In this document: in pieces, positions 1 to 59,490 of the stretch | How the letters are laid out: every line of letters starts with the position of its first letter | Position numbering within the stretch: position 1 is the stretch's first letter | Source: Deinococcales bacterium | Lineage (GTDB): Bacteria > Deinococcota > Deinococci > Deinococcales > JAAFIG01 | Direction: 5' to 3' | Assembly (NCBI GenBank): GCA_013298185.1 | Contig: JAAFJQ010000001.1 | Span: forward strand, 26,272 to 85,761 | DNA: 59,490 nt | Made by a program: the position numbers and the translations under genes | Notes under the pieces: model-generated | Told to the model about the DNA's origin: nothing | What the model saw: only the letters and a program-made list of their open reading frames with translations | The model's database searches: none

Positions 1-37
1 AGAACTGGATTTTTTGTATAAAAACAATGTGCAGTGG

Positions 38-1261
38 CTATGCGCCCTGCCCATAGCGTTTCTCGACGTATTCTGCCACCATACCCATGAACTCCTCGGC
101 AATATGCGCCCCTTTGAGGGTTGTGACCAGCGCCCCATCGCGGTAGACCGGCGCTCGAGGTTCTTCGCCTGTGCCGGGCAAAGAAATCCCAATGTTGGCG
201 TGCTTGGATTCACCGGGTCCGTTGACCACACAGCCCATGACTGCAACGGTCATGTTCTCCACGCCGGGATGGGTTTTTTTCCAAGTGGTCATGTTCTCGT
301 CTAAGCTCTGCTGAATATCTTGGGCAAGTTCTTGAAACAGCGTGCTGGTGGTGCGCCCACAGCCCGGGCAAGCCGTGACTTGCGGGCTGAAATTCCGAGC
401 GCCCACGGCTTGCAGAATTTGCTTCGCCACCTCAACCTCGAGTTTACGGGCTGCACCGGGTTCTGGGGTCAAGGATACCCGAATTGTATCGCCGATGCCT
501 TCGGACAAAAGCGGCGAAAGCGCAGCACTCGAGGCAGCGATGCCTTTTGTTCCCATGCCCGCTTCGGTCAGTCCAAGGTGCAGTGGGTAATCGCAAAGCA
601 CAGCCAAGCGGCGGTAGACATTCCAGAGCATTGGGGCATTGCTGATTTTGGTACTGATGATGATTTTATCATGCCCCAAACCATATTCTTCTGCCATTTG
701 TGCGCTCGAGATGGCGCTCTCGAGCATGGCGTTAATCATGATTTCTTCGGCACTGAGAACACCACCGTTTTTGGTGTTTTCGTCCATCATCCGAATTACC
801 ATTGACTGATCCAAGCTGCCCCAGTTGACTCCGATTCGCACGGGGCGGTCAAACTCTTTGGCAACTTCGATCATCGTGCGGTAGTTCTCATCGTGCTTTT
901 TGCCGACACCTACATTGCCGGGGTTGATGCGGTATTTGGCAAGCGCTCGAGCCGTTTCGGGGAATTCACGCAGCAGAATATGCCCGTTATAGTGAAAATC
1001 GCCGACCAGTGGCACGGGATAACCCGCTTCTTCGATGCGCTCCTTAATTTCGGGGACTTTTTCGGCGGCTTCGCGGTTATTGACCGTGATTCGCACCACT
1101 TCAGAGCCAGCGGCGGCTAATTCAATCACTTGCGAAGCGGTTTTCACAGCATCGGCGGTATCGGTGTTGGTCATGCTCTGCACCACAATTGGATGCTCAG
1201 AACCAACCCAGACACCACCAACATGAACAGAAACAGTTTTTCGACGCGGCATGGTAAACAT
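38..1261 (-). CDS. ispG: 4-hydroxy-3-methylbut-2-enyl diphosphate synthase (IspG/GcpE), long Thermus-type form
   Basis: 407-aa ORF with motifs [33 protein letters not shown] and [11 protein letters not shown], typical of IspG. Confidence 0.95.
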
Positions 1262-1296
1262 GCTTTTAGCTTACTCGAGGACTCGAGGGCAGAGTG

Positions 1297-2136
1297 TCAT
1301 CGGGAAGCGGCATAACTCTTGGCGCTTCGCACCCACCAACTCGGCTGCTCGAGTTGAATCGCTTGAGCAACTTGCATGGCTTCTTCGGCGCTCCTCGCTA
1401 AACCAAAACAAGTGCTACCCGAACCACTCATCAAAACCCCGAATAAACCATGCTGCTCGAGTAAATTTTTCACTTCTTGGACAATCGGATAGGCTTTGAG
1501 AACTGGCAACTCGAGGTCATTGCGATAAGGCGGGGGTTGTTTCTGCTCGAGTGCCACCAAAATTTGTTCGACCTCGAGTACTTGCCCAAAGCGTCCATGC
1601 AGACCAAGATAGGCTTCCTTCGCTGTAATTCCAACACTTGGATTGACCAACACCACATGAATCTCTGGGCAATGAAGCGGCGTTAATATCTCACCAATCC
1701 CCGAAGCCCGTGCCGCACCACCAAGCAGCAAAAAAGGCACATCCGCCCCAAGTTTGACAGCTATGCTTGGTAAATCCAATTGGCTCTTATACAAACGCTG
1801 CAAACCACGCAAACAAGCGGCGGCGTCACTCGAGCCTCCACCCAAACCCGCCGCAATTGGCAAGCGTTTTTCCAAGTGCATTCGCACCCCACCAAAACCA
1901 AGCTGCTCGAGATAAGCTGCGGCTGCGCGGTACACAAGGTTCTCGGAAGTAATAGGTAAATCAGCCCCTGCAATGCTCAGTTCAATCCCAGATTCGCTTG
2001 GCTCGAGGTGCAGCGTATCGCCAACATCCAAAGTACAAAACAAGGTATCCAAAGTGTGATACCCATTCTCGAGCCGACCAGTCACGGACAGCCCAAGGTT
2101 GATTTTGGCAGGAGCAAATTCAAAAATCGAGTACAT
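1297..2136 (-). CDS. ispE: 4-diphosphocytidyl-2-C-methyl-D-erythritol kinase (IspE)
   Basis: 279 aa with N-terminal APAKINLGL and the GHMP kinase loop PIAAGLGGGSSDAAA. Confidence 0.9.
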   Translation of the reverse strand: MYSIFEFAPAKINLGLSVTGRLENGYHTLDTLFCTLDVGDTLHLEPSESGIELSIAGADLPITSENLVYRAAAAYLEQLGFGGVRMHLEKRLPIAAGLGGGSSDAAACLRGLQRLYKSQLDLPSIAVKLGADVPFLLLGGAARASGIGEILTPLHCPEIHVVLVNPSVGITAKEAYLGLHGRFGQVLEVEQILVALEQKQPPPYRNDLELPVLKAYPIVQEVKNLLEQHGLFGVLMSGSGSTCFGLARSAEEAMQVAQAIQLEQPSWWVRSAKSYAASR

Positions 2137-2147
2137 GGAAAGAAGAT

Positions 2148-2190
2148 TAAAGGTAAAAGGTCAAAAGGTAAAAGGTCAAAAGGTGAAAGA
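2148..2190. repeat. Tandem 7-8 nt repeat (A)AAAGGT(C), about 5.5 units, in the ispD-ispE spacer
   Basis: Read directly: taaaggt aaaaggt caaaaggt aaaaggt caaaaggt gaaaga. On the gene-sense strand it reads ACCTTTT(G) just 5' of the ispE start. Confidence 0.85.
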
Positions 2191-2258
2191 ACCACCACAA
2201 AACATCTTCTCGAGCCTCGAGCAACGCAGGTTTTGCTTTCCTCTTTCCATTTTCCTCT

Positions 2259-2903
2259 TTAACCTTCATCCCAGACAGCCGCAAATGCCGTTGCCAGCGC
2301 CCAATCACCAGCTCGAGTAACTTTAAACAGGCGCTCATCGCCTAGGCAGAGGGCAACAGGTAAGCCAAGTCGGGCGATTAAACCAGCGTCGTCGGTGGCA
2401 GCGACCTGCTCGAGTTGGGCTTGATGATGGGCGTTTAAGAGCAAATCTCGGCGAAAACCTTGCGGGGTTTGAATAGCTCGGATATGAACGCGGTCAAGCA
2501 GACTTTGCCATTGTTCGTTGGCTTCAACCACCAAGGTATCTGCCATTGGCAGGGCAGCCGTGGCAGCACCGTGCGTTGCCACTCCCTCGAGAACCCGTTG
2601 GATCACAGCTTTTGGTAGAAACGGACGGGCTGCATCGTGGATCAAGACCACATCGCCTTGGGCTGCCTCGAGCAGGTTCTGGACACTGGTTTGACGGGTT
2701 GTACCGCCTGCCACAACTCTGGCGTGCTTGAATGGCATGGTCAGGTGAGCTTCGGGCAATGCCACAATAATTTCATCGGCAATGCCTAAAAAGGCGTCTA
2801 TCGAGCGCTCGAGTAGCGTTCGACCATTCAGCTCGAGCAGGGCTTTAGCGCCCATTCCAAGGCGTTCGCCACTGCCTGCGGCGGGAATCAGGGCAGAAAT
2901 CAT
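2259..2903 (-). CDS. ispD: 2-C-methyl-D-erythritol 4-phosphate cytidylyltransferase (IspD)
   Basis: Motif LIPAAGSGERLG near the N-terminus. The ORF track begins at a TTG (2927); the ATG at 2903 (MISALIPAAG) is the more likely start. Confidence 0.9.
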   Translation of the reverse strand: MISALIPAAGSGERLGMGAKALLELNGRTLLERSIDAFLGIADEIIVALPEAHLTMPFKHARVVAGGTTRQTSVQNLLEAAQGDVVLIHDAARPFLPKAVIQRVLEGVATHGAATAALPMADTLVVEANEQWQSLLDRVHIRAIQTPQGFRRDLLLNAHHQAQLEQVAATDDAGLIARLGLPVALCLGDERLFKVTRAGDWALATAFAAVWDEG

Positions 2904-3002
2904 GGTTACTTTTAACTCAAAAAGCAAAGCCGAGTCAATTGATTCATTTCAAAATGTGCGCTCGAGATTGTTCTTTCTTTGAATTTCGTCTAAGCTCAGC
3001 CG

Positions 3003-3422
3003 ATGAGCCACACCAAAAACCAAATTGATGTGACCGTCGAAGTGGTCTACTCACCAAAACATTCGACGCCAACACAATTTTTCTATATTTACTTCATTGC
3101 CATGCACAACCACGGAACGCAAAGCGCTCAGTTGTTGCGTCGTCATTTTTTTATTCGCAATGCCTTTGGTTTTGAACAAGAAGTCGAAGGCGAAGGCGTG
3201 GTTGGCGAACAACCAACCATTGCCCCAGAACAGATTTATCGTTATTTCAGTGGAGTCCCGATAGACCACCCACCCGGCACAATGCGTGGCGAGTACACGT
3301 TCAAAGCAGCTGACGGTCAAGAATTTGTGGCTGTACTACCAGAATTTGCGCTGCTCGAGCCTCCGGGGTATGTGCCGACCAACCAAGCGCCGCTCGAGAC
3401 TGGGAAGCGGATTTTGAATTAG
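3003..3422 (+). CDS. apaG: ApaG (DUF525) protein
   Basis: 139 aa. The pattern FFYIYFIAMHNHG..LLRRHFFI..GEGVVGEQP..Y.S..P....GTMRGEY matches the ApaG fold family. Confidence 0.85.
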   Translation: MSHTKNQIDVTVEVVYSPKHSTPTQFFYIYFIAMHNHGTQSAQLLRRHFFIRNAFGFEQEVEGEGVVGEQPTIAPEQIYRYFSGVPIDHPPGTMRGEYTFKAADGQEFVAVLPEFALLEPPGYVPTNQAPLETGKRILN

Positions 3423-3427
3423 TTGTT

Positions 3428-3505
3428 AAGTACAGTGTCAACTAAGTGCGGAGACTATTTTCCGCTTCGCTCCAAAGAGTCTCCGCACTCATCGACACTG
3501 TACTT
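3428..3505. repeat. Long hairpin element A (12 bp + 11 bp perfect stems separated by an internal loop)
   Basis: AAGTACAGTGTC/GACACTGTACTT and GTGCGGAGACT/AGTCTCCGCAC pair perfectly. The element lies in a convergent intergenic spacer. Confidence 0.75.
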
Positions 3506-3550
3506 TAGTCATACTCGCATAGCTCGCCAAAAATCTACGATTTTTGTTGA

Positions 3551-3640
3551 CAGTGTATTAAGTGCAGCGTTTCGTAGGTCCTTACATTCTGCTTCCCAGA
3601 ATTGTCGGACAAAGAAGACGCTGCACTCTTTTCCACTCGC
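3551..3640. repeat. Degenerate second copy of hairpin element (B)
   Basis: It shares the 5' motif ACAGTGT-N-TAAGTGC and the 3' motif GCACTC-N5-CACT with element A. Its own stem is AGTGCAGCGT (3561-3570) paired with ACGCTGCACT (3618-3627). Confidence 0.5.
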
Positions 3641-3641
3641 A

Positions 3642-3689
3642 CGCCTCCCCACGCATTGCGGGGTCTAACCCCGTAAGCGCGGGGTGGCG
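3642..3689. other. Extended GC-rich hairpin C
   Basis: The outer stem pairs CGCCTCCCCACGC with GCGCGGGGTGGCG (2 mismatches). The inner stem is TTGCGGGG-tctaa-CCCCGTAA. Confidence 0.6.
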
Positions 3690-3806
3690 ATGCTCGGAAG
3701 TCATAAAGACTTCTGAAACAAAGCATTGAGTGCTAAACGCATTTTTTTAGGTTGTTTCAATCAGACTCGAGGCTCGAGCTGTTGGCAGGGGGGTTTAGCT
3801 GAACCC

Positions 3807-4616
3807 TTACGGTTGGGGTTTCCTTTGACGTATTCTCGGGTCGAGCTGTTGACGTAAACTTTCACTGATGCCAGTGATGCACAGCACCAATATCATGATC
3901 AATGCTCCGGGCAGCAAACTCAGCCACCAAATACCAGAAAAAAGGTAGCTGTAGCCTCTTGAAACCATTGCACCTAGGCTTGGGGTGTCAACACCAACAC
4001 CAACGCCTAGAAAAGATAAACTCGCCTCGAGCAGCACATTTTGTGGGAAGTCCAAGCTGATTTGCAGTAAAATTCCACTACCAATGTTGGGTAGCACATG
4101 GCGCAGGATTCGCCACTGGTTCGCACCTAGGGCTTTTGCTGATAGCACATACTCGAGTTCTCGTTGCACCAGAACAGTGGCTCGGGTGTACCGCGCAAAG
4201 CCAGCCCAACCAAAAACGCCAATCACCACGATTAAATTCAGCAACCCCGATCCAAGAAAAGTCAGGCTGACCAGTGCCAGTAGTACATTGGGCAGTGCCA
4301 TTTGAACTTCGGTGGCTCGCATGATGACTTGCTCGAGCCAACCACCGCGCAAACCTGCCAATAAGCCAAGTGGTACGCCAATCAAGGCAGACACCAGACT
4401 GCACACCATACCAACCAACAAGGATGTGCCTAAACCGTGTAACAGCAATGCAAACAGGTTGCGTCCAAGTTCATCTGTGCCAAGTGGGGTTGCCAGCGCC
4501 TGAAATGGTGGGCGTAGCGTCTCGAGCAGATTTTGGGCGTTGGGATTGGGGTACAGCACTGGCGCGAGTAGCGCCAAGCCCATCAAGCAAAGCAGCACCG
4601 CAACCTTTCTAGCCAT
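3807..4616 (-). CDS. ABC transporter permease, DppC/OppC family
   Basis: 269 aa, multi-TM, with a binding-protein-dependent transport inner-membrane component pattern. It overlaps the upstream permease by 8 nt. Confidence 0.85.
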   Translation of the reverse strand: MARKVAVLLCLMGLALLAPVLYPNPNAQNLLETLRPPFQALATPLGTDELGRNLFALLLHGLGTSLLVGMVCSLVSALIGVPLGLLAGLRGGWLEQVIMRATEVQMALPNVLLALVSLTFLGSGLLNLIVVIGVFGWAGFARYTRATVLVQRELEYVLSAKALGANQWRILRHVLPNIGSGILLQISLDFPQNVLLEASLSFLGVGVGVDTPSLGAMVSRGYSYLFSGIWWLSLLPGALIMILVLCITGISESLRQQLDPRIRQRKPQP

Positions 4617-5529
4617 AACGCACTCGAGGGTCTATCAGGAGGTATGCCACATCGGTCAGTAAATTGATGCTGGCGTAAAAAAAGGCACTGAGCAGAACAA
4701 AACTCAAAATCACAGGGGTGTCCAAACGGGTCAGGGCATCGAGTGCGACACGGTTCATTCCGGGGTAAGCGAACAAACTTTCGGTAATCACTGCGCCTGA
4801 TAACAAGCCCGCGAATTGCAAACCCAGCACCGTTACAAATGGCACAAGGGCATTGCGAAGCGCGTGGTGGTACACAATCTGGCGCTCGAGCATACCTTTG
4901 GCTCGAGCCGTGCAAATAAAGTCTTGGCTTAAAACCTCGAGTAAATACAGGCGCAGCAGTTGGGTGTAGACCGCTGCTCGAGGCAGGGCTAAAGTCAGAC
5001 TTGGTAGGATCAAATGCCAGATCGTGCCGCTTCCTTGGGATGGCAGTAGGCGCCATTGAACAGCAAAAACGTAGATCAGCAGCATCCCAATCCAAAAGGT
5101 TGGGGCGCTTAAGATCATGCTGCTCAGGTTGAGGATGATGGTGTCCCACCTCGAGCCAACCCGTGTGGCGCTCCAAACCCCAAGCGGAATGCCGATCAGC
5201 AGTGCTAAACCAAGTCCAAGGCTGACCAATTGCAAGGTGGCTGGTAAGCGCTCGAGCAGGATTTGCATGGCTGGTCGGGCGCTGTACATTGAGTTGCCTA
5301 AGTTGCCTTGGCTGGCGTTGAATAAAAAAAGCAAGTACTGTCCAAAGAACGGTTGTTCAAGACCATAAGCTCGGCGCAGGGTTTCCCGCTCGAGTGGGGT
5401 GGCATCTTCGGCGCTTAGAAAACCAATTGGGTCACCTGTGAGCTGCAAGCCAACAAAGGTCAGACTGACCACCAGCCACAGCACAAACAGGCTTTGTATG
5501 ACTCGAGAGAACAAAAATGCCACAAACAA
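4609..5529 (-). CDS. ABC transporter permease, DppB/OppB family
   Basis: 306 aa. The N-terminus VIQSLFVLWLVVSLTFVGLQLTGDP is typical of DppB/OppB. Confidence 0.85.
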   Translation of the reverse strand: MFVAFLFSRVIQSLFVLWLVVSLTFVGLQLTGDPIGFLSAEDATPLERETLRRAYGLEQPFFGQYLLFLFNASQGNLGNSMYSARPAMQILLERLPATLQLVSLGLGLALLIGIPLGVWSATRVGSRWDTIILNLSSMILSAPTFWIGMLLIYVFAVQWRLLPSQGSGTIWHLILPSLTLALPRAAVYTQLLRLYLLEVLSQDFICTARAKGMLERQIVYHHALRNALVPFVTVLGLQFAGLLSGAVITESLFAYPGMNRVALDALTRLDTPVILSFVLLSAFFYASINLLTDVAYLLIDPRVRYG

Positions 5530-5778
5530 AAGTGTAACAAGGAATCAACCAACCACGGTCAGCTCGAGGTGAGTGGTCAGTACACATTGACCTTATTCAA
5601 TCTTTGTTCATAAAGAACCAGAATGCAAGTTCGAGAATTTTTCTCATATAATGCTTATTTTGTATAACCTTCACATTTAAATTATGCTACAATGAACGTA
5701 ATAGAGAGCGAAGCTACAAAATTATTTGGAGTTGCATTGCACTTCGCTGGTCAAGCTCTATGGAGGTATAAGGAAACC

Positions 5779-6798
5779 ATGAAACTCACCATCCAAGAAG
5801 TCGCCGAAAAAGCTGGTGTAGGCGTAGGTACAGTTTCACGGGTTCTCAATAACCACAAATCAGTGCGCCCTGAAACCCGTGAACGGGTGGTAAGCGCCAT
5901 GCAGGAACTTGGCTTTATCCCCAACCCACATGCACGGCGCGTGGCAGGTGGTAAAAGCTACACTGTCAGCATTATTTTGCAAGTTGTCGGCACCGAATTT
6001 TATATTCGATTGCTTTCGGGCTTAGAAAAAACCCTCGAGACACACCGCTACGACAGCGCTCTGTTCCCCCTGATTGGACGCGAGCGTCTCGAGCGTTACC
6101 TCAACTCGAGTACCTTGGCATACCAATCCGACGGCATTGTCATGGCAAGCCATAACCTCGGCGATTTATATCCTGATGGTCGCTTACCCACCCGTCAACC
6201 CGTGGTCATCGTAGACGGCACCAGTCAACACTACGACAGCATTTACTTGGACAACGAACTCGGCGGACGGCTCGCAGCTCGAGCCTTGGCAGCCTTAGAT
6301 GGCGATATTTACGCCATCAGCGTACACCAAGCCCTCGACGAAGTTTTTAAGAACACTGTTTTCCAAGACCGAATGCGCGGCTTTAAGAACGCCCTCGAGA
6401 CAGCAGGACGCCCTATTGCCGAAGAGAACATTCAAACCATCACCTTCGATCTGAACAACGCCCGTCACGCCGCTCAAACCATCCTCGAGAACGCGACTTT
6501 CCCCGTCAACATCTTTGCGGCAGCCGACCTTGTTGCCATGGCAGTCTTGGATGAAGCTCGCGCTCGCAACCTCGAGATAGGACGCGATGTTCGCGTGATT
6601 GGCTTTGACGACCACCCATGGGCAAGAGAACGCGGTTTAACCACCCTGCACCAACCCGTCGAAGCGATGGGAGCAACCGCCGCCGAGTTGTTAATCGAAC
6701 GCCTAAGCGGTTACGAAGGCGCACCTCGGCAAGTCCGCTTTGAACCAAGGCTGATCGAGCGCCAAAGCACCATGCACACCGACACCGACGAGCAGTAG
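5779..6798 (+). CDS. LacI-family transcriptional regulator
   Basis: HTH MKLTIQEVAEKAGVGVGTVSRVLNN followed by a periplasmic-binding-like domain. The ATG at 5779 is preceded by GGAGG/AAGGA; the track start at 5692 is probably too far upstream. Confidence 0.85.
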   Translation: MKLTIQEVAEKAGVGVGTVSRVLNNHKSVRPETRERVVSAMQELGFIPNPHARRVAGGKSYTVSIILQVVGTEFYIRLLSGLEKTLETHRYDSALFPLIGRERLERYLNSSTLAYQSDGIVMASHNLGDLYPDGRLPTRQPVVIVDGTSQHYDSIYLDNELGGRLAARALAALDGDIYAISVHQALDEVFKNTVFQDRMRGFKNALETAGRPIAEENIQTITFDLNNARHAAQTILENATFPVNIFAAADLVAMAVLDEARARNLEIGRDVRVIGFDDHPWARERGLTTLHQPVEAMGATAAELLIERLSGYEGAPRQVRFEPRLIERQSTMHTDTDEQ

Positions 6799-6813
6799 AC
6801 ACTTCACCTACCC

Positions 6814-7437
6814 TCAAGTCTTAAAAACTTCGTAAACACAAGCCCGCGACCCCTCGAGAACACGGGTTTGCCGTGTCACTGAGGCTTGTAAAAGCTGCTC
6901 GTACAGTTTGGCTTCGCTCTGGCACAGCGTTTCAAAATCCCGCGCCACCTCGAGATTCGGACAGTTGTTTTGCAACAACAACCAACCCGTTTGGCTTGGC
7001 TCGAGGCTGGCTTGATACCCAAGTTCATTGAGAATATCGCACAGCATATTCAACCGTGTCTCGAGCGAACCTGTGACCCGAGGCTGCCAACGCTCGAGCA
7101 AGGCTTGGTTACGGCTGTCCAAGACCGATAAGACCGCCCCTGCGCCGTACAAATGTTCGATATGCTCGAGAATATCAGTACAGAGCTGCGCGTAACGTTT
7201 CGGGAAGTGATCCTCGCCAGCTTGGGAAATCCGAAAAACATGCTGCGGACGACCTCGCCCAGTTTGCCGATGCACTTGCGACTCGAGCAAACCATCAGCT
7301 TCTAAGTCCATCAAATGCCGCCGAGCAGCTGGAATGCTAATCTCGAGGGCGGCTGCAACATCGTTAGCCGTCCCACCACCACTGCCGCGCAGGGCATACA
7401 AAACCCGACTTTTCGTGGAATCACCCAGAATGTTCAT
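6814..7437 (-). CDS. Winged-helix (ArsR/COG2345, SufR-like) transcriptional regulator with a C-terminal Cys cluster
   Basis: N-terminal wHTH (TANDVAAALEISIPAARRHLMDLEADGLL..GRGRP). C-terminal cysteines occur in NNCPN...LCQSE...RACVYEV. Confidence 0.6.
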   Translation of the reverse strand: MNILGDSTKSRVLYALRGSGGGTANDVAAALEISIPAARRHLMDLEADGLLESQVHRQTGRGRPQHVFRISQAGEDHFPKRYAQLCTDILEHIEHLYGAGAVLSVLDSRNQALLERWQPRVTGSLETRLNMLCDILNELGYQASLEPSQTGWLLLQNNCPNLEVARDFETLCQSEAKLYEQLLQASVTRQTRVLEGSRACVYEVFKT

Positions 7438-7438
7438 C

Positions 7439-7879
7439 TCAGTTTAAGTTCTTGTGTTTCTCGAGCGCATAAAAAGCCGCTAAAACCACCAATGCACCAA
7501 GCCAACCAGGAGCTTCACCCAATTCAACCGCAAAGGGCTTACCAAGTAAACCACCAATGCTGCCGTTTAAGCGCGTGCCAGATTGCCGAGCGCCAAACTC
7601 GAGCGAAGAAAAACCATCGCCCAGAGCGCCAACCACTGTATCCACGCCACGCAAACTGATTGGGTCATTGCCAATAAAACCAATCAACTCACCACCCTCG
7701 AGACTCAAACGCAAATCAAAACCATTTGCCCCACCAACCCGCCCGGTCACACCCGTTGGCGTCAAAGCCAATTTGACATCCCGAGCCATCAGTGCGCCAC
7801 CAACACGCCCGAGCAACTGATCGCCCTCGAGCCTGACTTTAATCTCAAACCGTTCGCTGCCTAAAAAACCTTCAATCAT
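7439..7879 (-). CDS. Hypothetical Gly-rich repeat protein with a C-terminal TM anchor
   Basis: 146 aa with internal G(R/F)(V/I)GG repeats and a hydrophobic tail GWLGALVVLAAFYAL. Its stop lies 1 nt from the downstream regulator's start. Confidence 0.4.
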   Translation of the reverse strand: MIEGFLGSERFEIKVRLEGDQLLGRVGGALMARDVKLALTPTGVTGRVGGANGFDLRLSLEGGELIGFIGNDPISLRGVDTVVGALGDGFSSLEFGARQSGTRLNGSIGGLLGKPFAVELGEAPGWLGALVVLAAFYALEKHKNLN

Positions 7880-7922
7880 GGAGCGCCCAGTATACCCAGT
7901 GACAAGGCAGACTATCTACCAG

Positions 7923-7951
7923 TTGACACATGCTCAGTTGCCTGATACACT
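7923..7951 (+). promoter_or_regulatory. Candidate sigma70-type promoter of the tRNA cluster
   Basis: TTGACA (7923-7928), N17, TACACT (7946-7951), about 30 nt upstream of the first tRNA. Confidence 0.5.
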
Positions 7952-7983
7952 CTCGCTCGCACTAAGCAGTGCGGCTCTCTTGA

Positions 7984-8073
7984 GGAGGGTTGGCCGAGCG
8001 GTTGAAGGCGACAGTCTTGAAAACTGTAGTAGGGGGAACTCTACCGGGGGTTCGAATCCCTCACCCTCCGCCA
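7984..8073 (+). tRNA. tRNA-Ser (anticodon UGA), CCA encoded
   Basis: Acceptor GGAGGGT/ACCCTCC, anticodon stem ACAGT/ACTGT with loop CT-TGA-AA, a long variable arm, and T-loop GGTTCGAATCC. Confidence 0.9.
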
Positions 8074-8096
8074 AAGCCATCACCCAAGAACCATCT

Positions 8097-8188
8097 GGAG
8101 GGATGGGTGAGCGGTTGAAACCAACGGTTTGCTAAACCGTCGTACGAGGAAACTTGTACCGAGAGTTCGAATCTCTCTCCCTCCGCCA
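8097..8188 (+). tRNA. tRNA-Ser (anticodon GCU), CCA encoded
   Basis: Acceptor GGAGGGA/TCCCTCC, anticodon stem ACGGT/ACCGT with loop TT-GCT-AA, a long variable arm, and T-loop AGTTCGAATCT. Confidence 0.9.
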
Positions 8189-8228
8189 GTAGCACCCCGT
8201 TATTGCAAGCGGGTCGAAATCCAAAAAT

Positions 8229-8305
<77 letters not shown>

Positions 8306-8311
8306 AACAAA

Positions 8312-8336
8312 CCCTCGCAGGTGGCGGGGGTTTTTT
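8312..8336 (+). terminator. Intrinsic terminator after the tRNA cluster
   Basis: CCCTCGC-aggtg-GCGGGGG stem (one G-U pair) followed by TTTTTT. Confidence 0.7.
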
Positions 8337-8390
8337 CATAGACATGGGTTTACCTCGAGTACATGATAGAAACCAGAATCAATCATCAGC

Positions 8391-8515
8391 GCATAAAAGC
8401 CAAACCTCGAGCATGGTTTGAAAGCCAGCCCAAGCATGGGCAGAAGGCTCGAGCGGGTGCAGGTTCTCGAATGGATTCTGAAAGCGTAGGCAAGCCCCGC
8501 CAAAGATTCAACTAC
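8391..8515. repeat. Cassette-associated repeat, copy R1 (54-nt core 8401-8454 plus ~60-nt extension)
   Basis: The core CAAACCTCGAGCATGGTTTGAAAG.CAGC.CAAGCAT.GGCAGAA.G.TCGAGC is shared with copies at 9129 and 10190. The extension is about 80% identical to 10244-10300. Confidence 0.85.
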
Positions 8516-8517
8516 TT

Positions 8518-8721
8518 GTGATTTTGCTACGAAGCGCTACAATGCAACGCATGACTCCAACCACACCCAAAACCCAAGAGAACCAGCAAAGCACCGTAGA
8601 TTTTCTACTCGAAATGGCAGACCGTATTGCCAAAGAAGCACCTGTGGCTGAACTCGAGCAATTACCAAAAGATGGTGGGGAAAACTTAGACCACTACCTG
8701 TATGGAGCGCCAAAGCAATGA
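8518..8721 (+). CDS. Putative antitoxin partnered with the PIN toxin (VapB-like)
   Basis: 67 aa ending ..LDHYLYGAPKQ, a tail I associate with small antitoxins encoded upstream of PIN genes. A 4-nt ATGA overlap joins it to the next gene. The start is uncertain (GTG 8518 or ATG 8539). Confidence 0.55.
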   Translation: MILLRSATMQRMTPTTPKTQENQQSTVDFLLEMADRIAKEAPVAELEQLPKDGGENLDHYLYGAPKQ

Positions 8722-9128
8722 TGAGGACGGTGTTTATAGACGCTGCCTTTCTGGTTTCTTTGATTAACCCTCGAGACCAAAATCATCAAAAAGCTCGAGT
8801 AGCACTTGAAAATGTACGAGGAGCGCAATTGGTCACTACCGACGCTGTTTTGACCGAAGTCCTGAATTATTACTCTGAACGCGGCGACTACCTGAGACAA
8901 GAAGCACTTACGCTGGTCAAAGCTGTGATGAACCGCAAGGATGTCAATTTTATTTATCACGGGAAATACTGGTTTTACCTTGGGTTAGAGCGATTTGAAG
9001 ACCGACAAGACAAAGGTTACAGCCTAACCGATTGCATGAGCATGGTGATTATGGAAAGCGACGGCATTCAAGAAGTGCTGACTTCGGATAAGCATTTTGT
9101 GCAAGCTGGATTTACGATTTTGATGTAA
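8718..9128 (+). CDS. vapC: PIN-domain ribonuclease toxin (VapC family)
   Basis: 136 aa. VFIDAAFLVSLINPRD near the N-terminus, plus TTDAVLTEV and LTDCMSM..., fit the acidic PIN motifs. Confidence 0.85.
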   Translation: MMRTVFIDAAFLVSLINPRDQNHQKARVALENVRGAQLVTTDAVLTEVLNYYSERGDYLRQEALTLVKAVMNRKDVNFIYHGKYWFYLGLERFEDRQDKGYSLTDCMSMVIMESDGIQEVLTSDKHFVQAGFTILM

Positions 9129-9182
9129 CAAACCTCGAGCATGGTTTGAAAGCCAGCACAAGCATAGGCAGAATGCTCGAGC
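9129..9182. repeat. Cassette-associated repeat, copy R2 (core only)
   Basis: It starts immediately after the vapC stop. The 54-nt core is about 90% identical to R1 and R3. Confidence 0.85.
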
Positions 9183-9217
9183 CTGATTCTTCAGGTATTC
9201 AATGCTAGACTATTGAC

Positions 9218-9637
9218 ATGGCTCGAGACCTGTACCATGAAACTGTACGCAAAGCCCTCGAGAAAGATGGCTGGACAATTATTGCTGACCCATTAGAACT
9301 TCGTTTTGGACTCGAGACACGGTACTTAATAGATTTAGCGGCAGAGCGCTTAATAACAGCAGAACGTGGCATGGAAAAAATAGCCGTCGAGGTCAAAAGT
9401 TTTCTCGAGGTTTCCAAAACTCATGAATTCCACAGCGCCCTTGGACAATACCTTAATTACCGAGTTGCACTTGGCTTGAAAATGTCGGAGTATAAACTGT
9501 ACTTGGCTGTTCCCGAAGATGTTTATCTTGATTTTATGAAACGCGAAGTTGTGCAGATCACCTTGAAAACCTACCAAGTTCATATCTTGGCTTACAACCC
9601 TTTAACCGAGGAGCTAATTTATGCAGAACATGATTGA
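9218..9637 (+). CDS. xisH: XisH family protein (fdxN-element excision controlling factor-like, endonuclease fold)
   Basis: 139 aa with the N-terminus MARDLYHETVRKALEKDGWTI characteristic of XisH. Confidence 0.9.
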   Translation: MARDLYHETVRKALEKDGWTIIADPLELRFGLETRYLIDLAAERLITAERGMEKIAVEVKSFLEVSKTHEFHSALGQYLNYRVALGLKMSEYKLYLAVPEDVYLDFMKREVVQITLKTYQVHILAYNPLTEELIYAEHD

Positions 9638-9953
9638 AATTATTCGCGGCGTGCTAACAGAAATTGCCCAACCAGCCATTCATGACAACATCGAATACCA
9701 ATTGGTTTTTGATTCTGAGCATCATCATTATCAGATCAATGCCGTCGGCTGGAACGGAATGCAGCGAATTCATGGGATATTGGTACAAATAGACATTAAA
9801 GACAACTTGGTTTGGATTCAAGAAGACAACACTGAACACCGAGTCGCAGAGCAGCTTGTAGCGCGTGGAATTCCCAAAGACAAAATTGTTTTAGCGTACC
9901 ACGCTCCATACCGACGACCATTCACAGGTTATGCCACAGGAAGCACTGAGTAG
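9621..9953 (+). CDS. xisI: XisI family protein
   Basis: 110 aa with YQLVFDSEHHHYQ..GW.....HG..VQIDIKDNLVWIQEDNTE..VAEQLV..GIPKDKIVL, typical of XisI. It overlaps xisH by 17 nt. Confidence 0.9.
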   Translation: MQNMIEIIRGVLTEIAQPAIHDNIEYQLVFDSEHHHYQINAVGWNGMQRIHGILVQIDIKDNLVWIQEDNTEHRVAEQLVARGIPKDKIVLAYHAPYRRPFTGYATGSTE

Positions 9954-9959
9954 GACATC

Positions 9960-10187
9960 ATGACCCAATACCAACGCATTCTCGAGACATGGCAAAATCT
10001 GAGTTTTGATTTGCGTGAACCGTAAAGCGAAAACGAATACCTTGATTTGCTCGAGTTCACCCGCCAATTAACGGATGAACACAGCGTCGAAAGCGAACCG
10101 ATTAAAACCCTTTTCTGGTTGGCTTGTGAATACTTGCGGCGTTGGGAAGTGCAGCATGACCCGTGGGCAAGTCAGCCAGTGGCATAA
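9960..10187 (+). pseudogene. Degraded HigA-type antitoxin gene (N-terminal region only, in-frame TAA at 10023-10025)
   Basis: The frame reads MTQYQRILETWQNLSFDLREP*SENEYLDLLEFTRQLTDEHSVESEPIKTLFWLACEYLRRWEVQHDPW... This resembles the N-terminal non-HTH part of COG5499/HigA antitoxins, and no HTH domain follows. Confidence 0.4.
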
Positions 10188-10300
10188 GCCAAACCTCGAG
10201 CATGGTTTGAAAGACAGCACAAGCATGGGCAGAATGTTCGAGCGATTGCAGATTCTCGAGTGGAATTTGAAAGCGTGGGCGAAGCCCACCCTACGCAACT
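10183..10300. repeat. Cassette-associated repeat, copy R3 (core 10190-10243 plus extension)
   Basis: It begins with the same GCATAA as R1 (here the stop of the higA-like remnant) and is about 85% identical to R1 over about 120 nt. Confidence 0.85.
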
Positions 10301-10385
10301 ACGCAACATTTGACTCGAGTGAAATTTGAAACTGACTCTACGTGACATAAAACTGTGGCTCAGACAAAAAATCAGAGTATTCAAG

Positions 10386-10664
10386 TTATTTACGCTTTTT
10401 TGTAGCGGTATCCATAGTAACAAAGAAAAATCGAACACCTAAGTAAATCGGGAAAACATTAATGAAGTCACGAATCAGAAAAAGTGTGAAGTCATTCTTT
10501 TCTATTAAAGCTTTACTCGATTTGTCAAAAAAGTCCGTTGACTGAACATGAAATAGATTGTATTTACCAAGCCAAAACATCATTAGTGAATATGACGTAA
10601 ACACTACGAGAAAAAGTAGAAATCCTCTTATTTCCGATAGAATTAATTTCGCATTCATAAGCAT
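10386..10664 (-). CDS. Hypothetical small membrane protein in an AT-rich segment
   Basis: The ORF lies downstream of yoeB on the same strand and is hydrophobic (GFLLFLVVFTSYSLMMFWL, FINVFPIYLGVRFFFV). The ATG at 10664 avoids overlap with yoeB. I recognised no homology. Confidence 0.3.
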   Translation of the reverse strand: MLMNAKLILSEIRGFLLFLVVFTSYSLMMFWLGKYNLFHVQSTDFFDKSSKALIEKNDFTLFLIRDFINVFPIYLGVRFFFVTMDTATKKRK

Positions 10665-10717
10665 TATTTCTCTGGTTGGGCTTTTTGGCACTCTGTATGA
10701 AGTATGAAAAATAGAGC

Positions 10718-10981
10718 TTAAAAATCGTCGTAATGACCTCTGCATGATAAAATCAGCAATCGTTCGTTGTTAAATGTGTAGACCAAGCGATGCTCTTTGG
10801 TGATTCGTCTTGACCAGTAACCTTTGAGATCATGCTTTAAGGGTTCTGGTTTTCCTGTTCCTTGGAATGGGCTTCTCGAGCATTCTTTGATAAGGCTGTT
10901 AATTCGTTGCCAAACCACGATGTCTTGGCTGTGCCACCACAAATAATCCTGCCAAGCATCATCGGTGAAAACAAAATTCAT
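10718..10981 (-). CDS. yoeB: YoeB/Txe-family mRNA interferase toxin
   Basis: 87 aa with FT..AW.DY.WW, GTGKPEPLKHDLKGYWSRRI..EHRLVY and a RGHY tail. Confidence 0.9.
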   Translation of the reverse strand: MNFVFTDDAWQDYLWWHSQDIVVWQRINSLIKECSRSPFQGTGKPEPLKHDLKGYWSRRITKEHRLVYTFNNERLLILSCRGHYDDF

Positions 10982-11238
10982 AAGTCAAGTTCGGCTAGGG
11001 TTTTACTTACCACTTGGTTATTCTGCACTTGCTCGAGAGCTTGGCGGAGCTTATAAGCTGTTTTTGGATTGGAAATCAAGTAATCTGTTTCGCTGAGCGA
11101 ATTATATTCTTCTATGGGCATGACAACCACTTTAGAACCATCTTGAGCAATCATAATGGTTGGTTCAATGCTTTGAATTATAGAATGCACCAAGGCTTCA
11201 AGGTCTTTGCCCGCTTCTTGAGTGGTAATGGCGTTCAT
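10978..11238 (-). CDS. yefM: Phd/YefM-family antitoxin
   Basis: 86 aa with EPTIMIAQDGSKVVVMPIEEYNSLSETDYLISNP. A 4-nt overlap joins it to yoeB. Confidence 0.9.
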   Translation of the reverse strand: MNAITTQEAGKDLEALVHSIIQSIEPTIMIAQDGSKVVVMPIEEYNSLSETDYLISNPKTAYKLRQALEQVQNNQVVSKTLAELDL

Positions 11239-11263
11239 GCAATAAGTCTACACGATTCTCGGG

Positions 11264-13069
11264 TTACGACAACCAATCAGCCGCCGCTTTCTCGGATTCT
11301 TCTCTTGTGGTCGGCATGTCTTTGACTTCATCTCGGCGGGTTGCCCAAGCAGGAAATGGGAAGGTTATCATCACAGGGCTTGGCACTTCGGGTTGCGAAA
11401 CTATCATTGTACCGGGTTGCAAAATCCCTGAGCGCAAACGAAACGCTCCGGGTAGAAAACGGTACTCTGGGCGTTCAGCTTCGGCGGGGTCTAAGCGCCC
11501 GACCACACGAATACTGGCGTTACTGACAATGCGCCGTTCGACTTCGGAAGCGGTTTGCTGAGCGCCGATCAGGATAATCCCCAAACTGCGTCCACGCTCG
11601 GCAATGTCGAGCAGCACATCTTTGATGGGGCTTTCGCCGTCTCGAGGGGCGTATTTGTTCAACTCATCCAGCACCACGAACACATACGGGGTGCGCCCTT
11701 TGCGTTCTTTGTCCTCGAACAGTTGCTTCAAAATCACACCAACCACAAACATCTGAGCGTGACTGTGCAACCCGTGGATGTCCACCACCGAAAGCTGGTT
11801 CCGCATTGGGTCTGGGCGGTAGGCTGCGGCTCGAGCCGCGTCTAAATCGCCTCGGATGAGTGGATTAAGGTGCTTGACCACGCCACGCAAGCGCCGCACA
11901 AAGGCTTGGCGCGTGCCAGACGGTTGCTTTCCAGCCCAGCGTGGGTCGCCTTCGCCATCGTTTTGGTCTATCAGTTTGTACTCGAGGTACGCAATGAGTT
12001 GCGTGAAGCTGGTCAGTTTGGCTTTGCCAATCTGATTAAATTCAATACTTTCGTCTATTTCGGCAATGTCCTCGCGTGACCAATCATCCACCAGAATATG
12101 CGGGGCGCTGGCATCTTGGCTCGAGGAGAGTTTATACAGGCGCTCTTCAATTTGCCCAATCAAAAAACCAAGGTTCAAACTGGCATCACGGTCAGCAAAG
12201 CAGTACGGCAGTAAACGCTCGAGAGCAAATTGTTTGATCGTCCATAAGTACGGCGTGATGCCCTGCCCACGCTGCGATGCCCCGTGGGTAATCACGCCTT
12301 CTGTGCCAATGTTCGGCGCTAAGAACTGCACATCCGAGAATGGCGCGGCAGGCAAACCACAAACCGTATACCGATCTGTGCTTAAACCTCGAGCCGCGCT
12401 TTGTTTGGCTTCGCGGTCACGGAATTTATTGTTTTCCTTGTCTAGGAAAAGCAAATCCTCGCCTTTGACATTAAAAATTACGGCTCGAGAATTGCTACGC
12501 TCGAGACCAAGGGCTTGGGAATTAAAAATGCTGTACAGCAAAAAAAGAGCGTAACTGGTTTTGGTCGCCACGCCCGACACACCCGAAATGTTGACATGAG
12601 CGCCGTTCTCGCCATTCAAAAACGCAAAATTCAAAAAGGCTGGCTGACCATTTCGCAGCACCCCCGCAGGCGTGACCGACTCCATGCGGTCTTGGTACAA
12701 CGCCATCTCGAGTTCCTTGCCAACCGCGTGCCAAACCTCATCACCGGGATGCGGTGGCACAAATTCCTCGGGGTCAACTCGAGTCACAATCACATGCGCG
12801 GCGTAACTCACATTGACTGGGATTGTTCCCTCGAGCGCAAGACGGGTATCAGAATCAAACTGCACCCCCTCGTGGAGTTTACGCACCGTGTCCACCACGC
12901 CGTAAAAGGAAATATATTCATTTGTTCCCTCGAGCGGTTTCTTGGTTTTCACCACCACAAGGTCATCAAGCTGAAGCATCTGCCCTTCGTTCACACCCAC
13001 CCAAAACTCGAGGGGAGCGCTGTCTTTTGTGCCTAAAATCATTCCAACGGGCTGTAGTGGTGAATTCAT
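11264..13069 (-). CDS. herA: HerA-like hexameric ATPase/translocase (DUF87 family), bacterial HerA
   Basis: About 601 aa from the ATG at 13069 (GGAGA RBS). P-loop region [16 protein letters not shown] and Walker [14 protein letters not shown]. Size and pairing with a NurA-like gene match what I recall of the Deinococcus HerA-NurA arrangement. Confidence 0.8.
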
Positions 13070-13158
13070 GAATGTGTCTCCAATGTCATTAAATTGCATT
13101 TGATTTTCCAGCACCCCTCTTTGAGGGGTCGAGCGAAGCGAGGGGGAGTCCGTAAGAG

Positions 13159-14184
13159 CTAATTCGTATTCTTTGCCGCCTCGAGAGGCATTTCTTCTCG
13201 AGCATTAAGACCTTTGAGATGCGCCTGAATTCTGCGCCGAATGATGCTCATGTCACCCATCCGCCTTCCTAAATCAGACTCGAGAAAGGCAATCGGCATG
13301 AGTTGCTGTGGCGCTCGAGGATCGCGGAACGCTTTGGCGCTGTAACGTGGCAGTACCCGGCAACTCCAATCCGCAATTTCTTTTGCCCATTCTATCCCCA
13401 AGGTGTCGCGCACCTCGAGCCTGACCAGTCCAGCATAGGGCTGAATATAATCTGGGGTGTCCTCGAGCCTGATGTACCAACTGTAACGCGGCAAAATTCG
13501 GCTGCCGATGCGAAAAATCGGGGTGCGTTCGCCTTTCTCGAGTTGGCGCATGACTTCGCGTTCCTCGCCTGATAAGTACAGTTGGTGCAGGGTTTTGACG
13601 TAGCCCAAACTGCGCTCTGGGGCGCGGCGTTGCAGTGGTCCATCTAAGATCAAGAGCGCACTCTCGAGGGGTAAGCCTCCTGCCAGTTTATCTTCGGCAT
13701 CACGCATCAGCATTTGCAGGCGTTGCACGAGGGCATTTTCTAAGTTTTGCGTGTCGTTCAGGGCTTCGTAGCGGTACTCGAGCCGTCCGTATTCGTGTCC
13801 TCGGTTTTCGATGATTAAATCTTGCCCGACCCCACCCGATAAAATCAGGATTCGCTCGAGAACCCTGTCCACCACTTTGGCTGGGGTGAGGGTGTCGTGC
13901 TTGGTGGTGACTGCGCCGACTGCCAGTGTGCCGAGCAATCCGGGGGCAATCACGCCTTTATCAAGCGTGTTCCAAACCCGCCCCTCGAGTCTGCGCCGTC
14001 CATCTATGAAGTACAATTGACTGAAATCCACGCGGTAGGTGCTTGGGCGCACTTTGCCCCACACACTGAACTCCACCTCGAGTTCGACATCCTCGAGTGA
14101 GGTTGGGGCGTTGGTGTCAGCGTGTAGACTGGTGTCGTACTCTGGACTCCAAGGCTCGAGGGTGAGGCGTAAATTACGTTGCAT
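13159..14184 (-). CDS. nurA: NurA-like nuclease
   Basis: About 341 aa. The acidic motifs YFIDGRRR and LILDGPL fit NurA-domain catalytic Asp positions. It lies immediately upstream of herA on the same strand. Confidence 0.65.
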
Positions 14185-14317
14185 CCATAACAAGTCTATC
14201 AGGTTGTGGGGGTAAAGCCAAAATGATTGAACTTTTTTGTGGCATTCACGTATTTACTCTCGAGGATGCCTGATGCTGCTGACGTTTCAAACATTTCACC
14301 TGCCGAGTGTGGTTAGA

Positions 14318-14902
14318 ATGCCACAAATGGCTTCGCCTCTGTCTGATGCTGATTTAATTGCGCGTTTTGCTTGGCGCGATGAAGAAGCGTTATCCGAAAT
14401 TTATGATCGTTACTCGAGCAGTTTGTTTGGTTTGGCGTTGCGGGTTTCGGGTTCAAGGGAACGGGCTGAAGAAATTGTTCAAGATACCTTGATGAAGCTC
14501 TGGCGTAACCCAAGGTTGTTTGATCCGAGTAAAGCTGCGCTGTCTACTTTTTTAATGACCTTGGTTCGTAATGCCGCGATTGATACCCTTCGCCGTGAGC
14601 GCTACACCGTCCCACTCGAGGATGAAGAAGGCGAATCCCTGCCACTGGCAAGTAACTACGCCTCGCCGCTCGAGCAAGCAGAACTAGCACAGACGGCAGT
14701 GCGGGTGCGTTCAGCCATGGCAGATTTATCCGAAGCGCACCGCCAAACCGTCGAACTAGCGTATTTCAAGGGCGCGTCTCGAGAAGAAATTGCGGCTGCC
14801 ATGAATGTGCCTGTTGGCACGGTCAAAAGCCGTTTGAAATACGCGCTGGACAAGCTGCGCGGCACGTTGTCCGATGTTTGGGGTGAACCAATCCATGACT
14901 GA
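14318..14902 (+). CDS. ECF (group 4) sigma-70 family RNA polymerase sigma factor
   Basis: Region 2 (ALSEIYDRYSSSLFGLALRV..AEEIVQDTLMKLW) and region 4 (LSEAHRQTVELAYFKGASREEIAAAMNVPVGTVKSRL). The start is probably the ATG at 14318 or 14327. Confidence 0.85.
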   Translation: MPQMASPLSDADLIARFAWRDEEALSEIYDRYSSSLFGLALRVSGSRERAEEIVQDTLMKLWRNPRLFDPSKAALSTFLMTLVRNAAIDTLRRERYTVPLEDEEGESLPLASNYASPLEQAELAQTAVRVRSAMADLSEAHRQTVELAYFKGASREEIAAAMNVPVGTVKSRLKYALDKLRGTLSDVWGEPIHD

Positions 14903-16139
14903 ACATAGTGAACTTTTGCCATTTGTGATTCTTGGGCTTGCCACCCCTGAAGAAGTGCGTCAGGTCAAAGCTGCCCTCGAGACGGATGTGGCGTTAAGGC
15001 GTGAATATGCTGAACTCGAGTTGGTACTGACGGGCTTGGGTGCGACTGAAGCAGTTGAACCTCCTGCAAGTTTGAAGCAAAAAATTTTGGCAGCTTCTCG
15101 AGGTTCTGACCAATCCGAGTCTCGAGCCACCAATGAAGCCGAGTCTCGAGTTCGTCCCGCTCCAACTTCAAAGCGAACTGCTCCTCGCCCCATGGCTCGA
15201 GTTCTGCCTTGGGTGATGGCTGGTTTGGCAACGGCGCTGACAGCCGTGGCGGTTTTTGTGGCATTCCCACAAAGCCAAATCAATGCCACCACCTTGGCAG
15301 CCACAAGCGACGGCAGCATCATTTATGCCAATTCTGGTGCAATGTCGCGCAGTACCCCCGCGATGTTGGTGCGTTCCAATGGTGCAAAAATTCCGGTGCA
15401 GTTTGTGGCGGATAAAGAATGCAAGTTCACGGCTGCTGTCTCGAGTGATGGTTTAACGTATTTGCTTGACCAAGCCAACAATACAGTTTTTATCATTGAG
15501 GAAAGCACAGGAAAAATGGTTGACCGCTGGCTTGTACCAGCCAATGCCACGGGCTTAGACGTGGTGGGTAATACCGTAGTGGTGCGCTCGAGTCAGGTGG
15601 CACTGATTTTTAGGCGCAACCAAAGTGGTGAAAAAAGCATGGTTGAAGCACGGCTCTCGAGCAGCAAGCCCAGTGCTTATGCCGAAGCTGCGGTGATTGA
15701 TGGCGAACGCCTGTACACCACCGATCAGACCTTGGGTGTGGTGCATGTCCTCGAGACTGCCACAGGCAAGGAAATCAAGCAATTTGAGATACCCGAAAAA
15801 CCTGTTTCGCTGGCTGTTAGAAATGGTTTGTGGGTCTTGGATGCAGCTGGGGTGCTACTGAAGCTCGAGCTAAGCACTGGTGCGGTTCTCGAGAAGATTG
15901 TTTTAGAAGGTACTCCGCAACTGCTGCGTTTAACCGATTTATATGCTTTTGTGGCAGACAAAGAAGGCTTTGTCTCGGTGGTTGATTTGCAAAAACAGCA
16001 AGTCACAGTCCGTAAGCGCTTACGAAATCCTGCTTTGGCGCTCTCAATGATGCCCGATGGTCATATCGCTATTGCGGTTGAAAAAAACGGAATTGTCGTG
16101 CTGGACAATAAACTCGAGATGGTCAAAAGCATCAATTGA
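14895..16139 (+). CDS. Membrane anti-sigma factor (RskA-like N-terminus) with an extracytoplasmic beta-propeller-like domain
   Basis: The ATG at 14895 overlaps the sigma stop by 8 nt. There is one TM (VLPWVMAGLATALTAVAVFVAF). The C-terminal 280 aa carry repeated beta-strand blocks (..VFIIEESTGK.., ..VHVLETATGKE.., ..VSVVDLQKQQ..). Confidence 0.6.
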   Translation: MTEHSELLPFVILGLATPEEVRQVKAALETDVALRREYAELELVLTGLGATEAVEPPASLKQKILAASRGSDQSESRATNEAESRVRPAPTSKRTAPRPMARVLPWVMAGLATALTAVAVFVAFPQSQINATTLAATSDGSIIYANSGAMSRSTPAMLVRSNGAKIPVQFVADKECKFTAAVSSDGLTYLLDQANNTVFIIEESTGKMVDRWLVPANATGLDVVGNTVVVRSSQVALIFRRNQSGEKSMVEARLSSSKPSAYAEAAVIDGERLYTTDQTLGVVHVLETATGKEIKQFEIPEKPVSLAVRNGLWVLDAAGVLLKLELSTGAVLEKIVLEGTPQLLRLTDLYAFVADKEGFVSVVDLQKQQVTVRKRLRNPALALSMMPDGHIAIAVEKNGIVVLDNKLEMVKSIN

Positions 16140-16255
16140 ACAACCAGTTGGCGTCAAAAGGCGTTTGACGATTGTGTGACGCACCGTTTGCTAAGCTAAA
16201 CCTGTCCAAAAGGTGAGGAAGAAATCCAAGCCTGAAATTACCCTTGGAGGGGTTT

Positions 16256-16456
16256 ATGAAAAGAACAAATTACATGAAGCGAGCCACCCAACGTTTTCTC
16301 GAGGGAACCAAGTTCCGTACCCCAGTCGAAGCTGTCGAAGCTGGTGTTCGTAGCCTCGGTGATTGGGCAGACATGCTCGCTGAAGAACGCGAAGCCGAAA
16401 CCCTACAAAATAGCATGGAGCGCCGCCGTCAACGCGAAGTCGTGATCGAAGCATAA
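16256..16456 (+). CDS. Hypothetical small protein (66 aa)
   Basis: The ATG is preceded by GGAGGGG. The sequence is charged and helical, and I recognised no family. Confidence 0.35.
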   Translation: MKRTNYMKRATQRFLEGTKFRTPVEAVEAGVRSLGDWADMLAEEREAETLQNSMERRRQREVVIEA

Positions 16457-16594
16457 GGTTAAAAGTGGTTTTGAATCATCGCAAACCACCTTGATCAATA
16501 CTGTCCAAATGGCTTACATTGCCAAGTCAATTAGCGCACATTGTTTATTTCAAAGCACTGTATAATACCTCCAAGTTGAACACTTGCATCCACA

Positions 16595-16631
16595 CCTCGA
16601 GCCAACGCAAATGCGTTCTCGAGGTTTTGTC
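16595..16631 (+). terminator. Terminator-like hairpin in the hflX upstream region
   Basis: CCTCGAGCCAACGC-aaat-GCGTT-CTCGAGG followed by TTTTGTCTTTT. Confidence 0.45.
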
Positions 16632-16637
16632 TTTTGA

Positions 16638-18464
16638 TTGGTCTGTCGTGTTTTGCCCGTAGGGGCGCAGTGCGCTGCGCCCCTACGGTTTTGCCTTCGT
16701 CCTTCGTCCTTCATCCTTCGTCCCCATTCTCAGGAGGTCATTACGGAAAAAGTTCATGGTCATACAAGCGGCTTAAAACCCAGCGTCCTTAAACTCTTAT
16801 CTAATTTGTATCGCCGCAAAGTGCCGCCTAATACTGTGGTCACACCAGAATTGGCTCGCAGTTTGACTGAGCTTTCCTTAGAAATCAACCGCGAGGTCTG
16901 TGTCCTGATTGACCGTCGCGGTCGGGTGGTCACGGTTTCGGTGGGCGATGCCAGCAAAACCGAATTCCCGAACCTCGAGCGTGGACGCGAAGCAGAATCC
17001 CGCCTGCGTGGTTTGTGGTTGGTTCATGCTCACCCGAAACCCGCGCCGCTTTCAAAATCGGATTTGTCTACCTTATTCTTGAATCGCTTGGATGCAATGG
17101 TGGCACTCGAGGTGGCTGCGGGTGGTCTGCCCGGCGCGGCGCACTTGGCGCACCTGACCCCACCAAACGCTAAGCTCGAGGAAGAAGATTGGCGCATTTA
17201 CCCGCCGCAATCGGTGCAGAGCCTCGAGCAGTGGGATATTGCCGCCAACACCCGTGCGCTCGAGGAGGAATTTGTCCGCACTCAAAAAGTGCGGGAAACC
17301 AAGCGCTCGAGCGCCGAACGCGCCATTTTGGTGCAGTTGGATCGCGGTACGGGCATCAATGCCGAAGCTGCGCTCGAGGAACTGTCTGAGTTGGCTCGCA
17401 CGGCTGGTGCGGTGGTGGTGTATAAGGAACTGACCTTTCGCCGTTTTGCCAAAGCTGACACGCTGATTGGACGCGGTAAACTCGAGGAGCTGACCAGTAG
17501 GGCATACCACCTCGATGCTGATGTGCTGATTTTTGGCGAGGAACTGAGTCCCGCGCAAGCCAGGGAAATCGAGGAAGCCACCAACCTCAAAATCATTGAC
17601 CGCACCCAGTTAATCCTTGATATTTTTGCCCAACATGCCAGTGGTCCAGAATCCAAACTCCAAGTTGAATTGGCGCAGTTGCAGTACATGAAGCCGCGCC
17701 TCCTTGGACAAGGCACAAAACTCTCCAAAATCGGTGGTGGAGCGGCTGGCTCGAGTGGCGCGATTGGCACTCGCGGACCTGGTGAAACCAAACTCGAGCT
17801 TGACCGAAGGCGGATTAACGACCGCATCAGCTTTCTCGAGAATACCCTGCGTGATCTCAATAAACGCCAACAAGAACGCCGTAAAAACCGTCTGCGAAGC
17901 GGAATTCCCAATGTGGCAATCGTTGGGTACACCAACGCTGGCAAAAGTACACTGCTGAATTCCCTGACCCATTCCAATGTCTTATCAGAAAATAAGCTCT
18001 TTGCCACCCTTGCCCCAACCTCGAGACGCGGTTATTTGCCCGATTACGGCGAAATTGTTTTCACCGACACCGTGGGTTTTATCCGCGAATTGCCAACCGA
18101 CTTAAAACGCGCTTTTCGCAGTACACTCGAGGAGTTACACGATGTGGATGTGCTGATGCACGTCCTTGATGCCAGCGCCGAGGATGCCTTAGAGCGCTTC
18201 AAAGCCGTCGAGGGGATTTTAAGCGAACTCGAGTTAAACAACATTCCGCATTTGCTGGTCTTAAATAAGAGTGACAGTGCCGACCCATTTGATCTTGACA
18301 TGCTCGAGGAACGCCTTGGCGGCATTCGGGTTTCTGCTCAGCAAAAACTGGGTCTGCCAGAACTGAAACACGCCATCCTCAGTGCGGTGAAGGATCATCG
18401 CGCTCGGCTCGAGGAGATTTTCTTAAAAGAACAAGCTGCTAAGCTGGAATTTCAGACCGCTTAA
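16638..18464 (+). CDS. hflX: GTPase HflX, long form with an N-terminal extension; true start unresolved
   Basis: G1 GYTNAGKSTLLN, G3 DTVGF, G4 NKSD. The N-terminal HflX domain starts at ..SGLKPSVLKLLSNLYRRKVPP. The first ~34 codons of the track ORF are translated palindrome/heptamer repeat and are unlikely to be coding. Confidence 0.85.
   Translation: MVCRVLPVGAQCAAPLRFCLRPSSFILRPHSQEVITEKVHGHTSGLKPSVLKLLSNLYRRKVPPNTVVTPELARSLTELSLEINREVCVLIDRRGRVVTVSVGDASKTEFPNLERGREAESRLRGLWLVHAHPKPAPLSKSDLSTLFLNRLDAMVALEVAAGGLPGAAHLAHLTPPNAKLEEEDWRIYPPQSVQSLEQWDIAANTRALEEEFVRTQKVRETKRSSAERAILVQLDRGTGINAEAALEELSELARTAGAVVVYKELTFRRFAKADTLIGRGKLEELTSRAYHLDADVLIFGEELSPAQAREIEEATNLKIIDRTQLILDIFAQHASGPESKLQVELAQLQYMKPRLLGQGTKLSKIGGGAAGSSGAIGTRGPGETKLELDRRRINDRISFLENTLRDLNKRQQERRKNRLRSGIPNVAIVGYTNAGKSTLLNSLTHSNVLSENKLFATLAPTSRRGYLPDYGEIVFTDTVGFIRELPTDLKRAFRSTLEELHDVDVLMHVLDASAEDALERFKAVEGILSELELNNIPHLLVLNKSDSADPFDLDMLEERLGGIRVSAQQKLGLPELKHAILSAVKDHRARLEEIFLKEQAAKLEFQTA
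16657..16692. repeat. 14-bp perfect palindrome CCGTAGGGGCGCAG/CTGCGCCCCTACGG followed by a T-run
   Basis: Read directly. It resembles a dispersed GC-rich palindrome type I recall from Chloroflexota/cyanobacterial genomes, translated spuriously as VGAQCAAPL. Confidence 0.6.
16693..16724. repeat. Tandem heptamer CCTTCGT x4
   Basis: gccttcgt ccttcgt ccttcat ccttcgt cccc, immediately 5' of the hflX AGGAGG. Confidence 0.85.
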
Positions 18465-18537
18465 AAGACACCCAAGAGAGAAAGTAGCAGTACCGTCAGC
18501 AAAATAATTGTCACCAGCCACCTGATTGATGTGGGAA

Positions 18538-19473
18538 TCACTCGCCATCGCCTTCTTTTCGCATCACTTCGGGTTGGCTGTAGATGGTTTCCACAGCTTC
18601 AATGCTTGCCAATTCAGAAGCCACGCTTGGAGGTTCTACCATTTGACGGCGTGTGCTTTCAAAGTTGGCTTGACTCTGCTCGAGTTGGGTGACTCGGGCT
18701 TTATAGGCACTCAGTTCGGTTTCTAAAGCAACCAGTTTGGCTTGAACTTCGTTGGAAATCCCTTTGGACTCGAGTTCTTCAATACGGCTTTTCAGACCTT
18801 CAAATTGCTGCATTCCACTACGCAAACGTGCGACTTCAGCAACGCTTTCGTCTAAGCTGCGCCGCAGTTTTTGCTGAGCGGCTTCGGCATCGCTGACTTT
18901 CAGAGCCGCTGCGTTGAGTTCTTTGACCTGAACTTGTTTTTCGGCTTCAAACTGCGCCACTTTGGTTTCTAAATCACTTGCCAAAGCCGCTTTGGCTTGG
19001 ATACCTTCAAAGCCAGTGGTCTTGGTTTTTAGGGCGCTCAGTTCGCCTTGCAGACCTTCCAAGCGACTCGAGAGAGCATCAAATTCACTGGCTTTAAGGC
19101 GCAACTCGGACAATTCATTTTCGGCGCTGGATAGCTTGGCTTTGACAGCATCAAAACCCTGCAATTGCAAACGCAAATCGGCATTGGCTCGCTCGAAACC
19201 CTCGAGTTTAGGCAACCGAGCGCGTAATTCATTGGCTTCTGTCTCGAGCTTAGCCAAAAGCGCGTGGCGCTCAGCCGACTGAGTGCGGCTAGTCTCGAGT
19301 TCACGGTTGGTGCTTTTCAAACGAGACTCAAGGTCAGAATCCAACCCGAGTTGCGCTTTTTTTTGTTGCGCTGCAAAAAAAGAACTTAAGAACCAATCAA
19401 ATAACCAAATAAGTAACGCGCCGAGTATCAACGAACCCAAATCAAACCTAAAATCCATCCCATAACCTCCCAA
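18538..19473 (-). CDS. Membrane-anchored coiled-coil protein
   Basis: 311 aa with an N-terminal TM (LILGALLIWLFDWFLSSFFAA) and about 250 aa of heptad-rich sequence carrying recurring xF(E/D)(G/A) units. Confidence 0.5.
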   Translation of the reverse strand: MGGYGMDFRFDLGSLILGALLIWLFDWFLSSFFAAQQKKAQLGLDSDLESRLKSTNRELETSRTQSAERHALLAKLETEANELRARLPKLEGFERANADLRLQLQGFDAVKAKLSSAENELSELRLKASEFDALSSRLEGLQGELSALKTKTTGFEGIQAKAALASDLETKVAQFEAEKQVQVKELNAAALKVSDAEAAQQKLRRSLDESVAEVARLRSGMQQFEGLKSRIEELESKGISNEVQAKLVALETELSAYKARVTQLEQSQANFESTRRQMVEPPSVASELASIEAVETIYSQPEVMRKEGDGE

Positions 19474-19592
19474 AAAAGTGGTTTGTGCCGATTTCTCATT
19501 TTAGAGGATTTGTAAGCCTAACTTCGGACTCGGGGCAACAATCTCTACAATTGCATGGGTTTGATCTCATCAAATCCCCGTAAGCTCGAGAG

Positions 19593-21089
19593 GTGCGTTT
19601 TCTTTTTGTCTTGATGCTCTCGGTTTTGGTGTTGTTTGGCTCGAGTTTGGCTCAGCCCCGCGTTGGCACGCCGCAACTGCGGGCTTTGTGGGTGGATGCT
19701 TTTGGTCCTGGGTTCAAAACCCAAGCCGAAGTCAATGACTTAATTGCCTATGCCCAAAAACTCAAGCTCAATGCACTGTTTGTTCAAGTCGGACGGCGCA
19801 TGGATTGTTTTTGCAACCGCTCGAGCGTCCCGCGCAGCTCTGACCCAAAACTGGCTAAGAACTTTGATCCACTGGCGGCAATCATTCAAAAAGCCAAGCC
19901 ACTTGGTATCCAAGTTCATGCGTGGATCATCACCACAGCTGCGTTTAACTCGGCTGAACCACAATTCTCGAGCAATCATGTCATGGCAACCCATGGGCGC
20001 ACCAGCCCTGACCCTTGGGTGACAATGAACACGGCGGGTAACAGCCGCATTGGACGCGATGAAATCCTTGATGTTGGACATCCTGCGGCGGCTGATTACA
20101 TTGCTAAGTTCTATATTTCGGTTCTCGAGAATTACGACATAGACGGGATTCAATTTGATCGGGTGCGCTACCCCGACAGTGGCGACGCGCAATTCCGTCC
20201 TGTTTGGGGTTACAACCCGACCAGCTTGGCACGATTCCAACAAGAAACAGGGCGTACCGACACTCCCGACCCACTCGATGCCCAGTGGTCAGATTGGCGA
20301 CGCGATCAAATTACCAACTTGGTCAGGCGAATTTACCTCGAGGCAAAAATCCGCAAACCCAAACTCTGGGTCAGTGCTGCAACCATCACCTACCGCACTG
20401 CACCTCGCAATCTCGAGGAATTTAAGCGCACCCGCACCTACTCCGAAGTGTTGCAAAATTGGGCGGGTTGGACAGCCGAGGGCATTCTTGATTTGAACAT
20501 CCCAATGAATTACAAACGCGAATACGACCCTGCTCAAAAACTCGAGTTCGATGGTTGGAATGCTTTTGCCGTGCAGACCAAGGAAAGTGCTTTGGTCGCA
20601 ACGGGTGCAGGGCTTTTTGTCAACAGCCTCGCCGACTCGAGAAAGCAATACGCTCGAGCCTTGGCAACGGGTGGCATTTCAGGATGGGTGGCATACAGTT
20701 ACCGCACGGCTGATTTGGATGTGCTGAACGCCAAGAAAAGCGAAGAAAAAGGCAAGTTGGACTTTCAAAAAGCCTTTGCCTCATTGTTCTCGAGTCCAGT
20801 GGTTTGGGGAACACCAGACACCAATAAACTCTCGGGCATCCTAGGGCGGGTGGTTAAAAATGGCGAAGCAGTCAGCAACGCCGAACTCGAGATTCGCAGC
20901 GCTGATGGCTCGAGTATATTGCTGCGCTCAGATGCCAATGGGTACTATGGCAGTCCGCGTTTGCCCGAAGGGAAGCTGAGTGTGGCGTTACTCGAGCGGA
21001 GTGCGGGTAGCGTTGGTGTCTCGAGCAGTATGGATGTCAATGTGGTGCGTGGTTCGGTGCTGCGCTTGCCAGATTTGCTGATGCCGTAG
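19593..21089 (+). CDS. Glycoside-hydrolase-like family 10 (GHL10/DUF187, YngK/YddW-like) secreted protein with a C-terminal CarboxypepD_reg-like domain
   Basis: Signal peptide, then LRALWVDAFGPGF..LNALFVQV and QVHAWI... The C-terminal GRVVKNGEAVSNAELEIRSADGS..DANGYYG matches the CarboxypepD_reg pattern. GTG start after GAGAGG. Confidence 0.7.
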   Translation: MRFLFVLMLSVLVLFGSSLAQPRVGTPQLRALWVDAFGPGFKTQAEVNDLIAYAQKLKLNALFVQVGRRMDCFCNRSSVPRSSDPKLAKNFDPLAAIIQKAKPLGIQVHAWIITTAAFNSAEPQFSSNHVMATHGRTSPDPWVTMNTAGNSRIGRDEILDVGHPAAADYIAKFYISVLENYDIDGIQFDRVRYPDSGDAQFRPVWGYNPTSLARFQQETGRTDTPDPLDAQWSDWRRDQITNLVRRIYLEAKIRKPKLWVSAATITYRTAPRNLEEFKRTRTYSEVLQNWAGWTAEGILDLNIPMNYKREYDPAQKLEFDGWNAFAVQTKESALVATGAGLFVNSLADSRKQYARALATGGISGWVAYSYRTADLDVLNAKKSEEKGKLDFQKAFASLFSSPVVWGTPDTNKLSGILGRVVKNGEAVSNAELEIRSADGSSILLRSDANGYYGSPRLPEGKLSVALLERSAGSVGVSSSMDVNVVRGSVLRLPDLLMP

Positions 21090-21163
21090 TTGAGAAATTC
21101 ATCAACTCGAGAATTCGTCAGAATCTTTTTAAGACGACAAGCAAAAAAGCTGTTCTTGGGGAC

Positions 21164-21543
21164 TTATTGCAATTTCACCCAAAGGCGATACTCAGCACTT
21201 GGATGCACCACCACAAACACAAAGTAATCACCCGAAACAGGGATTTTTCCAACCCAGCGTTTTTGGTCACTCGAGAATCGTCCAAAATGAATTGGTTCAG
21301 CCGAAAAAAAGAAGCTGACTGACTGATTTTAAGTGAAGCTTTGTTTTGCGCTTCCGATTTCCAACCAAGCTGCAAGGTTAATGTCTGACCTTTGGTGGCT
21401 TTGATGACACAGGCATCGTGGGATTCACCACCGATATAGCCTTGAATGAGCGCCGAACCCAAAATGCGTTTAGCGGACGTGGTGGGTTGCGCTCGAGACA
21501 TTCCAAAGAGCAGTATCGGCAGTAAAACCCAAGGGAATTTCAT
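21164..21543 (-). pseudogene. Small secreted protein gene with an apparent frameshift at a homopolymer (A7 at 21304-21310 on the + strand)
   Basis: Frame 1 gives a signal peptide plus ..TKGQTLTLQLGWKSE..KISQSASFF. After the T7 run another frame reads SAEPIHFGRFSSDQKRWVGKIPVSGDYFVFVVVHPSAEYRLWVKLQ*, a plausible beta-sandwich C-terminus. One extra T would fuse the two. Confidence 0.35.
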
Positions 21544-21559
21544 TTTTTCAGTCTAGCCC

Positions 21560-21952
21560 TTACAAATTTAAGCTGTTTTTTCGTTCTTTCATTGCTTCCT
21601 GAATCAGTGTTTTGGTTTCTGTGGATCGAGCCACTTCTAAACTCCGAATTTTAACGTGCCGCAAAGCTTTACCAGTCCCCTCAAGCAAACCATTTGGATC
21701 GGAGAGGCTTGCGCCGTGGTAAAAGCCAAGATTGACATAATCTTTTTGAGGCATGAGATATGTATATGTTTCAGACATTTTCTTTACCCCATAACCATAA
21801 GCCACGGAGCGCTCTCCAATTCGAGGAACTTCGACGGTATCCGAATGCAATTGAATGACCAAACCGCGTAAAAACTCGAGGATTTCGCGCACTTCGGGGT
21901 TGACCCCAACCAGCAAGTCTTCAAAGTAACCGAGTTTATTGTCAGAAATCAT
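21560..21952 (-). CDS. DUF1801 (YdhG-like) domain protein
   Basis: The pattern ..AYGYG......TYLMPQKDYVNLGFYHGASLSDPNGLLEGTGKALRHVKI is typical of DUF1801. The ATG at 21952 follows AAGGAG. Confidence 0.7.
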   Translation of the reverse strand: MISDNKLGYFEDLLVGVNPEVREILEFLRGLVIQLHSDTVEVPRIGERSVAYGYGVKKMSETYTYLMPQKDYVNLGFYHGASLSDPNGLLEGTGKALRHVKIRSLEVARSTETKTLIQEAMKERKNSLNL

Positions 21953-22030
21953 ACATGCTCCTTTTATACTTTTCCATAGCATCAGATGCCAATGGATAAT
22001 TACGATTTTAACGTAATTGATTGATTTGGG

Positions 22031-22318
22031 TCAAGAACCCACCAACTCGAGCCGCACTTCCCGTCCAAGGCGAGCTTCAAGGGTAATCAGCATCTCGAGA
22101 CTGAATTTTTCATGCTTACCGCGCATCAGGTCAGAGACTCGAGATTGAGCAATGCCCAGTTTTGCCACGGCTTGGGCTTGGGTCAGCTGCTTGGTGGTAA
22201 TGAATGCCCGTAAGTCATTGATGAGCTTTGAGCGAAGTTGCAAAATAGCGGCTTCGGCAGGGTCAAAGCCTAAGTCGGTAAAAATATTTCCACTGGATTG
22301 GGTAATTGGTTCTTGCAT
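22031..22318 (-). CDS. higA: XRE-family HTH antitoxin (HigA-like)
   Basis: 95 aa with HTH LTQAQAVAKLGIAQSRVSDLMRGK. It overlaps the toxin stop by 1 nt (TAATG). Confidence 0.8.
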   Translation of the reverse strand: MQEPITQSSGNIFTDLGFDPAEAAILQLRSKLINDLRAFITTKQLTQAQAVAKLGIAQSRVSDLMRGKHEKFSLEMLITLEARLGREVRLELVGS

Positions 22319-22635
22319 TATGTTCCTCCGATTTGACGGTAACGCCGTCTTGCCAATTCAACATCTTCTCGAGATGTCTGCTGAGTTTTCTTTTGAAAGG
22401 CGTGCAGCACAAAAATAGCTGTCTCGAGTTTAGCCACATAAATGATTCGCCATTCACCAAAGACATGGATACGAATTTCGCGCACACCTGCGCCAATGTC
22501 GGACATGGGCTTCCAGTCGCTTGGGTCAAAACCGCGTTGCACAGCGTCGAGTTCAAAACCTGCTTGCCGCCGAACTTCAGCAGGAAAGTCCCGCAAGTCA
22601 TCGAGACTCGAACCTACAAACTGAATCGGTTTCAC
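22318..22635 (-). CDS. higB: RelE/HigB-type toxin (Gp49-like, DUF891)
   Basis: 105 aa. KPIQFVGSSLDDLRDFP..R...G..L..VQ.G..P.DWKPM...G.GV.EIRI......RIIYVA fits the Gp49/HigB family. The toxin-first order is typical of higBA. Confidence 0.8.
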   Translation of the reverse strand: MKPIQFVGSSLDDLRDFPAEVRRQAGFELDAVQRGFDPSDWKPMSDIGAGVREIRIHVFGEWRIIYVAKLETAIFVLHAFQKKTQQTSREDVELARRRYRQIGGT

Positions 22636-22703
22636 TTGAGGATTATATCAAAAAAAATTGATAAGTGTTTGGTCTTGACGCCGTAAACCGAATGCGGCAA
22701 AAT

Positions 22704-22940
22704 GCTCTTCGGCGTTGAATCGCAAGAGTACCACGGAGTTGAGTCCCCAGCGAGTTGCGGATGGTGAAAGCGCAACGACAAGAACCGTGCGAAAGGCAGC
22801 GAGGAGCTTTAGTTGTAAAAGTGTCTCGAGTACACCAAAGACATTGGTCTCGAGGAACTGGGGTGGAACCGCGCAGAATGCTGATTTGCTTCGGCTTTGC
22901 GTCCCCAGATGGCAGTTCATAAAGCCATCTGGCTTTTTGC
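22704..22940 (+). promoter_or_regulatory. T-box riboswitch leader (glycine-specific) with intrinsic terminator
   Basis: The Stem I base pairs GCTCTTCG (22704-11) with CGAGGAGC (22800-07). AGAGTA and GGTGAAAG motifs are present. The specifier is GGC (22795-97) followed by A. The T-box sequence is AACTGGGGTGGAACCGCG (22857-73), with UGGA complementary to the UCCA end of tRNA-Gly. The terminator pairs CCAGATGGC (22905-13) with GCCATCTGG (22924-32) followed by TTTTT. Confidence 0.85.
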
Positions 22941-22959
22941 ATTGCCAAAAGGAGGCTTC

Positions 22960-24474
22960 ATGCCCGCGCAAACAATGGAAGAACTGGTCAGCTTATGTAA
23001 ACGCCGTGGTTTTATTTTCCCCGGCTCGGATATTTACGGTGGTCTGCAAGGCACATACGACTTCGGTCCGCTTGGTGTGGAACTGAAAAACAACCTCAAA
23101 GCTGCTTGGTGGCGCTCGATGATTTACGAGCGTGATGATGTCGAGGGCTTAGACTCGAGCATCCTGACCCATAAATTGGTGTTGCGTCACTCAGGTCACG
23201 AGGCAACGTTCTCTGATCCGTTGGTGGACAACCGAGAATCCAAAAAACGCTATCGCTTGGATCATCTCTTAAAAGAACAAAAACCAGAAACCCTCGAGGC
23301 AATTGCAAACGCCCTGAACCTCGAGAATAATATTTCGGCTCTGGTGGCTGGCTTATTGGCACACGCCGAGGCTGGTGCGGTCTTAACAGCCGCTAAGGTG
23401 ATTGAACCCGGTGAATCCAAACCAAGTTCTTGGACGCAACCCCGCTTGTTTAACATGATGTTCAAAACCACGGTAGGTCCAGTGGTGGACGAAGATTCCT
23501 ATGCGTACTTGCGCCCTGAAACTGCCCAAGGCATCTTTGTGAATTTCAAGAACGTGGTGGACAGCACCTCGAGAAAACTCCCATTCGGCATCGCCCAAAT
23601 CGGTAAGTCATTTAGAAACGAAATCACACCACGCAACTTTATTTTCCGTGTGCGTGAATTTGAGCAGATGGAACTCGAGTTCTTCTGTGTTCCTGGCACG
23701 GACGAGGCATGGCATGACCAATGGCTCGAGGCTCGGATAGAGTGGTGGCTGAGCGTTGGGCTTTCAAGGGATCGGATTCAAGTGTTTGATGTGCCAAAAG
23801 AGGATTTGTCGCATTACAGCAAACGCACCTATGACCTGATGTACCAATACCCGAGCATTGGCTTTGAAGAAATCGAAGGGATTGCCAACCGTACCGATTT
23901 TGATTTGGGTTCGCACACCAAAAACCAAGAGTCATATGGGCTACAAGCCAAGGTTGAACCGAATACCGACAGCACCGAAAAACTCAGCATCAATCATCCT
24001 GAAACGCAAAAACCGATTATCCCATTTGTGATTGAACCATCGGCTGGGGTAGACCGTGGGGTGCTGGCAGTGCTGACCGAAGCCTACACCAAAGAACTGC
24101 TCGAGAACGGCGAGGAACGGATTGTGCTGAAACTCCGCCCGCACCTTGCGCCGATTAAAGTGGCGGTCATTCCACTTGCCAAGAACCGCGAGGAAATCAC
24201 TTCGGTTGCCAAGGGCTTAAAGGACAAACTGCAAAAGCTCGGGCTTGGGCGGGTACTTTATGAGGACACAGGCAACATTGGCAAGGCGTACCGCCGCCAT
24301 GATGAGGTTGGCACACCATACTGCATTACCGTGGATTTTGACACCATCGGGCAGGGCAAGGACGGCGACTCGAGTTTGATAGATACCGTGACCATCCGTG
24401 ACCGTGACACCATGGCACAACAGCGCCTTAAAATGACTGACCTCGAGCAGTTCCTGCGTGAGAAATTGCGCTGA
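22960..24474 (+). CDS. glyQS: Glycine--tRNA ligase, dimeric alpha2 (GlyQS) type
   Basis: The ATG at 22960 follows [44 protein letters not shown].. and class II motifs FRNEISPR-like ([13 protein letters not shown]) are present. The upstream part of the track ORF covers the T-box terminator. Confidence 0.95.
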
Positions 24475-24487
24475 ATCAACAAAATTC

Positions 24488-24519
24488 AAAAGCTGGTTTC
24501 CGTAAAGAAACCAGCTTTT
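24488..24519. terminator. Bidirectional intrinsic terminator between glyQS and yqeK
   Basis: AAAAGCTGGTTTC-cgtaaa-GAAACCAGCTTTT, a 13-bp perfect stem flanked by A and T runs. Confidence 0.8.
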
Positions 24520-24537
24520 CTTGTGTGTCCAGATGGC

Positions 24538-25146
24538 TTAAACAGCTTGGTGCAGCATCGTCTCGAGGGGTTGTTGTCCTGCCACCAAACGGTGGTAGGC
24601 TTCCATCGTTCTTGGATGGACAACCCGCCCTTTGCTTTGCAAGTAATGCACTTTGCAGGTTAGGGCTTCGTGGAAGGCACGCTCGAGGTCAAGGAAAGCC
24701 AGTTCGCGGATGTTGTCATTGACACCACGCCCTGGTTCGGACACATCAGCAACATACACACAAATCGAAAGTAAATTCCCATCTCGAGGACCAGTCACAT
24801 GTTCTTCGACCGCATCCAAAATGGCTTGGTCTTGGATACCCCACTGCTCGAGGATGACCCGACCAGCCCGTCCATGCACTGCCATGGGGTGATCGGCATC
24901 GGCTTCGGTTTCTGGTGGGGCGAGGCGCAGTAATTCCTGCGGGGGTAAATCCCGTGCGACATCGTGCAGGATTCCAGCTAAAAAAGCACGGTCAGCATCC
25001 AGCCCATGCGCCATAGCAATGTCCCGCGCCAAAGCCGCCACACGTTCAATGTGGGCAAAACGCTCTGGTTTGACCATTGGTTTGACTCGAGTAACCCAAA
25101 ATGCCGCACTCGGCGTGTCTTGCAGGGTGATTGGCAAACTCCTCAC
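24538..25146 (-). CDS. yqeK: HD-domain phosphohydrolase, YqeK-like (bis(5'-nucleosyl)-tetraphosphatase family)
   Basis: RFAHIERVAALARDIAMAHGLDADRAFLAGILHDVARD gives the H...HD signature, and the size (202 aa) fits. Confidence 0.7.
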   Translation of the reverse strand: MRSLPITLQDTPSAAFWVTRVKPMVKPERFAHIERVAALARDIAMAHGLDADRAFLAGILHDVARDLPPQELLRLAPPETEADADHPMAVHGRAGRVILEQWGIQDQAILDAVEEHVTGPRDGNLLSICVYVADVSEPGRGVNDNIRELAFLDLERAFHEALTCKVHYLQSKGRVVHPRTMEAYHRLVAGQQPLETMLHQAV

Positions 25147-25244
25147 TCCTTCCCTCTCCCGAAAAAGGATTGTACCCCACCAAGTGCTGTTTTGTCACGC
25201 CTTTGTCAGTCGCTTGTGAACTCGAGGCACAAGGGGAACAGATT

Positions 25245-25811
25245 TTAAGCCCACCAGACCAGTTGAAAACCCATCACGCTCACAGGTTTGCCAACAAGGT
25301 AGACATTGGTCTGTGTGTAAACATTCTCAAAAGGCTCAGTAAAGACCTCGAGTTTATTGGTCTGAACATGATAAACCCAGTATTCAGGAATCCCATTCCG
25401 CGCATAGGCAGCCAGTTTCTCAGTGCGATCTCGGTCTAAGGTGGAGTCAGACACTTCAATAAGAAGGAGCGCATCGCTCGAGTCAGCATCTCGAGTTGCG
25501 TACTGCTCGGCAGGAAGATTGAGCAGAGCAAGGTCAGGTTCAACAAAATCTGGCGGAGGGGAAATTAAAACCAAGGGTAGTTGGACTCGAATACAGGCTT
25601 GTTCTGTTAAATGCGCGTAAAACCAAGCTGATAAACGCTGAATGACATACGCATGTTGCGGACTTTGTTTGCCCTTCACAGTCAGTTCTCCATTCAGCAA
25701 TTCGACATGTTGGTCTGCGAACATACCCAAATCAGACATCTGAGCAAATTCAGCGAAGGTAAACCTGCGAAGCTCGAGTGGTGTGCTAGGGCGTTCTGCC
25801 AATAGCGTCAT
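25245..25811 (-). CDS. Uma2-family (DUF820) restriction-endonuclease-fold protein
   Basis: ..VELLNGEL.....QSPQHA.., PDLALL, LLIEVSDSTLDRDRTEKLAAYARNGIPEYWV give the PD-(D/E)xK pattern of Uma2. Confidence 0.85.
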   Translation of the reverse strand: MTLLAERPSTPLELRRFTFAEFAQMSDLGMFADQHVELLNGELTVKGKQSPQHAYVIQRLSAWFYAHLTEQACIRVQLPLVLISPPPDFVEPDLALLNLPAEQYATRDADSSDALLLIEVSDSTLDRDRTEKLAAYARNGIPEYWVYHVQTNKLEVFTEPFENVYTQTNVYLVGKPVSVMGFQLVWWA

Positions 25812-25823
25812 GGAGAAATTCTA

Positions 25824-25859
25824 GCAGAAAGGCGAATGAAAATTCATTCGCCTTTCTGC
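25824..25859 (-). terminator. Hairpin downstream of the liv operon
   Basis: GCAGAAAGGCGAATGAA-aa-TTCATTCGCCTTTCTGC, a 17-bp perfect inverted repeat. Confidence 0.6.
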
Positions 25860-25874
25860 TTACCTCTTTTGCTG

Positions 25875-26594
25875 TTAATCTTCGCCGAGGTACTTTTTAC
25901 GCACGGCTTCGTTGTTTTTCAAATCTTCGCCTGTACCTTGTAGCACGATCTCGCCGGTTTGCAACACATAACCTCGGTTGGAAATGCCAAGTGCCATCAG
26001 TGCGTTTTGTTCGACCAACAAAATGGTTTTACCAGCTTTGTTGAGGGCAACCACACTGTCAAAAATGGTTTCGACGAACAGTGGGCTTAGACCCATGCTT
26101 GGTTCGTCCAGCAAAATCAATTCGGGGTCTATCATCAAAGCCCTAGCAAACGCCAGCATTTGCTGCTCACCGCCAGATAACGTGCCTCCAAGTTGGCTTT
26201 GGCGTTCACGCAAACGTGGGAAAATCTCAAAGCCTTGCTGCATTCGCTTGGTAATCAGGTTACGGTCTTTAACGGTGTATGCGCCTAACTCGAGGTTTTC
26301 TTTGACAGTTAAACGCGGGAAAATTCGCCGTCCTTCGGGAACATGGGCTAAGCCCTTGGTGACAATTTCGTGTGGGGCAACCGAGTTGAGGTTCTGTCCC
26401 TTGTACTTCACATAACCTTGCTTGGGTGGCTTAAGCATTGAAATCGTGCGAAGCGTGGTGGTTTTGCCAGCCCCGTTACCACCAATCAAACAGACAATTT
26501 CGCCTTTGTTGACGGTGAAAGTTAAGCCTTTTAAGGCATGAATCTGCCCATAATAGGTGTGCAGGTCGTTAATCTCGAGCATCACTTCACTCAT
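25875..26594 (-). CDS. livF: Branched-chain amino acid ABC transporter ATP-binding protein LivF
   Basis: Walker A GGNGAGKTT, signature LSGGEQQML, Walker B ILLDEPS. Confidence 0.9.
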   Translation of the reverse strand: MSEVMLEINDLHTYYGQIHALKGLTFTVNKGEIVCLIGGNGAGKTTTLRTISMLKPPKQGYVKYKGQNLNSVAPHEIVTKGLAHVPEGRRIFPRLTVKENLELGAYTVKDRNLITKRMQQGFEIFPRLRERQSQLGGTLSGGEQQMLAFARALMIDPELILLDEPSMGLSPLFVETIFDSVVALNKAGKTILLVEQNALMALGISNRGYVLQTGEIVLQGTGEDLKNNEAVRKKYLGED

Positions 26595-27397
26595 GCGGCT
26601 TCACCTCCTTCGGTTTTGCCGAATTCACCGGCGGCTGCACCGCGCCCGAGGTAGGCTTCAATGACTTGCGGATTGTTACGAACTTCGTGGGGTAATCCTT
26701 CGGCAATTTTTGTGCCGTAATCCAGCACCGTGACATTATCGGAAATCGTCATCACCACGCGCATATCGTGTTCGATCAGCACCACGGTAATGCCCTGCTC
26801 GTCGCGCAGGCGGCGAATCAGATGCTTGGTACTTTCCGTTTCTTGCGGGTTCATGCCAGCCGTAGGTTCATCCAGCAGAATCAATTTGGGATTGGTGGCA
26901 AGCGCCCGAGCAATCTCGAGGCGGCGCTGTTCACCATACGGCAAGTTGGCGGCCAGTTCATCGCGCTTCTCGAGCAAACCCACAAACTCGAGCAGTTCCT
27001 TGGCTCGCAGCAAACCAGCCCGCTCGTCTTGCTTGTAGTTTTTATTGTGCAGAATGGCATCCAAAAAACTGGTGGTGGCTCGGGTATGGCGTCCAACCAA
27101 GACATTCTCGAGGGTGGTCATTGCACCGAATAACCTGATGTTTTGAAAGGTTCGCGCAATGCCTTTTTCAGTGACTTCGTCTGGGCGCAGACCAATCAGG
27201 TTTTGTCCATCAAAGACAATTTCGCCTGAGGTGGGTTTGTAAATACCGGTAATCATGTTAAAAAACGTGGTTTTACCAGCGCCGTTGGGTCCAATCACAC
27301 TGATGATGCTCTTTTCTGGCACTTGGAAAGTCACGTCGTTGACTGCCGTTAAACCACCAAAGACTTTGCGGGCTTTATTGACATTGAGTAACATCAT
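26591..27397 (-). CDS. livG: Branched-chain amino acid ABC transporter ATP-binding protein LivG
   Basis: Walker A GPNGAGKTT, LPYGEQRRLEIARAL, Walker B ILLDEPTAG, and the C-terminal BCA_ABC_TP_C-like VIEAYLG. Confidence 0.9.
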   Translation of the reverse strand: MMLLNVNKARKVFGGLTAVNDVTFQVPEKSIISVIGPNGAGKTTFFNMITGIYKPTSGEIVFDGQNLIGLRPDEVTEKGIARTFQNIRLFGAMTTLENVLVGRHTRATTSFLDAILHNKNYKQDERAGLLRAKELLEFVGLLEKRDELAANLPYGEQRRLEIARALATNPKLILLDEPTAGMNPQETESTKHLIRRLRDEQGITVVLIEHDMRVVMTISDNVTVLDYGTKIAEGLPHEVRNNPQVIEAYLGRGAAAGEFGKTEGGEAA

Positions 27398-28677
27398 TTC
27401 ACCCCTTTGGCTAACTCACCATGTTCCAAATTCTCGAGTTTAGCAGGTTGTCGTACCGCTGGCACAAGCCCTTTAGGTCTTAGAATCATCATCGCAATCA
27501 GGATTAAACCGTAAATCAGTTGTTGGTACTGGGTTGGGTCAAAACGCGGTGGCAGGTTAATCAGTTGCAGCACTCGAGAAATCTCGACCAGCACCAATTG
27601 GTTAAGGCTAATCACAATTGCCGCGCCAACAATCACACCGGGAATGCTGCCCAAACCACCCAAGACCACCATAGCCAAAATTTGCGTGCTGCGTTCAAAG
27701 TTAAAGTCGTTCGGGGAAATAAAACCAATCACGGCGGCGTACAGCACACCCATTGCACCAGCAAAACTCGCGCCTGTCGCAAAAGCAATCAATTTGGTTC
27801 GCACCAATGGAATGCCCATGGCTTGGGCTGCGACCTCGTCCTCGCGCATGGCCACCCATGCCCGTCCGATTCTCGAGTTATCAAGGCGGGTGGTGAAAAG
27901 AATGACCGCGATCACCACAAGCAGAATCAGCACATAGTACATGGTCAGTTGCATTTGAAAAAATGGAATATTGGTGGCTTGCGAAAGCGGCACAGTGATA
28001 AACGCCAACGGGCTGTTCTCGGGGTTCGGCGCAATTCGCACGCCTTGCGAGCCATTGGTGATGTTGATTGGTTTATTGAGGTTATTCGCCAGCACACGAA
28101 TCACTTCACCAAGACCAAGCGTGATGATTGCCAAATAATCACCTTTGACTTTCAGCACAGGTAACCCGAGAAGCGCCCCGACCACAGCCGCCACAAACAA
28201 AGCAATGGGAATGAATAAAAACACCAGATTGCCGTTTAAGGGGAAAAGATTACCTGAAATAAAATTATTGGCTTGCGATCCACCAAAAATTGCCCAGAGG
28301 TACGCACCGACAGCAAAAAATGCGGCATAACCCAAGTCAAGCAAACCAGCAAACCCAACCACCACATTTAAGCCCAGTGCCATTGCCGCAAAAATGCAGA
28401 TGGTCACAACCACTTGTAAGTACAAGGAATTGGCAAAACCAATCAGTGGAATGCCCAACACCAGCACCAGTACAAAGACCACGATTTGCGCCACTCGAGT
28501 CACTTTCCAAGAAGTCGCAAAAAACAAATGCAGCGCAAACAACATCACCACAGGCGTAACAAAATAACTTTCAATTGTATTTTTTTGCAGCACCATCAGG
28601 TAAGCCACCAAACCAAAAACCAAGGTTGAAGCCATCAACAAAGTGCTGCGTGTTGCAAGGGGAAGTTTTTCGATCAT
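27394..28677 (-). CDS. livM: Branched-chain amino acid ABC transporter permease LivM
   Basis: 427 aa, multi-TM, with LLDLGYAAFFAVGAY typical of LivM, in operon context. Confidence 0.85.
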   Translation of the reverse strand: MIEKLPLATRSTLLMASTLVFGLVAYLMVLQKNTIESYFVTPVVMLFALHLFFATSWKVTRVAQIVVFVLVLVLGIPLIGFANSLYLQVVVTICIFAAMALGLNVVVGFAGLLDLGYAAFFAVGAYLWAIFGGSQANNFISGNLFPLNGNLVFLFIPIALFVAAVVGALLGLPVLKVKGDYLAIITLGLGEVIRVLANNLNKPINITNGSQGVRIAPNPENSPLAFITVPLSQATNIPFFQMQLTMYYVLILLVVIAVILFTTRLDNSRIGRAWVAMREDEVAAQAMGIPLVRTKLIAFATGASFAGAMGVLYAAVIGFISPNDFNFERSTQILAMVVLGGLGSIPGVIVGAAIVISLNQLVLVEISRVLQLINLPPRFDPTQYQQLIYGLILIAMMILRPKGLVPAVRQPAKLENLEHGELAKGVK

Positions 28678-29642
28678 ACTTTTTCTGCCACCGCCTTTCC
28701 AAGTAAACCGGCTGGCTTAAAGATCAAAATGACAATCAGCAACCCGAACGCCACAATGTCTTTGTACTCTGTACCAATTTGGTCATTGGTCATTAAAGGC
28801 AAATATGTTCCAGCAAACGTCTCGAGTAAACCCAGAATAATACCGCCCACCACCGCGCCCGGAATACTTCCAATCCCACCTAGCACTGCCGCCGTAAAGG
28901 CTTTTAAGCCCGGAATAAAGCCCATGACTGGCGATGCCACACCGTATTTCAGTGCGTACAGCACTCCTGCCACCCCACCCAATGCGCCACCAATAAAAAA
29001 GGTGATTACGATGATGTTAGAAACGTTAATACCCATCAAGCTGCTGGTGCTTTGGTCTTGGGCAACAGCCCTGATGCCACGCCCGAGATTGGTGTAATTG
29101 ACCAAATAAACCAATCCAGCCAACATCAACATCACCACCACAAAAACCGTCATGGTTTTATAGTTAATCGAAACAAAACCCAAGTTAATGGTTTGTGTGA
29201 AAAAATCAAATGAGCCACCCGATGGAAACGGACGGTTTGGATTGGCTGGATTCAAGATCAAGCGCATCACGTCAATCAAAAGTAAGCTCATCCCAATGGC
29301 TGAAATCAGCGGCACGAGCTTAGGCGCATTCCGCACCCGAAGCGGACGATAAGCAAAACGCTCAACCGCCACCGCCAAAATTCCTGCCGCACCGGCTGCC
29401 ACAACAATTGCAATAATCAATTGAAAAACAGGATGCAGACCTGTCGGAATCAGCACTGCTGTCAGTAACTCCACGCCGATGACTGCACCAACCATAAAAA
29501 TTTCCGAGTGGGCAAAGTTAATAAACTCGAGAACACCGTAGACCATCGTATAACCAAGGGCGATCACCGCGTACATCAGACCAATGCTCAACCCATCCAC
29601 AATGGTTGGCGCAAGCAAACCAAAAAACAATTCTGCTGACAT
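28674..29642 (-). CDS. livH: Branched-chain amino acid ABC transporter permease LivH
   Basis: Multi-TM with GLMYAVIALGYTMVYGVLEFINFAHSE typical of LivH. The ATG at 29642 follows AAGAGAGG. Confidence 0.85.
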   Translation of the reverse strand: MSAELFFGLLAPTIVDGLSIGLMYAVIALGYTMVYGVLEFINFAHSEIFMVGAVIGVELLTAVLIPTGLHPVFQLIIAIVVAAGAAGILAVAVERFAYRPLRVRNAPKLVPLISAIGMSLLLIDVMRLILNPANPNRPFPSGGSFDFFTQTINLGFVSINYKTMTVFVVVMLMLAGLVYLVNYTNLGRGIRAVAQDQSTSSLMGINVSNIIVITFFIGGALGGVAGVLYALKYGVASPVMGFIPGLKAFTAAVLGGIGSIPGAVVGGIILGLLETFAGTYLPLMTNDQIGTEYKDIVAFGLLIVILIFKPAGLLGKAVAEKV

Positions 29643-29664
29643 ATTGACCTCTCTTTGACTCAAG

Positions 29665-29712
29665 GCTCATAGCTCATAGCTCATAGCTCATAGCCCATAG
29701 CTCATAGCCCAT
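29665..29712. repeat. Tandem heptamer GCTCATA x6.5 in the livJ-livH spacer
   Basis: gctcata gctcata gctcata gctcata gcccata gctcata gcccat. Confidence 0.9.
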
Positions 29713-29785
29713 TTTCCTCGAGCCTGACCTCAAAAAACGACAAAAGGACGGGTTTCCCCGTCCTTAGTTGTACCAACTTAAAAAT

Positions 29786-30958
29786 TTACTTCAAGTCTGG
29801 TGTTGGAGCAGCCACGCTGACAATTTTGCTGACTTTGTTGTCATCGTAGTTGTCTTGTGCAGCCACAATCACGTACTTCGCAACTGGCAAGTCGCCACGG
29901 TTGTTGAAGCTGATTGCACCAGTAATGCCTTGGAACTTGACTTTACGAACTTCAGCAGCCACCGATTCACGGCTTGGCTTGTTGTTCTTGTTGCCTTTGG
30001 CAGCAGCGGCAATGGCGCGGATGATGACGCGAGCAGCATCGTAACCGTAGGCAGCGTAACCTTCGGCAGCCACGTTAAACTTGCTGTTGTAGCGTTGGGC
30101 AAAGCCACGAGCAGCTGGCAGGCTCGAGAGTGGCACGGCGGTGGTGGTGAAGAAGACATTCTTCATGCTTCCACCCAAGGCTTGCAAGTCAGAGCCGTCC
30201 AAGCCGTCGCCACCGACAAATGGCACGTTGATGCTGCGGGCGCGCATTTGCTTCAAGAGCGGACCTGCTTGGTCGTAAATACCAGCGTAGTAGACAACAT
30301 CTGGTTTCTCGGCAACGGCGCGGTTGAGGATGGTAGCAAAGTCACGTTCAGAGGCTTCGATACCAATTTCAGTGGTGCTTGCGCCTTTGGCTTTGGCACG
30401 AGCAGCAAATGCAGCTGCCAGACCTTCACCGTAAGCGGTCTTGTCGTTGATGACGTAGATTTTCTTGGCTTTCAAGGTGTCAATCACGTAATCTGCGCCG
30501 GCTGGTCCTTGCACATCGTCGCGTCCGCAGATACGGCTCATGACGTTGACGGTGGACTTACGGTCAGTGACGAGTGGGTTGGTGTTGGCTGGTGAAACAG
30601 CTGGCAAGCTAACGCGAGCGTAAACTTCGCTCGAAGGAATTGCCACACCAGAGTTGAGGTGTCCGACAACGCCCAAGATGTCGCCGTCGTTGATCATACG
30701 GTTGGCATTTGCCACACCTTGTTCGGCTTTGGCTTGGTCATCAAATGGTGCGTACTCGAGTCTAAAGCCAAGGCTCGTGATGAGCTTACCTTCGTCGTCA
30801 ACTGCCAAGCGCACACCGTTGGAAATGGCAACGCCGAGCTTTGATTGACCGCCCGAAAGTGGGGTTTGCGAAGCAATCTTGATAACACCCTTGTTTTGAG
30901 CTTCTGCACCCATAGCGAGCGCGGCGAGAACTGCTAAACCTAAATAACGTTTCTTCAT
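29786..30958 (-). CDS. livJ: Branched-chain amino acid ABC transporter substrate-binding protein (LivJ/LivK-like)
   Basis: 390 aa with a signal peptide, then IKIASQTPLSGGQSKLG..., typical of type I periplasmic binding proteins of the Leu/Ile/Val family. Confidence 0.85.
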   Translation of the reverse strand: MKKRYLGLAVLAALAMGAEAQNKGVIKIASQTPLSGGQSKLGVAISNGVRLAVDDEGKLITSLGFRLEYAPFDDQAKAEQGVANANRMINDGDILGVVGHLNSGVAIPSSEVYARVSLPAVSPANTNPLVTDRKSTVNVMSRICGRDDVQGPAGADYVIDTLKAKKIYVINDKTAYGEGLAAAFAARAKAKGASTTEIGIEASERDFATILNRAVAEKPDVVYYAGIYDQAGPLLKQMRARSINVPFVGGDGLDGSDLQALGGSMKNVFFTTTAVPLSSLPAARGFAQRYNSKFNVAAEGYAAYGYDAARVIIRAIAAAAKGNKNNKPSRESVAAEVRKVKFQGITGAISFNNRGDLPVAKYVIVAAQDNYDDNKVSKIVSVAAPTPDLK

Positions 30959-31266
30959 CCCATCCTCCTATAACAAAACAAATCATGAACTCGGTTCTCG
31001 AGACAAGCGTTTGTTTTTGGTTAAATCTTGGGGATTCTAAGGAAACATCCGTCCATTGTCAATGTCTATCGGCTGCAATCTTGTACTAAATTTGGTGCAG
31101 AGACACAATTAATTCCTCTGTTCTGCACCATTTCTATGACGTGACCGTAGACATAAAGTCCGATTTTGAAAGCACCTGCACAATCAGACCAAACCGAACA
31201 AAATTCAGTATCAGATGTTATCTACATGGCACAAACCAAAGCCCAAACCCGATACTTTTGGAACGT

Positions 31267-32220
31267 ATGAACTTACTTGGTTTGCACCATATCTCGGGTA
31301 TCACAGGCAAAATCGAACAAAATCATGTCTTTTACACCCAAACCTTGGGTATGCGCTTGGTCAAAAAAACCGTCAATCAAGATGACACCCGCGCTTATCA
31401 TCTTTTCTATGCCGATAAACAAGGCTCACCCGGTTCGGATGTAACGTTTTTTGATTGGGCAAACGCTGCTCCAGAACGCTATGGCAACCACAGCATCAGC
31501 CGCACAGGATTGCGGGTTGGCTCGAGTGAAAGCATCGAATTCTGGGCAAAGCGCCTGAGTGACGCTGGTATCAAGACCAACCAACCAGAACTGCGCCACA
31601 ACCGTCTGACTTTGGATTTTTCTGACCTCGAGGGACAACGCCTGAGCCTGATTGCTGACTCGAGTGAGGATAACATTGTGCCTTGGACAGAACACATCCC
31701 AGCCGAACACGCAATACGTGGTTTGGGTGCAGTCACACTGACCATCCCACAAGAAAAACCCACTGCTCAAGTCCTAGAAAAAGTCATGAACATGCGCCAA
31801 GTCGCCGAGTACGTTTCCCCCAACAGCCCAGCCCATAAAGTCAGTGTTTACCAAATGACCCAAGGCGGCAGCAACACCGAAATTCACCTCGAGATTCGCC
31901 CAGATTTGCACCCAGCCCGCCCAGGTGCAGGAGGAATGCACCATGTGGCTTTTCGAGTTCCCAATGCCGAAGCCCACGCCGCTTGGCTCGAGCGACTAAC
32001 GCAATTTGGCTTGCGTCACTCTGGTTTGGTAGACAGATATTACTTCAAAGCAGGATACTTTCGAGAACCCAACGGGATATTATTTGAACTTTCCACCGAT
32101 GACCCCGGTTTTGTGACTGACGAACCCGAGGAAACCCTAGGACAGCGCCTTGCCTTGCCGCCATTTCTCGAGGGCAGACGCCCTGAAATTGAGCGGCATT
32201 TGAAGCCACTAGCTTTTTAA
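31267..32220 (+). CDS. Ring-cleaving dioxygenase, VOC superfamily (MhqA/MhqO-like, two glyoxalase domains)
   Basis: From the ATG at 31267: LLGLHHISGITGKIEQNHVFYTQTLGMRLVKKTVNQDD..AYHLFYAD.QGSPGSDVTFFDW, then a second domain with GMHHVAFRV. Confidence 0.8.
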   Translation: MNLLGLHHISGITGKIEQNHVFYTQTLGMRLVKKTVNQDDTRAYHLFYADKQGSPGSDVTFFDWANAAPERYGNHSISRTGLRVGSSESIEFWAKRLSDAGIKTNQPELRHNRLTLDFSDLEGQRLSLIADSSEDNIVPWTEHIPAEHAIRGLGAVTLTIPQEKPTAQVLEKVMNMRQVAEYVSPNSPAHKVSVYQMTQGGSNTEIHLEIRPDLHPARPGAGGMHHVAFRVPNAEAHAAWLERLTQFGLRHSGLVDRYYFKAGYFREPNGILFELSTDDPGFVTDEPEETLGQRLALPPFLEGRRPEIERHLKPLAF

Positions 32221-33939
32221 CTGCTCGAGTTTGACTGTGTACTCGAGCCGTCTCGAGCGCCGTTTGGGTACATCAATATCCCAAAGTGGCATAAAGACAC
32301 TGGATTGGTATTGACCTTGATAGTAGACAGGGTGCGTCCAGAGCGTGGTTTCCCTAGGAAATTCAAAAGTCAGAGCCGCACCTAGCCATTCATCGCGCCA
32401 ACCTGCGCTTTGAATGTTGCGGTACTCGGCGGTTGCACCTAGGTCGCTCACAACTTGCTTACCCACGACAAATTGGCGCTCTTTCGAGTGTGGTGCAAGC
32501 AAAGCAAAATTCCATAAGCTGCCAAAGCGAGTGACAATATCCCAGTCGCCTTTATTATGAATTTGGTATTCAATCTCGAGCATGTTTTCTTTTGGCTTTA
32601 AGCGCACGGCTTTTTTGATTTCCACTGCTACAGGAGCGCCAGCCGGTCCGCGCACCGTGCCAAGGCGGGTCAGGGTGACACGGTCTCGGTACTTGCCAAT
32701 TTCGTATAAGCCATCCACAAAATCGCCTAACTCGAGGTACGTGCCATCGGCAAAGTTCTCAAAGGTCGTGGCTTCGGGTTCTAGGAAATGATCGGTCAGC
32801 GAAAGCGGTTGACTGAATGGGTCGCACAGGTTTGCCATCACTTCTCGAGCATCAAATTCCAGTATCCCACCACCATGCGAGGCGCTGAAATACAAGTTCA
32901 TGGTGTGCGCTTCGGCAATTGCGTCGGGTGTGCCGTCAAGGTCAAGGTCGCGGTAATCAATCTCGAGCCAACCGTATTTGCGAGGCTCGAGCAGGTTCTC
33001 GGCTTGGATTAAATGGCGATAGGCTTCAAAGCGCAAGTAGTTACGGCTTGCGCCTGAGTCTTGGAAAACAGCACTGTCTTGCGCTCGCCAAAGGTGCAAA
33101 AAGGCTTCTTCGGGGACACGAAACACCGCATTGAGCTTTTCCGAGGCGTAACGCAAACGCTGTTGCAAATGCCCAATGCCCGTTTGGGTGTGCAGCACCT
33201 CGCGCCAACTCGAGCCGTGACTGGGCTTAGCGTTGGGCAGGTAAACCACTTGGCTGCGGCGACTGGCATCGAGCATGGTGGATAAGCGCATGGTTTCAAA
33301 ATGCTCCAAATGCTCCAAGAGCGCCGAAAAGCCCTTAACCCGCCCTACAATGTCCTCGAGTTTAACCAGCAGTACCGTGTCAGCAGTCAGAAGCGGGGTA
33401 CTCTCGAGCGTGGCTTGTATACCGCGAAAAACCCGAATACGCTGCCCCATTTCTTCAGTGGCAAAAAGCAGTCCTTTGTCTATCTTAGCGGCTTGGAACA
33501 AGTTATCTGGCAGAATCGTGTACTCGAGACCCGTTTGGGCGAGCAGCGCAGGTAATTGCGCTTCCCAAGCAAATTCTGGTGTCCAAACGCCGCGCGGCGT
33601 GGCATTAAAGTATTTCTCGAGCAAACTGGTGTGGGCTTTGACTTGTCCTAACACATCGGCTTTGGGAGTCAGCGCCAAAAGTGGGTGGTACATTGCCCCA
33701 GCAATAAATTCAACTTTGGAACGCAGTGCCGCCAACCTCGAGAGGGCGATTGGCTCGAGCCGTTCAATCCATTCTAAAAGCGCTCCTGAGAGATAGAGGT
33801 TGCTTTTGAGCTTCGGGTGCGCCTCAAGTGCCGCCAAAGCAGGCAAATAGGCTTCACGCAAAGCACGTTGCACCCCTTCTTCGAGGTTGCCAACAGGCTG
33901 GTGGGCATATAAGACAAGTGCAATGCGTGGTGTGGTCAA
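32209..33939 (-). CDS. Glycoside hydrolase family 57 protein (alpha-glucan-active)
   Basis: 576 aa with N-terminal ALVLYAHQPVGN and later TPEFAWE.., consistent with GH57 plus C-terminal DUF1925/1926-like regions. Confidence 0.7.
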   Translation of the reverse strand: MTTPRIALVLYAHQPVGNLEEGVQRALREAYLPALAALEAHPKLKSNLYLSGALLEWIERLEPIALSRLAALRSKVEFIAGAMYHPLLALTPKADVLGQVKAHTSLLEKYFNATPRGVWTPEFAWEAQLPALLAQTGLEYTILPDNLFQAAKIDKGLLFATEEMGQRIRVFRGIQATLESTPLLTADTVLLVKLEDIVGRVKGFSALLEHLEHFETMRLSTMLDASRRSQVVYLPNAKPSHGSSWREVLHTQTGIGHLQQRLRYASEKLNAVFRVPEEAFLHLWRAQDSAVFQDSGASRNYLRFEAYRHLIQAENLLEPRKYGWLEIDYRDLDLDGTPDAIAEAHTMNLYFSASHGGGILEFDAREVMANLCDPFSQPLSLTDHFLEPEATTFENFADGTYLELGDFVDGLYEIGKYRDRVTLTRLGTVRGPAGAPVAVEIKKAVRLKPKENMLEIEYQIHNKGDWDIVTRFGSLWNFALLAPHSKERQFVVGKQVVSDLGATAEYRNIQSAGWRDEWLGAALTFEFPRETTLWTHPVYYQGQYQSSVFMPLWDIDVPKRRSRRLEYTVKLEQLKS

Positions 33940-34147
33940 ATTCGTCCTCGCTTTTGTGAAATTGATTTTGGAAATTGCTTGCCAAGCCTTATTTCACAGA
34001 GCATTTCTATTTTGAGATTACTCGAGATACCCAAAAACAGCAAGAGGCATGGTCAGATTCCCCCTTGACATTGTAGCCGATGTCCCGATACTCTGCACAC
34101 GTTTAGACAAACGTTTACAGAAACCCACCTTCTCGAGGAATCGTGTT

Positions 34148-35113
34148 ATGGCATTGGCTCGTCGTCCAACCATCAAAGATGTGGCAAAAATTGCTGGTGT
34201 GACCTACCCAACCGTCTCGAGGGTCTTGTCAGGCAAGCCTTATGTCGCTATTGAAACCAAAGAACGGGTGCTGAGCGCCATCTCTGAACTTGGCTATCGT
34301 CCATCGGCAGCAGCCCGGAGTATGGTCACCCAACGCACGCATTTAATTGCCATGCTCGTACCGCATTTGACCGATCCAAACTTTGGCATTCTTTTTTCAG
34401 GTGCAGAGCGCACAGCAAGGGAACAAGGCTACAGTGTGCTGGTGGCTGATTTTGATTCGGCTGCCGATAACGGGGGCATTTTAGCTGAGCATCGGGTGGA
34501 TGGGGTGCTGGTTCTCGAGCCGCAGAATTTCCATGGGCAGGAATACATCACCGATTTGCCACTGGTCGAACTGGACGACACCCCCGTTGACCACCGCGCT
34601 GGCGGGCGTTTGGTGGGGCAGCACCTTCGTCAACTTGGACACGAGCGCTTGGTCTTTATTGGCGGTCCTAAAGACGCACCACACGCCGTGGGACGTTACC
34701 AAGGCTTGCTCGAGGATTACCCAAATGCCACTTGGTACGCTGGCGACTGGACTGCCGAAAGCGGTTATGCCCTGCTCGAGACAGCTTTGCAGCACCAACC
34801 AACTGCGATTTTCGCGGCGAACGATTACATCGCGCTTGGGGTGATTCATGGGCTTCGCAACAAAGGTTTAAGCGTCCCCCAAGATATTTCCTTGGTTGGT
34901 TTTGATGACATACCTTTGGCAAAACATTTTAACCCGAGTCTAACCACAGTCCAACAACCGCTCGAGCAGCAAGGTTCAATGGCTGCTACATTCTTAATTG
35001 CTAAGTTGCGCGGACAAAAAACACCTGTGCAGCACGCCATTTCTCCCAATTTGATTTTACGTGAATCCACAGCCAAACAAGGAGGCAAAACGACAAAACA
35101 AAAAGCTCATTGA
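34148..35113 (+). CDS. LacI-family transcriptional regulator
   Basis: The HTH is PTIKDVAKIAGVTYPTVSRVLSGKP. The ATG at 34148 is the likely start. Confidence 0.85.
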   Translation: MALARRPTIKDVAKIAGVTYPTVSRVLSGKPYVAIETKERVLSAISELGYRPSAAARSMVTQRTHLIAMLVPHLTDPNFGILFSGAERTAREQGYSVLVADFDSAADNGGILAEHRVDGVLVLEPQNFHGQEYITDLPLVELDDTPVDHRAGGRLVGQHLRQLGHERLVFIGGPKDAPHAVGRYQGLLEDYPNATWYAGDWTAESGYALLETALQHQPTAIFAANDYIALGVIHGLRNKGLSVPQDISLVGFDDIPLAKHFNPSLTTVQQPLEQQGSMAATFLIAKLRGQKTPVQHAISPNLILRESTAKQGGKTTKQKAH

Positions 35114-35169
35114 CCCCAACCAAATTTATGTTAATCTGAGGTTCGCAACACAATTTAGGAGGAGTAAAG

Positions 35170-36426
35170 ATGAAAAAGTGGCTTTTAGTGGCACTCGGCG
35201 CAGTTGTCGCAGGTGCAGGCGCAGCAGCAGTCATGGCTCAAGGCAGTGGCAAATTGGTGTACAACTCCAACGGCTCTGACCCCGCAGTTCGTAAATTCGA
35301 CGAAGAGCAAGTGGCTCGTTTCCAAAAGGCATACCCTGGCATCAACGTGACCCACAACACCGTGGATCACGAAGGTTTCAAGACCGCCATCCGCACCTAC
35401 TTGGCTTCGGATAATCCACCAGATGTGCTGACTTGGTTCGCTGGCAACCGTATGCGTGCCTTCTCGGAACGCGGTTTGGCAGCCGACATCGGCGATGTCT
35501 GGCAGAAAAATGGTTGGACCAAAGCATTCCCTAAGGGTATGCAAGAACTCTCCAAGTCAAACGGCAAGTTTGTGTTTGTGCCAACCAACTACTACTGGTG
35601 GGCTGTGTACTACCGCAAAGATATTTTTGCTAAGCTCGGCTTAAAAGAAGCCCAAACATGGACCCAATTCCTTGGTCTGTGCGACAGCCTCAACAAAGCA
35701 GGTATCACCCCAATCCTGACCGGCAGCAAGTTCCTGTGGCCCTTGGGTGGCTGGTTTGACTTCCTGAACATGCGCGTCAATGGACCAAAATTCCACTTTG
35801 ACCTGACCGACGGTAAAATCCCATACACCGACGCTCGAGTCCGCCGTGTTTTCACCTACTGGCGACAACTGCTTGACAAAAAGTGCTTTAACGACGACGC
35901 AGCCAGCTTGGATTGGCAAGATGCAGCCGCCGTCATGACCGCCGGTAAAGGTGGCATGTACCTGATGGGCGACTTCATCCGCGACCAATGGAAAGATGGT
36001 TTGGAAAAGAGCCAACTCGATTTCTTCCGCTTCCCAATCATTGATTCCAAGCAACCAGTCGGCGAAGAAGCCCCAACCGATGGTTACTTCCTCCCAGCCA
36101 AAGCACCGAATCTCGAGAATGCTAAGTTGTTCTTGGGTTACATCGCAGGCAAAGAGAACATGGAAGCTGGCGTGAAAGAACTCGGTCGCCTTGCTCCTCG
36201 TTCCGATGTGGATGCCAGCTTGTACGCTGCTAAGCCACAAATTGGCAAAGCCCAAAAGACGATCATTGACCGCGCCGATGCAATTGCTCAGTTCTACGAC
36301 CGTGACACCGATCCAGAAATGGCAAACATTGGCATGAAAGGCTTCCAAGAATTCATGTCCAACCCAAGCCAACTCGATGCTATTTTGAAGCGCCTCGAGG
36401 CTGCCCGCGCTCGTATCTTCAGATAA
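35170..36426 (+). CDS. Carbohydrate ABC transporter substrate-binding protein
   Basis: 418 aa with a signal peptide, family 1 SBP features (PDVLTWFAGNRM, YYWWAVYYRKDIF), and operon context with two permeases. Confidence 0.85.
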   Translation: MKKWLLVALGAVVAGAGAAAVMAQGSGKLVYNSNGSDPAVRKFDEEQVARFQKAYPGINVTHNTVDHEGFKTAIRTYLASDNPPDVLTWFAGNRMRAFSERGLAADIGDVWQKNGWTKAFPKGMQELSKSNGKFVFVPTNYYWWAVYYRKDIFAKLGLKEAQTWTQFLGLCDSLNKAGITPILTGSKFLWPLGGWFDFLNMRVNGPKFHFDLTDGKIPYTDARVRRVFTYWRQLLDKKCFNDDAASLDWQDAAAVMTAGKGGMYLMGDFIRDQWKDGLEKSQLDFFRFPIIDSKQPVGEEAPTDGYFLPAKAPNLENAKLFLGYIAGKENMEAGVKELGRLAPRSDVDASLYAAKPQIGKAQKTIIDRADAIAQFYDRDTDPEMANIGMKGFQEFMSNPSQLDAILKRLEAARARIFR

Positions 36427-36441
36427 ACCCACCTGTCTGGA

Positions 36442-36480
36442 AAAGCCCCGCCCTCGGATTCGGGGGTGGGGCTTTTTGGT
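36442..36480 (+). terminator. Intra-operon terminator/attenuator hairpin after the SBP gene
   Basis: AAAGCCCCGCCC-tcggattc-GGGGGTGGGGCTTT followed by a T run. Confidence 0.6.
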
Positions 36481-36530
36481 TCAAAAGGTGTAGACTTTTA
36501 CACACATAAACTCGAGAAGGAGGATTTTGT

Positions 36531-37451
36531 ATGGTTCAAACCCCGATTCGCACCGTCAACCGGCAACAGCGTGCGTTTAACCAATTCCTGGCTATTTTTT
36601 CGTTCTTGGCAGTGCCGCTCCTGCTGTATACCGTTTGGGTGATCTACCCAACTTTTCGCACCCTGTATTTGTCCTTGACCGATTGGGATGGCTTACCAGG
36701 ACCAATTAATTTTGTGGGTTTAGAAAATTTTCAGCGCCTAATCACTGAAGAACCATTTCAAAAATCAATCGTCAATAACATACTCTGGATTATTGTTTTT
36801 ATCACCGTACCAACCAGTTTAGGGTTGGGTTTAGCCATGGTCTTAAATACTGAAGTCAAATTTGATCGGTTTCTGAAAGTTGCTTATTACTTGCCACTGG
36901 TGCTGGCAACTGTGGTGGCGGCATTGGTCTGGGCGCGAGGTGTGTACAGCCCTCGAGAAGGTTTGCTGAACAGCTTCTTAGCCCTTTTTATGGGGGATGC
37001 TGCTTATAAAATCCAGTGGCTTGGCGACCCGAACTTAGCCATTTGGAGCGTGATTGGCGCTGCCGTCTGGCGACAAGTTGGTTATGTGATGATCCTGTAC
37101 TTAGCGGGCTTAAAAACCGTGGATGCCGAAGTTCTCGAGGCAGCCAAAATGGATGGGGCAGAAGGCTGGACACTGTTTCGTTACATGGTCTTTCCAATGC
37201 TTGCGCCTGTCACCACGATTGTTGTGGTGATTAGCGTGATTGACAGTTTGCGTTCGTTTGACATGGTCAACATCATGACCCGAGGTGGTCCTTTTGACTC
37301 GAGCAATGTACTCGCCAATTACATGTACCTTTCTTTTGAAGATTACCGCATGGGTTACGCTGCCAGTATTGCTGTGGTGTTGTTTGCCATTAGTTTGGTC
37401 TTTATTTTCTTTTACTTAAGAGAAGTCATGCGACAGGAGGAAGGACAATGA
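36531..37451 (+). CDS. Carbohydrate ABC transporter permease (MalF/UgpA-like)
   Basis: 306 aa with 6 TM segments and the EAA-type loop EAAKMDGAEGWTLFRYMVFP. Confidence 0.85.
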   Translation: MVQTPIRTVNRQQRAFNQFLAIFSFLAVPLLLYTVWVIYPTFRTLYLSLTDWDGLPGPINFVGLENFQRLITEEPFQKSIVNNILWIIVFITVPTSLGLGLAMVLNTEVKFDRFLKVAYYLPLVLATVVAALVWARGVYSPREGLLNSFLALFMGDAAYKIQWLGDPNLAIWSVIGAAVWRQVGYVMILYLAGLKTVDAEVLEAAKMDGAEGWTLFRYMVFPMLAPVTTIVVVISVIDSLRSFDMVNIMTRGGPFDSSNVLANYMYLSFEDYRMGYAASIAVVLFAISLVFIFFYLREVMRQEEGQ

Positions 37452-38320
37452 GTGCCACCGCCCAAGAAATTCCCAGCGTCACCTCGAGCCGCAAACCAAG
37501 AAAAGGCGTTCACCCTGTGATTTTAGCAGTGGTTTGGATTGGTGCGCTCGTCTGGTTGATTCCCATCGTTGGCTCGGTGCTGACCAGTTTTCGCAGCTTT
37601 GAAGATTTCACCAGCAATGGTTTTTGGAGCATCCCCGAAAGCCTCACCCTGAACAACTATATCAAAGCATGGGGACAGATGGGGATTGATAAATACCTCC
37701 TAAACAGCTTTATCATCACCATCCCTGCCCTGATTGGCTGCATCATGCTTGCCAGCATGTGCGCTTATGCGCTAGTGCGCTTTCAGTTTAAGCTGGCTAA
37801 GCCACTCTACTTTATGTTTGTTGGTGGACTTTTGTTGCCATTTCAAATGCTGCTGCTGCCCGTGTTTCGCCTGACCAACGACCTTGGCATTCACAACACA
37901 TACTGGGCATTGATTTTCTTTCACACCGCTTTTCAGTTGGCGTTTTCGACTTTTGTGCTTCGTAACTTCATGAAAACCGTTCCTGCCAGCCTGTTTGAAA
38001 GCGCGATGATAGACGGCGCTGGCGAATGGACAATTTTTTTAAGAATTGCTTTCCCGTTGATGCTGCCCGGTATTGCCAGCCTAGCCACCCTCGAGTTTAC
38101 TTGGATTTTCAATGATTACCTCTGGGCGCTGGTGTTGGTCACTGACAATGCGCTGAAACCAATCACCACGGGCTTAGCCAACCTGCGCGGACAGTTCACC
38201 ACTGATTACCCGTTAATTGTCGCAGGTAGCATCATTGCTTGCACCCCAACCCTGATTGTCTTCTTTGCCCTGCAACGCTACTTCATTGGCGGTCTGACAG
38301 TTGGAGCAACCAAGGGCTAA
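37448..38320 (+). CDS. Carbohydrate ABC transporter permease (MalG/UgpE-like)
   Basis: 290 aa with the EAA loop ESAMIDGAGEWTIFLRIAFP. A 4-nt overlap joins it to the upstream permease. Confidence 0.85.
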   Translation: MSATAQEIPSVTSSRKPRKGVHPVILAVVWIGALVWLIPIVGSVLTSFRSFEDFTSNGFWSIPESLTLNNYIKAWGQMGIDKYLLNSFIITIPALIGCIMLASMCAYALVRFQFKLAKPLYFMFVGGLLLPFQMLLLPVFRLTNDLGIHNTYWALIFFHTAFQLAFSTFVLRNFMKTVPASLFESAMIDGAGEWTIFLRIAFPLMLPGIASLATLEFTWIFNDYLWALVLVTDNALKPITTGLANLRGQFTTDYPLIVAGSIIACTPTLIVFFALQRYFIGGLTVGATKG

Positions 38321-38323
38321 AGC

Positions 38324-38403
38324 CCTGACGAAAGGCGAAGGCGAAAGGACGAAGGCTTTGGTTTTGCCTTCGTCCTTCTTCTTTTTTCCTTCGTCAGGTT
38401 TTT
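38324..38403 (+). terminator. Long terminator hairpin built from ACGAAGG/CCTTCGT heptamer units
   Basis: The 33-nt arms are CCTGACGAAAGGCGAAGGCGAAAGGACGAAGGC and GCCTTCGTCCTTCTTCTTTTTTCCTTCGTCAGG (outer 9 bp and inner 11 bp perfect), followed by TTTTT. A further CCTTCGT lies at 38410-38416. Confidence 0.7.
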
Positions 38404-38446
38404 CTTTTTCCTTCGTCAAGCCCTTGATTCTGTTAGACTCGAGGTA

Positions 38447-38893
38447 ATGTCTCACATGGAATTTGCAGTTTTTGACCCAACCTTACCCGAGCGCCGTTTT
38501 CACCAACAACACTTTTTGGTTGCCCCAGAAGACATAGACGAACTCGAGCATGTGAATAACAGCGTGTACTTGCGTTACGCTGACCGTGCGGCAATGATTC
38601 ATGCTGAGCGCATCGGCGCAAGTTTTATGTTTATGAAACAGCATGGAATTATTCCAGTGGTGCATGACCACAGCATCAAGTACCACAAGCCAGCCGTGCT
38701 AGGCGATACGTTGGTGGACAGCACTTGGACAGCCGAATGCGCGGGTTTCAGGGCAGTGCGTTACCACGAAATGCGAAGACTCGAGGATGGGGCGTTACTG
38801 GCGCAAATCAAAACCAATTGGGTTTGGATAGACCCCATCTCGAGCCGTCCAAAGCGTATTCCAGCCGTGATTCTCGAGGCATTTGGGTTTTGA
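38447..38893 (+). CDS. Acyl-CoA thioesterase, 4HBT/YbgC (hotdog fold) family
   Basis: ..VAPEDIDELEHVNNSVYLRYADRAA.. is typical of the 4HBT catalytic region; 148 aa. Confidence 0.7.
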   Translation: MSHMEFAVFDPTLPERRFHQQHFLVAPEDIDELEHVNNSVYLRYADRAAMIHAERIGASFMFMKQHGIIPVVHDHSIKYHKPAVLGDTLVDSTWTAECAGFRAVRYHEMRRLEDGALLAQIKTNWVWIDPISSRPKRIPAVILEAFGF

Positions 38894-39095
38894 ATTGCTC
38901 GAGTTGGCAAAGGCTCGGGGTTAAACCACATTCAAGCCTGCACCGCTGGCTCGAGAGAAGAATTTAAGCGGTGCGGGGACGACTCGGCAGGTGTACCACC
39001 ACTCGAGTGAACCGAATTCGTTTTGGCATCACTGCCCTCGAGCTGCTTTACAAAAAGCGAAAATCCTCGTCAAAGCCACATATTTATAGATTGAT

Positions 39096-40181
39096 TCACG
39101 CAGAATTCCACAGTTTCAACAGTGCTTGCTCGGTCAGCATTTCTTCAGGCACGCGATGTCCCATTTCGAGGATGTGTTGCACTTCATGGCGAACTTCAAG
39201 TGCTAGCCACTCGAGTGCCAAAGGGTTTGGTTTGAGATCTTTGCCAGGGAATCCATCAGGTGAATTGATGCTGGGTTCGCACAATGCGTCCAGCATCAGA
39301 CGATGAATACTGCTGGCAGGAGTGACAGAGGGCAAGCCATGTTTTTGCGCTTTGATGCTGGCGCTCTGCGGAATGGAAATGCCTTTCCAATCCAAATCGC
39401 CAACGTATTCGATGCGCTCGAGCTTGCTACCCATATCATTTTCTATATTGGCGAAATCGCGGACAGAATCTACGAAGCCACCACCATACCCAAAGGCGAT
39501 GATGCCGTAAGGTGATTGCTTTACTCCAATCAGGCGCAAGGTTTGCAGTGCTAAGTTGTACGGGCTTTTGTTCTCAAAAACAATGGCAACAGGTCGTCCG
39601 CCAACCTTTTGATATGTGATTGGCAAGATGTCAGAACTGACATTTAAATCTTCAATCCCTAGTTTTCCAATGCCAAATAAAGTCTTTCGTTCAAACAATG
39701 TAGCCAATTTTTTTTCTTGTTTTGTCAGTTGAATCGAACGGTGTTTTGGCGAAACCCGTGTCTCGAACCAATGCTCGAGAAACCCTTGTTGAATTTTCAA
39801 AAGAAAGGCGCTGTCCTCGTCTGAAAGACTGTCCATGTCCGCAACCCATTCGAGTTTGGGATGCCAATAATGCTGTTTCCACCACAGGTCTTTTGGGGCG
39901 CTAGGCAGCTGCACTTGTGTGACTTGTGTTGGCAGAGGCGGGTTGCCATGATCCCAGCGCTTGCCAGTGGTGCTAGGCAAACGAATGACATTGGCTCGTT
40001 CAGCCATTCGCAATGCCTCGAGCAGCCAATCACGGCGTACCGAAATCCCTGGTCGGTGGGCGAAGACTTCCATGAATACTTGCCGCAAAACTTTGAGTGG
40101 AATGGTGGTGTTTTTCAATTGCAGGTCACGCAATAGTTGTGTAAATTCAGCAAAGTATTTTGGGTCAACGTCAACCGTCAT
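39096..40181 (-). CDS. jetD: JetD/MksG-like Toprim-domain nuclease subunit of a Wadjet-like system
   Basis: 361 aa. The C-terminal half has a Toprim-type Glu (AIVFENKSPY) and DxD (IEYVGDLDWKGISI). It is the last gene of a 4-gene coupled operon that includes an SMC-like ATPase, joined by an ATGA overlap. Confidence 0.7.
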   Translation of the reverse strand: MTVDVDPKYFAEFTQLLRDLQLKNTTIPLKVLRQVFMEVFAHRPGISVRRDWLLEALRMAERANVIRLPSTTGKRWDHGNPPLPTQVTQVQLPSAPKDLWWKQHYWHPKLEWVADMDSLSDEDSAFLLKIQQGFLEHWFETRVSPKHRSIQLTKQEKKLATLFERKTLFGIGKLGIEDLNVSSDILPITYQKVGGRPVAIVFENKSPYNLALQTLRLIGVKQSPYGIIAFGYGGGFVDSVRDFANIENDMGSKLERIEYVGDLDWKGISIPQSASIKAQKHGLPSVTPASSIHRLMLDALCEPSINSPDGFPGKDLKPNPLALEWLALEVRHEVQHILEMGHRVPEEMLTEQALLKLWNSA

Positions 40182-43100
40182 GTGTTTTCTCCTTGTGTTG
40201 GATCGGGTCGGATCATCCTTGCTGCCTCCAACAGATGATCGTTCCCACTGCGACGTTCGTTCCGTAAACGCACGATGTTTGGCATGGTACGCAATGCCTC
40301 GAGGTCATTGACACCCGTGGCGTAAATCAGTTGGATGTTCATGGTTTGGGCAGCCGCACGTTGTAACTCCAGAAATTTGGCACGCGAGACCGTCCCGACA
40401 GGATTATCGAGCAGCAGTGTACTCGAGGAATTTTTCTGCCCTCGGGCTTTGACCCGTTGCTGCGCCAAAGCGCAGTACAACAACACCGCACTGGTCAGGC
40501 GTTCGCCACCGCTTTCTTTTGCCATGCTGGTGATGGGTATGTATCTGGCTTCAGCATCGGTATCTGGGAACAGCACTTCGACCCGAAAAGGTTGTGCAAG
40601 TTTACGCACGGCACGTTGTATCAATTTCAGACCATCTAAGCGCAAGCCTTCTCGAGTGATGTCGTCAATCAGTGTGCCAATGCGTTCACGCTGGTCTCGA
40701 GGTGAATCGGTAACTGACATTTGAATTCGCAAAAAACGATGTCCGGCTAGGCTACCGCTGGCGGGTACATGATCAAGTTTGGAATGTCGTTGTAAATCTG
40801 CCAGCATCTTGATGCCAACTTCTGCAACTTGTGAAGTCTCTTCGATGATTAAATTGCGATGGTGTTCGCTTTCGACCAAAGCGTTGCGAATGGTTTGCGC
40901 TCGTACTTCGAGGTCGTGCAACAGTGTGTCAATCTCCGTTTCGAGGTTTTCGGGTTGCCATGCACTCAAAGGTGTTACAAAGCCGAAGTTAAACCCAATT
41001 AGGCACTGCATATACTGCTGATGAATTGCAGTGCGTTTCTCGAGTAAATCTGTACGATCACGGGCTGCTTTTTTGAGGGTTTTTTCCAAATCACGGTAAA
41101 GGCGTTCAAGTTCTTCATCCAAAGGAGCAACCCATGTAGATTGATCTGGTTGGAGTACATCTGAAAGAGCTTCTTGGTGATCCTCAAGTAAAACATTTAG
41201 ACTGCTTTGTAAACCCTTGAGTTTGTCTTGCTGGGATTGTAAGTGCTGTTTGAGTTCAGTGTATTGCTGTATCTGAGCTTGGGCTGTTTGCGCTTGGGCT
41301 TGAGCTGTGGTTATGGCTGTCTGAGCTTTGCTTGCCAATTGGTTCAGTGCATCAACCTCAAGCTCCAACTCATGTGCTGGTAATTTCAGATCAACCACAT
41401 GATTGCGCTCATGCTGACTTAATTCATTTTCGGCAATTTGCAATTGCACATGGCTCGAGCCGAGCTGAGTTTGCAGGGCAAACCCGTGTTGCACGGCTTC
41501 CTCGAGTTTTGTGGAAATACTTGATTGGCTGTGGTCAGCAATCGTTCCGAGTGCAGCGCGAATCTCGTGTTCTTCAATGTTTTGGTCTCTTTCATACTCG
41601 TAGTGCTTGGAGGCTTTGTCTCGAGCATTCTGGGCATTTTGCAGTTCAATCTGCAATTTGTTGCCTTGGTTTTTTGTTTCTAAGTGTTCACTTAGTCGTT
41701 TGTAGGTATCGCGTAACTGATCCACATGTCCAGCCACAGGTTCGGGTGGCTCGCCTTCGAGGTATTTGAGGTTTTTGCGTTCACGCTCGTCATCTTCAGC
41801 CGCTCGAGTTAAGCCTTGTGCCGCATCTTCGAGGGTTCTCACTTGGTTTACCAAGGTTTCCTTGGTTGCTTCAAAACGTTTAGCGGCTTCAGATTGATCT
41901 TTTGCTCGTTGCATTTGTTCCACCAGAGCCTGTTGCCGTTTCTGTTCGGCTTCATCCGTGCCGTGCTGTTCGATGTGCGACTCGAGTCGCCGTACATGGT
42001 CTTTTGCGGTGTTGAATGCCTGTTGCAAGTGGTCGCGTTGCTGCTCGAGGCTTTGGATGCGATTTGCTACAACTTGTCGCTTTAGCGTTAGCTCACCCAG
42101 GCGCTCAGTACAGGCTTTGTGGTGTTTTTGTACCATCAGCAATTCGGTCTCTTGAGTGGTAAACCAGGCTTCTGGGTATTGTTCCAGAAAGCGTTCGAGC
42201 AGATCGGCAGTATCACGCCATTGCAGTGATTCTTGTTCGATGGTTTCATGCCGCAAACGTTCTCGTCGCGCTTGTATCTCGCGTTCTTGGTGTTCACGTT
42301 CGGCGGCTTCGGGGTCAAAATGTGCATCGCTGCTTGGTCCGACCACAAAGCGTTGAGCGGCTCGTGCAGCAAACACAGCTTCATCTGCATTGGCGTTGAA
42401 CGCATCGGTGCGACGTGCAATCACCACTGGTGAATCCAAGCGGTCAGCCATATTTTCAAGGGCGACTTTGGCTTTCTCAAAATGTGCATCACGGATCAAG
42501 ACACCCTGCATCAGTTCTGGATGACGAGCGATGAAGGCTCGAGCCTGATCGCGTGGAACAACTTGGCTCAGGTGTGTCCAACCCGCGCTGGCTTGCACTT
42601 CATGGCTTTCAAGCACCCGCAGCACGGTTCTTAAATCGCGTGTTGGTGGCAAGCGTTTATGGGTTTCGAGGTGTTGCAACGCATCTGCGTGGTTGATCAA
42701 ACTCGCCTTGATTTCGCGCATCCGACTTTCGGCGTTGGATCTGTGGTCGCGCAGTTTGCCAAGCGTAATGTTGTTCAGCACCGACGCATCAATCAACTCA
42801 AATTCTAAGGCTCGAGCCAGCATCGGATGCTGCTCGAGTGTTTCACGCGCAGCTCGAGCAAGACTGAGTTGCTGCGTCAAGTTGGTTTCCTGAGTTGCTA
42901 CCTCAAGTGTTTGTTGTTTGGTATCGTTGAATTGCTGCTCGAGTAAGGACTGTTCAGAGCGTTGTTGTACCATTTCACCGCTGATGGCTTCGATTTCAAA
43001 TTCATGCTGGGCAACCGCACCTTGCCATCGTTCGAGCGCAACCAAAATACCCTCTGTTGGCTCGAGGGTATCCGTGGCTTGCAGCTTACTTTGAGAGGCA

Positions 43101-44530
43101 TTGAACTGTTCAAGTTGCTTTGTGAGTGCTTCGGCATTCACATTGGCACGCACAGCCTGTTCACGGGCTTGAATTGCTGCTGCTTGGGTTTGATTCGCCT
43201 CGAGTTGGATCTTTTCTGCTTGCTTTGATTTTTCAACAGCAAGCAATCGGGTTGTTTGAGCGCGAGCGCCTAAGGCTTCAGACAATTGACGGGCAGCAAC
43301 CTGCACAGCTTTGATGTCAGGCGCAAGTTTTCGTTGTTGTTGTGTGAACAGTTCGTTTAATTCTTGAATGCTTGCATGGCAACGTTGAAGCTCGACAAAA
43401 GGTATGGCTGCTTTCCAGATCAAACGGAGCCGCTCTGCCTTTTTCTGATCAACCGTTAAGGCATCGTGCAATGCCTTGCATTGACGTTGCCGTTGTACCA
43501 GCGCATGGCGTTGCAGCATCAGCATTCTGGCGTGCTGCTGTTGCTCGCTGGTCTGAGCCGTCAACAAGTCTTGTCGCGCCTGCGACTCGAGGCTCGAGGT
43601 CAGTGAAAGCCGTTGGGTATTGGACAGCACACGGCTGATGATGTGTGTTGCCAACGCTTGCAAATGGATTTTCAGCTCCCCCAGCAAGCGCCGATTCTCC
43701 AAGCGCTGAAATGCCAAGGCACGCATGGGTTGTAGCGTCAGGATCAGTCGGTCAATCAACTCGAGGCTGGGTTGGAATTCCTCAAGCCGTTCGCGCAACC
43801 CAGTCTGAAATTGACTCAAATTGCGTGCAAGTGCCACTCCGCGTTCGCTTGGCACGGTCAATTCCAAAAAGAAATCCACAAATTGATCCATGTCCTTGAA
43901 ACGAAACAACTCATCTGCGCTGCCCTCACGGGTGTTCATGCGTTGCTGGTACAAAAACAATTCTGAGTCAATTCGCGCTTCACGCTCGAGGGCTTGTCGC
44001 CATTCTTGATGGTTTTCAAACTCATGCCCGTTCAACTGCGGATTGGTACTGAGGAGGTTCTGCCAAGCCTGCTTAAAACCACGCAACGTCAGGCGCTTGC
44101 CTGACTCATCCCAAAACGGAAAGTCGGTGAATTGCAGTAAGGGTGCTTGCGCCTGTGCCGAAAAAAAGACACGCTCGAGCTTATCGTTTCGCCATTGGTA
44201 AAAACCACCTGTCCAGAACCACTGCTCGGGTTGATGTGGCGCTGTATCCAGTTGCCATTGCGCCAACACCACAGCTTGATCATCGGGCAAGACATAATCC
44301 TCGAGGGTGCGATCACCCTGTTCGGCACGCGTCCCAAGGAAGCTGCGCCGATTTGGGTTTAACAGCGAAAAGAATAAAGTCAAAAGTGAGGATTTACCAC
44401 CACCATTGCGTAGCCACAAAATCGAATCCAAAGCTTGTCCATCAGGGTCGCACAACTCGAGTCGCAAGTCCTGCATCCGAGCATTGCTGTGTCCAATGTT
44501 GAGAAAATACAAGCGTGACAATTTCGGCAT
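40178..44530 (-). CDS. jetC: SMC/MukB-like ATPase (JetC/MksB-like), unusually long
   Basis: 1450 aa. The N-terminal P-loop is WLRNGGGKSSLLTLFFSLL. More than 1000 aa of Q/E/L-rich coiled coil follow. The C-terminus has the signature KESGGERLT and Walker B STLLLDNP. Confidence 0.8.
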   Translation of the reverse strand: MPKLSRLYFLNIGHSNARMQDLRLELCDPDGQALDSILWLRNGGGKSSLLTLFFSLLNPNRRSFLGTRAEQGDRTLEDYVLPDDQAVVLAQWQLDTAPHQPEQWFWTGGFYQWRNDKLERVFFSAQAQAPLLQFTDFPFWDESGKRLTLRGFKQAWQNLLSTNPQLNGHEFENHQEWRQALEREARIDSELFLYQQRMNTREGSADELFRFKDMDQFVDFFLELTVPSERGVALARNLSQFQTGLRERLEEFQPSLELIDRLILTLQPMRALAFQRLENRRLLGELKIHLQALATHIISRVLSNTQRLSLTSSLESQARQDLLTAQTSEQQQHARMLMLQRHALVQRQRQCKALHDALTVDQKKAERLRLIWKAAIPFVELQRCHASIQELNELFTQQQRKLAPDIKAVQVAARQLSEALGARAQTTRLLAVEKSKQAEKIQLEANQTQAAAIQAREQAVRANVNAEALTKQLEQFNASQSKLQATDTLEPTEGILVALERWQGAVAQHEFEIEAISGEMVQQRSEQSLLEQQFNDTKQQTLEVATQETNLTQQLSLARAARETLEQHPMLARALEFELIDASVLNNITLGKLRDHRSNAESRMREIKASLINHADALQHLETHKRLPPTRDLRTVLRVLESHEVQASAGWTHLSQVVPRDQARAFIARHPELMQGVLIRDAHFEKAKVALENMADRLDSPVVIARRTDAFNANADEAVFAARAAQRFVVGPSSDAHFDPEAAEREHQEREIQARRERLRHETIEQESLQWRDTADLLERFLEQYPEAWFTTQETELLMVQKHHKACTERLGELTLKRQVVANRIQSLEQQRDHLQQAFNTAKDHVRRLESHIEQHGTDEAEQKRQQALVEQMQRAKDQSEAAKRFEATKETLVNQVRTLEDAAQGLTRAAEDDERERKNLKYLEGEPPEPVAGHVDQLRDTYKRLSEHLETKNQGNKLQIELQNAQNARDKASKHYEYERDQNIEEHEIRAALGTIADHSQSSISTKLEEAVQHGFALQTQLGSSHVQLQIAENELSQHERNHVVDLKLPAHELELEVDALNQLASKAQTAITTAQAQAQTAQAQIQQYTELKQHLQSQQDKLKGLQSSLNVLLEDHQEALSDVLQPDQSTWVAPLDEELERLYRDLEKTLKKAARDRTDLLEKRTAIHQQYMQCLIGFNFGFVTPLSAWQPENLETEIDTLLHDLEVRAQTIRNALVESEHHRNLIIEETSQVAEVGIKMLADLQRHSKLDHVPASGSLAGHRFLRIQMSVTDSPRDQRERIGTLIDDITREGLRLDGLKLIQRAVRKLAQPFRVEVLFPDTDAEARYIPITSMAKESGGERLTSAVLLYCALAQQRVKARGQKNSSSTLLLDNPVGTVSRAKFLELQRAAAQTMNIQLIYATGVNDLEALRTMPNIVRLRNERRSGNDHLLEAARMIRPDPTQGENT

Positions 44531-45268
44531 TCATACCACCTCGGATGGCTCTGAACGCAACGCTTTTTGAATGGCGGCGTACATGCGAGTAGCAGCAAAC
44601 TCTTGAACCAATAATGTATAACGAAACAATGGTATGTACTGACTGCCATTACGCTTAAAACAACGCTGCTTCACCAGATACTCGAGCGCATATTCAATCA
44701 TGCGCCGTGTGGTGTTGCTGGCTGCTCGATGGTCGCTGGTGCTGCGAGCGGCGGCGCGATTTTTGTAGACCCGCCAAGCCTCATAGATGCCTGCCGTGCT
44801 GGATTCTGGATCGGGTTGCCCTCGAGCGGCTTGCTCGAGCTTATCAACCAATTGTCGCAACGTCAGCTCGATTTCATCCACACTGATTGGGTTGCGTACC
44901 AGCATCGGATCAGCCAGTAGGTCTGTGGCTTTGGGATACACCGTTGCGGCAATCGCTACTTGAATCAGCCCATCAAGCAGGCGTGCATCTTCAGAAGCTG
45001 TACTGCCTAGACGATACTGCCCCACAGACACCGCAAAAACCGAATCTGGCAACGGCACAAGCACCAGACTTTGACCACGCCGCGCACCGCTCAATACGCT
45101 CAATCCCAAACCTGAAGCGATTGACGTGACCATTTCACGAAACTCATGTCGATCCAAATAACGCTCAAGCAGCGTAGCGTATTCTTCCGAACGGCTTGGA
45201 CTGCTCTCTGGTCGCAACGCCCATTGAATCAAACGAGCTGCATCAAAAGTGTCTTGGTTGGTATTCAC
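44531..45268 (-). CDS. jetB: JetB/MksE-position subunit (putative KITE protein); assignment by position and size
   Basis: 245 aa. The GTG start overlaps the upstream stop (GTGA) and its TGA abuts the jetC ATG. I did not recognise DUF4194 motifs with confidence. Confidence 0.45.
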   Translation of the reverse strand: MNTNQDTFDAARLIQWALRPESSPSRSEEYATLLERYLDRHEFREMVTSIASGLGLSVLSGARRGQSLVLVPLPDSVFAVSVGQYRLGSTASEDARLLDGLIQVAIAATVYPKATDLLADPMLVRNPISVDEIELTLRQLVDKLEQAARGQPDPESSTAGIYEAWRVYKNRAAARSTSDHRAASNTTRRMIEYALEYLVKQRCFKRNGSQYIPLFRYTLLVQEFAATRMYAAIQKALRSEPSEVV

Positions 45269-46971
45269 TGCGCTTCCTCCATCATATCAACATTGACGGC
45301 ATCACTGAACAATTCCAACTCGAGGTCATCACCAAAAAACCCCCAAGCCTGCCAGCTTTGTTCGACTCGCCGTACTTGCAAGCCTGTGGTTTGATCGGTC
45401 TCAAAGGCTTGCAATGTTCGTAAACCCAAATACTCGAGAACCGCCTCAGGTTCGCCCGCTTGCCCAGCCCGATCAATCAAGGTTGACAATAACGCTGGAA
45501 CTTGTTGCAGATAATCTTGTGCAGCTAACTGAGTGGTTTCTGAAAAACGTACCCTATCTAAACTGGCTTCTTGCCAGTTTTGTTTGTGGGTTGGCACACT
45601 CAAACTGAACTCAATGCGGCGTGGACGCAACAAACCAGTAATCAAATCAGCAAGCGACAACATACTGGGGGCATTCACCCCCAAAAGCGTTGGCATCGCC
45701 TCCGAAAGGGCTTTGATCGCATCAGCTTTGGTCGCCATCATCAGTGGCTCAAGCACTCCTGCAAATAAGTCGGGTAAATGCATCAGACGACGTGGTATGA
45801 ACGCCTGACGCTCCTGCTCTCGAAAAAACACACTGTGCGCCGTCATTAACACTTCGTGCAGGCGAAGGTGTCGATCAAAACAATCATCCATCAGATCGGC
45901 AATCAACGCCACCCTTTGTGCCTCGCGGCTTCCTTGTTCCAAATGCTCGAGTCGTTCGCGGGCTGAACTGATAATCTGTCGTTCAATCCGCAAACGCCCA
46001 GTGATATGTTCACGGGCTTCACGTAAATCTTGTGGTACAGCCTTGAGCCAATCTACACTCGAGATGTCACGTCGCGTTTCACGTAACAATCGTTCAATTT
46101 TTTCCTGCAATTGCTGAGAACGGAATTTTGCATCTCTGGCAGCCTGTACTGCTTCGTCAAAACGTCCTCGATCCAGTTGAGATTGCACCACAGCTTCAAT
46201 GGCTGCTTGTTCATCTTCGATTTCGAGATTCAGCGCTCCTAAAAAAAGATTGGCTGCCTCTTTGGAAAGCCGCAACACTGTACGCTCATCTGAAGCAAAG
46301 TGTTCTTCAATTAAACGTATCTCAAAGAACCGTTTCTTAGGAGGTGAATCGTTTAAATCCGTGTACTCGAGCTTGAAGGGTCGGCGAGCATCAGCATCGT
46401 TTCGCAATCGCCCCAACAAGCGCTCAAGGTACTGACGCTGATCGGTTGCTTTTGGTCTCGCATCTACCAGGTTATCCAGCCGATGCAACAATGGCTCAAG
46501 CGAGCGTATCACAGTGTTTTCGTCCACATCAGCGCCCAGACCAGTGGATTCAACGATTCGATCTAGCACCCGCATCGCCAAGGCAACAGAATCGTAATGT
46601 TGCGTGCTGATGTCTTCACGCAACATATCCCAACGCCGCAAATCAAGGATTGGTTCAGCGTGGAGTAACACGCGCAACCTTTTGGTCAGTTCCAGCGACC
46701 AGTCCAGAGCGCTCGGCTGGGCAGATGCACGAATCTGACGAAATAATCGCTCTTTTGCTTCAGGCGATGGCGGCTTTACTTTCTCCTCGAGAACCAAAGC
46801 TGCCCAAACTTCAGCATTATTGGCATACATACGACCACATGATTCGCAAGCTGAAACATGTCGCATGTACTGCTCTCGAGTCTCAGCATCAAAATGTCCT
46901 GAAGCCAGCGCCAACAGGGTAAATTCGTCCAAATGCTGGATGGTCATGGACGCATCAGAATGCAGAGTCAT
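45265..46971 (-). CDS. jetA: JetA/MksF-position subunit (putative kleisin) with an N-terminal zf-HC2-like motif; assignment by position
   Basis: 568 aa and first gene of the operon. The N-terminal 60 aa contain H38-x3-C42-x2-C45 (RHVSACESC) in an anti-sigma-like context. The remainder is helical and R/E/L-rich, and I saw no DUF3375 or DUF2397 motif. Confidence 0.45.
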   Translation of the reverse strand: MTLHSDASMTIQHLDEFTLLALASGHFDAETREQYMRHVSACESCGRMYANNAEVWAALVLEEKVKPPSPEAKERLFRQIRASAQPSALDWSLELTKRLRVLLHAEPILDLRRWDMLREDISTQHYDSVALAMRVLDRIVESTGLGADVDENTVIRSLEPLLHRLDNLVDARPKATDQRQYLERLLGRLRNDADARRPFKLEYTDLNDSPPKKRFFEIRLIEEHFASDERTVLRLSKEAANLFLGALNLEIEDEQAAIEAVVQSQLDRGRFDEAVQAARDAKFRSQQLQEKIERLLRETRRDISSVDWLKAVPQDLREAREHITGRLRIERQIISSARERLEHLEQGSREAQRVALIADLMDDCFDRHLRLHEVLMTAHSVFFREQERQAFIPRRLMHLPDLFAGVLEPLMMATKADAIKALSEAMPTLLGVNAPSMLSLADLITGLLRPRRIEFSLSVPTHKQNWQEASLDRVRFSETTQLAAQDYLQQVPALLSTLIDRAGQAGEPEAVLEYLGLRTLQAFETDQTTGLQVRRVEQSWQAWGFFGDDLELELFSDAVNVDMMEEAQ

Positions 46972-47048
46972 CGAAGTCCTTTTTTGGCTGCATCACCTGA
47001 CGCAACAATTGGGTGATCTTAACAAGTCGGCGCTTGACCAGACTCAAT

Positions 47049-47471
47049 TCAGTACCCATAACCAAGCTCTTGGGCTTCTTTAGAGAGTTTTCCCATGATC
47101 TCGAGACTTTTTTTGCGCTGCGCTTCTTTGTACCGTAGCGCATCCTCGAGCAGTACCCGCCGATGTGTGCCAACCATATGAAATGGCAATTTGCCTTCTT
47201 GCAAAAGTTGTACCACATAAGGACGGGAAACATTGAGCAATTCTGCTGTTTCAGCCGTGGTTAAATCGGATTCCTTACTTAGCACACTAACCTGTTTGCC
47301 ATTGGCAACTTGTGTGACCACCTCGAGCATGATTTGCAACACGTTTTTTGGCAAGGTGATTTGTTCAGAACCGATTTGCAATTGGGTGCTATATCCTTTG
47401 TGCTGTGCGAATAAACGACTTAGTTCTCGAGCTGCTTTGATGTCATTGGGTTTTAGGGTTTGAGAGTTCAT
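47049..47471 (-). CDS. Excisionase-type (HTH_17/MerR-like) DNA-binding protein, antitoxin-like
   Basis: LTTAETAELLNVSRPYVVQLLQEGKLPFHMVGTHRRVLLEDALRYK is the helix-turn-helix of the excisionase family. The ATG at 47471 is the likely start. It ends 77 nt upstream of jetA on the same strand. Confidence 0.7.
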   Translation of the reverse strand: MNSQTLKPNDIKAARELSRLFAQHKGYSTQLQIGSEQITLPKNVLQIMLEVVTQVANGKQVSVLSKESDLTTAETAELLNVSRPYVVQLLQEGKLPFHMVGTHRRVLLEDALRYKEAQRKKSLEIMGKLSKEAQELGYGY

Positions 47472-47594
47472 GCTTAGAGTGTAGTAAATAAGTGTAATAA
47501 ATGCAATAAACAAAACAGATTTTCAAGGCTCAATGTAGAGTACCTGATGCTTTTAGGCTCAAGGCTGCCAAACGCATTGTGGAAATCACAACGC

Positions 47595-47704
47595 CCCACC
47601 CATTCGGGTAGGGCGATTTTCCTATCCAATCAGGTGAGGTTGCAACTACTCAAAACCTTCAAAATACCTGCATCTCGAGAAGACTCGAGCAGGAGGAAAA
47701 CCCC
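47595..47704 (+). promoter_or_regulatory. Conserved structured leader, copy A (upstream of NTF2-like gene 1)
   Basis: It is about 91% identical to 48696-48804 right up to the ATG, while the downstream CDSs are highly diverged. Predicted hairpins are CCCACCC/GGGTAGGG, GAGGTT/AACCTT and CTCGAG-aaga-CTCGAG, adjacent to the AGGAGG RBS. Confidence 0.6.
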
Positions 47705-48127
47705 ATGAATAAACTTGCCAAAATCGTTTTCGCAACTCTCGCCCTGAGCATCAGCGCTCCAATCTTGCTCACCAGCACAATGGCGCAAACCACTGCCACA
47801 ACAGTTAGCACCGCCCCCACCGAAGTGATCGCCCGTTTTGTTAAGGCTTTGAACAGCAATGATGCCAAAGCCATCAAAGCCGCGTTTGCCCCCAATGCTT
47901 GGACGGCGTATGGTGAAAATGGTGCGCGTAAAACAGGTGATGCGTTCATGGTTTGGCTCGAGAGTGACATCATCCGCGTTAAAGGCAAACTCGAGGTGAG
48001 CAGCAAAACCGTTAGTGGCAACGCTGTGACTGTTCAAGGGCGTTACTCTTCGACGGGTTGGAGCGGCAATGCCAAGTATGTTTTTACGGTGCAGAATGGT
48101 TTGATTGCTTCTTGGTTACTACTCTAA
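47705..48127 (+). CDS. Secreted NTF2-fold (SnoaL-like) protein 1
   Basis: 140 aa with a signal peptide, then VIARFVKALNSNDAKAIKAAFAPNA.., typical of the first helix of SnoaL/NTF2-like domains. Confidence 0.5.
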   Translation: MNKLAKIVFATLALSISAPILLTSTMAQTTATTVSTAPTEVIARFVKALNSNDAKAIKAAFAPNAWTAYGENGARKTGDAFMVWLESDIIRVKGKLEVSSKTVSGNAVTVQGRYSSTGWSGNAKYVFTVQNGLIASWLLL

Positions 48128-48147
48128 AGGCTCGAGAGGTGCATCTT

Positions 48148-48537
48148 ATGAAATATATTGCTTTGCTTTTCGCCTTGCTGCTCGGAATCTCAAGCGCTCA
48201 GCAAAACAAACCCGCCGCCAAAGACATTCCTGCCGCTTACGTCAAAGCCGTAAGTGACAAGAACCTCGATGCTTTTGCCGCACTTTTTAACGAAGATGCA
48301 GTCTTTAACGACCTTGGCACAATCAACCGTGGACGCAGCGCGATTCGGGAATTTGGTGGGAAGATTGTTGATTTCCAAGGCAAGTATGTCACTCGAGAAG
48401 TGCTGGTCAATGGCGAGAGAATCACATGGTTGTTTAATTTCACAGGCGGCGGCGGCGGTTACCGTTTGCGTGGTCAGGGGGATTTTGTACTGAAGAACGG
48501 CTTGATTCAGAATTTAGTCATCCAATCACAGCGATAA
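48148..48537 (+). CDS. Secreted NTF2-fold (SnoaL-like) protein 2
   Basis: The ATG at 48148 follows GAGAGG. Signal peptide MKYIALLFALLLGISSA, then AYVKAVSDKNLDAFAALFNEDAVFND. Confidence 0.6.
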   Translation: MKYIALLFALLLGISSAQQNKPAAKDIPAAYVKAVSDKNLDAFAALFNEDAVFNDLGTINRGRSAIREFGGKIVDFQGKYVTREVLVNGERITWLFNFTGGGGGYRLRGQGDFVLKNGLIQNLVIQSQR

Positions 48538-48541
48538 AATT

Positions 48542-48592
48542 CAAAAAACGAGACTCGAGGGCAGTCATTCCACCCTCGAGTCTCGTTTTTTG
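48542..48592. terminator. Bidirectional terminator, 20-bp perfect inverted repeat
   Basis: CAAAAAACGAGACTCGAGGG-(11 nt)-CCCTCGAGTCTCGTTTTTTG. Confidence 0.85.
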
Positions 48593-48695
48593 AATGATGG
48601 AGGTCAAGAACGGTCTGAATGGGGTTCTTGCTACAGCACTGCAAACCAAGATTTTATTGTCTCGAGACTGATGGCTCATGGCTGTTGCAAGCTCA

Positions 48696-48804
48696 CCCAC
48701 CCATTTGGGTAGGGCGCTATTCCTATCCAATCAGGTGAGGTTACAACCACGTAAAACCTTCAAAATACCTGCATCTCGAGAGGACTCGAGCAGGAGGAAA
48801 CCCT
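48696..48804 (+). promoter_or_regulatory. Conserved structured leader, copy B (upstream of NTF2-like gene 3)
   Basis: See copy A. All of the roughly 10 differences fall in predicted loops or linkers and none in the three predicted stems. Confidence 0.6.
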
Positions 48805-49203
48805 ATGAAAAAAATGTTTGTTGGTCTGACCGTGTTCTTCGCCGCGCTTTTCGCTTTTGCCCAAGCTCAGAATGCCGTGCCAAACGATTTGCAAACCCTG
48901 ACCCGCAATTGGACAAGCACCATCAACAAAGCTGATTTAGACGGTTGGCTCGAGTTGCACAGTGAAAACATTGATTACGCCGATTACACTTGGTGGGTTG
49001 GTAAATCCCGCACTGAAATGCGTCGTTGGGGACAAGCGATTGTTGCTGCGAAGGGGCAGTTCACCATCACCAGCAGCCAAATACAAGGCGCGAACCTTGT
49101 TTGGATGCTCGAGTATAAGGATTCTGGTTTCTCAAATAAAAGTAAAGCTGTGGTGACGATGCAAAACGGCAAAATTAACAAACTTGTGATTGGCTCGAGG
49201 TGA
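48805..49203 (+). CDS. Secreted NTF2-fold protein 3
   Basis: 132 aa with a signal peptide, then LTRNWTSTINKADLDGWLELHSENIDY.., an NTF2/SnoaL-like pattern. Confidence 0.5.
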   Translation: MKKMFVGLTVFFAALFAFAQAQNAVPNDLQTLTRNWTSTINKADLDGWLELHSENIDYADYTWWVGKSRTEMRRWGQAIVAAKGQFTITSSQIQGANLVWMLEYKDSGFSNKSKAVVTMQNGKINKLVIGSR

Positions 49204-49207
49204 AATC

Positions 49208-49822
49208 ATGAATCCGCTTCGTTACCTTGCCGTGCTTGCCTTGCTGATTTGCACCGCAGTCCTCGCACAAAACAATGCTCGAGACCGCATTGTTTACCCC
49301 AATGACTTTCGCCGTACCATGAGTTTGTACACCACAATTGACCGGGCTGATGGCAAGGTTTACGAAATTTTTATCAACCGCACTGCCCTCGAGACTTGGC
49401 GAACCGAACGGCGCTTACCGCATGGCACGCAATTTGTGATTGAGTCGTTTAGCGCTGGGCGCAACGCCAATGGGCAACTGCTGCGCAATGCTCGAGGACG
49501 TTTGGTCAAAGGCGCTTCGGATAATGAAATTCATGTTTCCGAGAAACGCACCGATTGGACAGGCTCGGAGCAAATGACCACAGGCAATGTCTTTGGCACA
49601 CCCACACAAAACGGACGTTGGCGTATGGCTGCTTTCGATCCTCGAGATGGGCGCAGTGTGAGTGTGAATGTCGCCGAGTGCCATCAGTGCCATCAGGATG
49701 CACGGGCGGAGGATTTTATCCTCTCGAGGGGCTTATTGGATGGTTTTGCGCGTTCAAATCAGCCGAGTTACATTTCATTTTCTTGTGGTCAACGCGAGAT
49801 TTGTTTTGGTTCACTGCGTTAA
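49208..49822 (+). CDS. Cytochrome P460-family haem protein
   Basis: Signal peptide, then ..IVYPNDFRRTMSLYTTIDR..KVYEIFIN..A... and the haem c motif AECHQCH near the C-terminus. The ATG at 49208 lies 5 nt after the upstream stop. Confidence 0.7.
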   Translation: MNPLRYLAVLALLICTAVLAQNNARDRIVYPNDFRRTMSLYTTIDRADGKVYEIFINRTALETWRTERRLPHGTQFVIESFSAGRNANGQLLRNARGRLVKGASDNEIHVSEKRTDWTGSEQMTTGNVFGTPTQNGRWRMAAFDPRDGRSVSVNVAECHQCHQDARAEDFILSRGLLDGFARSNQPSYISFSCGQREICFGSLR

Positions 49823-50226
49823 AAACCAATTTAATTCACAAATTATTTGTGTTGTCTACACAGATTAAGTTTACGCCACCTTGCGTTTGCTCAAGGAGAA
49901 CGCAGGGAACTAAGGCTTCAAGGTGATGTGGTCAAAAGGCTTGTCTCAGAAACATACTTGCTCGAGAAGGGTGTTTACCCGCTTCAGTGGAAAACCCTTG
50001 ATTTCATTCGCAACATTGCCTTGCTGGTGGCAGGTGTGGTGGCATTGCTGGGAAGCGTGATGTGGTGGCGTTTATCGCGTGTGCCAAGACCGATTTTGTC
50101 AAAAGCTGTTTGATTGAATCCTCGAGGAGGGCTTTTTTATCCTGTTAAGAAGGTGTGATGCGCTGCTTGGCATTTGAGAATTTGGTTTTTGTTGTAAATA
50201 TTCTTTAGCCGCCTGATGGCAATATT

Positions 50227-50691
50227 TTAGCTCGAGTGACCCTTTATTGCATCATCACAAAAAATCGGCAACCAAATTTCAAAGTTGGGGTTGTTGGGGA
50301 AATCAGCATCATAACGTTCAAAGTCTGGACCATCGGCTCAAGCGTAACCAGATTGTGGTAGCCATTGTGCATAGATGTAAGTGAACACATCGGAAACACT
50401 ATTCAGATCGGCTTGAAAAATGGCGTATTTAGAGGCTGGAATCTGCCACACCTCTAAATCGGATGGGTTATCAAGGCTGCTTTCACCTGCCAAGTAACGC
50501 AGCACGCCCCTTGAACGGTCAAGTTGCATCACGCCGTAACTGACACCGGGTTCGGCTCGAGTAAAGTTCTTATTGGGTGTAGCAAAATACGTTTTCCATA
50601 ATTGCCCAATTTCAGGTGAACTCGGCGTGGTGTTGATTGCCAAGCCAACAATGCTCAGCGCGGGACTCGAGATGATACGAGGTACTTGCAT
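50227..50691 (-). pseudogene. GyrI-like small-molecule-binding domain gene interrupted by an in-frame TGA (50338-50340)
   Basis: 117 aa ending ..AQWLPQSGYA, then TGA, then in the same frame ADGPDFERYDADFPNNPNFEIWLPIF.., the canonical GyrI-like C-terminus. The total would be about 154 aa, the normal domain size. Confidence 0.6.
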
Positions 50692-50699
50692 ATTGACTC

Positions 50700-51050
50700 C
50701 TATACACGGCTTGAGATGGAAAACGGATTGCCTTCGGGGTCTTTGCCATTGCAGAAAGCAAAATTCTCGGTTTGCACAAGGCTGCCTAGTTTCACGCCTC
50801 GAGCTTCGATTTCGCGCTTTAAGGCTTTGACATCGTCGCTATGAAACACAATTTTCGTGGCAATCCGACGCGGTTTAGGCGCATCGGATTTGTGCAGTGC
50901 AATGGTGATGCTACCCGCATAAAATTCTTGCCATTCTTTAGGGTCGTCGGGACAAACTTTGGCTTGTAAACCAAGGGTTTTCTCGTAAAACGCGGCAACT
51001 CGAGCAATGTCGTTGACGAAAAGAACAATCCGACTGGCATTTAGTTTCAT
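50700..51050 (-). CDS. VOC/glyoxalase-family protein
   Basis: 116 aa with IVLFVNDIARVAAFYEKTLGL.. and ..DPEGNPF, typical of glyoxalase/bleomycin-resistance folds. Confidence 0.75.
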   Translation of the reverse strand: MKLNASRIVLFVNDIARVAAFYEKTLGLQAKVCPDDPKEWQEFYAGSITIALHKSDAPKPRRIATKIVFHSDDVKALKREIEARGVKLGSLVQTENFAFCNGKDPEGNPFSISSRV

Positions 51051-51277
51051 ACCTCGAGCCTAATGCTTTTGCATAGCTTAGCGCAAGGTTGTTTTTTTTG
51101 GCTTAAAAATATGATTCTAGGCTTTCTGACACGGCGTAGATATTCCCGAGATATCTGATTTTGATGCAAGCTCGAGAAACCATTGAACTGCTTCCTACCC
51201 AATAAGGAGGAATCATCACGAAAAACCTTCGTTTGTTTGTCAGAGCCGCTGTGTTGCTGATGATCTTGATTGAAGGG

Positions 51278-51889
51278 TCAATTCAACATTCGTTTCTGCA
51301 CACCAACAAATTCAGATAAAATCTCGAACCGTTCAAAGAGGTTTTTGGCTTCTAACACCCGTTGTCCGTCCATACCAGTTAAGCGCAGGTTAGCTGCAAC
51401 AAACGAGGCTTTTAAGAGCATGTCCTCGGGAACTTCGCTCGAGACGTCGCCAAATTTGGTTTGCATTCGGGTTAAGAATTTATCCAGCACATCGCGGGCA
51501 ATGGCTTTGGTCCATTGTGGGTTGCTTGGCTCGAGTGGCTCGAGTTTGGCTTCGGCGCAGGAGTACGGGTATTTGTCGTTGTTGATGTCTAAAATTCGTA
51601 CCCGTTCGCCGCCGACCACCAAAATATTGGCAGTGCCGTCGGGGTTGTAATCCACTTCGACCAAATGGGCAAGCGTAGCAACTCGAGCAATTCTGGCTTC
51701 GGGTTCACGGGTTGCACCGCCCATACCAGCAGGCGTGGTTGCGGGTAGAACGCACGGGATACCGAACGGTTCACGGGTTTGGCGGATTCTCCCAAGCAAT
51801 TCACGATAACGTGGTTCAAAAACATGCAGGGGGAGCGCCATGCCCGGTAGCAGGACGATTTCGCCGACCGGAAAAAGAGGTATCTCCAT
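51278..51889 (-). CDS. LON substrate-binding (Lon N-terminal) domain protein
   Basis: IPLFPVGEIVLLPGMALPLHVFEPRYRELL is the hallmark N-terminus of LON-N domain proteins; 203 aa. Confidence 0.8.
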   Translation of the reverse strand: MEIPLFPVGEIVLLPGMALPLHVFEPRYRELLGRIRQTREPFGIPCVLPATTPAGMGGATREPEARIARVATLAHLVEVDYNPDGTANILVVGGERVRILDINNDKYPYSCAEAKLEPLEPSNPQWTKAIARDVLDKFLTRMQTKFGDVSSEVPEDMLLKASFVAANLRLTGMDGQRVLEAKNLFERFEILSEFVGVQKRMLN

Positions 51890-52161
51890 GGGGCAAATGA
51901 TAGACCTTTGAAATCATGGTCAGCAATGACCTAGGACACAATTTGGAAACGTTTCCCTTTCGTTCTGCACACTTTGAATACGTTTTTCTTGTCAGCCAAC
52001 CCACAAAGCAATGGTACATGGGAATGCCAAATAAAGCGGATTTTGTTGTAATGGCAATGCTTCCAATCACTCAACTAAGGACAAACCTTATACAAAAAGG
52101 GCAGAGAAAAGAGAAAACAAGAAGCTGAGGGGCAAGATAAGCTCACCTTTTCACCCTCAAA

Positions 52162-52180
52162 GCTCATAGCTCATAGCTCA
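52162..52180. repeat. Tandem heptamer GCTCATA x2.7 (same unit as at 29665)
   Basis: gctcata gctcata gctca, in a spacer upstream of a membrane protein gene. Confidence 0.8.
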
Positions 52181-52220
52181 AAAGGACATTTCCCCAAACT
52201 TTAAGCTCGAGAATACAGCT

Positions 52221-53139
52221 GTGGAACTGACCTTCTCGAGTCTTGCCAGTGCGATCAGTTGGTTGTTTGTGCTGCTGACCTACCAGCAATACCGTGAACG
52301 GGGTAAAACCCATCAGCTTTTGTGGACACTCGGTATGGCAAGTTTTGCTTTGGCAGTCACGGCTGATACGGTGGCTCGAGCGCAGGGCGGGTGGGGCGAA
52401 TCGGGGTTATCGCATTTGGTATTTTTTTGGGGCAATGCACGGGGTGACACTGCTTGGACATGGGACACTGATGCTCTTAAACCGTCAAGCCTGGACACAG
52501 CGTTTGCTCGAGGTGGTGGTGGTGCTGATGCTGGTCAGTTTGGTGATTGTGCTGAATGCACCGATTGATTTTACGAAGTTAGGGCAGCCTTTTGAACCCA
52601 AAGGCACGGCGTTTCCCAGCATTGAACAAATGGGTTTTGCCACACCGCGTTTTTGGACAATTCCGTTTAATTTGTACGGCACACTTTGGTTGGTTGGCGG
52701 CGCATTATACTCGAGTTTGTCGTTGTGGCGCAGTCATCGCCCAAGAGCCATTGGCACATTGCTGATTGCACTGGCGGGTTTGATGCTGGCTGGCGTCTCG
52801 AGCCTGAACCGCTTTGGCATTGATTACCTCGAAGCCATTGGACGCATGGTTGGCGTGGCGGTGTTGTTTGTTGGGTTTTTATTCACCACCCTCGAGGCAG
52901 ACGCCCTGCCCAAAGTCAATTTACCCAAAATCCCACCGCTTGTCTTGGCAGCCGTTTCAGGTTGGGGTTTGGCTTTAGCGGCTTTTTTTCAACTCGAGCC
53001 AGCTGCTTGGAAAGCCTTGGTTGAGTACCCCGGGCTTTTTTTAATTGCAGCAATTCTGGTTGGTATGTTCTGGTTGGTGCTGCAAAAAGCCCGTCAACGC
53101 GCCAAGCAATTCACTGACTCGAGCCAAAATCAGCCCTAA
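52221..53139 (+). pseudogene. Polytopic membrane protein gene with an apparent 1-nt frameshift at a G4 run (52403-52406)
   Basis: Frame A gives a TM-like N-terminus (LASAISWLFVLLTY, LLWTLGMASFALAVTA) up to ..AQGGWGESG. Frame B continues YRIWYFFGAMHGVTLLG.. through 53139. Removing one G joins them (..GWGESGYRIWYFFG..). Confidence 0.45.
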
Positions 53140-53144
53140 AGATG

Positions 53145-54218
53145 CTATGCCACCTGCACTTTTAAGACCTTAAATCCCTTGGCATTGACCACTGTCTCGA
53201 GCCGACCAAGTTTTGACATCGGTGCTTCGTAAGGCAGGAAATGATTTGCCACCAAGTACACTTCGCAGGTTTTAGCAGCGTGGCGCTGAGCAGCCGCAAT
53301 AAACTCGAGCGCAACATCTAAGCGCATGTCCCGCCCAACATGAAACGGCGGGTTCATAACAATTAAATCAAATTTTTCTTTTAACCCAAGGGCGCTGTCC
53401 ACATCCGAATGCAGCACCGTACCAGTCAGTCCATTCGCTGCTAAGGTATCCACAGAACTCTGGACGCTCAAAGCATCATCCTCGAGCAGTGTCACGGTTG
53501 CTCCCTCGAGCGCCAAGAACCCCGACAGTACTCCGTAACCCGCGCCAATATCCAGCACTTTGCGTCCAGCCCCACTTGGCAGATGCTCGAGCAGTAAACT
53601 GCTGGCAGCATCCAATTTGCCCGAAGCAAATGTTCCAGCATAAGCCACAGCTTTCAGCGTTTGCCCTCGAGCGGTCATCTCAAAGCGCATTGGCTCAAGT
53701 GGGTTTGGGGTTTCGAGATTGGTTTTCTCGAGTCGTGCCACCCGATAACCCTTGCCTCGAGCGATAATTTCCGTTTCGCCAAAAAGTTTCCCTGCTTCTT
53801 TGATGTACCGGTCAAACCCTTTGTCTTTGTCGCCTGCCAAAAACGCCACACCGCCGGCTTTGGTACAACGCCACGCCTCGAGCATGATCTGCTGCACCCG
53901 AGCATTACCGCGCTCACCGTTTAGAATCGCAATCACACAATCGGCATTGTCAAAAATGCCAATTGGTAAACCTGTTTGGGCAAGGCAACTGAGCGCCGCC
54001 GCGCTCGAATCAGAAACCACCACCTTTGCGCCTTTTGAAGCCAGTGTCAAAGCCACCGCCCCGCCTCGAGCTGATAGGTCTGTGACCGTACCGAAGGTGT
54101 GTTCTTCCAGCGCCTCGAGCAACAGCACTTGGCTCGGCTCGAGATACGGAAAACTTGGCAAGCCTGCTTTGCTATACCCAAATGGCTCGAGGGGAATCAA
54201 ATCAAAATAACCACTCAT
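53145..54218 (-). CDS. Class I SAM-dependent methyltransferase, RsmC/RlmG-like (methyltransferase small domain)
   Basis: VLDIGAGYGVLSGFLA (motif I) and DLIVMNPPFHVG (the NPPF/H motif of N-methylases of exocyclic amines), with a duplicated N-terminal domain. Confidence 0.65.
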   Translation of the reverse strand: MSGYFDLIPLEPFGYSKAGLPSFPYLEPSQVLLLEALEEHTFGTVTDLSARGGAVALTLASKGAKVVVSDSSAAALSCLAQTGLPIGIFDNADCVIAILNGERGNARVQQIMLEAWRCTKAGGVAFLAGDKDKGFDRYIKEAGKLFGETEIIARGKGYRVARLEKTNLETPNPLEPMRFEMTARGQTLKAVAYAGTFASGKLDAASSLLLEHLPSGAGRKVLDIGAGYGVLSGFLALEGATVTLLEDDALSVQSSVDTLAANGLTGTVLHSDVDSALGLKEKFDLIVMNPPFHVGRDMRLDVALEFIAAAQRHAAKTCEVYLVANHFLPYEAPMSKLGRLETVVNAKGFKVLKVQVA

Positions 54219-54280
54219 GGCTTAGGAGTTTACGGTATGCGACAAGTAAAACCAAATACGGTAAACTCGAGCATCTGTCC

Positions 54281-54934
54281 ATGGAACTCAATCAAGCTTT
54301 TTTCCGCGATTCCTTTAGCCCAACTGAACTTGATTTGGTGCTGGCGCAAGGCTGGCGGCATTTTGGTAATTATTTTTTTCGTTACTCGAGTTTGCCAAGT
54401 GGTTTGCAAATTCAGCCTTTGCGAATGCGTTTAGCTGATTTTGTGATGAACCGCTCGCAGCGCCGCGCTTGGCAACGCAATTTGGATTTACACATCGAAG
54501 TCAAAACTGCTCAGATTTTGCCCGAGTACCAACATTTGTTTGAACTGCACAAAACCCGATTTACCGAAAACATTCCGGACCAACTCGAGGGTTTTTTAGG
54601 GTACGAACCAGAAAGCATTCCTTGTGATACTCGGGTGATTTGTGTATCCAACGAGCAAGACCTTTTGGCAGCACATTTTATTGATGTAGGCGAAAACAGC
54701 CTCTCGAGTGTTTACTCGGTCTACAACCCAAATCATGCTGAACGCAGCTTAGGGACGTTGACGATTCTTTTGGCGATTCAGTACGCGCAAAACTCAGGCA
54801 AGCGTTGGTACTACCCGGGGTATGCCACCAAAGAACCCAGCCATTACGACTACAAGAAACGATTTGCTGCCCTCGAGTACTTTGATTGGCGAGTCTGGAA
54901 AGCATTCACAGCAACTAAGCCAGTTGCCAGTTGA
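54281..54934 (+). CDS. bpt: Arginyl/leucyl-tRNA--protein transferase (Bpt/ATE family)
   Basis: From the ATG at 54281: ..LVLAQGWRHFGNYFFRYS.. and a C-terminal GNAT-like part with ..SVYSVYNP....SLGTLTILLAIQYA...G.RWYYPGY. Confidence 0.7.
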   Translation: MELNQAFFRDSFSPTELDLVLAQGWRHFGNYFFRYSSLPSGLQIQPLRMRLADFVMNRSQRRAWQRNLDLHIEVKTAQILPEYQHLFELHKTRFTENIPDQLEGFLGYEPESIPCDTRVICVSNEQDLLAAHFIDVGENSLSSVYSVYNPNHAERSLGTLTILLAIQYAQNSGKRWYYPGYATKEPSHYDYKKRFAALEYFDWRVWKAFTATKPVAS

Positions 54935-54954
54935 CGCAAACGCCAAAACACGAG

Positions 54955-55380
54955 ATGCTATTGACCATGACCAAAACCGAAACGTATATGGCATGGCTCA
55001 ACGAACAAGGCTACCGCCCCGAACTCGACAACGACCAAGACATTGCCTTCAAGCACGAACGCATTAACTTTGTGCTGTTTGCCAATGAAAAAGACGAAAC
55101 TTTTTTTCGTCTGATGGTTCCGTTTTTTTGGGAACTCGAGACGGAAGAAGAAACCGAACGTGCCACAAAGGTAATCATGAAACTCAACACCGACTACAAA
55201 GCCGCGAAGTTTTATATTATGCAAAACGATGTCTGTGTGGCAATTGAGAGTTTCTACGGGCAAGTTGAAGATGTTTTTCCTGTGCTGGGTCGGCAAATTG
55301 ACCTTCTTGCCAGTGCCATGCGAGAATTTAGGCAAGTGATGCGCGAAGAAGCCCCTAAGCCGCCATTGGCACAAGCTTGA
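54955..55380 (+). CDS. YbjN-like (putative sensory transduction regulator/chaperone fold) protein
   Basis: ..WLNEQGYRPELDNDQDIAFKHERINFVLF....ETFFRLMVPF fits the YbjN family. The start is uncertain (ATG 54955, 54967 or 54988). Confidence 0.55.
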   Translation: MLLTMTKTETYMAWLNEQGYRPELDNDQDIAFKHERINFVLFANEKDETFFRLMVPFFWELETEEETERATKVIMKLNTDYKAAKFYIMQNDVCVAIESFYGQVEDVFPVLGRQIDLLASAMREFRQVMREEAPKPPLAQA

Positions 55381-55426
55381 AATTTTAAGAATAGCTCACA
55401 GCTCGAGTCTCGGGTATTCTGGTCGT

Positions 55427-55984
55427 ATGATTCAAACCGCGTATCTAAAAAACCAAGCGGTGCTGACCACAACTGATTTGAGGCTCGAGCAGTTAAGCGA
55501 ACAGCATTTTGATAATTTGTTCGCGGGTATCAACCAGCCTGAATCACGTAAGCTAACCGGAACGCATACGGTTTTTACGCCTGAAGCAGTGCGAACTTTT
55601 TTAACGGGTTTACCTGCTCGAGATGACCGAGCTGATTGGGCAATGATCCGAGTTTCTGATGGGGTTTTTCTAGGTGAAGTGGTGTTGAATAACTTGGATT
55701 TGGATAATCAAAGCATGAATTTTCGGATTGGATTAGCAAAACCAGAATTTTATGGCTTGGGATACGGCACGCAAGCCACTCGAGCTGTGGTTCAGTATGC
55801 TCTGGATACGGTAGAACTACATCGAGTTAGCCTTGGAGTCTATGCGTTTAATCCTCGGGCGAAACGGGTTTACGAAAAATGCGGTTTTGTGCAAGAAGGC
55901 ATTGAGCGTCATGCACTGCTTTGGGATGGTCAATGGGTGGATCAGATCATCATGTCAGTGCTGGCGACTGACCCTCGGGTTTGA
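55427..55984 (+). CDS. GNAT family N-acetyltransferase (RimJ/RimL-like)
   Basis: ..GLGYGTQATRAVVQYALDTVELHRVSLGVYAFNPRAKRVYEKCGFVQEG is the acetyl-CoA binding core. Confidence 0.8.
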   Translation: MIQTAYLKNQAVLTTTDLRLEQLSEQHFDNLFAGINQPESRKLTGTHTVFTPEAVRTFLTGLPARDDRADWAMIRVSDGVFLGEVVLNNLDLDNQSMNFRIGLAKPEFYGLGYGTQATRAVVQYALDTVELHRVSLGVYAFNPRAKRVYEKCGFVQEGIERHALLWDGQWVDQIIMSVLATDPRV

Positions 55985-57287
55985 ATTTTTTAGGCGCAAT
56001 GGGAAAAATCAGTCGTACCAATAAACCACCTTGTTCGGCACGGCTGAACTCGAGCCTCCCATGATGCCGTTGCATCACCGATTCAACCAATGCCAAACCC
56101 AGCCCCGAACCTTCGATGTTTTGTGAACCCAAACCGCGCTGAAACGGGCGGCGAATCCGCTCAAACTCAGTTGGGGCAATTCCAGCCCCGTTATCGGCAA
56201 TTTCAACGATGACATTTGTGGCTTGTTGATAGGTTCGCACCCAAATGCTCGAGCCAATTGGCGTGTGCCGTATGGCATTGTTGATGATGTTACCAACAGC
56301 CAGCCGCAGGGCTTCAGGGTCGCCTTGAATCGGTGTGGAAAGAAGCTCTAACTCGAGGTGCTGTTGTTTTTCTTGTAGGTTTGCCGAAGCTGCCTCACAG
56401 ATTTCTAGGGTCAGGTCAGCCAAATCCATGTTTTTTTGGGTCAGGGTTGTTTCAGAAAACAACAGCAAATGCAGCACCAAGTTTTTCATGTCTCGAGCCG
56501 ATTTTTCTAAACCCATCAAGGCAGTCTGATACTCGAGTTGGCTGCGTGGTTGCTCGAGGGTCAATTCGATGCGTGCCAATAATTTGGTCAGTGGCGTGCG
56601 TAATTCGTGAGCCGCCGCCAAAGCAAAAGCCCGTTCATGTTGCAAAGCCGCCTCGAGCCGTTCCAGCATGGCGTTGACGGTTGAAGTCAGTTGGGTCATT
56701 TCGTCTTGCCCAAGGGGTACGGGAACACGCTCATGGACTTCGCCAGACAGGGCAATTCGCTTTGCCATTTGGGAAACTGCGCCAATCGGACGAAATGCTC
56801 GCCCAACCAGTGCATAGCCACTGCTAAGCCCAATCAAAGCCAAGATCGGAATGCCCCAAAAGAGCAAGCGCCGCAACGACTCGAGGGTGTTTTGGGTGTC
56901 CGTCTCGAGCCGCGCGGCTTGTACCCAATAACCATTTTTGGCTTGCAGCATGGCAACGCGGTAGCCCGAGACGCTGCGAATTCCTTGGGTGAAAACTGGT
57001 GAGACAGGGCTTTGGTCTAGGCGCTGACTGAGCGAATTTGTGTTGGAAAACACCGTGAAGAAAGCAGCATCGGCGGGTTTGTTTGGTGAGTCGCGAGGTG
57101 GCAGTGAATTTGGGTCGCGTCCAGAGTTGTACGGACGGGCAAAATCTTCAGCAGCTTGCCAAAGCCACCTGTCCAGCACTTGGTACAGACCTGCTTGGGT
57201 GGTCAGGTACACCGCTGAGCCGATGGTCACGCCAATCAACACAATCAATGCGGTGTAAAGCAGCGTTAAACGCCAACGTAAACTCAT
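55950..57287 (-). CDS. Sensor histidine kinase (2 TM, HAMP, HisKA, HATPase_c)
   Basis: H-box AAHELRTPL, N-box NIINNAIRHT, G-boxes DNGAGI and GSGLGLALV. Confidence 0.85.
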   Translation of the reverse strand: MSLRWRLTLLYTALIVLIGVTIGSAVYLTTQAGLYQVLDRWLWQAAEDFARPYNSGRDPNSLPPRDSPNKPADAAFFTVFSNTNSLSQRLDQSPVSPVFTQGIRSVSGYRVAMLQAKNGYWVQAARLETDTQNTLESLRRLLFWGIPILALIGLSSGYALVGRAFRPIGAVSQMAKRIALSGEVHERVPVPLGQDEMTQLTSTVNAMLERLEAALQHERAFALAAAHELRTPLTKLLARIELTLEQPRSQLEYQTALMGLEKSARDMKNLVLHLLLFSETTLTQKNMDLADLTLEICEAASANLQEKQQHLELELLSTPIQGDPEALRLAVGNIINNAIRHTPIGSSIWVRTYQQATNVIVEIADNGAGIAPTEFERIRRPFQRGLGSQNIEGSGLGLALVESVMQRHHGRLEFSRAEQGGLLVRLIFPIAPKKFKPEGQSPALT

Positions 57288-57940
57288 GAACCACCCAAAC
57301 GATAACCACGTCCACGCACGGTTTCAATCAAATCCAAATGCAGTTTTCGGCGCAGGCTCGAGACATAGACATCCACGATTTTGGTGGTCACACTCGAGTC
57401 ATTTGACCAGATGCGCTCAATCAAATCCTCGCGGCTAAAAATCCTGCCTGCGTTCAAAGCAAAATACTCAAGCAGGGCGTATTCCCTCGAGGTCAAATGC
57501 ACATCTTGAACTTGCTGCGCGGCTAAATCCATTTGAAAACCAAAAGGCAAGACCAAGACATTGCTCGAGCGCCCAGCCGAACGCCGCACCAACGAACGCA
57601 GCCGAGCGCGTAACTCACGAAAATCAAAAGGCTTAGCAAGGTAATCATCGCCGCCAAGTTCCAAGCCACGCAACTTGGAATTGATGTCACCTCGAGCCGT
57701 TAAAAATAAAATCGGGGTGTGCAGACCAGCTTGGCGCAGGCGCTGCGCCAGTAAGAACCCAGCCTCAATGCCTTCGGGCAGCATCACATCCAGCACAATC
57801 GCGGCATAGGTGTCTAAGCTGCCAAGGGCAAAACCTTCCGCAGCATTGGGGGCATGTTCGGTGACAAAACCATCCTTGGTTAAGCCCTCGAGCAGTAGGG
57901 CTGCCAGTTCTTGGTCATCTTCGATCAGCAAAACCCGCAT
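57284..57940 (-). CDS. OmpR/PhoB-family response regulator
   Basis: Receiver MRVLLIEDD...LDVMLPE..., plus a winged-helix output LTSREYALLEYF....IFSREDLIERIW. A 4-nt overlap joins it to the kinase gene. Confidence 0.9.
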   Translation of the reverse strand: MRVLLIEDDQELAALLLEGLTKDGFVTEHAPNAAEGFALGSLDTYAAIVLDVMLPEGIEAGFLLAQRLRQAGLHTPILFLTARGDINSKLRGLELGGDDYLAKPFDFRELRARLRSLVRRSAGRSSNVLVLPFGFQMDLAAQQVQDVHLTSREYALLEYFALNAGRIFSREDLIERIWSNDSSVTTKIVDVYVSSLRRKLHLDLIETVRGRGYRLGGS

Positions 57941-57948
57941 GGCAAATT

Positions 57949-58995
57949 CTAAGCTCCGACCACCCGTTCGACAAACCAGTATGCCCCAGCCGCAATCACC
58001 GCCAAGGATGCCACGCGAATGGTCAGTGCGGCGTTTTTGGGGTCAGACCGCCGCAGCCATGCCAGAAGTGGTGCAACCAGCAGCACAATGCACATCTGAC
58101 CAATTTCCACGCCACCATTGAACGCCAGCAAAGACCAACCCAACGCGGCTCGAGGGAGTTCCATTTCAAGAAGCGCACCCGCAAAACCAAAACCATGAAT
58201 AAAACCAAAGCCAAAAGCCAACATCGTGCGGACATCGTGTTTGTGTTTGAACAAACTATGCACCCCAACAAAAACAATGCTGGCAGCAATAATTGGTTCA
58301 ATCAAATTGGCAGGAGGATTGAGGATTTGTAAAGTCGCCAGCGCCAATGTGATGCTGTGCGCCAAGGTAAAAGCCGAAACAATTTTCAGGAGCTGCCACA
58401 AATTCCCGCCCAGCAGCAACAAACCCACGATAAACAAAATATGGTCGGGTCCAATAAAAATATGGTGAATCCCTTCGAGTAAAAAATTCCAAATCACTTG
58501 CCAAACAGATTGCTGACTGGTCTGAATTGTAGATTCGGTTTTATTGGCATCAAAAATCAGTTGTTGCTCGAGGTTATTTTGCTCATAGACATCCAAAAAC
58601 GTTTTATGCAAAAGGTTATCAGGAAACAAATTCACACGTACCAAAAACGATTCTTGAATCGGCGCAAGCTGCCAAGTGGCTTGGATTTCCTTGCGGCTTG
58701 GCATGGCTTGGAATTTGAAGTCAGTGAACGTGAGCGCCTGACCCGCCACCTCGAGAACAAGCCGATTTTGCAGCAGTGTTTGAATTTGCGGCTCGAGTTT
58801 AGCGAGGTTTTGGGCTTGCAGCAATTGCTCTGGGCTGATGTTACCAAGTTGTCGAGCCAAGTCTTTAACAGGCATCTCGAGTTGGATTTGGCTGGGTTGG
58901 TTTAACTCGAGTTTGATGTGACTAAAAGAAATTTCGTGGGCTTGGGCAAGACCAAAAAAACACCAGAGGACGAATAACAGAATTTTTATTTTCAT
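57949..58995 (-). CDS. HupE/UreJ-family membrane protein (HupE_UreJ_2-like)
   Basis: Signal peptide, an N-terminal soluble domain, then EGIHHIFIGPDHILFIVGLLLL and further TMs with FGFIHGFGFAG. Confidence 0.6.
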   Translation of the reverse strand: MKIKILLFVLWCFFGLAQAHEISFSHIKLELNQPSQIQLEMPVKDLARQLGNISPEQLLQAQNLAKLEPQIQTLLQNRLVLEVAGQALTFTDFKFQAMPSRKEIQATWQLAPIQESFLVRVNLFPDNLLHKTFLDVYEQNNLEQQLIFDANKTESTIQTSQQSVWQVIWNFLLEGIHHIFIGPDHILFIVGLLLLGGNLWQLLKIVSAFTLAHSITLALATLQILNPPANLIEPIIAASIVFVGVHSLFKHKHDVRTMLAFGFGFIHGFGFAGALLEMELPRAALGWSLLAFNGGVEIGQMCIVLLVAPLLAWLRRSDPKNAALTIRVASLAVIAAGAYWFVERVVGA

Positions 58996-59039
58996 GATTG
59001 AACCGTCCTAGTTTCCAAAACGGGTTGCTCGAGTGAGCT

Positions 59040-59385
59040 ACTTACAGGCAAATAAAACACTGCGACCTCTTAGGAACTCCCCCACGCTGTCTTGACCCTA
59101 AAGACGCACCTGTCGGGCTGGGTCGCTCGTTCCTCGCGTTTCCCCCTAAAAGAGGGGGGCTTAAAAACCCAAGACCTTGCTTTTGACCTTAGAACCCCTC
59201 AAGAGCTACGGCTTGCACACATCTTGTTGTTTATCTGGGGACAATTAAACGAGAAAATCGGCAGCTCGAATTTGCATTTCCTCTCACAGGGAGGACACAG
59301 GGATCCTCCCCTACAGGAAAATTGCGTCATACACAGGTAAACCGTAGGGACAGGCGACCATGCCCGTCAGCAGCCGTGTTAAAAG
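59040..59385 (-). ncRNA. Candidate structured non-coding 3' region of the IS110-family element (possible bridge/seek RNA); boundaries unknown
   Basis: About 345 nt with no credible ORF lie between the transposase stop and the hupE-like start. Several stems are visible on the minus strand (GACGGGC/GCCTGTC, GGGAGGA/TCCTCCC, CCCCCT/AGGGGG, GACCC/GGGTC). Confidence 0.3.
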
Positions 59386-59490
59386 TCAAGCCCCAACCCC
59401 CTCTATTTTTGCCAGCGTCATGTCAACCCACGGAGTACGGTCACGCACAATGATGTGCAACACAGCCAATAGTTTACGCATACACGCCAC
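59386..59490 (-). mobile_element. IS110-family transposase gene, C-terminal end (truncated by the window edge)
   Basis: The minus strand reads ..VACMRKLLAVLHIIVRDRTPWVDMTLAKIEGVGA*. The ACMRKLL..L......D.TPW tail is characteristic of IS110/IS1111 (Transposase_20) proteins. Confidence 0.7.

Follow-up and report, generated by a model that had tools for sequence, protein, structure and literature searches.

Hyper-abundance of the palindrome CTCGAG in an uncultured sister clade of Deinococcus, a HIP-type case outside cyanobacteria

The DNA uptake sequences of Neisseria (DUS) and Pasteurellaceae (USS) are non-palindromic words of 9–12 bp, present about once per kilobase and served by a proven uptake receptor; their genome-wide excess can come from molecular drive, they are tolerated in genes at a cost in specific peptides, and foreign DNA has fewer of them. 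In Escherichia coli, Dcm/Vsr very-short-patch repair, a bias linked to a methyltransferase, raises the abundance of CCWGG, its own palindromic target. The closest described system is HIP1 (GCGATCGC), the highly iterated palindrome (HIP) of cyanobacteria, for whose driving force no settled explanation has emerged in three decades and whose function is also unsettled. Alternate HIPs are lineage-specific replacement words (GGCGCC in Calothrix PCC 7103, GGGATCCC, TCGATCGA and rCCGGy, a 6-mer among them), reported at 1,000–2,000 per Mb and from cyanobacteria only, and every cyanobacterial HIP genome, including those with an alternate word, has a matching methyltransferase (PMC4390886). We found no published description of CTCGAG hyper-abundance.

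The stretch of DNA analysed here (the window; positions 1–59490, 59,490 bp) comes from an uncultured sister clade of Deinococcus; its HflX is 61% identical to that of Deinococcus species and 69% to that of "Deinococcales bacterium" MAGs. It contains 388 dispersed copies of CTCGAG (6.52/kb; first at 154, last at 59028, mean spacing 152 bp), making this word rank 1 of the 4,096 hexamers, with only 74 copies for the commonest hexamers that do not overlap it and a median count of 1 for the remaining 63 hexamer palindromes. A preliminary description of this DNA had put the window-wide excess at 20–35-fold from hand counts of 26 (1–3000), 19 (8300–11260) and 39 (39096–46971), all of which were reproduced exactly. 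Base composition (GC 0.50) predicts 14.5 copies, a 27-fold excess, and motif-masked Markov models of order 1–3 predict 4.7–6.1 copies, raising the excess to 65–80-fold. The maximal-order Markov model proposed in that description returns 338.7 copies and is an uninformative null, since CTCGAG itself generates the 5-mers CTCGA and TCGAG on which the model is built. Over-representation of 27–80-fold is the opposite of the under-representation expected for an active XhoI-type restriction-modification target, and such a target was rejected for the window genome.

Five independent assemblies of relatives contain 5–6.5 CTCGAG/kb at GC 0.50–0.63, so that the process is genome-wide, as had been proposed, and also lineage-wide. 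An excess that extends beyond the window rules out an assembly artefact, and over 3.4 kb the window is matched at 100% identity by a Logan contig from SRR9948921. Intermediate densities (2.4–3.9/kb) were found in two Trueperaceae-labelled MAGs, Deinobacterium chartae and an Oceanithermus plasmid, and Allomeiothermus is intermediate as well. At the other extreme, three Deinococcus species and other close relatives are almost without the word; together, L168, L170, L171, D. cellulosilyticus and D. radiodurans MP1, where it is scarce or missing, have 5 copies vs 18.9 expected (p = 1.6e-4). L170 has 73 copies of TCGA and none of CTCGAG, and L170, L171, D. radiodurans MP1 and D. cellulosilyticus all display the pattern expected of an XhoI-type restriction target; the cognate restriction enzyme is probably present in those relatives that have few or no copies of the word.

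Within the window, CTCGAG occupies all three codon phases and the spacers. ORFs contain 334 of the 388 copies, distributed 213/67/54 over the three phases in a 59-ORF set, in line with the all-phases claim made earlier, and coding DNA, at 6.4 copies/kb, is about as dense in the word as non-coding DNA, at 7.3 copies/kb. We considered whether the excess is a by-product of codon usage, of codon-pair preference or of protein-level selection for Leu-Glu, a reading that would suit the 64% of coding sites that are in-frame CTC-GAG and the weakly enriched lineages (Deinobacterium, Oceanithermus, Trueperaceae), whose excess lies chiefly in phase 0. However, CTCGAG spells 213 of the 295 Leu-Glu dipeptides (72%, vs about 2% expected) while CTC and GAG are minority codons outside Leu-Glu (9% of Leu and 25% of Glu codons, respectively). 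Peptide positions synonymously compatible with the word are occupied at 72%, 47% and 44% in phases 0, 1 and 2 (log-odds of 3.5–4.7 over background codon use), and the phase 1 and 2 sites employ the otherwise uncommon codons CGA and TCG. Shuffling synonymous codons within genes, which retains the proteins and the already inflated CTC/GAG pool, yielded 38 ± 6 copies vs the 334 observed in ORFs (z = 48). Because most Leu-Glu dipeptides are spelled by the word and non-coding density matches coding density, the excess is not a codon-usage side effect, as the preliminary description had held; we give this explanation a negligible chance overall, and for the window genome the non-coding and out-of-phase sites refute it. 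The force behind CTCGAG is directional and acts at the DNA level, not at the protein or codon level.

Proteins have nevertheless been reshaped, as was suspected. Leu-Glu shows the largest excess among all dipeptides (295 observed vs 140 expected, about 2.1-fold), and its observed/expected ratio is 2.1 in the window and 2.1–2.9 in enriched relatives vs 0.95–1.33 in non-enriched relatives. The GHMP kinase gene ispE (1297–2136, minus strand) carries 9 sites; its protein does have the nine Leu-Glu dipeptides reported, but only eight sites are in-frame Leu-Glu, the other lying in phase 2, so that the earlier statement that all nine are in phase does not hold. At 7 of these 8 in-frame positions the orthologue in the non-enriched relative L168 lacks Leu-Glu. 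The 6 sites of ispG (38–1261, minus strand) do split two per phase, and there every synonymously compatible peptide position is occupied (6/6). In hflX (16638–18464, plus strand; 16 sites, 13 in phase 0), which served as an orthologue comparison gene, the amino-acid changes I->L, K->R and G->S created CTCGAG sites.

Orthologues of hflX show both shared sites and lineage-specific gains, indicating recurrent gain rather than a purely ancestral set; the mechanistic idea of the preliminary description, which was to fail if the sites proved ancestral, thus withstands its own refutation test. Codon alignments of orthologues reveal CTCGAG in place of ordinary codons, with no insertions or deletions at the sites; the word has spread by point substitution in place, to near saturation. 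In the region syntenic with the relative L084 that holds a sigma-factor gene and a 421-aa gene (14237–16139, plus strand), 13 of the 18 window sites occur at the identical position in L084 at a nucleotide identity of only 68–70%. Over three genes compared, L084 shares 21 of 34 window sites while its four-fold degenerate sites are 43% identical; CTCGAG is thus held at orthologous positions far above neutral synonymous sites. Where the two genomes both retain Leu-Glu, a site in one does not seem to depend on a site in the other (Fisher p = 0.39). Positional conservation is compatible with both purifying selection and a continuing drive and cannot separate the two.

In the window genome the unit is the bare hexamer, as first described: apart from slight preferences for G at -1 and C at +1, the flanking bases are close to random. 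A dispersed repeat element (REP, MITE or small non-coding repeat) was rejected on these near-random flanks and on the 334 of 388 copies within ORFs. Sites are spaced slightly more evenly than random (CV 0.86), and pairs less than 60 bp apart are depleted, a mild mutual repulsion; at short range the only periodicity in the 59-kb window is the 3-nt coding period, with no helical phasing. Stretches of more than 500 bp without a site number 13, vs about 14.5 expected (Poisson, same density); the gaps of 600–700 bp noted in the liv genes measure 622 and 705 bp. Neither of two site-free segments is individually significant, so the absence reported for each is real but deserves less weight than it was given: the AT-rich stretch at 10320–10860 (GC 0.35) falls within the chance gap distribution, and at the end of an IS110-type element (59034–59490; transposase C-terminus on the minus strand, at the window edge) the missing sites (about 3 expected) are suggestive only. 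The motif does sit in a terminator stem: the terminator-like hairpin at 48538–48592 (plus strand) has CTCGAG in both arms (AAAAAACGAGACTCGAGGG...CCCTCGAGTCTCGTTTTTT).

Conservation well above neutral sites and the slightly even spacing with its depletion of close pairs would both suit a word that is bound by some abundant protein, one that binds DNA or structures the chromosome, with each site under purifying selection and methylation incidental. Xu et al. proposed this function for HIP1, arguing from its conservation and periodicity (PMC5861425); the periodicity counted among the features of the HIP class is one of site density over 10–90 kb. Such selection, strong enough to alter amino acids, would be hard to sustain on an estimated 25,000–30,000 sites per genome (an extrapolation of 6.5/kb to 4–5 Mb). 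The reading also finds no helical phasing, has no known candidate protein, and leaves the near-absence of the word in sister lineages unexplained, and we regard it as unlikely.

One-mismatch neighbours of CTCGAG show none of the depletion that a simple ratchet from near-site to site might bring about. Transition neighbours at the outer positions are 1.65–3.2-fold enriched, the central ones (CTTGAG/CTCAAG) less so (1.1–1.2-fold), and transversion neighbours stand at about 1. This difference between central and outer positions would follow if T:G mismatches were corrected at the central CpG, as expected if a purely context-specific mutation or very-short-patch repair bias of the Dcm/Vsr kind were at work, conferring no benefit and involving no recognition of the whole site. 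Yet such a bias acts on one position, whereas saturation requires several (turning TTA-GAA into CTC-GAG takes three changes); Vsr is known to raise its target only about 2-fold, compared with 65–80-fold here, and the CTCGAG methyltransferases known in the phylum produce m6A, not m5C. We therefore hold this account to be quite improbable.

The type III Wadjet operon jetA-D (39096–46971, minus strand; 39 sites) has a significantly lower occupancy of compatible positions (JetC 25/66, JetA 7/20) than the 59% found overall. This fits a younger resident that is still acquiring CTCGAG, and the island was probably acquired horizontally. That the word is rarer in probably acquired DNA is among the points in favour of a methylation-independent uptake or self-recognition sequence, like DUS/USS, which would accumulate by uptake bias and recombination; others are its dispersal, its tolerance within genes even where this costs particular peptides, its enriched transition neighbours, such as a degenerate signal would give, and the natural transformability of the phylum. 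Against it, a 6-bp palindrome is shorter than known uptake sequences (9–12 bp, about 1/kb) and about 6-fold denser; to our knowledge no uptake sequence preference exists in Deinococcus or Thermus, and some viral contigs (L275, L289, L220) contain CTCGAG in all phases, which uptake bias does not predict. On balance an uptake sequence of this kind seems an unlikely source of the excess.

Neither the window nor some 165 kb from enriched relatives contains a gene for a DNA methyltransferase, a Vsr-like or an XhoI-like protein; the sole methyltransferase in the window is an RsmC-like rRNA enzyme, and M.TaqI as a search probe reached no member of the window clade. The link to methylation comes from other members of the phylum: published methylomes show CTCGAG-specific m6A methyltransferases to be active in two Thermales, Marinithermus and Meiothermus (PMC4752239): M.Mhy14884I and M.Mch9957IV place m6A on 94–95% of CTCGAG sites, with no partner nuclease listed (PMC4752239 supplements).

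We see about an even chance for the following overall reading of CTCGAG, a HIP-type word of this lineage: it is methylated, and a drive or selection favouring each site has brought it close to saturation. On this reading an N6-adenine methyltransferase like the Marinithermus and Meiothermus enzymes would recognise the word in the window genome, and methylated sites would be favoured singly in some DNA transaction, most likely either a repair of heteroduplexes or mismatches that favours whichever strand has the site whole and methylated, or a preference for CTCGAG-rich DNA in uptake or recombination. Members of the phylum are polyploid, highly recombinogenic and naturally transformable; in such hosts a correction or uptake bias for CTCGAG would work as a molecular drive, which could saturate a genome where a function needing one site per kilobase would not. 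Several points count against this preferred reading: the window and the roughly 165 kb from enriched relatives yielded no DNA methyltransferase gene, one-mismatch neighbours lack the depletion of a simple ratchet, and we know of no MutH-type methyl-directed step in the mismatch repair of Deinococcota and of no sequence-specific DNA uptake in Deinococcus and Thermus. The repulsion of sites below 60 bp is also easier to square with diminishing returns under selection than with a strict per-site drive.

More tentatively, the word may be a methylated "self" watermark that spreads through polyploid, highly recombining Deinococcota by drive, whether through biased heteroduplex repair or biased uptake, with lineages flipping between near-absence and near-saturation as the methyltransferase travels with or without its nuclease; we think this possible but doubtful. 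If true, no HIP system would be denser, and none would have been known before from outside the cyanobacteria; relatives in culture that are enriched in part (Deinobacterium chartae) and cousins amenable to genetics are at hand. One order offers a comparative series of saturated, intermediate and near-absent lineages, so that a correlation of word density with methyltransferase or nuclease genes and with competence or repair genes can be tested. A force acting on DNA only reaches far here, dictating about three quarters of Leu-Glu dipeptides and doubling their number, which is relevant to codon-usage models, binning, taxonomic k-mer signatures and the detection of horizontal transfer, since the density of the word acts as a clock of residence time, the Wadjet island being an example.

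Compared with known systems, CTCGAG resembles DUS/USS in its genome-wide over-representation, tolerance in genes and rarity in foreign DNA, but those have an oriented core of 9–12 bp with an extended consensus, whereas CTCGAG consists of its 6-bp palindrome alone and lacks a consensus in the flanks. The Dcm/Vsr effect is small, concerns one position and involves m5C, in contrast to 65–80-fold and several positions per site. M.Mhy14884I, M.Mch9957IV and a conserved Nocardia enzyme are orphan m6A methyltransferases with a recognition word identical to that of the window, the first two from the same phylum; in Nocardia, CTCGAG clusters locally at the dnaA-dnaN origin region, suggesting a Dam-like role, and it is local clusters that are described there, not the genome-wide saturation of the window lineage (PMC4752239). 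The analogy with HIP1 drawn in the preliminary description proved apt on every property that could be tested, with the criteria of the HIP class taken from Elhai 2015 and Xu et al. 2018: both words are short GC-rich palindromes, the commonest of their length, dispersed in all coding frames and in spacers, spread by substitution rather than insertion, retained at orthologous positions, patchily distributed across relatives, and inclusive of a methyltransferase target (PMC4390886, PMC5861425, bioRxiv 10.64898/2026.06.24.733823). They differ in host (cyanobacteria, to which the described class has so far been confined, vs Deinococcota), in length (octamer vs hexamer) and in density (300–2,700 per Mb for HIP1 vs 6,500 per Mb; PMC4390886). 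HIP1 carries m5C by DmtC and Dam-like m6A, whereas CTCGAG would, judging from relatives, carry m6A set by a TaqI/Eco57I-like enzyme. Unlike HIP1, CTCGAG brings a measurable dipeptide shift and has close relatives almost without the same word. Deinobacterium and Oceanithermus prefer the octamer CCTCGAGG where the window clade uses the bare hexamer, a parallel to the alternate HIPs. The CTCGAG of this lineage is an independent HIP-type case in another phylum, indicating that the phenomenon is no cyanobacterial peculiarity; its word is another one, and the chemistry of its methylation probably differs too.

A direct count gave 388 copies of CTCGAG in the 59,490-bp window (6.5/kb), compared with 14.5 expected from its base composition (GC 0.50), and the regional hand counts of the preliminary description (26, 19 and 39) were reproduced exactly. 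The top hexamers unrelated to the motif reached 74 copies at most. The remaining 63 hexamer palindromes had a median of 1 copy, with 19 absent (among them GAGCTC, CTGCAG, GGTACC, GCATGC, CCGCGG, GTTAAC and the GGCC-containing GGGCCC, CGGCCG and AGGCCT), against a median of 12 for all hexamers, indicating that palindromes are strongly avoided in this genome and that CTCGAG is one huge exception. The non-palindromic pair CTGGAG/CTCCAG was also low in the window (3 vs. ~16 expected), which was not so in relatives; this depletion and that of the palindromes point to many restriction systems in the genome. With the motif masked, Markov models of orders 1-3 predicted 4.7-6.1 sites (a 65-80-fold excess), and a synonymous shuffle that kept the proteins and the inflated codon pool yielded 38 ± 6 coding sites against the 334 observed (z = 48). 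A maximal-order Markov model, suggested in the preliminary description, returned 338.7 expected sites and is uninformative as a null because the 5-mers that feed the model stem from the motif itself. The excess is real and stronger than had been stated. The inner TaqI site TCGA is not what is enriched: outside the hexamer it had 134 copies, with ~145 expected. An artefact of assembly or construction, which would confine the excess to the window, was likewise ruled out: a Logan contig from SRR9948921 showed no difference from the window across 3.4 kb, and five independent assemblies of relatives were also enriched.

Genes were taken from our own greedy ORF call rather than a curated annotation (59 ORFs, 88% of the window); in this set 334 sites were coding (6.4/kb) and 54 non-coding (7.3/kb), and the coding sites were divided 213/67/54 among codon phases 0, 1 and 2, phase 0 being the in-frame Leu-Glu. 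Outside Leu-Glu, CTC made up 9% of Leu codons and GAG 25% of Glu codons in the window, so that ~2% of Leu-Glu pairs should be spelled CTCGAG; the observed fraction was 72% (213 of 295). The word also occupied 67 of 144 [S/P/T/A]-Arg-[V/A/D/E/G] tripeptides in phase 1 and 54 of 124 [xxC]-Ser-[Ser/Arg] tripeptides in phase 2, drawing on the otherwise uncommon codons CGA and TCG, and the log-odds against background codon use were 4.7, 3.5 and 3.9 in the three phases. Codon usage, or selection for the dipeptide, is refuted as the source of the excess by the non-coding sites, the out-of-phase sites and the shuffles; the force operates on the DNA itself and on complete sites.

Occupancy of synonymously compatible positions varied little from gene to gene (chi-square p = 0.10). 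Site density tracked the density of compatible sites (r = 0.78), and where it was low, as in the liv permeases, compatible peptides were mostly fewer. One operon departed clearly from this pattern: a type III Wadjet anti-plasmid system, complete and on the minus strand (39096-46971), identified by PADLOC as JetA3 (45265-46971), JetB3 (44531-45268), JetC3 (40178-44530) and JetD3 (39096-40181), with E-values from 4e-7 (JetB3) to 1e-147 (JetC3); a Pfam search of these genes gave no match. An HTH_17 (excisionase-like) gene adjoins it (47049-47513). The operon had a strongly negative AT skew and lower CTCGAG occupancy, suggesting that it was acquired later. We conclude that the force works through substitution in place and builds up with residence time.

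As the preliminary description had proposed, protein composition has been reshaped: Leu-Glu was the most over-represented dipeptide in the window (295 vs. 140 expected), with Glu-Leu at 0.83. Leu-Glu observed/expected ratios were 2.1-2.9 in enriched relatives and 0.95-1.33 in non-enriched ones, and HflX orthologues carried 11-16 Leu-Glu in the enriched clade and 6-10 in Deinococcus. Seven of the eight in-frame sites of ispE correspond to another dipeptide in a non-enriched relative (L168). In hflX, the replacements that gave rise to sites were I->L, K->R and G->S in the window lineage and S->R in the relative L083. Sites have thus been gained recurrently, the outcome on which the earlier mechanistic idea had been made to depend. 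The force is powerful enough to bring amino-acid replacements to fixation.

Site flanks in the window were near random (weak G at -1, weak C at +1), so the unit is the bare hexamer, as first described, and not a piece of some longer repeated sequence; a repeat element was ruled out on the same grounds. Spacing was near Poisson (CV 0.86), with 13 gaps >500 bp against ~14.5 expected. Sites are indeed absent from the AT-rich patch and the IS end singled out earlier, but given this number of long gaps neither is individually remarkable. The IS end codes for the C-terminal part of an IS110-type transposase (…VACMRKLLAVLHIIV…; 59390-59490, minus strand), whose frame crosses the window edge. No CTCGAG lay in the tRNA genes clustered at 7984-8305 (plus strand), Ser(tga)-Ser(gct)-Arg(acg), and an XisH/XisI gene pair (9218-9953, plus strand), of a kind typical of cyanobacteria, had 4 sites in XisH and 0 in XisI; a gene for a Uma2-family putative endonuclease lies at 25245-25811. 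Pairs of sites <60 bp apart were 20-35% depleted. No helical phasing was found, the 3-nt coding period being present. A spike of pairs 24 bp apart across enriched loci (17 vs. ~5 expected) was mostly made up of pairs in unrelated contexts; a tandem repeat of 24 nt (8 aa) within a 421-aa gene added to it, with one CTCGAG per unit in both genomes (window 15097-15145; L084, the nearest relative at hand, 8487-8535).

Identity to the window HflX was 89-90% for metagenomic proteins, 78-79% for those encoded on a 424-kb contig (GCA_016850605.1) and on a 5.09-Mb long-read contig (ERZ26165376), 69% for 'Deinococcales bacterium' MAGs and ~61% for Deinococcus species. The window is thereby placed in an uncultured clade that is sister to Deinococcus and Deinobacterium; the placement tree is neighbour-joining on one protein, and thus does not fix the number of gains or losses of the trait. 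One HflX 79% identical to the window's (P0005) is filed under the cyanobacterial name 'Pleurocapsa sp. SU_196_0'; its contig is probably mis-binned from the window's Deinococcota clade, and the deposit hints at a shared habitat. An ispG scan of genome contigs matched only distant phyla but did bring up L002, and two metagenome scans found no close relatives of the window.

Over the 80 loci from diverse bacteria fetched in the ispG scan, the background median was 0.33/kb. Saturated relatives (L083/L084, L082, L085 and L169; GC 0.50-0.63) had 5.0-6.1 sites/kb with the same phase and spacer pattern. Intermediate densities were seen in the cultured Deinobacterium chartae (3.9/kb), two Trueperaceae-labelled MAGs (2.4 and 2.8/kb) and plasmids of Oceanithermus (2.5/kb) and Allomeiothermus (1.4/kb); T. 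thermophilus pTT27 (0.9/kb) was below its codon-use expectation. The word was absent from L168 (21.7 kb), which fits its composition, and from L170 (21.6 kb; 73 TCGA present, p = 0.007), and occurred twice in L171 (17 kb), once in D. cellulosilyticus (21.6 kb) and twice in D. radiodurans MP1 (25 kb); pooled, these five loci had 5 sites vs. 18.9 expected (p = 1.6e-4). D. peraridilitoris, with 6 sites, was at its expected level. The window is the extreme of a trait running from avoided to saturated within one phylum. The extended word differs by lineage, since the octamer CCTCGAGG accounted for 41 of 84 sites in Deinobacterium chartae (L293), where it was the top 8-mer, and 19 of 62 in the Oceanithermus plasmid (L296), and was the rarest flank combination in the window (9 vs. 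~18 expected from independent flanks). The D. cellulosilyticus locus (L086) had CTGCAG (37 in 21.6 kb) among its top hexamers, together with the overlapping TGCAGG and CCTGCA; no octamer extension was seen (CCTGCAGG, 5), and this abundance may be plain CTG-CAG codon use. An IMG/VR scan for three clustered CTCGAG returned viral contigs with 4-6 sites/kb. Most CTCGAG-rich viral contigs were high-GC with CTC/GAG-preferring codons and a 3-6-fold excess; viral L275 (endolysin) had 45 sites vs. 0.2 expected, and the word occurred in all phases in L275, L289 and L220 (portal protein).

In three genes syntenic between the window and L084, 21 sites were at the same position (34 in the window, 26 in L084), whereas four-fold degenerate sites outside motifs were only 43% identical, the same outcome that Xu et al. 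obtained for HIP1 (PMC5861425). At conserved Leu-Glu positions the two occupancies looked independent (Fisher p = 0.39), so these data do not separate purifying selection, as for a protein-binding or structural site, from drive at equilibrium. One-mismatch neighbours were not depleted in the window, ruling out a simple near-site ratchet or Vsr signature. Transition neighbours were raised 1.65-3.2-fold at outer and 1.1-1.2-fold at central positions and transversion neighbours were at ~1, which looks like decay products of a large site pool; pure mutational bias is a rival here.

Two members of the phylum have active type II m6A methyltransferases for CTCGAG according to the supplementary data of Blow et al. 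(2016; PMC4752239). The enzyme of Marinithermus hydrothermalis is M.Mhy14884I (Marky_0034, Eco57I/TaqI-like) and that of Meiothermus chliarophilus is M.Mch9957IV; both modify 94-95% of sites, and neither has a listed partner nuclease. In Nocardia, a conserved orphan CTCGAG methyltransferase is accompanied by motif clusters at the dnaA-dnaN origin region (PMC4752239). A 2026 preprint on a hot-spring community includes CTCGAG among the methylated motifs that hosts, in one of its groups, have in common with phages. We found no DNA methyltransferase, Vsr or XhoI-like protein encoded in the window, nor any annotated in the loci retrieved from relatives; the gene at 53145-54218 is RsmC-like, an rRNA methyltransferase. 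With M.TaqI as a probe for the clade's enzyme, hits were limited to Thermus-like TCGA enzymes and, among plasmids, to a PstI-type system of Xanthomonas.

We give an even chance to the reading in which CTCGAG would be recognised by an m6A methyltransferase and each methylated site favoured, one by one, in heteroduplex repair or in uptake and recombination; favoured sites could then spread by molecular drive in polyploid, recombinogenic, transformable bacteria. Per-site drive is preferred over a distributed function because a function needing one site per kilobase would not saturate three quarters of possible positions. Against it, sites mildly repel one another at short range, one-mismatch neighbours show no depletion, and we know of no MutH-like step or specific DNA uptake in the phylum; methylation-independent uptake is a further rival. 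The descriptive part of the earlier interpretation is supported; its mechanistic part is still a hypothesis.

We found no publication describing CTCGAG over-representation in open-access text, and a literature search by accession returned no match. The closest known systems are HIP1 and the alternate highly iterated palindromes (HIPs) of cyanobacteria, hyper-abundant GC-rich palindromes that spread by substitution, lie in all frames and in spacers, are conserved between genomes, are patchy among lineages and each have a matching methyltransferase (PMC4390886, PMC5861425). Recent studies tie HIP1 to methylation-dependent transformation efficiency, as cited in a preprint (bioRxiv 10.64898/2026.06.24.733823). 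Of the HIP features compared (over-representation, density in all frames and in spacers, spread by substitution, conservation between genomes and host phylum), CTCGAG in the window shared all but the host phylum. It differs from HIP1 in sequence and in being a hexamer, and from HIPs in being ~3-6 times denser than is typical, in its likely m6A modification and in being almost missing from close relatives.

Follow-up and report, generated by a model that had tools for sequence, protein, structure and literature searches.

The four genes that follow one another on the minus strand of the window, i.e., of the whole stretch of 59,490 nucleotides of Deinococcales DNA that was analysed, very probably form a type III Wadjet operon (jetA3-jetB3-jetC3-jetD3) in a lineage-specific anti-sigma/sigma variant, in which the kleisin-like subunit JetA carries a zinc-binding anti-sigma domain at its N-terminus. 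Such a fusion on JetA has not been described previously for Wadjet systems, and in the literature searched no paper linked Wadjet, or any kleisin, to an anti-sigma factor. The features on which the argument draws are as follows:

45265-46971, minus strand: jetA3, kleisin-like subunit, 568 aa (PADLOC JetA3, PDLC00567)
46699-46971, minus strand: zinc-binding anti-sigma domain (ZAS/zf-HC2 type), JetA aa 1-91, assigned by profile and ligands
46933-46935 and 46837-46860, minus strand: predicted zinc ligands H13 and H38-x3-C42-x2-C45, respectively, from the alignment of 7 proteins
44531-45268, minus strand: jetB3, presumed KITE subunit, 245 aa, GTG start (PADLOC JetB3, PDLC00571)
40178-44530, minus strand: jetC3, SMC-like ATPase, 1450 aa (PADLOC JetC3, PDLC00579)
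44387-44407, minus strand: JetC Walker A motif (P-loop NGGGKSS, aa 42-48)
42161-42673, minus strand: putative JetC hinge, a conserved central block at about aa 620-790
40502-40513, minus strand: JetC SGGE signature motif, aa 1340-1343
40400-40417, minus strand: JetC Walker B motif LLLDNP (LLLD at aa 1372-1375)
39096-40181, minus strand: jetD3, presumed Toprim nuclease, 361 aa (PADLOC JetD3, PDLC00594)
46955-47053, minus strand: 3' remnant of an ECF sigma gene, ~33 codons, overlapping the jetA start by 17 nt
47049-47471, minus strand: HTH_17 (excisionase/MerR-like) gene, 140 aa, at the site of the former sigma gene (Pfam HTH_17, E=2.5e-10)

The coordinates of the four open reading frames (568, 245, 1450 and 361 aa) and their junctions, which read GTGA between jetA and jetB, TGAATG between jetB and jetC and ATGA between jetC and jetD on the minus strand, agree with the first-pass annotation of this DNA, as do the P-loop, SGGE signature and Walker B of its gene 3 (JetC) and the E and DxD motifs of its gene 4 (JetD). 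What that account of the genes had missed is the N-terminal extension of gene 1 (JetA) and the gene directly upstream of it. The operon is flanked on one side by a LacI/ABC sugar transporter operon and a thioesterase gene and on the other by SnoaL and cytochrome P460-like genes, and no obvious defence island was seen around the locus from the neighbouring genes and PADLOC. A promoter/terminator scan gave counts that did not exceed the shuffle expectation. The palindrome CTCGAG, earlier estimated at about 5 per kb, is found 39 times within the operon, and its density of 4.95 per kb corresponds to the 17th percentile of windows of equal size (range 3.8-9.0 per kb, median 6.5). The operon is no outlier in this respect, and the suggestion of a foreign origin drawn from a low CTCGAG density was given up, recent horizontal transfer as read from that density being likewise rejected. 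No literature on CTCGAG as an iterated palindrome was found.

The assignment to type III comes from the PADLOC models, since the Wadjet models in the match lists of all four proteins are of type III only: JetA3 PDLC00567 for JetA (E=9.6e-87, over aa 93-533), JetB3 PDLC00571 for JetB (E=3.7e-7), JetC3 PDLC00579 for JetC (E=1.4e-147, over aa 3-1427) and JetD3 PDLC00594 for JetD (E=5e-52). Because the best matches are all of type III, an existing tool would already label the operon as such, and its family assignment is an observation, unlike plasmid restriction. None of the four window proteins has a Pfam match above threshold; the type I signatures (DUF3375, DUF4194, and DUF3322 with JetD_C) have no Pfam match on them at E<=0.01, the type II signatures DUF2397 (JetA) and DUF2398 (JetB) have none either, and the type II-associated DUF2399 is matched by the JetD family alone, weakly. 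This agrees with the first reading of genes 1 and 2, which had found neither type I nor type II signatures in them. The conclusion drawn at that time, a Wadjet-like operon of a possibly undescribed subtype, stands as regards Wadjet, which is matched by all four proteins, but not as regards a new subtype, the comparison having been made with types I and II alone.

Genes 1 and 2 were expected to co-occur with genes 3 and 4 in other genomes, and the A-B-C-D order indeed recurs in ~25 loci from many phyla, with JetB (39-75% identical across loci) always encoded between jetA and jetC and JetD strictly conserved beside JetC. The JetA relatives amount to 723 representatives at 50% clustering, and the nearest named homologues are from Kouleothrix and Anaerolineae. 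A Chloroflexota origin of the DNA, which these names had suggested, was dropped once HflX pointed to Deinococcales/Deinococcus, and the genome is taken as that of an uncultured Deinococcota-related bacterium. Relatives in contig collections were retrieved by scans with an alignment (A1); a genome-contig scan with the single protein and a metagenome scan with a 7-sequence alignment found no relatives. The operons of the relatives are patchily distributed across phyla and are found on plasmids and also beside BREX, DISARM-like or helicase genes, a distribution and a neighbourhood that are typical of defence systems.

At the level of the individual subunits, the AF2 model of JetA (mean pLDDT 78.5) has as its ten top PDB matches in Foldseek only MukF chains, at E-values of at least 8.6e-3 and TM-scores of 0.15-0.33, the best of them being 9gm7_D (E=8.6e-3, prob 0.99). 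JetB is the presumed KITE subunit, with a modest E-value behind the assignment; among 18 family members scanned with the JetB3 models, 8 are matched by PDLC00573 and 6 by PDLC00571, and the JetB family profile gave chance matches alone in the PDB (E of at least 0.79). In JetD, E203-N204 (39570-39575) and G261-D262-L-D264 (D262-L-D264 at 39390-39398) are invariant in the family, and in the AF2 model (pLDDT 92.5) E203 follows strand 198-202 and the DxD follows strand 256-260, a placement after beta strands as in Toprim. Members of the JetD family match DUF2399 weakly (42/43) and JetD_C (26/43); in BLASTP the window JetD matches, at 6e-23, a protein of a Rhodococcus plasmid that itself scores above the JetD_C cut-off, and RefSeq already gives the name Wadjet JetD-domain protein to a distant homologue on a Rhodococcus plasmid. 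A Foldseek search of the high-confidence JetD model against the PDB retrieved generic alpha/beta folds (best E=6.5e-3) and neither a Toprim nor a JetD structure, and neither the single sequence nor the family profile had a match there. JetD is thus referred to as a presumed Toprim-type nuclease, a Toprim fold not being claimable from structure.

JetC is laid out with Walker A near its N-terminus, then long coiled coils on either side of a hinge-like block, and the signature and Walker B towards the C-terminus. Its single sequence has no match in the PDB, and the family profile matches coiled-coil proteins alone, at aa ~450-1200, which is uninformative. The Walker B Asp is followed by Asn and not by the catalytic Glu (D1375-N1376-P1377), and DNP is invariant in 13 family members as well as in Rhodococcus and Salmonella plasmid homologues. 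The Glu directly after the Walker B Asp is the residue changed in the EQ mutants of SMC proteins. Judging from the alignment, its absence is a trait across the JetC family examined and not decay of the window copy. Because this residue is missing, ATP turnover by JetC may be unconventional; how it proceeds in SMC-like ATPases of this branch is a question of its own.

Several of these results could be accommodated by other identities of the operon. The lack of Pfam families above threshold on the four proteins and of informative PDB sequence or profile matches for JetB, JetC and JetD, along with a JetC Walker B that reads DNP, would suit a Wadjet-like system outside types I-III, i.e., a fourth subtype; besides, strong matches are limited to a subset of the PADLOC type III models, which is why the operon is considered a divergent branch. 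A fourth subtype is nevertheless quite unlikely, given that type III models are the best PADLOC matches of all four proteins, those of JetA, JetC and JetD having strong E-values, that no other Wadjet type is among the matches, and that the wider family is widespread (723 representatives) and in part annotated as JetD in RefSeq. A chromosome-organising condensin of the MksBEF type, with a non-nuclease accessory factor as fourth protein, is still less probable. The resemblance of the JetA fold to MukF, a location amid housekeeping and transport genes with no defence island, a host-like CTCGAG content, which implies long residence of the operon, and the failure of the JetD fold search to recover a nuclease are all compatible with it, but a condensin explains poorly why JetD is strictly kept beside JetC, why the Toprim-type E and DxD are invariant in a family linked to JetD_C, and why the relatives occur in a patchy set of phyla, and there on plasmids or with BREX, DISARM-like or helicase genes as neighbours. 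A DNA repair ATPase operon of the SbcC/Rad50/RecN type is hardly credible, as the Pfam SbcC_Walker_B match of JetC that would speak for it (17.1 bits) lies below the 27-bit cut-off, no SbcD/Mre11 nuclease gene is present, and JetC matches JetC3 end to end (1e-147) and has JetA, JetB and JetD as partners; by these PADLOC matches a repair ATPase operon is in effect already refuted.

The feature that distinguishes this type III Wadjet operon is the N-terminus of JetA. A profile of the domain matches solved anti-sigma factors, namely ChrR over the whole domain (2Q1Z, E=6.7e-5, ChrR 5-76), RslA (3HUG, 1.6e-3) and RsiW (5WUQ, 1.7e-3), in each case with all four zinc ligands aligned, and DdvA weakly (E=0.44). 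H13, H38, C42 and C45 are invariant in all 7 proteins that carry the fusion, 5 of which match Pfam zf-HC2 (PF13490; best 2.4e-7); the window N-terminus alone is sub-threshold for this family and has an E-value of 1.6e-4 with NCBIfam antisigma, below the cut-off of that model. Four helices are predicted at 16-83 in the AF2 model. The contigs that encode the seven fusion proteins all have an extreme excess of CTCGAG, and at 75 other JetA3 loci neither a fused anti-sigma domain nor an adjacent sigma gene was found. The N-terminal extensions of other JetA3 representatives were discarded as anti-sigma candidates, being low-complexity and without HxxxCxxC. At one locus (L063) an anti-sigma-like ORF precedes jetA at a distance of 3.4 kb, but it is unrelated.

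The domain fusion is accompanied by sigma linkage in the relatives: five of the six (L001, L002, L003, L007 and L085) have an ECF sigma gene that runs into the start of jetA, with an overlap of 20 nt in L003, and in the sixth (L086) the sigma gene upstream of jetA is degenerate. Overlap of start and stop is the classic arrangement of sigma/anti-sigma genes. In the window no intact sigma gene adjoins jetA, and the ~33-codon remnant alone is found, which aligns without gaps over 33 aa with the C-terminal end of the upstream sigma of L003 (aa 154-187 of 189), with a BLOSUM62 score of 68 versus 23.7 +/- 3.9 (max 40) in 500 shuffles (z=11.4). As read from this alignment, the sigma gene next to jetA is truncated in the window to its last ~33 codons, and the anti-sigma domain is for this reason either orphaned or serving a sigma encoded elsewhere. 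The sigma at 14237-14902, which has its own overlapping membrane anti-sigma, was ruled out as the partner of JetA. The 140-aa HTH gene, whose product also matches a mad1-like HTH in PADLOC (4.5e-8), has a stop codon that coincides with the start of the remnant and a terminator-like hairpin upstream of it (47592-47615), and is possibly co-transcribed with the jet genes.

A different view of the extension would be that it is a zinc ribbon-like structural add-on, e.g., an aid to kleisin dimerisation, whose sigma neighbourhood is incidental and which is perhaps a decaying relic in the window. This is a possible reading, though a doubtful one: it would account for the lack of the sigma beside jetA in the window, for the degenerate sigma of L086, for the failure of the window N-terminus alone with Pfam zf-HC2, for the fall of the JetA model pLDDT after residue 50 and for an identity among the fusion proteins that is lower in the domain (17-52%) than in the core. 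It leaves unexplained the invariance of the four ligands and of the ChrR spacing H-x25-H-x3-C-x2-C in seven proteins down to 17% identity, a sigma gene that overlaps jetA in 5/6 relatives and at the 75 other loci is never beside a JetA without the domain, and a start/stop overlap that is typical of sigma/anti-sigma pairs.

The gene structure, the domain fusion, the sigma linkage in relatives and the remnant are likewise observed; plasmid restriction, sigma binding and any signalling by the operon are what we infer. Because no biochemical characterisation of any type III Wadjet was found in the literature, the mechanism is borrowed from the other types, in which an SMC sensor with a Toprim nuclease cleaves circular DNA after loop extrusion (types I and II; bioRxiv 10.1101/2025.03.10.642339). 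By analogy with these, JetC would dimerise, with the kleisin JetA closing the dimer and JetB bound to it, and the complex would be loaded on DNA and act as a loop extruder. On meeting a small DNA circle its motors would stall and then change conformation, and JetD, as a Toprim-type nuclease, would then cut the DNA, with destruction of the plasmid as the outcome. The first gene of the ancestral operon was one for a cognate ECF sigma, in translational coupling with jetA and, because the jetA to which it was coupled encodes an anti-sigma domain, sequestration of that sigma was most likely a further role of the kleisin. The operon itself, or other genes, would then have been transcribed according to how much of the Wadjet complex was present or to its state. 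The N-terminus of the kleisin is the point at which two SMC motor units dimerise, and it rearranges from the resting to the cleavage state. A more far-reaching proposal, and a rather unlikely one, is a Wadjet kleisin that doubles as anti-sigma factor in this lineage, within a complex that holds an ECF sigma and releases it on engaging invading DNA or on a zinc or redox change; the window would then represent a later stage, with the sigma lost and a helix-turn-helix regulator in its stead.

If this were true, an SMC loop extruder would have a transcriptional output besides its nuclease output. Type III Wadjet has been catalogued yet is uncharacterised, and little is known on the regulation of Wadjet operons; a kleisin anti-sigma domain with a coupled ECF sigma provides a testable handle on how the expression of an SMC-based immune system is set, and the same fusion on whether an SMC immune complex signals to transcription upon foreign DNA. 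Should the anti-sigma and the Walker B points both fail, the locus would be one more type III Wadjet.

Among known systems, Wadjet type III reportedly goes back to the classification of Doron et al. in 2018, as implemented in PADLOC, with a prototype said to be that of Bacillus thuringiensis. The window operon shares with it the order and sizes of the four genes, the matches of all four proteins to its models, the JetC layout of head, coiled coil, hinge, coiled coil and head, and a JetD with a C-terminal domain of JetD_C/DUF2399 type; it differs in that the window proteins fall short of Pfam DUF3584 and JetD_C and in the N-terminal anti-sigma domain of JetA (7 proteins only) and the ancestral upstream sigma gene. 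With Wadjet type I (E. coli GF4-3 and P. aeruginosa JetABCD, C. glutamicum MksBEFG) and type II (Neobacillus vireti) it would have in common the logic of kleisin, KITE and SMC plus Toprim, whereas the window proteins have no detectable sequence similarity to the solved chains, the JetD model retrieves no solved JetD structure, and no anti-sigma domain is reported for these types in the literature searched. The likeness to MukBEF lies in the JetA model, whose ten best PDB matches are all MukF at the high E-values and low TM-scores given above; MukBEF itself works on the chromosome, with no JetD as partner.

The ZAS anti-sigma factors (ChrR, RslA, RsiW, RsrA) resemble the N-terminus of JetA in the H-x25-H-x3-C-x2-C ligands and the helical domain of ~80 aa, and also, in the JetA relatives, in the ECF sigma gene immediately upstream with its stop/start overlap. 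Unlike them, JetA has as output domain a kleisin of an SMC complex and not a membrane or sensor domain, and the sigma of the window is reduced to a remnant. A precedent for the control of a defence island by an ECF sigma and its anti-sigma factor is found in Myxococcus xanthus, where DdvS and the zinc-bound helical anti-sigma DdvA regulate a CBASS-CRISPR island (PMC11506125). DdvA is a protein of its own, membrane-spanning and with a CHAT domain, whereas in JetA the anti-sigma domain and a structural subunit of the defence complex are one polypeptide.

The jet operon in the window is genuine and complete, and it belongs to type III of the Wadjet systems. Its four minus-strand genes had been described in the first-pass annotation as coupled to one another, and both the open reading frames and the coding-strand junctions (GTGA, TGAATG and ATGA for genes 1/2, 2/3 and 3/4, respectively) were found as claimed. 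The Wadjet identity proposed there also holds, as PADLOC places all four proteins in type III models; a Pfam search with the same proteins gave zero matches above threshold. The suggestion of an undescribed subtype falls, because the comparison behind it took in types I and II alone.

Genes of the jet operon, with PADLOC model, E-value and matched residues
45265-46971, minus strand: gene 1, jetA3, ORF of 568 aa; PDLC00567, E=9.6e-87, aa 93-533
44531-45268, minus strand: gene 2, jetB3, putative KITE subunit, ORF of 245 aa with GTG start; PDLC00571, E=3.7e-7, aa 27-225
40178-44530, minus strand: gene 3, jetC3, ORF of 1450 aa; PDLC00579, E=1.4e-147, aa 3-1427
39096-40181, minus strand: gene 4, jetD3, ORF of 361 aa; PDLC00594, E=5e-52, aa 22-354

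The A-B-C-D order is conserved at about 25 loci from Chloroflexota, Myxococcota, Desulfobacterota, Planctomycetota, Acidobacteriota, Nitrospirota and others, and the JetA family comprises 723 representatives (50% clustering). In a distant copy on a Rhodococcus plasmid, the RefSeq name of the fourth gene is Wadjet JetD domain protein; its product clears the Pfam threshold for JetD_C and can be aligned with the window JetD (6e-23). Within the JetD family, DUF2399 is weakly matched in 42 of 43 members and JetD_C in 26 of 43. Wadjet loci of relatives adjoin other defence or mobile genes, including a BrxL-like Lon ATPase gene 5' of the sigma gene (locus L003, 1-1005), a DDE transposase remnant immediately 5' of a Kouleothrix jetA whose start coincides with that of the core (locus L004, 4071-4487) and a 1980-aa DEAD/MZB helicase beside the Wadjet genes of the P0019 locus.

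The motifs read earlier in genes 3 and 4 were confirmed. JetC has an SMC-type layout, with NGGGKSS (aa 42-48), SGGE (aa 1340-1343), LLLD (aa 1372-1375), a conserved block near the middle (about aa 620-790) consistent with a hinge, and arms whose sole matches in the PDB are coiled-coil proteins. In SMC/ABC ATPases a catalytic Glu is expected directly after the Walker B Asp; the JetC Walker B (aa 1372-1377; window 40400-40417) reads LLLD-N-P, with Asn in its place, and all 13 family members examined, as well as the plasmid-borne homologues of Rhodococcus and Salmonella, share this DNP. The Salmonella homologue, on IncFIB plasmid pRM11065-2 (NZ_CP022662.1, 98587-110889), is a jetC-like gene broken into two ORFs (locus 2000-4936 and 4906-6426) with a DNP Walker B, in a locus annotated as hypothetical throughout. 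In JetD, E203-N204 and G261-D262-L-D264 are invariant; the structure model (pLDDT 92.5) places E203 after strand 198-202 and the DxD after strand 256-260, and a Foldseek search with it returned generic alpha/beta folds alone; JetD, topoisomerase VI and further Toprim structures were absent from its matches. For the JetA model (40 sequences, pLDDT 78.5), the ten best matches in the PDB were all chains of MukF, with weak E-values (best 8.6e-3, probability 0.99), which supports, short of proof, a kleisin identity. Sequence searches against solved structures detected no solved type III protein, which fits the published description of types II and III as largely uncharacterised (10.1101/2025.03.10.642339).

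The PADLOC JetA3 model begins at residue 93 of gene 1, and the preceding residues 1-91 are conserved in seven proteins only, the window's copy included, all of them with H13, H38, C42 and C45 unchanged. Combined into a profile, the seven N-termini matched the anti-sigma factor structures ChrR (2Q1Z; E=6.7e-5, residues 5-76, zinc ligands in register), RslA (3HUG; 1.6e-3) and RsiW (5WUQ; 1.7e-3). Pfam zf-HC2 is matched by five of the seven (best 2.4e-7); the window N-terminus alone gave no zf-HC2 match and a sub-threshold NCBIfam antisigma match. The JetA model has four helices within 16-83, and N-terminal extensions in other JetA family representatives are of low complexity. The putative kleisin JetA of the window thus carries an anti-sigma domain, overlooked in the first-pass annotation. 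A literature search found no paper tying Wadjet or kleisins to anti-sigma factors.

Five relatives bearing the fusion (L001, L002, L003, L007 and L085) encode an ECF-type sigma factor of 179-197 aa directly 5' of jetA, with Sigma70_r2 and r4_2 matches and an overlap of the jetA start in every case; in a sixth (L086) the gene at this position is degenerate and broken in pieces. HMMs for the anti-sigma domain and the sigma found neither a fused domain nor an adjacent sigma at 75 further JetA3 loci (27 species-representative genomes, 48 metagenomes). At one of these loci, L063, an anti-sigma-like ORF lies 3.4 kb 5' of jetA and is taken to be unrelated. In the window, a helix-turn-helix gene occupies the sigma position.

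Features upstream of jetA in the window
47049-47471, minus strand: HTH_17 gene, 140 aa; Pfam 2.5e-10, PADLOC mad1-like HTH 4.5e-8
46955-47053: sigma remnant of 33 codons, from the HTH_17 gene stop to a stop 17 nt inside jetA, in a different frame

An ungapped alignment places the remnant on the C-terminal end of the L003 sigma (aa 154-187 of 189) with a score of 68, against 23.7 +/- 3.9 for shuffles (n=500, maximum 40), and the remnant's 17-nt overlap with jetA parallels the 20-nt sigma/jetA overlap of L003. It follows that the ancestral order was sigma, anti-sigma::jetA, jetB, jetC, jetD; the window's sigma gene has been truncated, with the helix-turn-helix gene now abutting the stump. Proteins of the HTH_17/mad1-like type are typically antitoxins or regulators of the excisionase kind, but no toxin gene follows this one. 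The one further sigma gene of the window (14237-14902) overlaps a membrane anti-sigma gene of its own; this plus-strand pair (14237-16139; 221-aa ECF sigma, 421-aa anti-sigma-like protein) is unrelated to the Wadjet locus. The operon is novel in the fusion of kleisin and anti-sigma domain, in the sigma partner that went with it ancestrally and in the loss of that sigma from the window copy.

CTCGAG outnumbers every other hexamer of the window (1-59490) by a wide margin: its 388 copies, or 6.5 per kb, exceed the roughly 14.5 expected of a random hexamer about 27-fold; the next palindrome, CAATTG, has 36. The operon contains 39 sites (4.95 per kb, matching the earlier estimate of about 5), of which 26 lie in frame as Leu-Glu codons. 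This density is at the 17th percentile of equal-sized windows over the 59 kb (range 3.8 to 9.0 per kb); the host palindrome signature is therefore present, and the operon does not look recently acquired. All fusion-bearing contigs (GC 45-64%) carry CTCGAG in extreme excess, at 2.5-5.7 per kb and usually as top hexamer, and the 75 other JetA3 loci lack the excess, thus confining the fusion variant to one lineage. A Chloroflexota host, first suggested by JetA neighbours, is ruled out by the window HflX, whose identity is 69% with proteins from Deinococcales MAGs and 58-63% with those of Deinococcus species, so that the host is an uncultured Deinococcota relative. Among the closest named relatives of HflX (16638-18464, plus strand) is one, with 79% identity, that bears the label Pleurocapsa sp. 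SU_196_0, a MAG of cyanobacterial name whose contig is probably mis-binned; all remaining named relatives are Deinococcales. The CTCGAG pattern resembles a lineage-wide highly iterated palindrome in this host, and a literature search found no paper describing a CTCGAG iterated palindrome. The window also holds a cluster of three tRNA genes (7984-8302, plus strand).

The analysis establishes the order of the genes, their family assignment, the domain fusion, the linkage to sigma in relatives and the sigma remnant; the mechanism is inferred. By analogy with types I and II, JetABC would extrude DNA loops, stall on small circles and change conformation, and JetD would cut the DNA. Zinc-binding anti-sigma biology and the gene arrangement suggest that the JetA N-terminus would bind the co-encoded sigma, so that operon expression would at the least be subject to stoichiometric feedback. 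Since the two motor units dimerise at the N-terminus of the kleisin, release of the sigma could even depend on the state of the complex, a speculative and rather unlikely extension. Control of a defence island by an ECF sigma/anti-sigma pair has a precedent in DdvS/DdvA (PMC11506125); however, DdvA is a separate membrane anti-sigma protein, whereas in the window and its relatives the anti-sigma domain is fused to JetA.

Follow-up and report, generated by a model that had tools for sequence, protein, structure and literature searches.

What keeps the DNA in front of two nearby genes alike when the encoded proteins have little in common? The question is raised by a 59,490-nt stretch from a Deinococcales bacterium, here called the window, in which the genes S1 and S3 each follow a leader of 110 nt or so. 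Local alignment of 47595-47713 with 48696-48813 gives 11 differences over 119 columns, ten substitutions and one single-base indel, in agreement with the preliminary description of a leader pair about 91% identical. The left edge of the similarity is exactly CCCACCC; the right edge, described as stopping exactly at the ATG, does lie near there, with similarity decaying 9 nt inside the coding sequences. That the downstream proteins, which are SnoaL/NTF2-like, share little sequence also holds: S1 and S3 are 33% identical, with just 46 residues aligned, and S2 is 21% identical to each of the two. BLAST finds no further copy of the leader in the organism's own genome (4.4 Mb), so the repeat is not a dispersed one; a covariance model search finds a third, diverged copy of the module there, on contig C158. 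We think it probable that one promoter-plus-operator module, with a short 5' UTR, is present here in duplicate, the copies being kept alike by recombination, which would place the locus within ordinary gene regulation rather than make it a new regulatory RNA. The features are collected in Table 1.

Table 1. Features of the repeat pair and its genes, in window coordinates; promoter elements and starts are predictions.
Feature	Position	Strand	Basis or remark
Module copy 1 (putative promoter/operator plus 5' UTR), upstream of S1	47595..47704	+	84.4 bits against family model R2
Module copy 2, upstream of S3-P460	48696..48804	+	84.9 bits against R2
Dyad 1 (P1), copy 1, CCCACCC-ATTC-GGGTAGG	47595..47612	.	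centre -68.5 from predicted start
Dyad 1 (P1), copy 2	48696..48713	.	family alignment
Dyad 2/conserved block, copy 1, CTATCC-AATCA-GGTGAGGT	47622..47640	.	centre near -42, -35 box position
Dyad 2/conserved block, copy 2	48723..48741	.	family alignment
Predicted -10 hexamer CAAAAT, copy 1	47660..47665	+	A2 and T6 invariant in 15/15 distinct members
Predicted -10 hexamer CAAAAT, copy 2	48761..48766	+	family alignment
Predicted transcription start, copy 1	47672	+	A of conserved CA, 7 nt past -10 T
Predicted transcription start, copy 2	48773	+	family alignment
5'-terminal hairpin (P4), copy 1, CTCGAG-AAGA-CTCGAG	47674..47689	+	fold
5'-terminal hairpin (P4), copy 2, CTCGAG-AGGA-CTCGAG	48775..48790	+	fold
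Shine-Dalgarno (SD) AGGAGG of S1	47691..47696	+	unpaired in centroid fold of predicted UTR
SD AGGAGG of S3	48792..48797	+	sequence, UTR fold
S1, SnoaL/NTF2-like (SnoaL_2-like), 140 aa, N-terminal signal-like segment	47705..48127	+	
S2, SnoaL_2 protein, 129 aa	48148..48537	+	
Terminator of S1-S2 unit, strong hairpin then T-run, two CTCGAG words	48541..48590	+	
S3, SnoaL-like protein, 132 aa	48805..49203	+	
Cytochrome P460 family protein, CxxCH present	49208..49822	+	PF16694, E 8e-16

How widely is the module distributed? At least 16 distinct homologous upstream modules were found, counting the three in the organism's own genome; a few relatives, and metagenome contigs of a CTCGAG-rich uncultured Deinococcales clade, supply the rest. 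Of the 16 copies that models R1 and R2 account for, 15 are distinct, and genome G007 adds one more; homologous modules were recovered solely through such covariance models and protein-guided retrieval. A BLAST search of the leader against 60 relatives gave no match, nor did exact-word scans of the genome and metagenome contigs with two leader 21-mers, and an order-wide R1 search of 363 genomes gave believable matches only within the window's own family. A degenerate 46-nt pattern hit 6 and 8 loci, all by chance, as they are in unrelated taxa and have neither P1 nor CTCGAG richness. Genome-wide scans for YACCC-N4-GGGTR and for dyad 2 with a -10 box added no convincing members, and the literature on CTCGAG as an iterated palindrome and on a TACCC/GGGTA motif yielded nothing useful. 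The genes downstream of the modules are S1, S3, a SnoaL_4 gene, another SnoaL_2 gene, and genes for a secreted alpha/beta-hydrolase, a TAT-signal protein and an HTH_Crp_2 protein.

What the family conserves is most easily described as promoter geometry. From the conserved block GGGYGAGGT of dyad 2, through a hexamer NANNNT, to the predicted start, the sequences align without gaps, and all 12 sequences measured have the same 29 nt between dyad 2 and the hexamer (G48 to T77). The dyad 2 block contains an invariant C, A and G and a near-invariant GG..GGT; 3' of it, the sole invariant columns among 15 distinct sequences are the A at position 2 and the T at position 6 of the hexamer, whose variants include CAAAAT, GAAAAT, GACAAT, CAAACT and TAGACT. 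Exactly 7 nt after the hexamer T there is a YR dinucleotide, CA in most members. The family alignment therefore has the A2, the T6 and the purine start 6-8 nt on that mark a sigma-70 -10 element, and, as read from the sequences, the layout of hexamer and YR is that of a -10 box and transcription start. The hexamer is weak by E. coli standards, and a consensus promoter scan made no call at the module. A TTGACA-like -35 hexamer at 16-18 bp is absent, AGGTTG or AGGTAA being found at the 17-bp spacing, and TTGCAA sits just 14 bp from the -10 box, versus the 16-18 bp expected of a -35 element. For an activator-dependent promoter, a missing -35 hexamer is the expected picture. Readings of the module as a sigma-54 (GG-N10-GC) or ECF-type (-35 GCAAC, -10 CGT) promoter were set aside by eye, as the spacing or the -10 misfits and the motifs are not kept in the family.

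The dyads fit the same geometry. The two are related, with a common half-site CYACC; dyad 1, which is the stem P1 of the preliminary description, is an 18-bp CYACCC-N4-GGGTRG, and dyad 2 is an imperfect copy of it. In most copies the centre of dyad 1 lies 61.5 nt before the -10 T; the hydrolase-type variants have it at 51.5 nt and L032 at 71.5 nt, and ten of the 12 copies measured are in the 61.5/62.5 class. Relative to the predicted start, the upstream dyad thus lies at -58.5 or -78.5 in the variants versus -68.5, one helical turn either way. The spacing changes consist of two independent indels of exactly 10 bp, just two events, and one 1-nt shift in G007. Dyad 1 accordingly keeps a fixed helical phase with respect to the core promoter, and dyad 2 never varies in its distance to the -10 T. 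A dyad that shifts by one helical turn fits an activator-dependent promoter.

Might the leader nevertheless act as RNA? The preliminary description offered two readings, a cis-regulatory RNA and a shared operator/promoter module; the evidence favours the module, and the claims specific to an RNA fail. In its full form, the RNA reading has the 110 nt transcribed from farther upstream, with hairpins at P1 and dyad 2 binding a ligand or RNA-binding protein and with P4 or an anti-SD pairing then gating translation. We regard this as unlikely, though several observations speak for it. Both dyads can be drawn as RNA hairpins, and both window copies fold better than shuffled sequences (z -2.9 and -3.5). 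Across 15 sequences, 90% of cells are paired in P1 and 92% in P2 (dyad 2), with some changes on both sides and scores that few shuffles match; U.G cells outnumber C.A cells; and there is one true C-G to G-C flip in P1, a single event in genus g5. A hairpin just 5' of the SD recurs in most members with differing 5' arms. By inspection, all 11 differences between the window copies avoid P1, P3 and P4, as had been claimed. Against this, independent degeneracy of Y and R predicts the counts seen at pairs 9:22 and 45:59 (at 9:22, UA 8, UG 3, CG 1 and CA 3 observed versus 8.1, 2.9, 1.1 and 2.9 expected). P1 is a real dyad; most changes in it that look compensatory, however, fit two half-sites that are degenerate (Y/R) independently of one another. 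P3 is not conserved as a stem, with 67% of cells paired versus 56-57% when the partners are slid one or two columns, and P4, put forward as a predicted stem, consists of two copies of the hyper-abundant word CTCGAG. The genome has about 44 instances of such a hairpin next to an SD, and in the short transcript that is predicted here P4 leaves the SD free.

More elaborate structures do no better. The search across homologs did not find several helices kept by compensatory changes. A nested fold (A:D plus B:C, from RNAalifold with 6 sequences) is 79% paired, scores below the two separate dyads and is broken by the g5 sequences with their flip, and an anti-SD pairing of UUUUCCU seen in the fold of copy 1 is not kept in copy 2 or in relatives. 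The suggested Rfam screen, run over 47400-48900 with E up to 10, gave no match on either leader, the matches being a spurious mir-187 on the terminator and others inside S1. The conserved position of the element directly 5' of the SD and its predicted hairpins do resemble riboswitches and other Rfam leaders; unlike those, it lacks an Rfam match and a covariation-supported multi-stem core, and its conserved positions fit promoter geometry. Nor would an RNA explain why the indels measure exactly 10 nt or why NANNNT-N6-YR is invariant. Conservation moreover starts abruptly at P1, the spacer upstream being unalignable, so that an RNA would need a separate, unconserved promoter at each copy; in L026, P1 begins 5 nt past the upstream stop codon, which leaves no room for one. 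The boldest form of the proposal, a new transcribed, clade-restricted Deinococcota cis-regulatory RNA with two related hairpins (P1 and CUAYC...GGYGAGG), read by a ligand or RNA-binding protein, coordinating secreted NTF2-like, P460 and hydrolase genes and portable between unrelated genes by gene conversion, seems to us quite unlikely.

Does P1 belong to the promoter at all? One might grant that the downstream two thirds of the module are a promoter and take P1 for a hairpin, RNA or DNA, that terminates or insulates upstream transcription and is no activator site. P1 is GC-rich and is often followed by T-rich sequence (ATTTTCC, CTTTCC), a minus-strand version at 47615-47592 scored as terminator-like, and P1 lies 5-63 nt past a co-directional stop codon in L026, G007, L028, L035 and the organism's own hydrolase locus. 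Yet CYACCC..GGGTRG is kept in 15 copies at non-homologous loci and across genera, which is abnormal for terminator stems; a T-run is missing from several copies (GGGTAGCTAC in the hydrolase type); and no plus-strand intrinsic terminator was called at either window P1 (hairpin plus at least 5 T in 8 nt). Window copy 1 has no co-directional gene upstream, copy 2 is already preceded by the strong terminator of the S1-S2 unit, and the 10-bp phasing of P1 to the -10 box would go unexplained, so that we hold this division of the module to be distinctly improbable. The differing gene order around the module in every genome (S2-S1-S3, S1-S2-S3, P460-S3, hydrolase-S1), together with the two imperfect inverted repeats within it, might instead suggest a mobile element, a cassette boundary of MITE or attC type at which SnoaL, P460 and hydrolase genes are shuffled and which owes its similarity to recent transposition or site-specific recombination. 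That is very improbable for an element with just three copies in 4.4 Mb, always in the same orientation and at the same distance from SD and ATG, with neither terminal inverted repeats nor target duplications at its ends, with no adjacent integrase or transposase, and kept in place between the window and L026.

The leader is under functional constraint. Between the window and its orthologous locus L026, identity is 78.6% in the leader, versus 43% in the adjoining upstream spacer and 59-66% at the third codon positions of the genes that follow. The argument of the preliminary description, that conservation of the leader points to function, gains from this comparison and from the family of at least 16 copies. 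A neutral relic, in which a recent segmental duplication or conversion left similar non-coding stretches without specific function, would agree with the grouping of leaders by genome described below, which shows recent copying. We consider it extremely improbable, as conservation between orthologs far exceeds that of the adjacent spacer and also that of third codon positions, homologous modules precede unrelated genes in other genera, and none of the 11 differences between the window copies falls in a family-invariant column (hypergeometric p ~0.04).

Why then are the window copies 91% identical rather than about 75%? The two window leaders are 90% identical to one another and each about 74% identical to the S3 leader of L026, and neither is closer to the leaders that precede the same gene in L028 or L035; leaders group by genome, not by downstream gene. 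L026 has the same order of S2 remnant, terminator (the 48541-48590 terminator is kept there), leader and S3, so the S3 leader predates the split. In the UTR, the S1 copy of L026 is 83% identical to the S3 copy of L026 and only 66% identical to its positional ortholog in the window. Copies within a genome are thus closer than positional orthologs although the duplication came before the split, and this clustering indicates that gene conversion, added to purifying selection, lies behind the 91% identity. The sequence comparisons make leader-confined gene conversion the best explanation. Ectopic conversion between promoter regions 1.1 kb apart, after the split from the nearest sampled relative, would have homogenised the two, and the tract would stop at P1 and the ATG because homology stops there. 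A conversion tract that also covers flanking coding sequence, which the preliminary description named as grounds for giving up its claim, was not seen.

How might the promoter module work? We propose that each 110-nt repeat is a complete expression module, acting mainly as DNA: dyad 1 at -68.5, dyad 2 near -42, the -10 box CAAAAT, a CA start and a 33-nt 5' UTR. The right arm of dyad 2 with its flank (GGGYGAGGT) would fill the place of the -35 box, and a dimeric activator on the dyads would recruit RNA polymerase. The 5' UTR would open with the CTCGAG-N4-CTCGAG stem-loop and carry the unpaired AGGAGG. The most likely candidate for this activator is a GAF-PAS-LuxR/GerE protein, whose ortholog in the organism's own genome lies at C33:1720-2880. 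In L026 and G007, the GAF-PAS-GerE gene ends 5-22 nt before a module, and within the genus the ortholog is found only in G000 and G007, the only two of eight genomes with the module. No module copy is linked to the LuxR-type gene in the organism's own genome, and the g5 genomes have the module and no ortholog at E<=1e-30. The regulon would be small and mostly signal-peptide-bearing, consisting of SnoaL-like proteins, cytochrome P460 and the alpha/beta-hydrolase, joined in relatives by the TAT-signal protein and a Crp-like regulator.

Each part of the proposed module has a counterpart in known systems. A dyad upstream of a poor or absent -35 box is found in class I/II activator-dependent sigma-70 promoters (CRP, LuxR/FixJ), and the second site of the module, near -42, has the class II position, its analogue being the lux box at -42.5. 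Unlike in those systems, the 26.5 bp between the dyads do not make up a whole number of helical turns, and regulator and start are predictions from the sequence of an uncultured Deinococcales bacterium. NarL-type 7-2-7 heptamer sites are inverted repeats of TACYYMT; the TACCC half-site and the GerE-type HTH of the candidate regulator are similar, whereas the module has TACCC-N4-GGGTA versus TACYY-N6-RRGTA, and the candidate combines GAF and PAS sensor domains but lacks a receiver domain. Stem-loops of the ompA type at the 5' end stabilise bacterial mRNAs, and the 6-bp hairpin of the module, 2 nt from the predicted 5' end and upstream of an accessible SD, may do likewise; unlike the ompA type, its stem is made of two genome-wide CTCGAG words in the recurrent arrangement noted above. 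Concerted evolution by gene conversion is familiar from rRNA operons and tuf genes, where, as here, similarity is higher among the copies of one genome than between positional orthologs of different genomes; in the present case, by contrast, the converted tract would be about 110 bp of promoter and UTR between coding sequences unalignable as DNA. The LuxR-type regulator BglJ-RcsB of E. coli has sites of three classes, which lie 65-68, 57 and 76-79 bp before the transcription start (PMC3950696). The site centres of the module at -58.5, -68.5 and -78.5 likewise form three classes one helical turn apart, with a half-site, CYACC(C), unlike that of RcsB or the lux box.

The module opens no new category of regulation. 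It would be a clean, small example of concerted evolution of a promoter rather than a gene, and of promoter-UTR modules common to non-homologous genes. It also carries a caution: where a palindrome is hyper-abundant in a genome, hairpins made of that word are not evidence of specific RNA structure. If the proposal is correct, the uncultured, CTCGAG-saturated Deinococcales clade would have a testable regulon, with a CYACC half-site, predicted starts and a candidate GAF-PAS-LuxR sensor-regulator, and that regulon would link secreted NTF2-like proteins, cytochrome P460 and an alpha/beta-hydrolase, whose clustering has no other explanation.

The two leaders of the window, ahead of the genes S1 and S3, had been described as near-identical, and this is accurate: 47595-47713 and 48696-48813 align locally over 119 columns with 10 substitutions and one 1-nt indel, and the S1, S2 and S3 proteins are only 21-33% identical pairwise. 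The similarity begins at the first base of CCCACCC, the start of the dyad P1, and ends 9 nt inside the coding sequences. BLAST with the leader found no extra copy in the window's own 4.4-Mb genome and no match in 60 relatives, and neither leader matched Rfam. Downstream of the P460 gene, at 49822-50113, the ORF 49847-50113 fuses an internal YceI-like piece (..LQGDVV..) with the C-terminal end of the gene that follows (..SETYLLEK..PLQWKTL..), and looks like a deletion scar; the YceI-like gene and its neighbour are both intact in the related locus L028 (3725-4635) and in genome G007 (contig L023, 330-1315).

Coordinates of genes, terminator and predicted starts around the two leaders
Feature	Position	Remark
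S1	47705-48127	SnoaL/NTF2-like
S2	48148-48537	SnoaL/NTF2-like
Strong terminator	48541-48590	stem built on CTCGAG
S3	48805-49203	SnoaL/NTF2-like
Cytochrome P460 gene	49208-49822	
Predicted transcription start, copy 1	47672	33-nt UTR
Predicted transcription start, copy 2	48773	33-nt UTR

Orthologs of S1 and S3 were found by protein searches, their contigs were fetched, and covariance models were then built on the leaders. In locus L026 the order is LuxR-type gene, SnoaL_4, S1, APH-disrupted S2, terminator, leader, S3, P460 and AKR; in L028 it is hydrolase, S2-like gene, leader, S1, S3 (after a gap of only 25 nt), P460 and YceI; and in L035 it is hydrolase, leader, S1 and S2. The models bring the own genome's count to three, the extra copy lying before a secreted alpha/beta-hydrolase gene (C158:2626-3621; locus L081), and place others upstream of an HTH_Crp_2 protein (genomes G014, G016 and G018), between a GAF-PAS-GerE regulator and SnoaL_4 (G007) and upstream of a TAT-signal protein (L032); four further copies lie on contigs retrieved via hydrolase homologs. 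The family stands at 16 matches, of which 15 are distinct, with G007 in addition, and in a covariance search of 363 genomes across the order the believable matches were confined to the window's own family.

Several of these loci have peculiarities of their own. At L026 3361-4815 an APH-like (PF01636) gene splits S2, leaving a 64-aa N-terminal stump on one side and, on the other, a 3' stump that directly precedes the conserved terminator. In the same-genus genome G007 the P460 gene (L023 1492-1698, minus strand) is a pseudogene remnant, reduced to a C-terminal stump in which HHQYY replaces the CxxCH haem motif. The closest S3 homolog (L027 1-102; 88% identity, GCA_965184975.1) lacks both the module, in the 102 nt upstream, and a downstream P460 gene, so that S3 also occurs outside the module context. 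An odd GTCGAAAG / GTCGAAGG repeat run separates a P460 gene from an S3-like gene at L032 360-440. Upstream of a gene start in the own genome (C57:22340-22420, minus strand) are three tandem ACCC-N4-GGGT-like dyads (TACCCAAATGGGTA, CCCCCAATTGGGTA, CCCCAATTGGGG), which may be related operators; they do not match the family model. In other taxa hydrolase homologs are fused to SnoaL_2 or SnoaL_4 (P0039, P0043, P0052, P0057, P0058, P0062, P0073, P0130), Rosetta-stone fusions which hint at joint action of the hydrolase with the regulon's NTF2-like proteins.

No gap interrupts the family alignment from a conserved block, CTAYC...GGGYGAGGT, as far as a point some 10 nt beyond a NANNNT hexamer, and G48 and T77 are 29 nt apart in 12 of 12 sequences measured. 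Downstream of the block just two columns are invariant, namely the A at position 2 and the T at position 6 of the hexamer (CAAAAT, GAAAAT, GAAGAT, GACAAT, CAAACT, CATACT, TAGACT, TAAACT), and exactly 7 nt past the hexamer T is a YR step, CA in most copies, TG in genus g5, and shifted by 1 nt in the own hydrolase copy. Judged from sequence, this is the geometry of a putative -10 element (A-11, T-7) and start site. No TTGACA-like hexamer lies at 16-18 bp from the -10, that place being occupied by the conserved GGGYGAGGT. Beyond the predicted start the family sequences differ in length and content. Folding of the predicted short UTR RNA yields the hairpin P4 at about -7.4 kcal/mol and leaves the SD unpaired, and relatives with other UTR sequences likewise open with a hairpin. 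Elsewhere in the own genome (C33:1690-1722), an extended -10, TTTGTATAAT, ends ~10 nt before the ATG of the LuxR-type regulator gene considered below, and attests the use of canonical -10 boxes in this genome; the mRNA of that gene is probably leaderless or near-leaderless.

P1 does not stand at one fixed distance from this hexamer. Most copies have 61.5 nt between the P1 centre and the -10 T; G007 has 62.5 nt, hydrolase-type copies have 51.5 nt and L032 has 71.5 nt, which places the centre at -68.5, -58.5 or -78.5 from the predicted start. Two independent indels, each of exactly one helical turn, speak for a constraint that acts on DNA rather than RNA. The same three spacing classes are found for BglJ-RcsB, a LuxR-family pair of E. 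coli, whose sites fall 65-68 bp, 57 bp or 76-79 bp ahead of the start; the authors took this to mean that RNA polymerase is recruited in a phasing-dependent manner (PMC3950696).

Might the leader be a transcribed cis-regulatory RNA? A hairpin can be drawn for either dyad. The proposed stem P1 survives as a dyad across 15 sequences, where 90% of its cells pair, and the conserved block repeats P1 imperfectly, centred near -42, with CTAYC facing GGYGAG and 92% of cells paired. The two-sided changes in these dyads mostly match independent Y/R variation. At pair 9:22 we observe UA 8, UG 3, CG 1 and CA 3, against 8.1, 2.9, 1.1 and 2.9 expected if the arms are independent; at 45:59, too, the counts of two-sided change equal this expectation. 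A pair of half-sites recognised by a single protein would be expected to vary in this way. Only one genuine flip is seen, C-G to G-C at 11:20, as a single event in g5, a genus that is also without the LuxR-type ortholog. The proposed stem P3 is unsupported, being 67% paired versus 56-57% for partners slid one or two columns, and a nested fold drawn by RNAalifold from six sequences does not hold in the g5 sequences and has a score of 79%. P4, put forward as a specific stem, is two CTCGAG words (CTCGAG-N4-CTCGAG). CTCGAG is the commonest hexamer in window and genome (388 in 59.5 kb; 28,018, or 6.4 per kb, in the genome) and supplies terminator stems and 5'UTR hairpins alike. Because CTCGAG-N3-8-CTCGAG followed by SD and start codon recurs ~44 times in the genome, P4 is a generic building block and gives no evidence for a specific RNA element. 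We regard a regulatory RNA as unlikely, and grade as less likely also the view that P1 is a terminator or insulator, which seems quite improbable.

Why, then, are the two window leaders so alike? From P1 to ATG they are 90% identical to each other, about 74% identical to the L026 S3 leader, and 48-57% identical to the S1 leaders of L028 and L035, so that neither groups with the leaders of its own gene. As L026 retains the S2 3' stump, terminator and leader ahead of S3, the S3 leader predates the split of window and L026, and the S1 leader, present in L028 and L035, is older still; homogenisation of the window copies must therefore postdate the split. Within the UTR the L026 S1 leader is 83% identical to L026 S3 versus 66% to the window S1 leader, which suggests, from sequence comparison, that the leaders of that lineage have been partly homogenised as well. 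Old paralogous promoters can convert one another only as far as their homology extends, and so the similarity stops at P1 and the ATG. A mobile or recombination element, also graded less likely, we consider highly improbable. The leader shows 78.6% identity between window and L026, versus 43% for the spacer immediately upstream and 66% (S3) and 59% (P460) at third codon positions, and is therefore under purifying selection; none of the 11 differences between the window copies falls in a family-invariant column, a weak signal (p about 0.04). A neutral relic, the last of the readings graded down, is the least probable of all.

The GAF-PAS-GerE (LuxR-type) gene ends 5 nt upstream of a module copy in L026 and 22 nt upstream of one in G007. 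Genus-wide its ortholog occurs only in the window's own genome (C33:1720-2880, 87% identity), where it is unlinked to every module copy, and in G007, and these two of the eight genus genomes are the sole carriers of the module. The GAF-PAS-GerE protein is thus a candidate regulator. The reading we favour, and think reasonably probable, makes the leader a promoter/operator module that depends on an activator and carries a short UTR capped by a hairpin; within a small regulon it would have been duplicated, and gene conversion would keep the copies alike.
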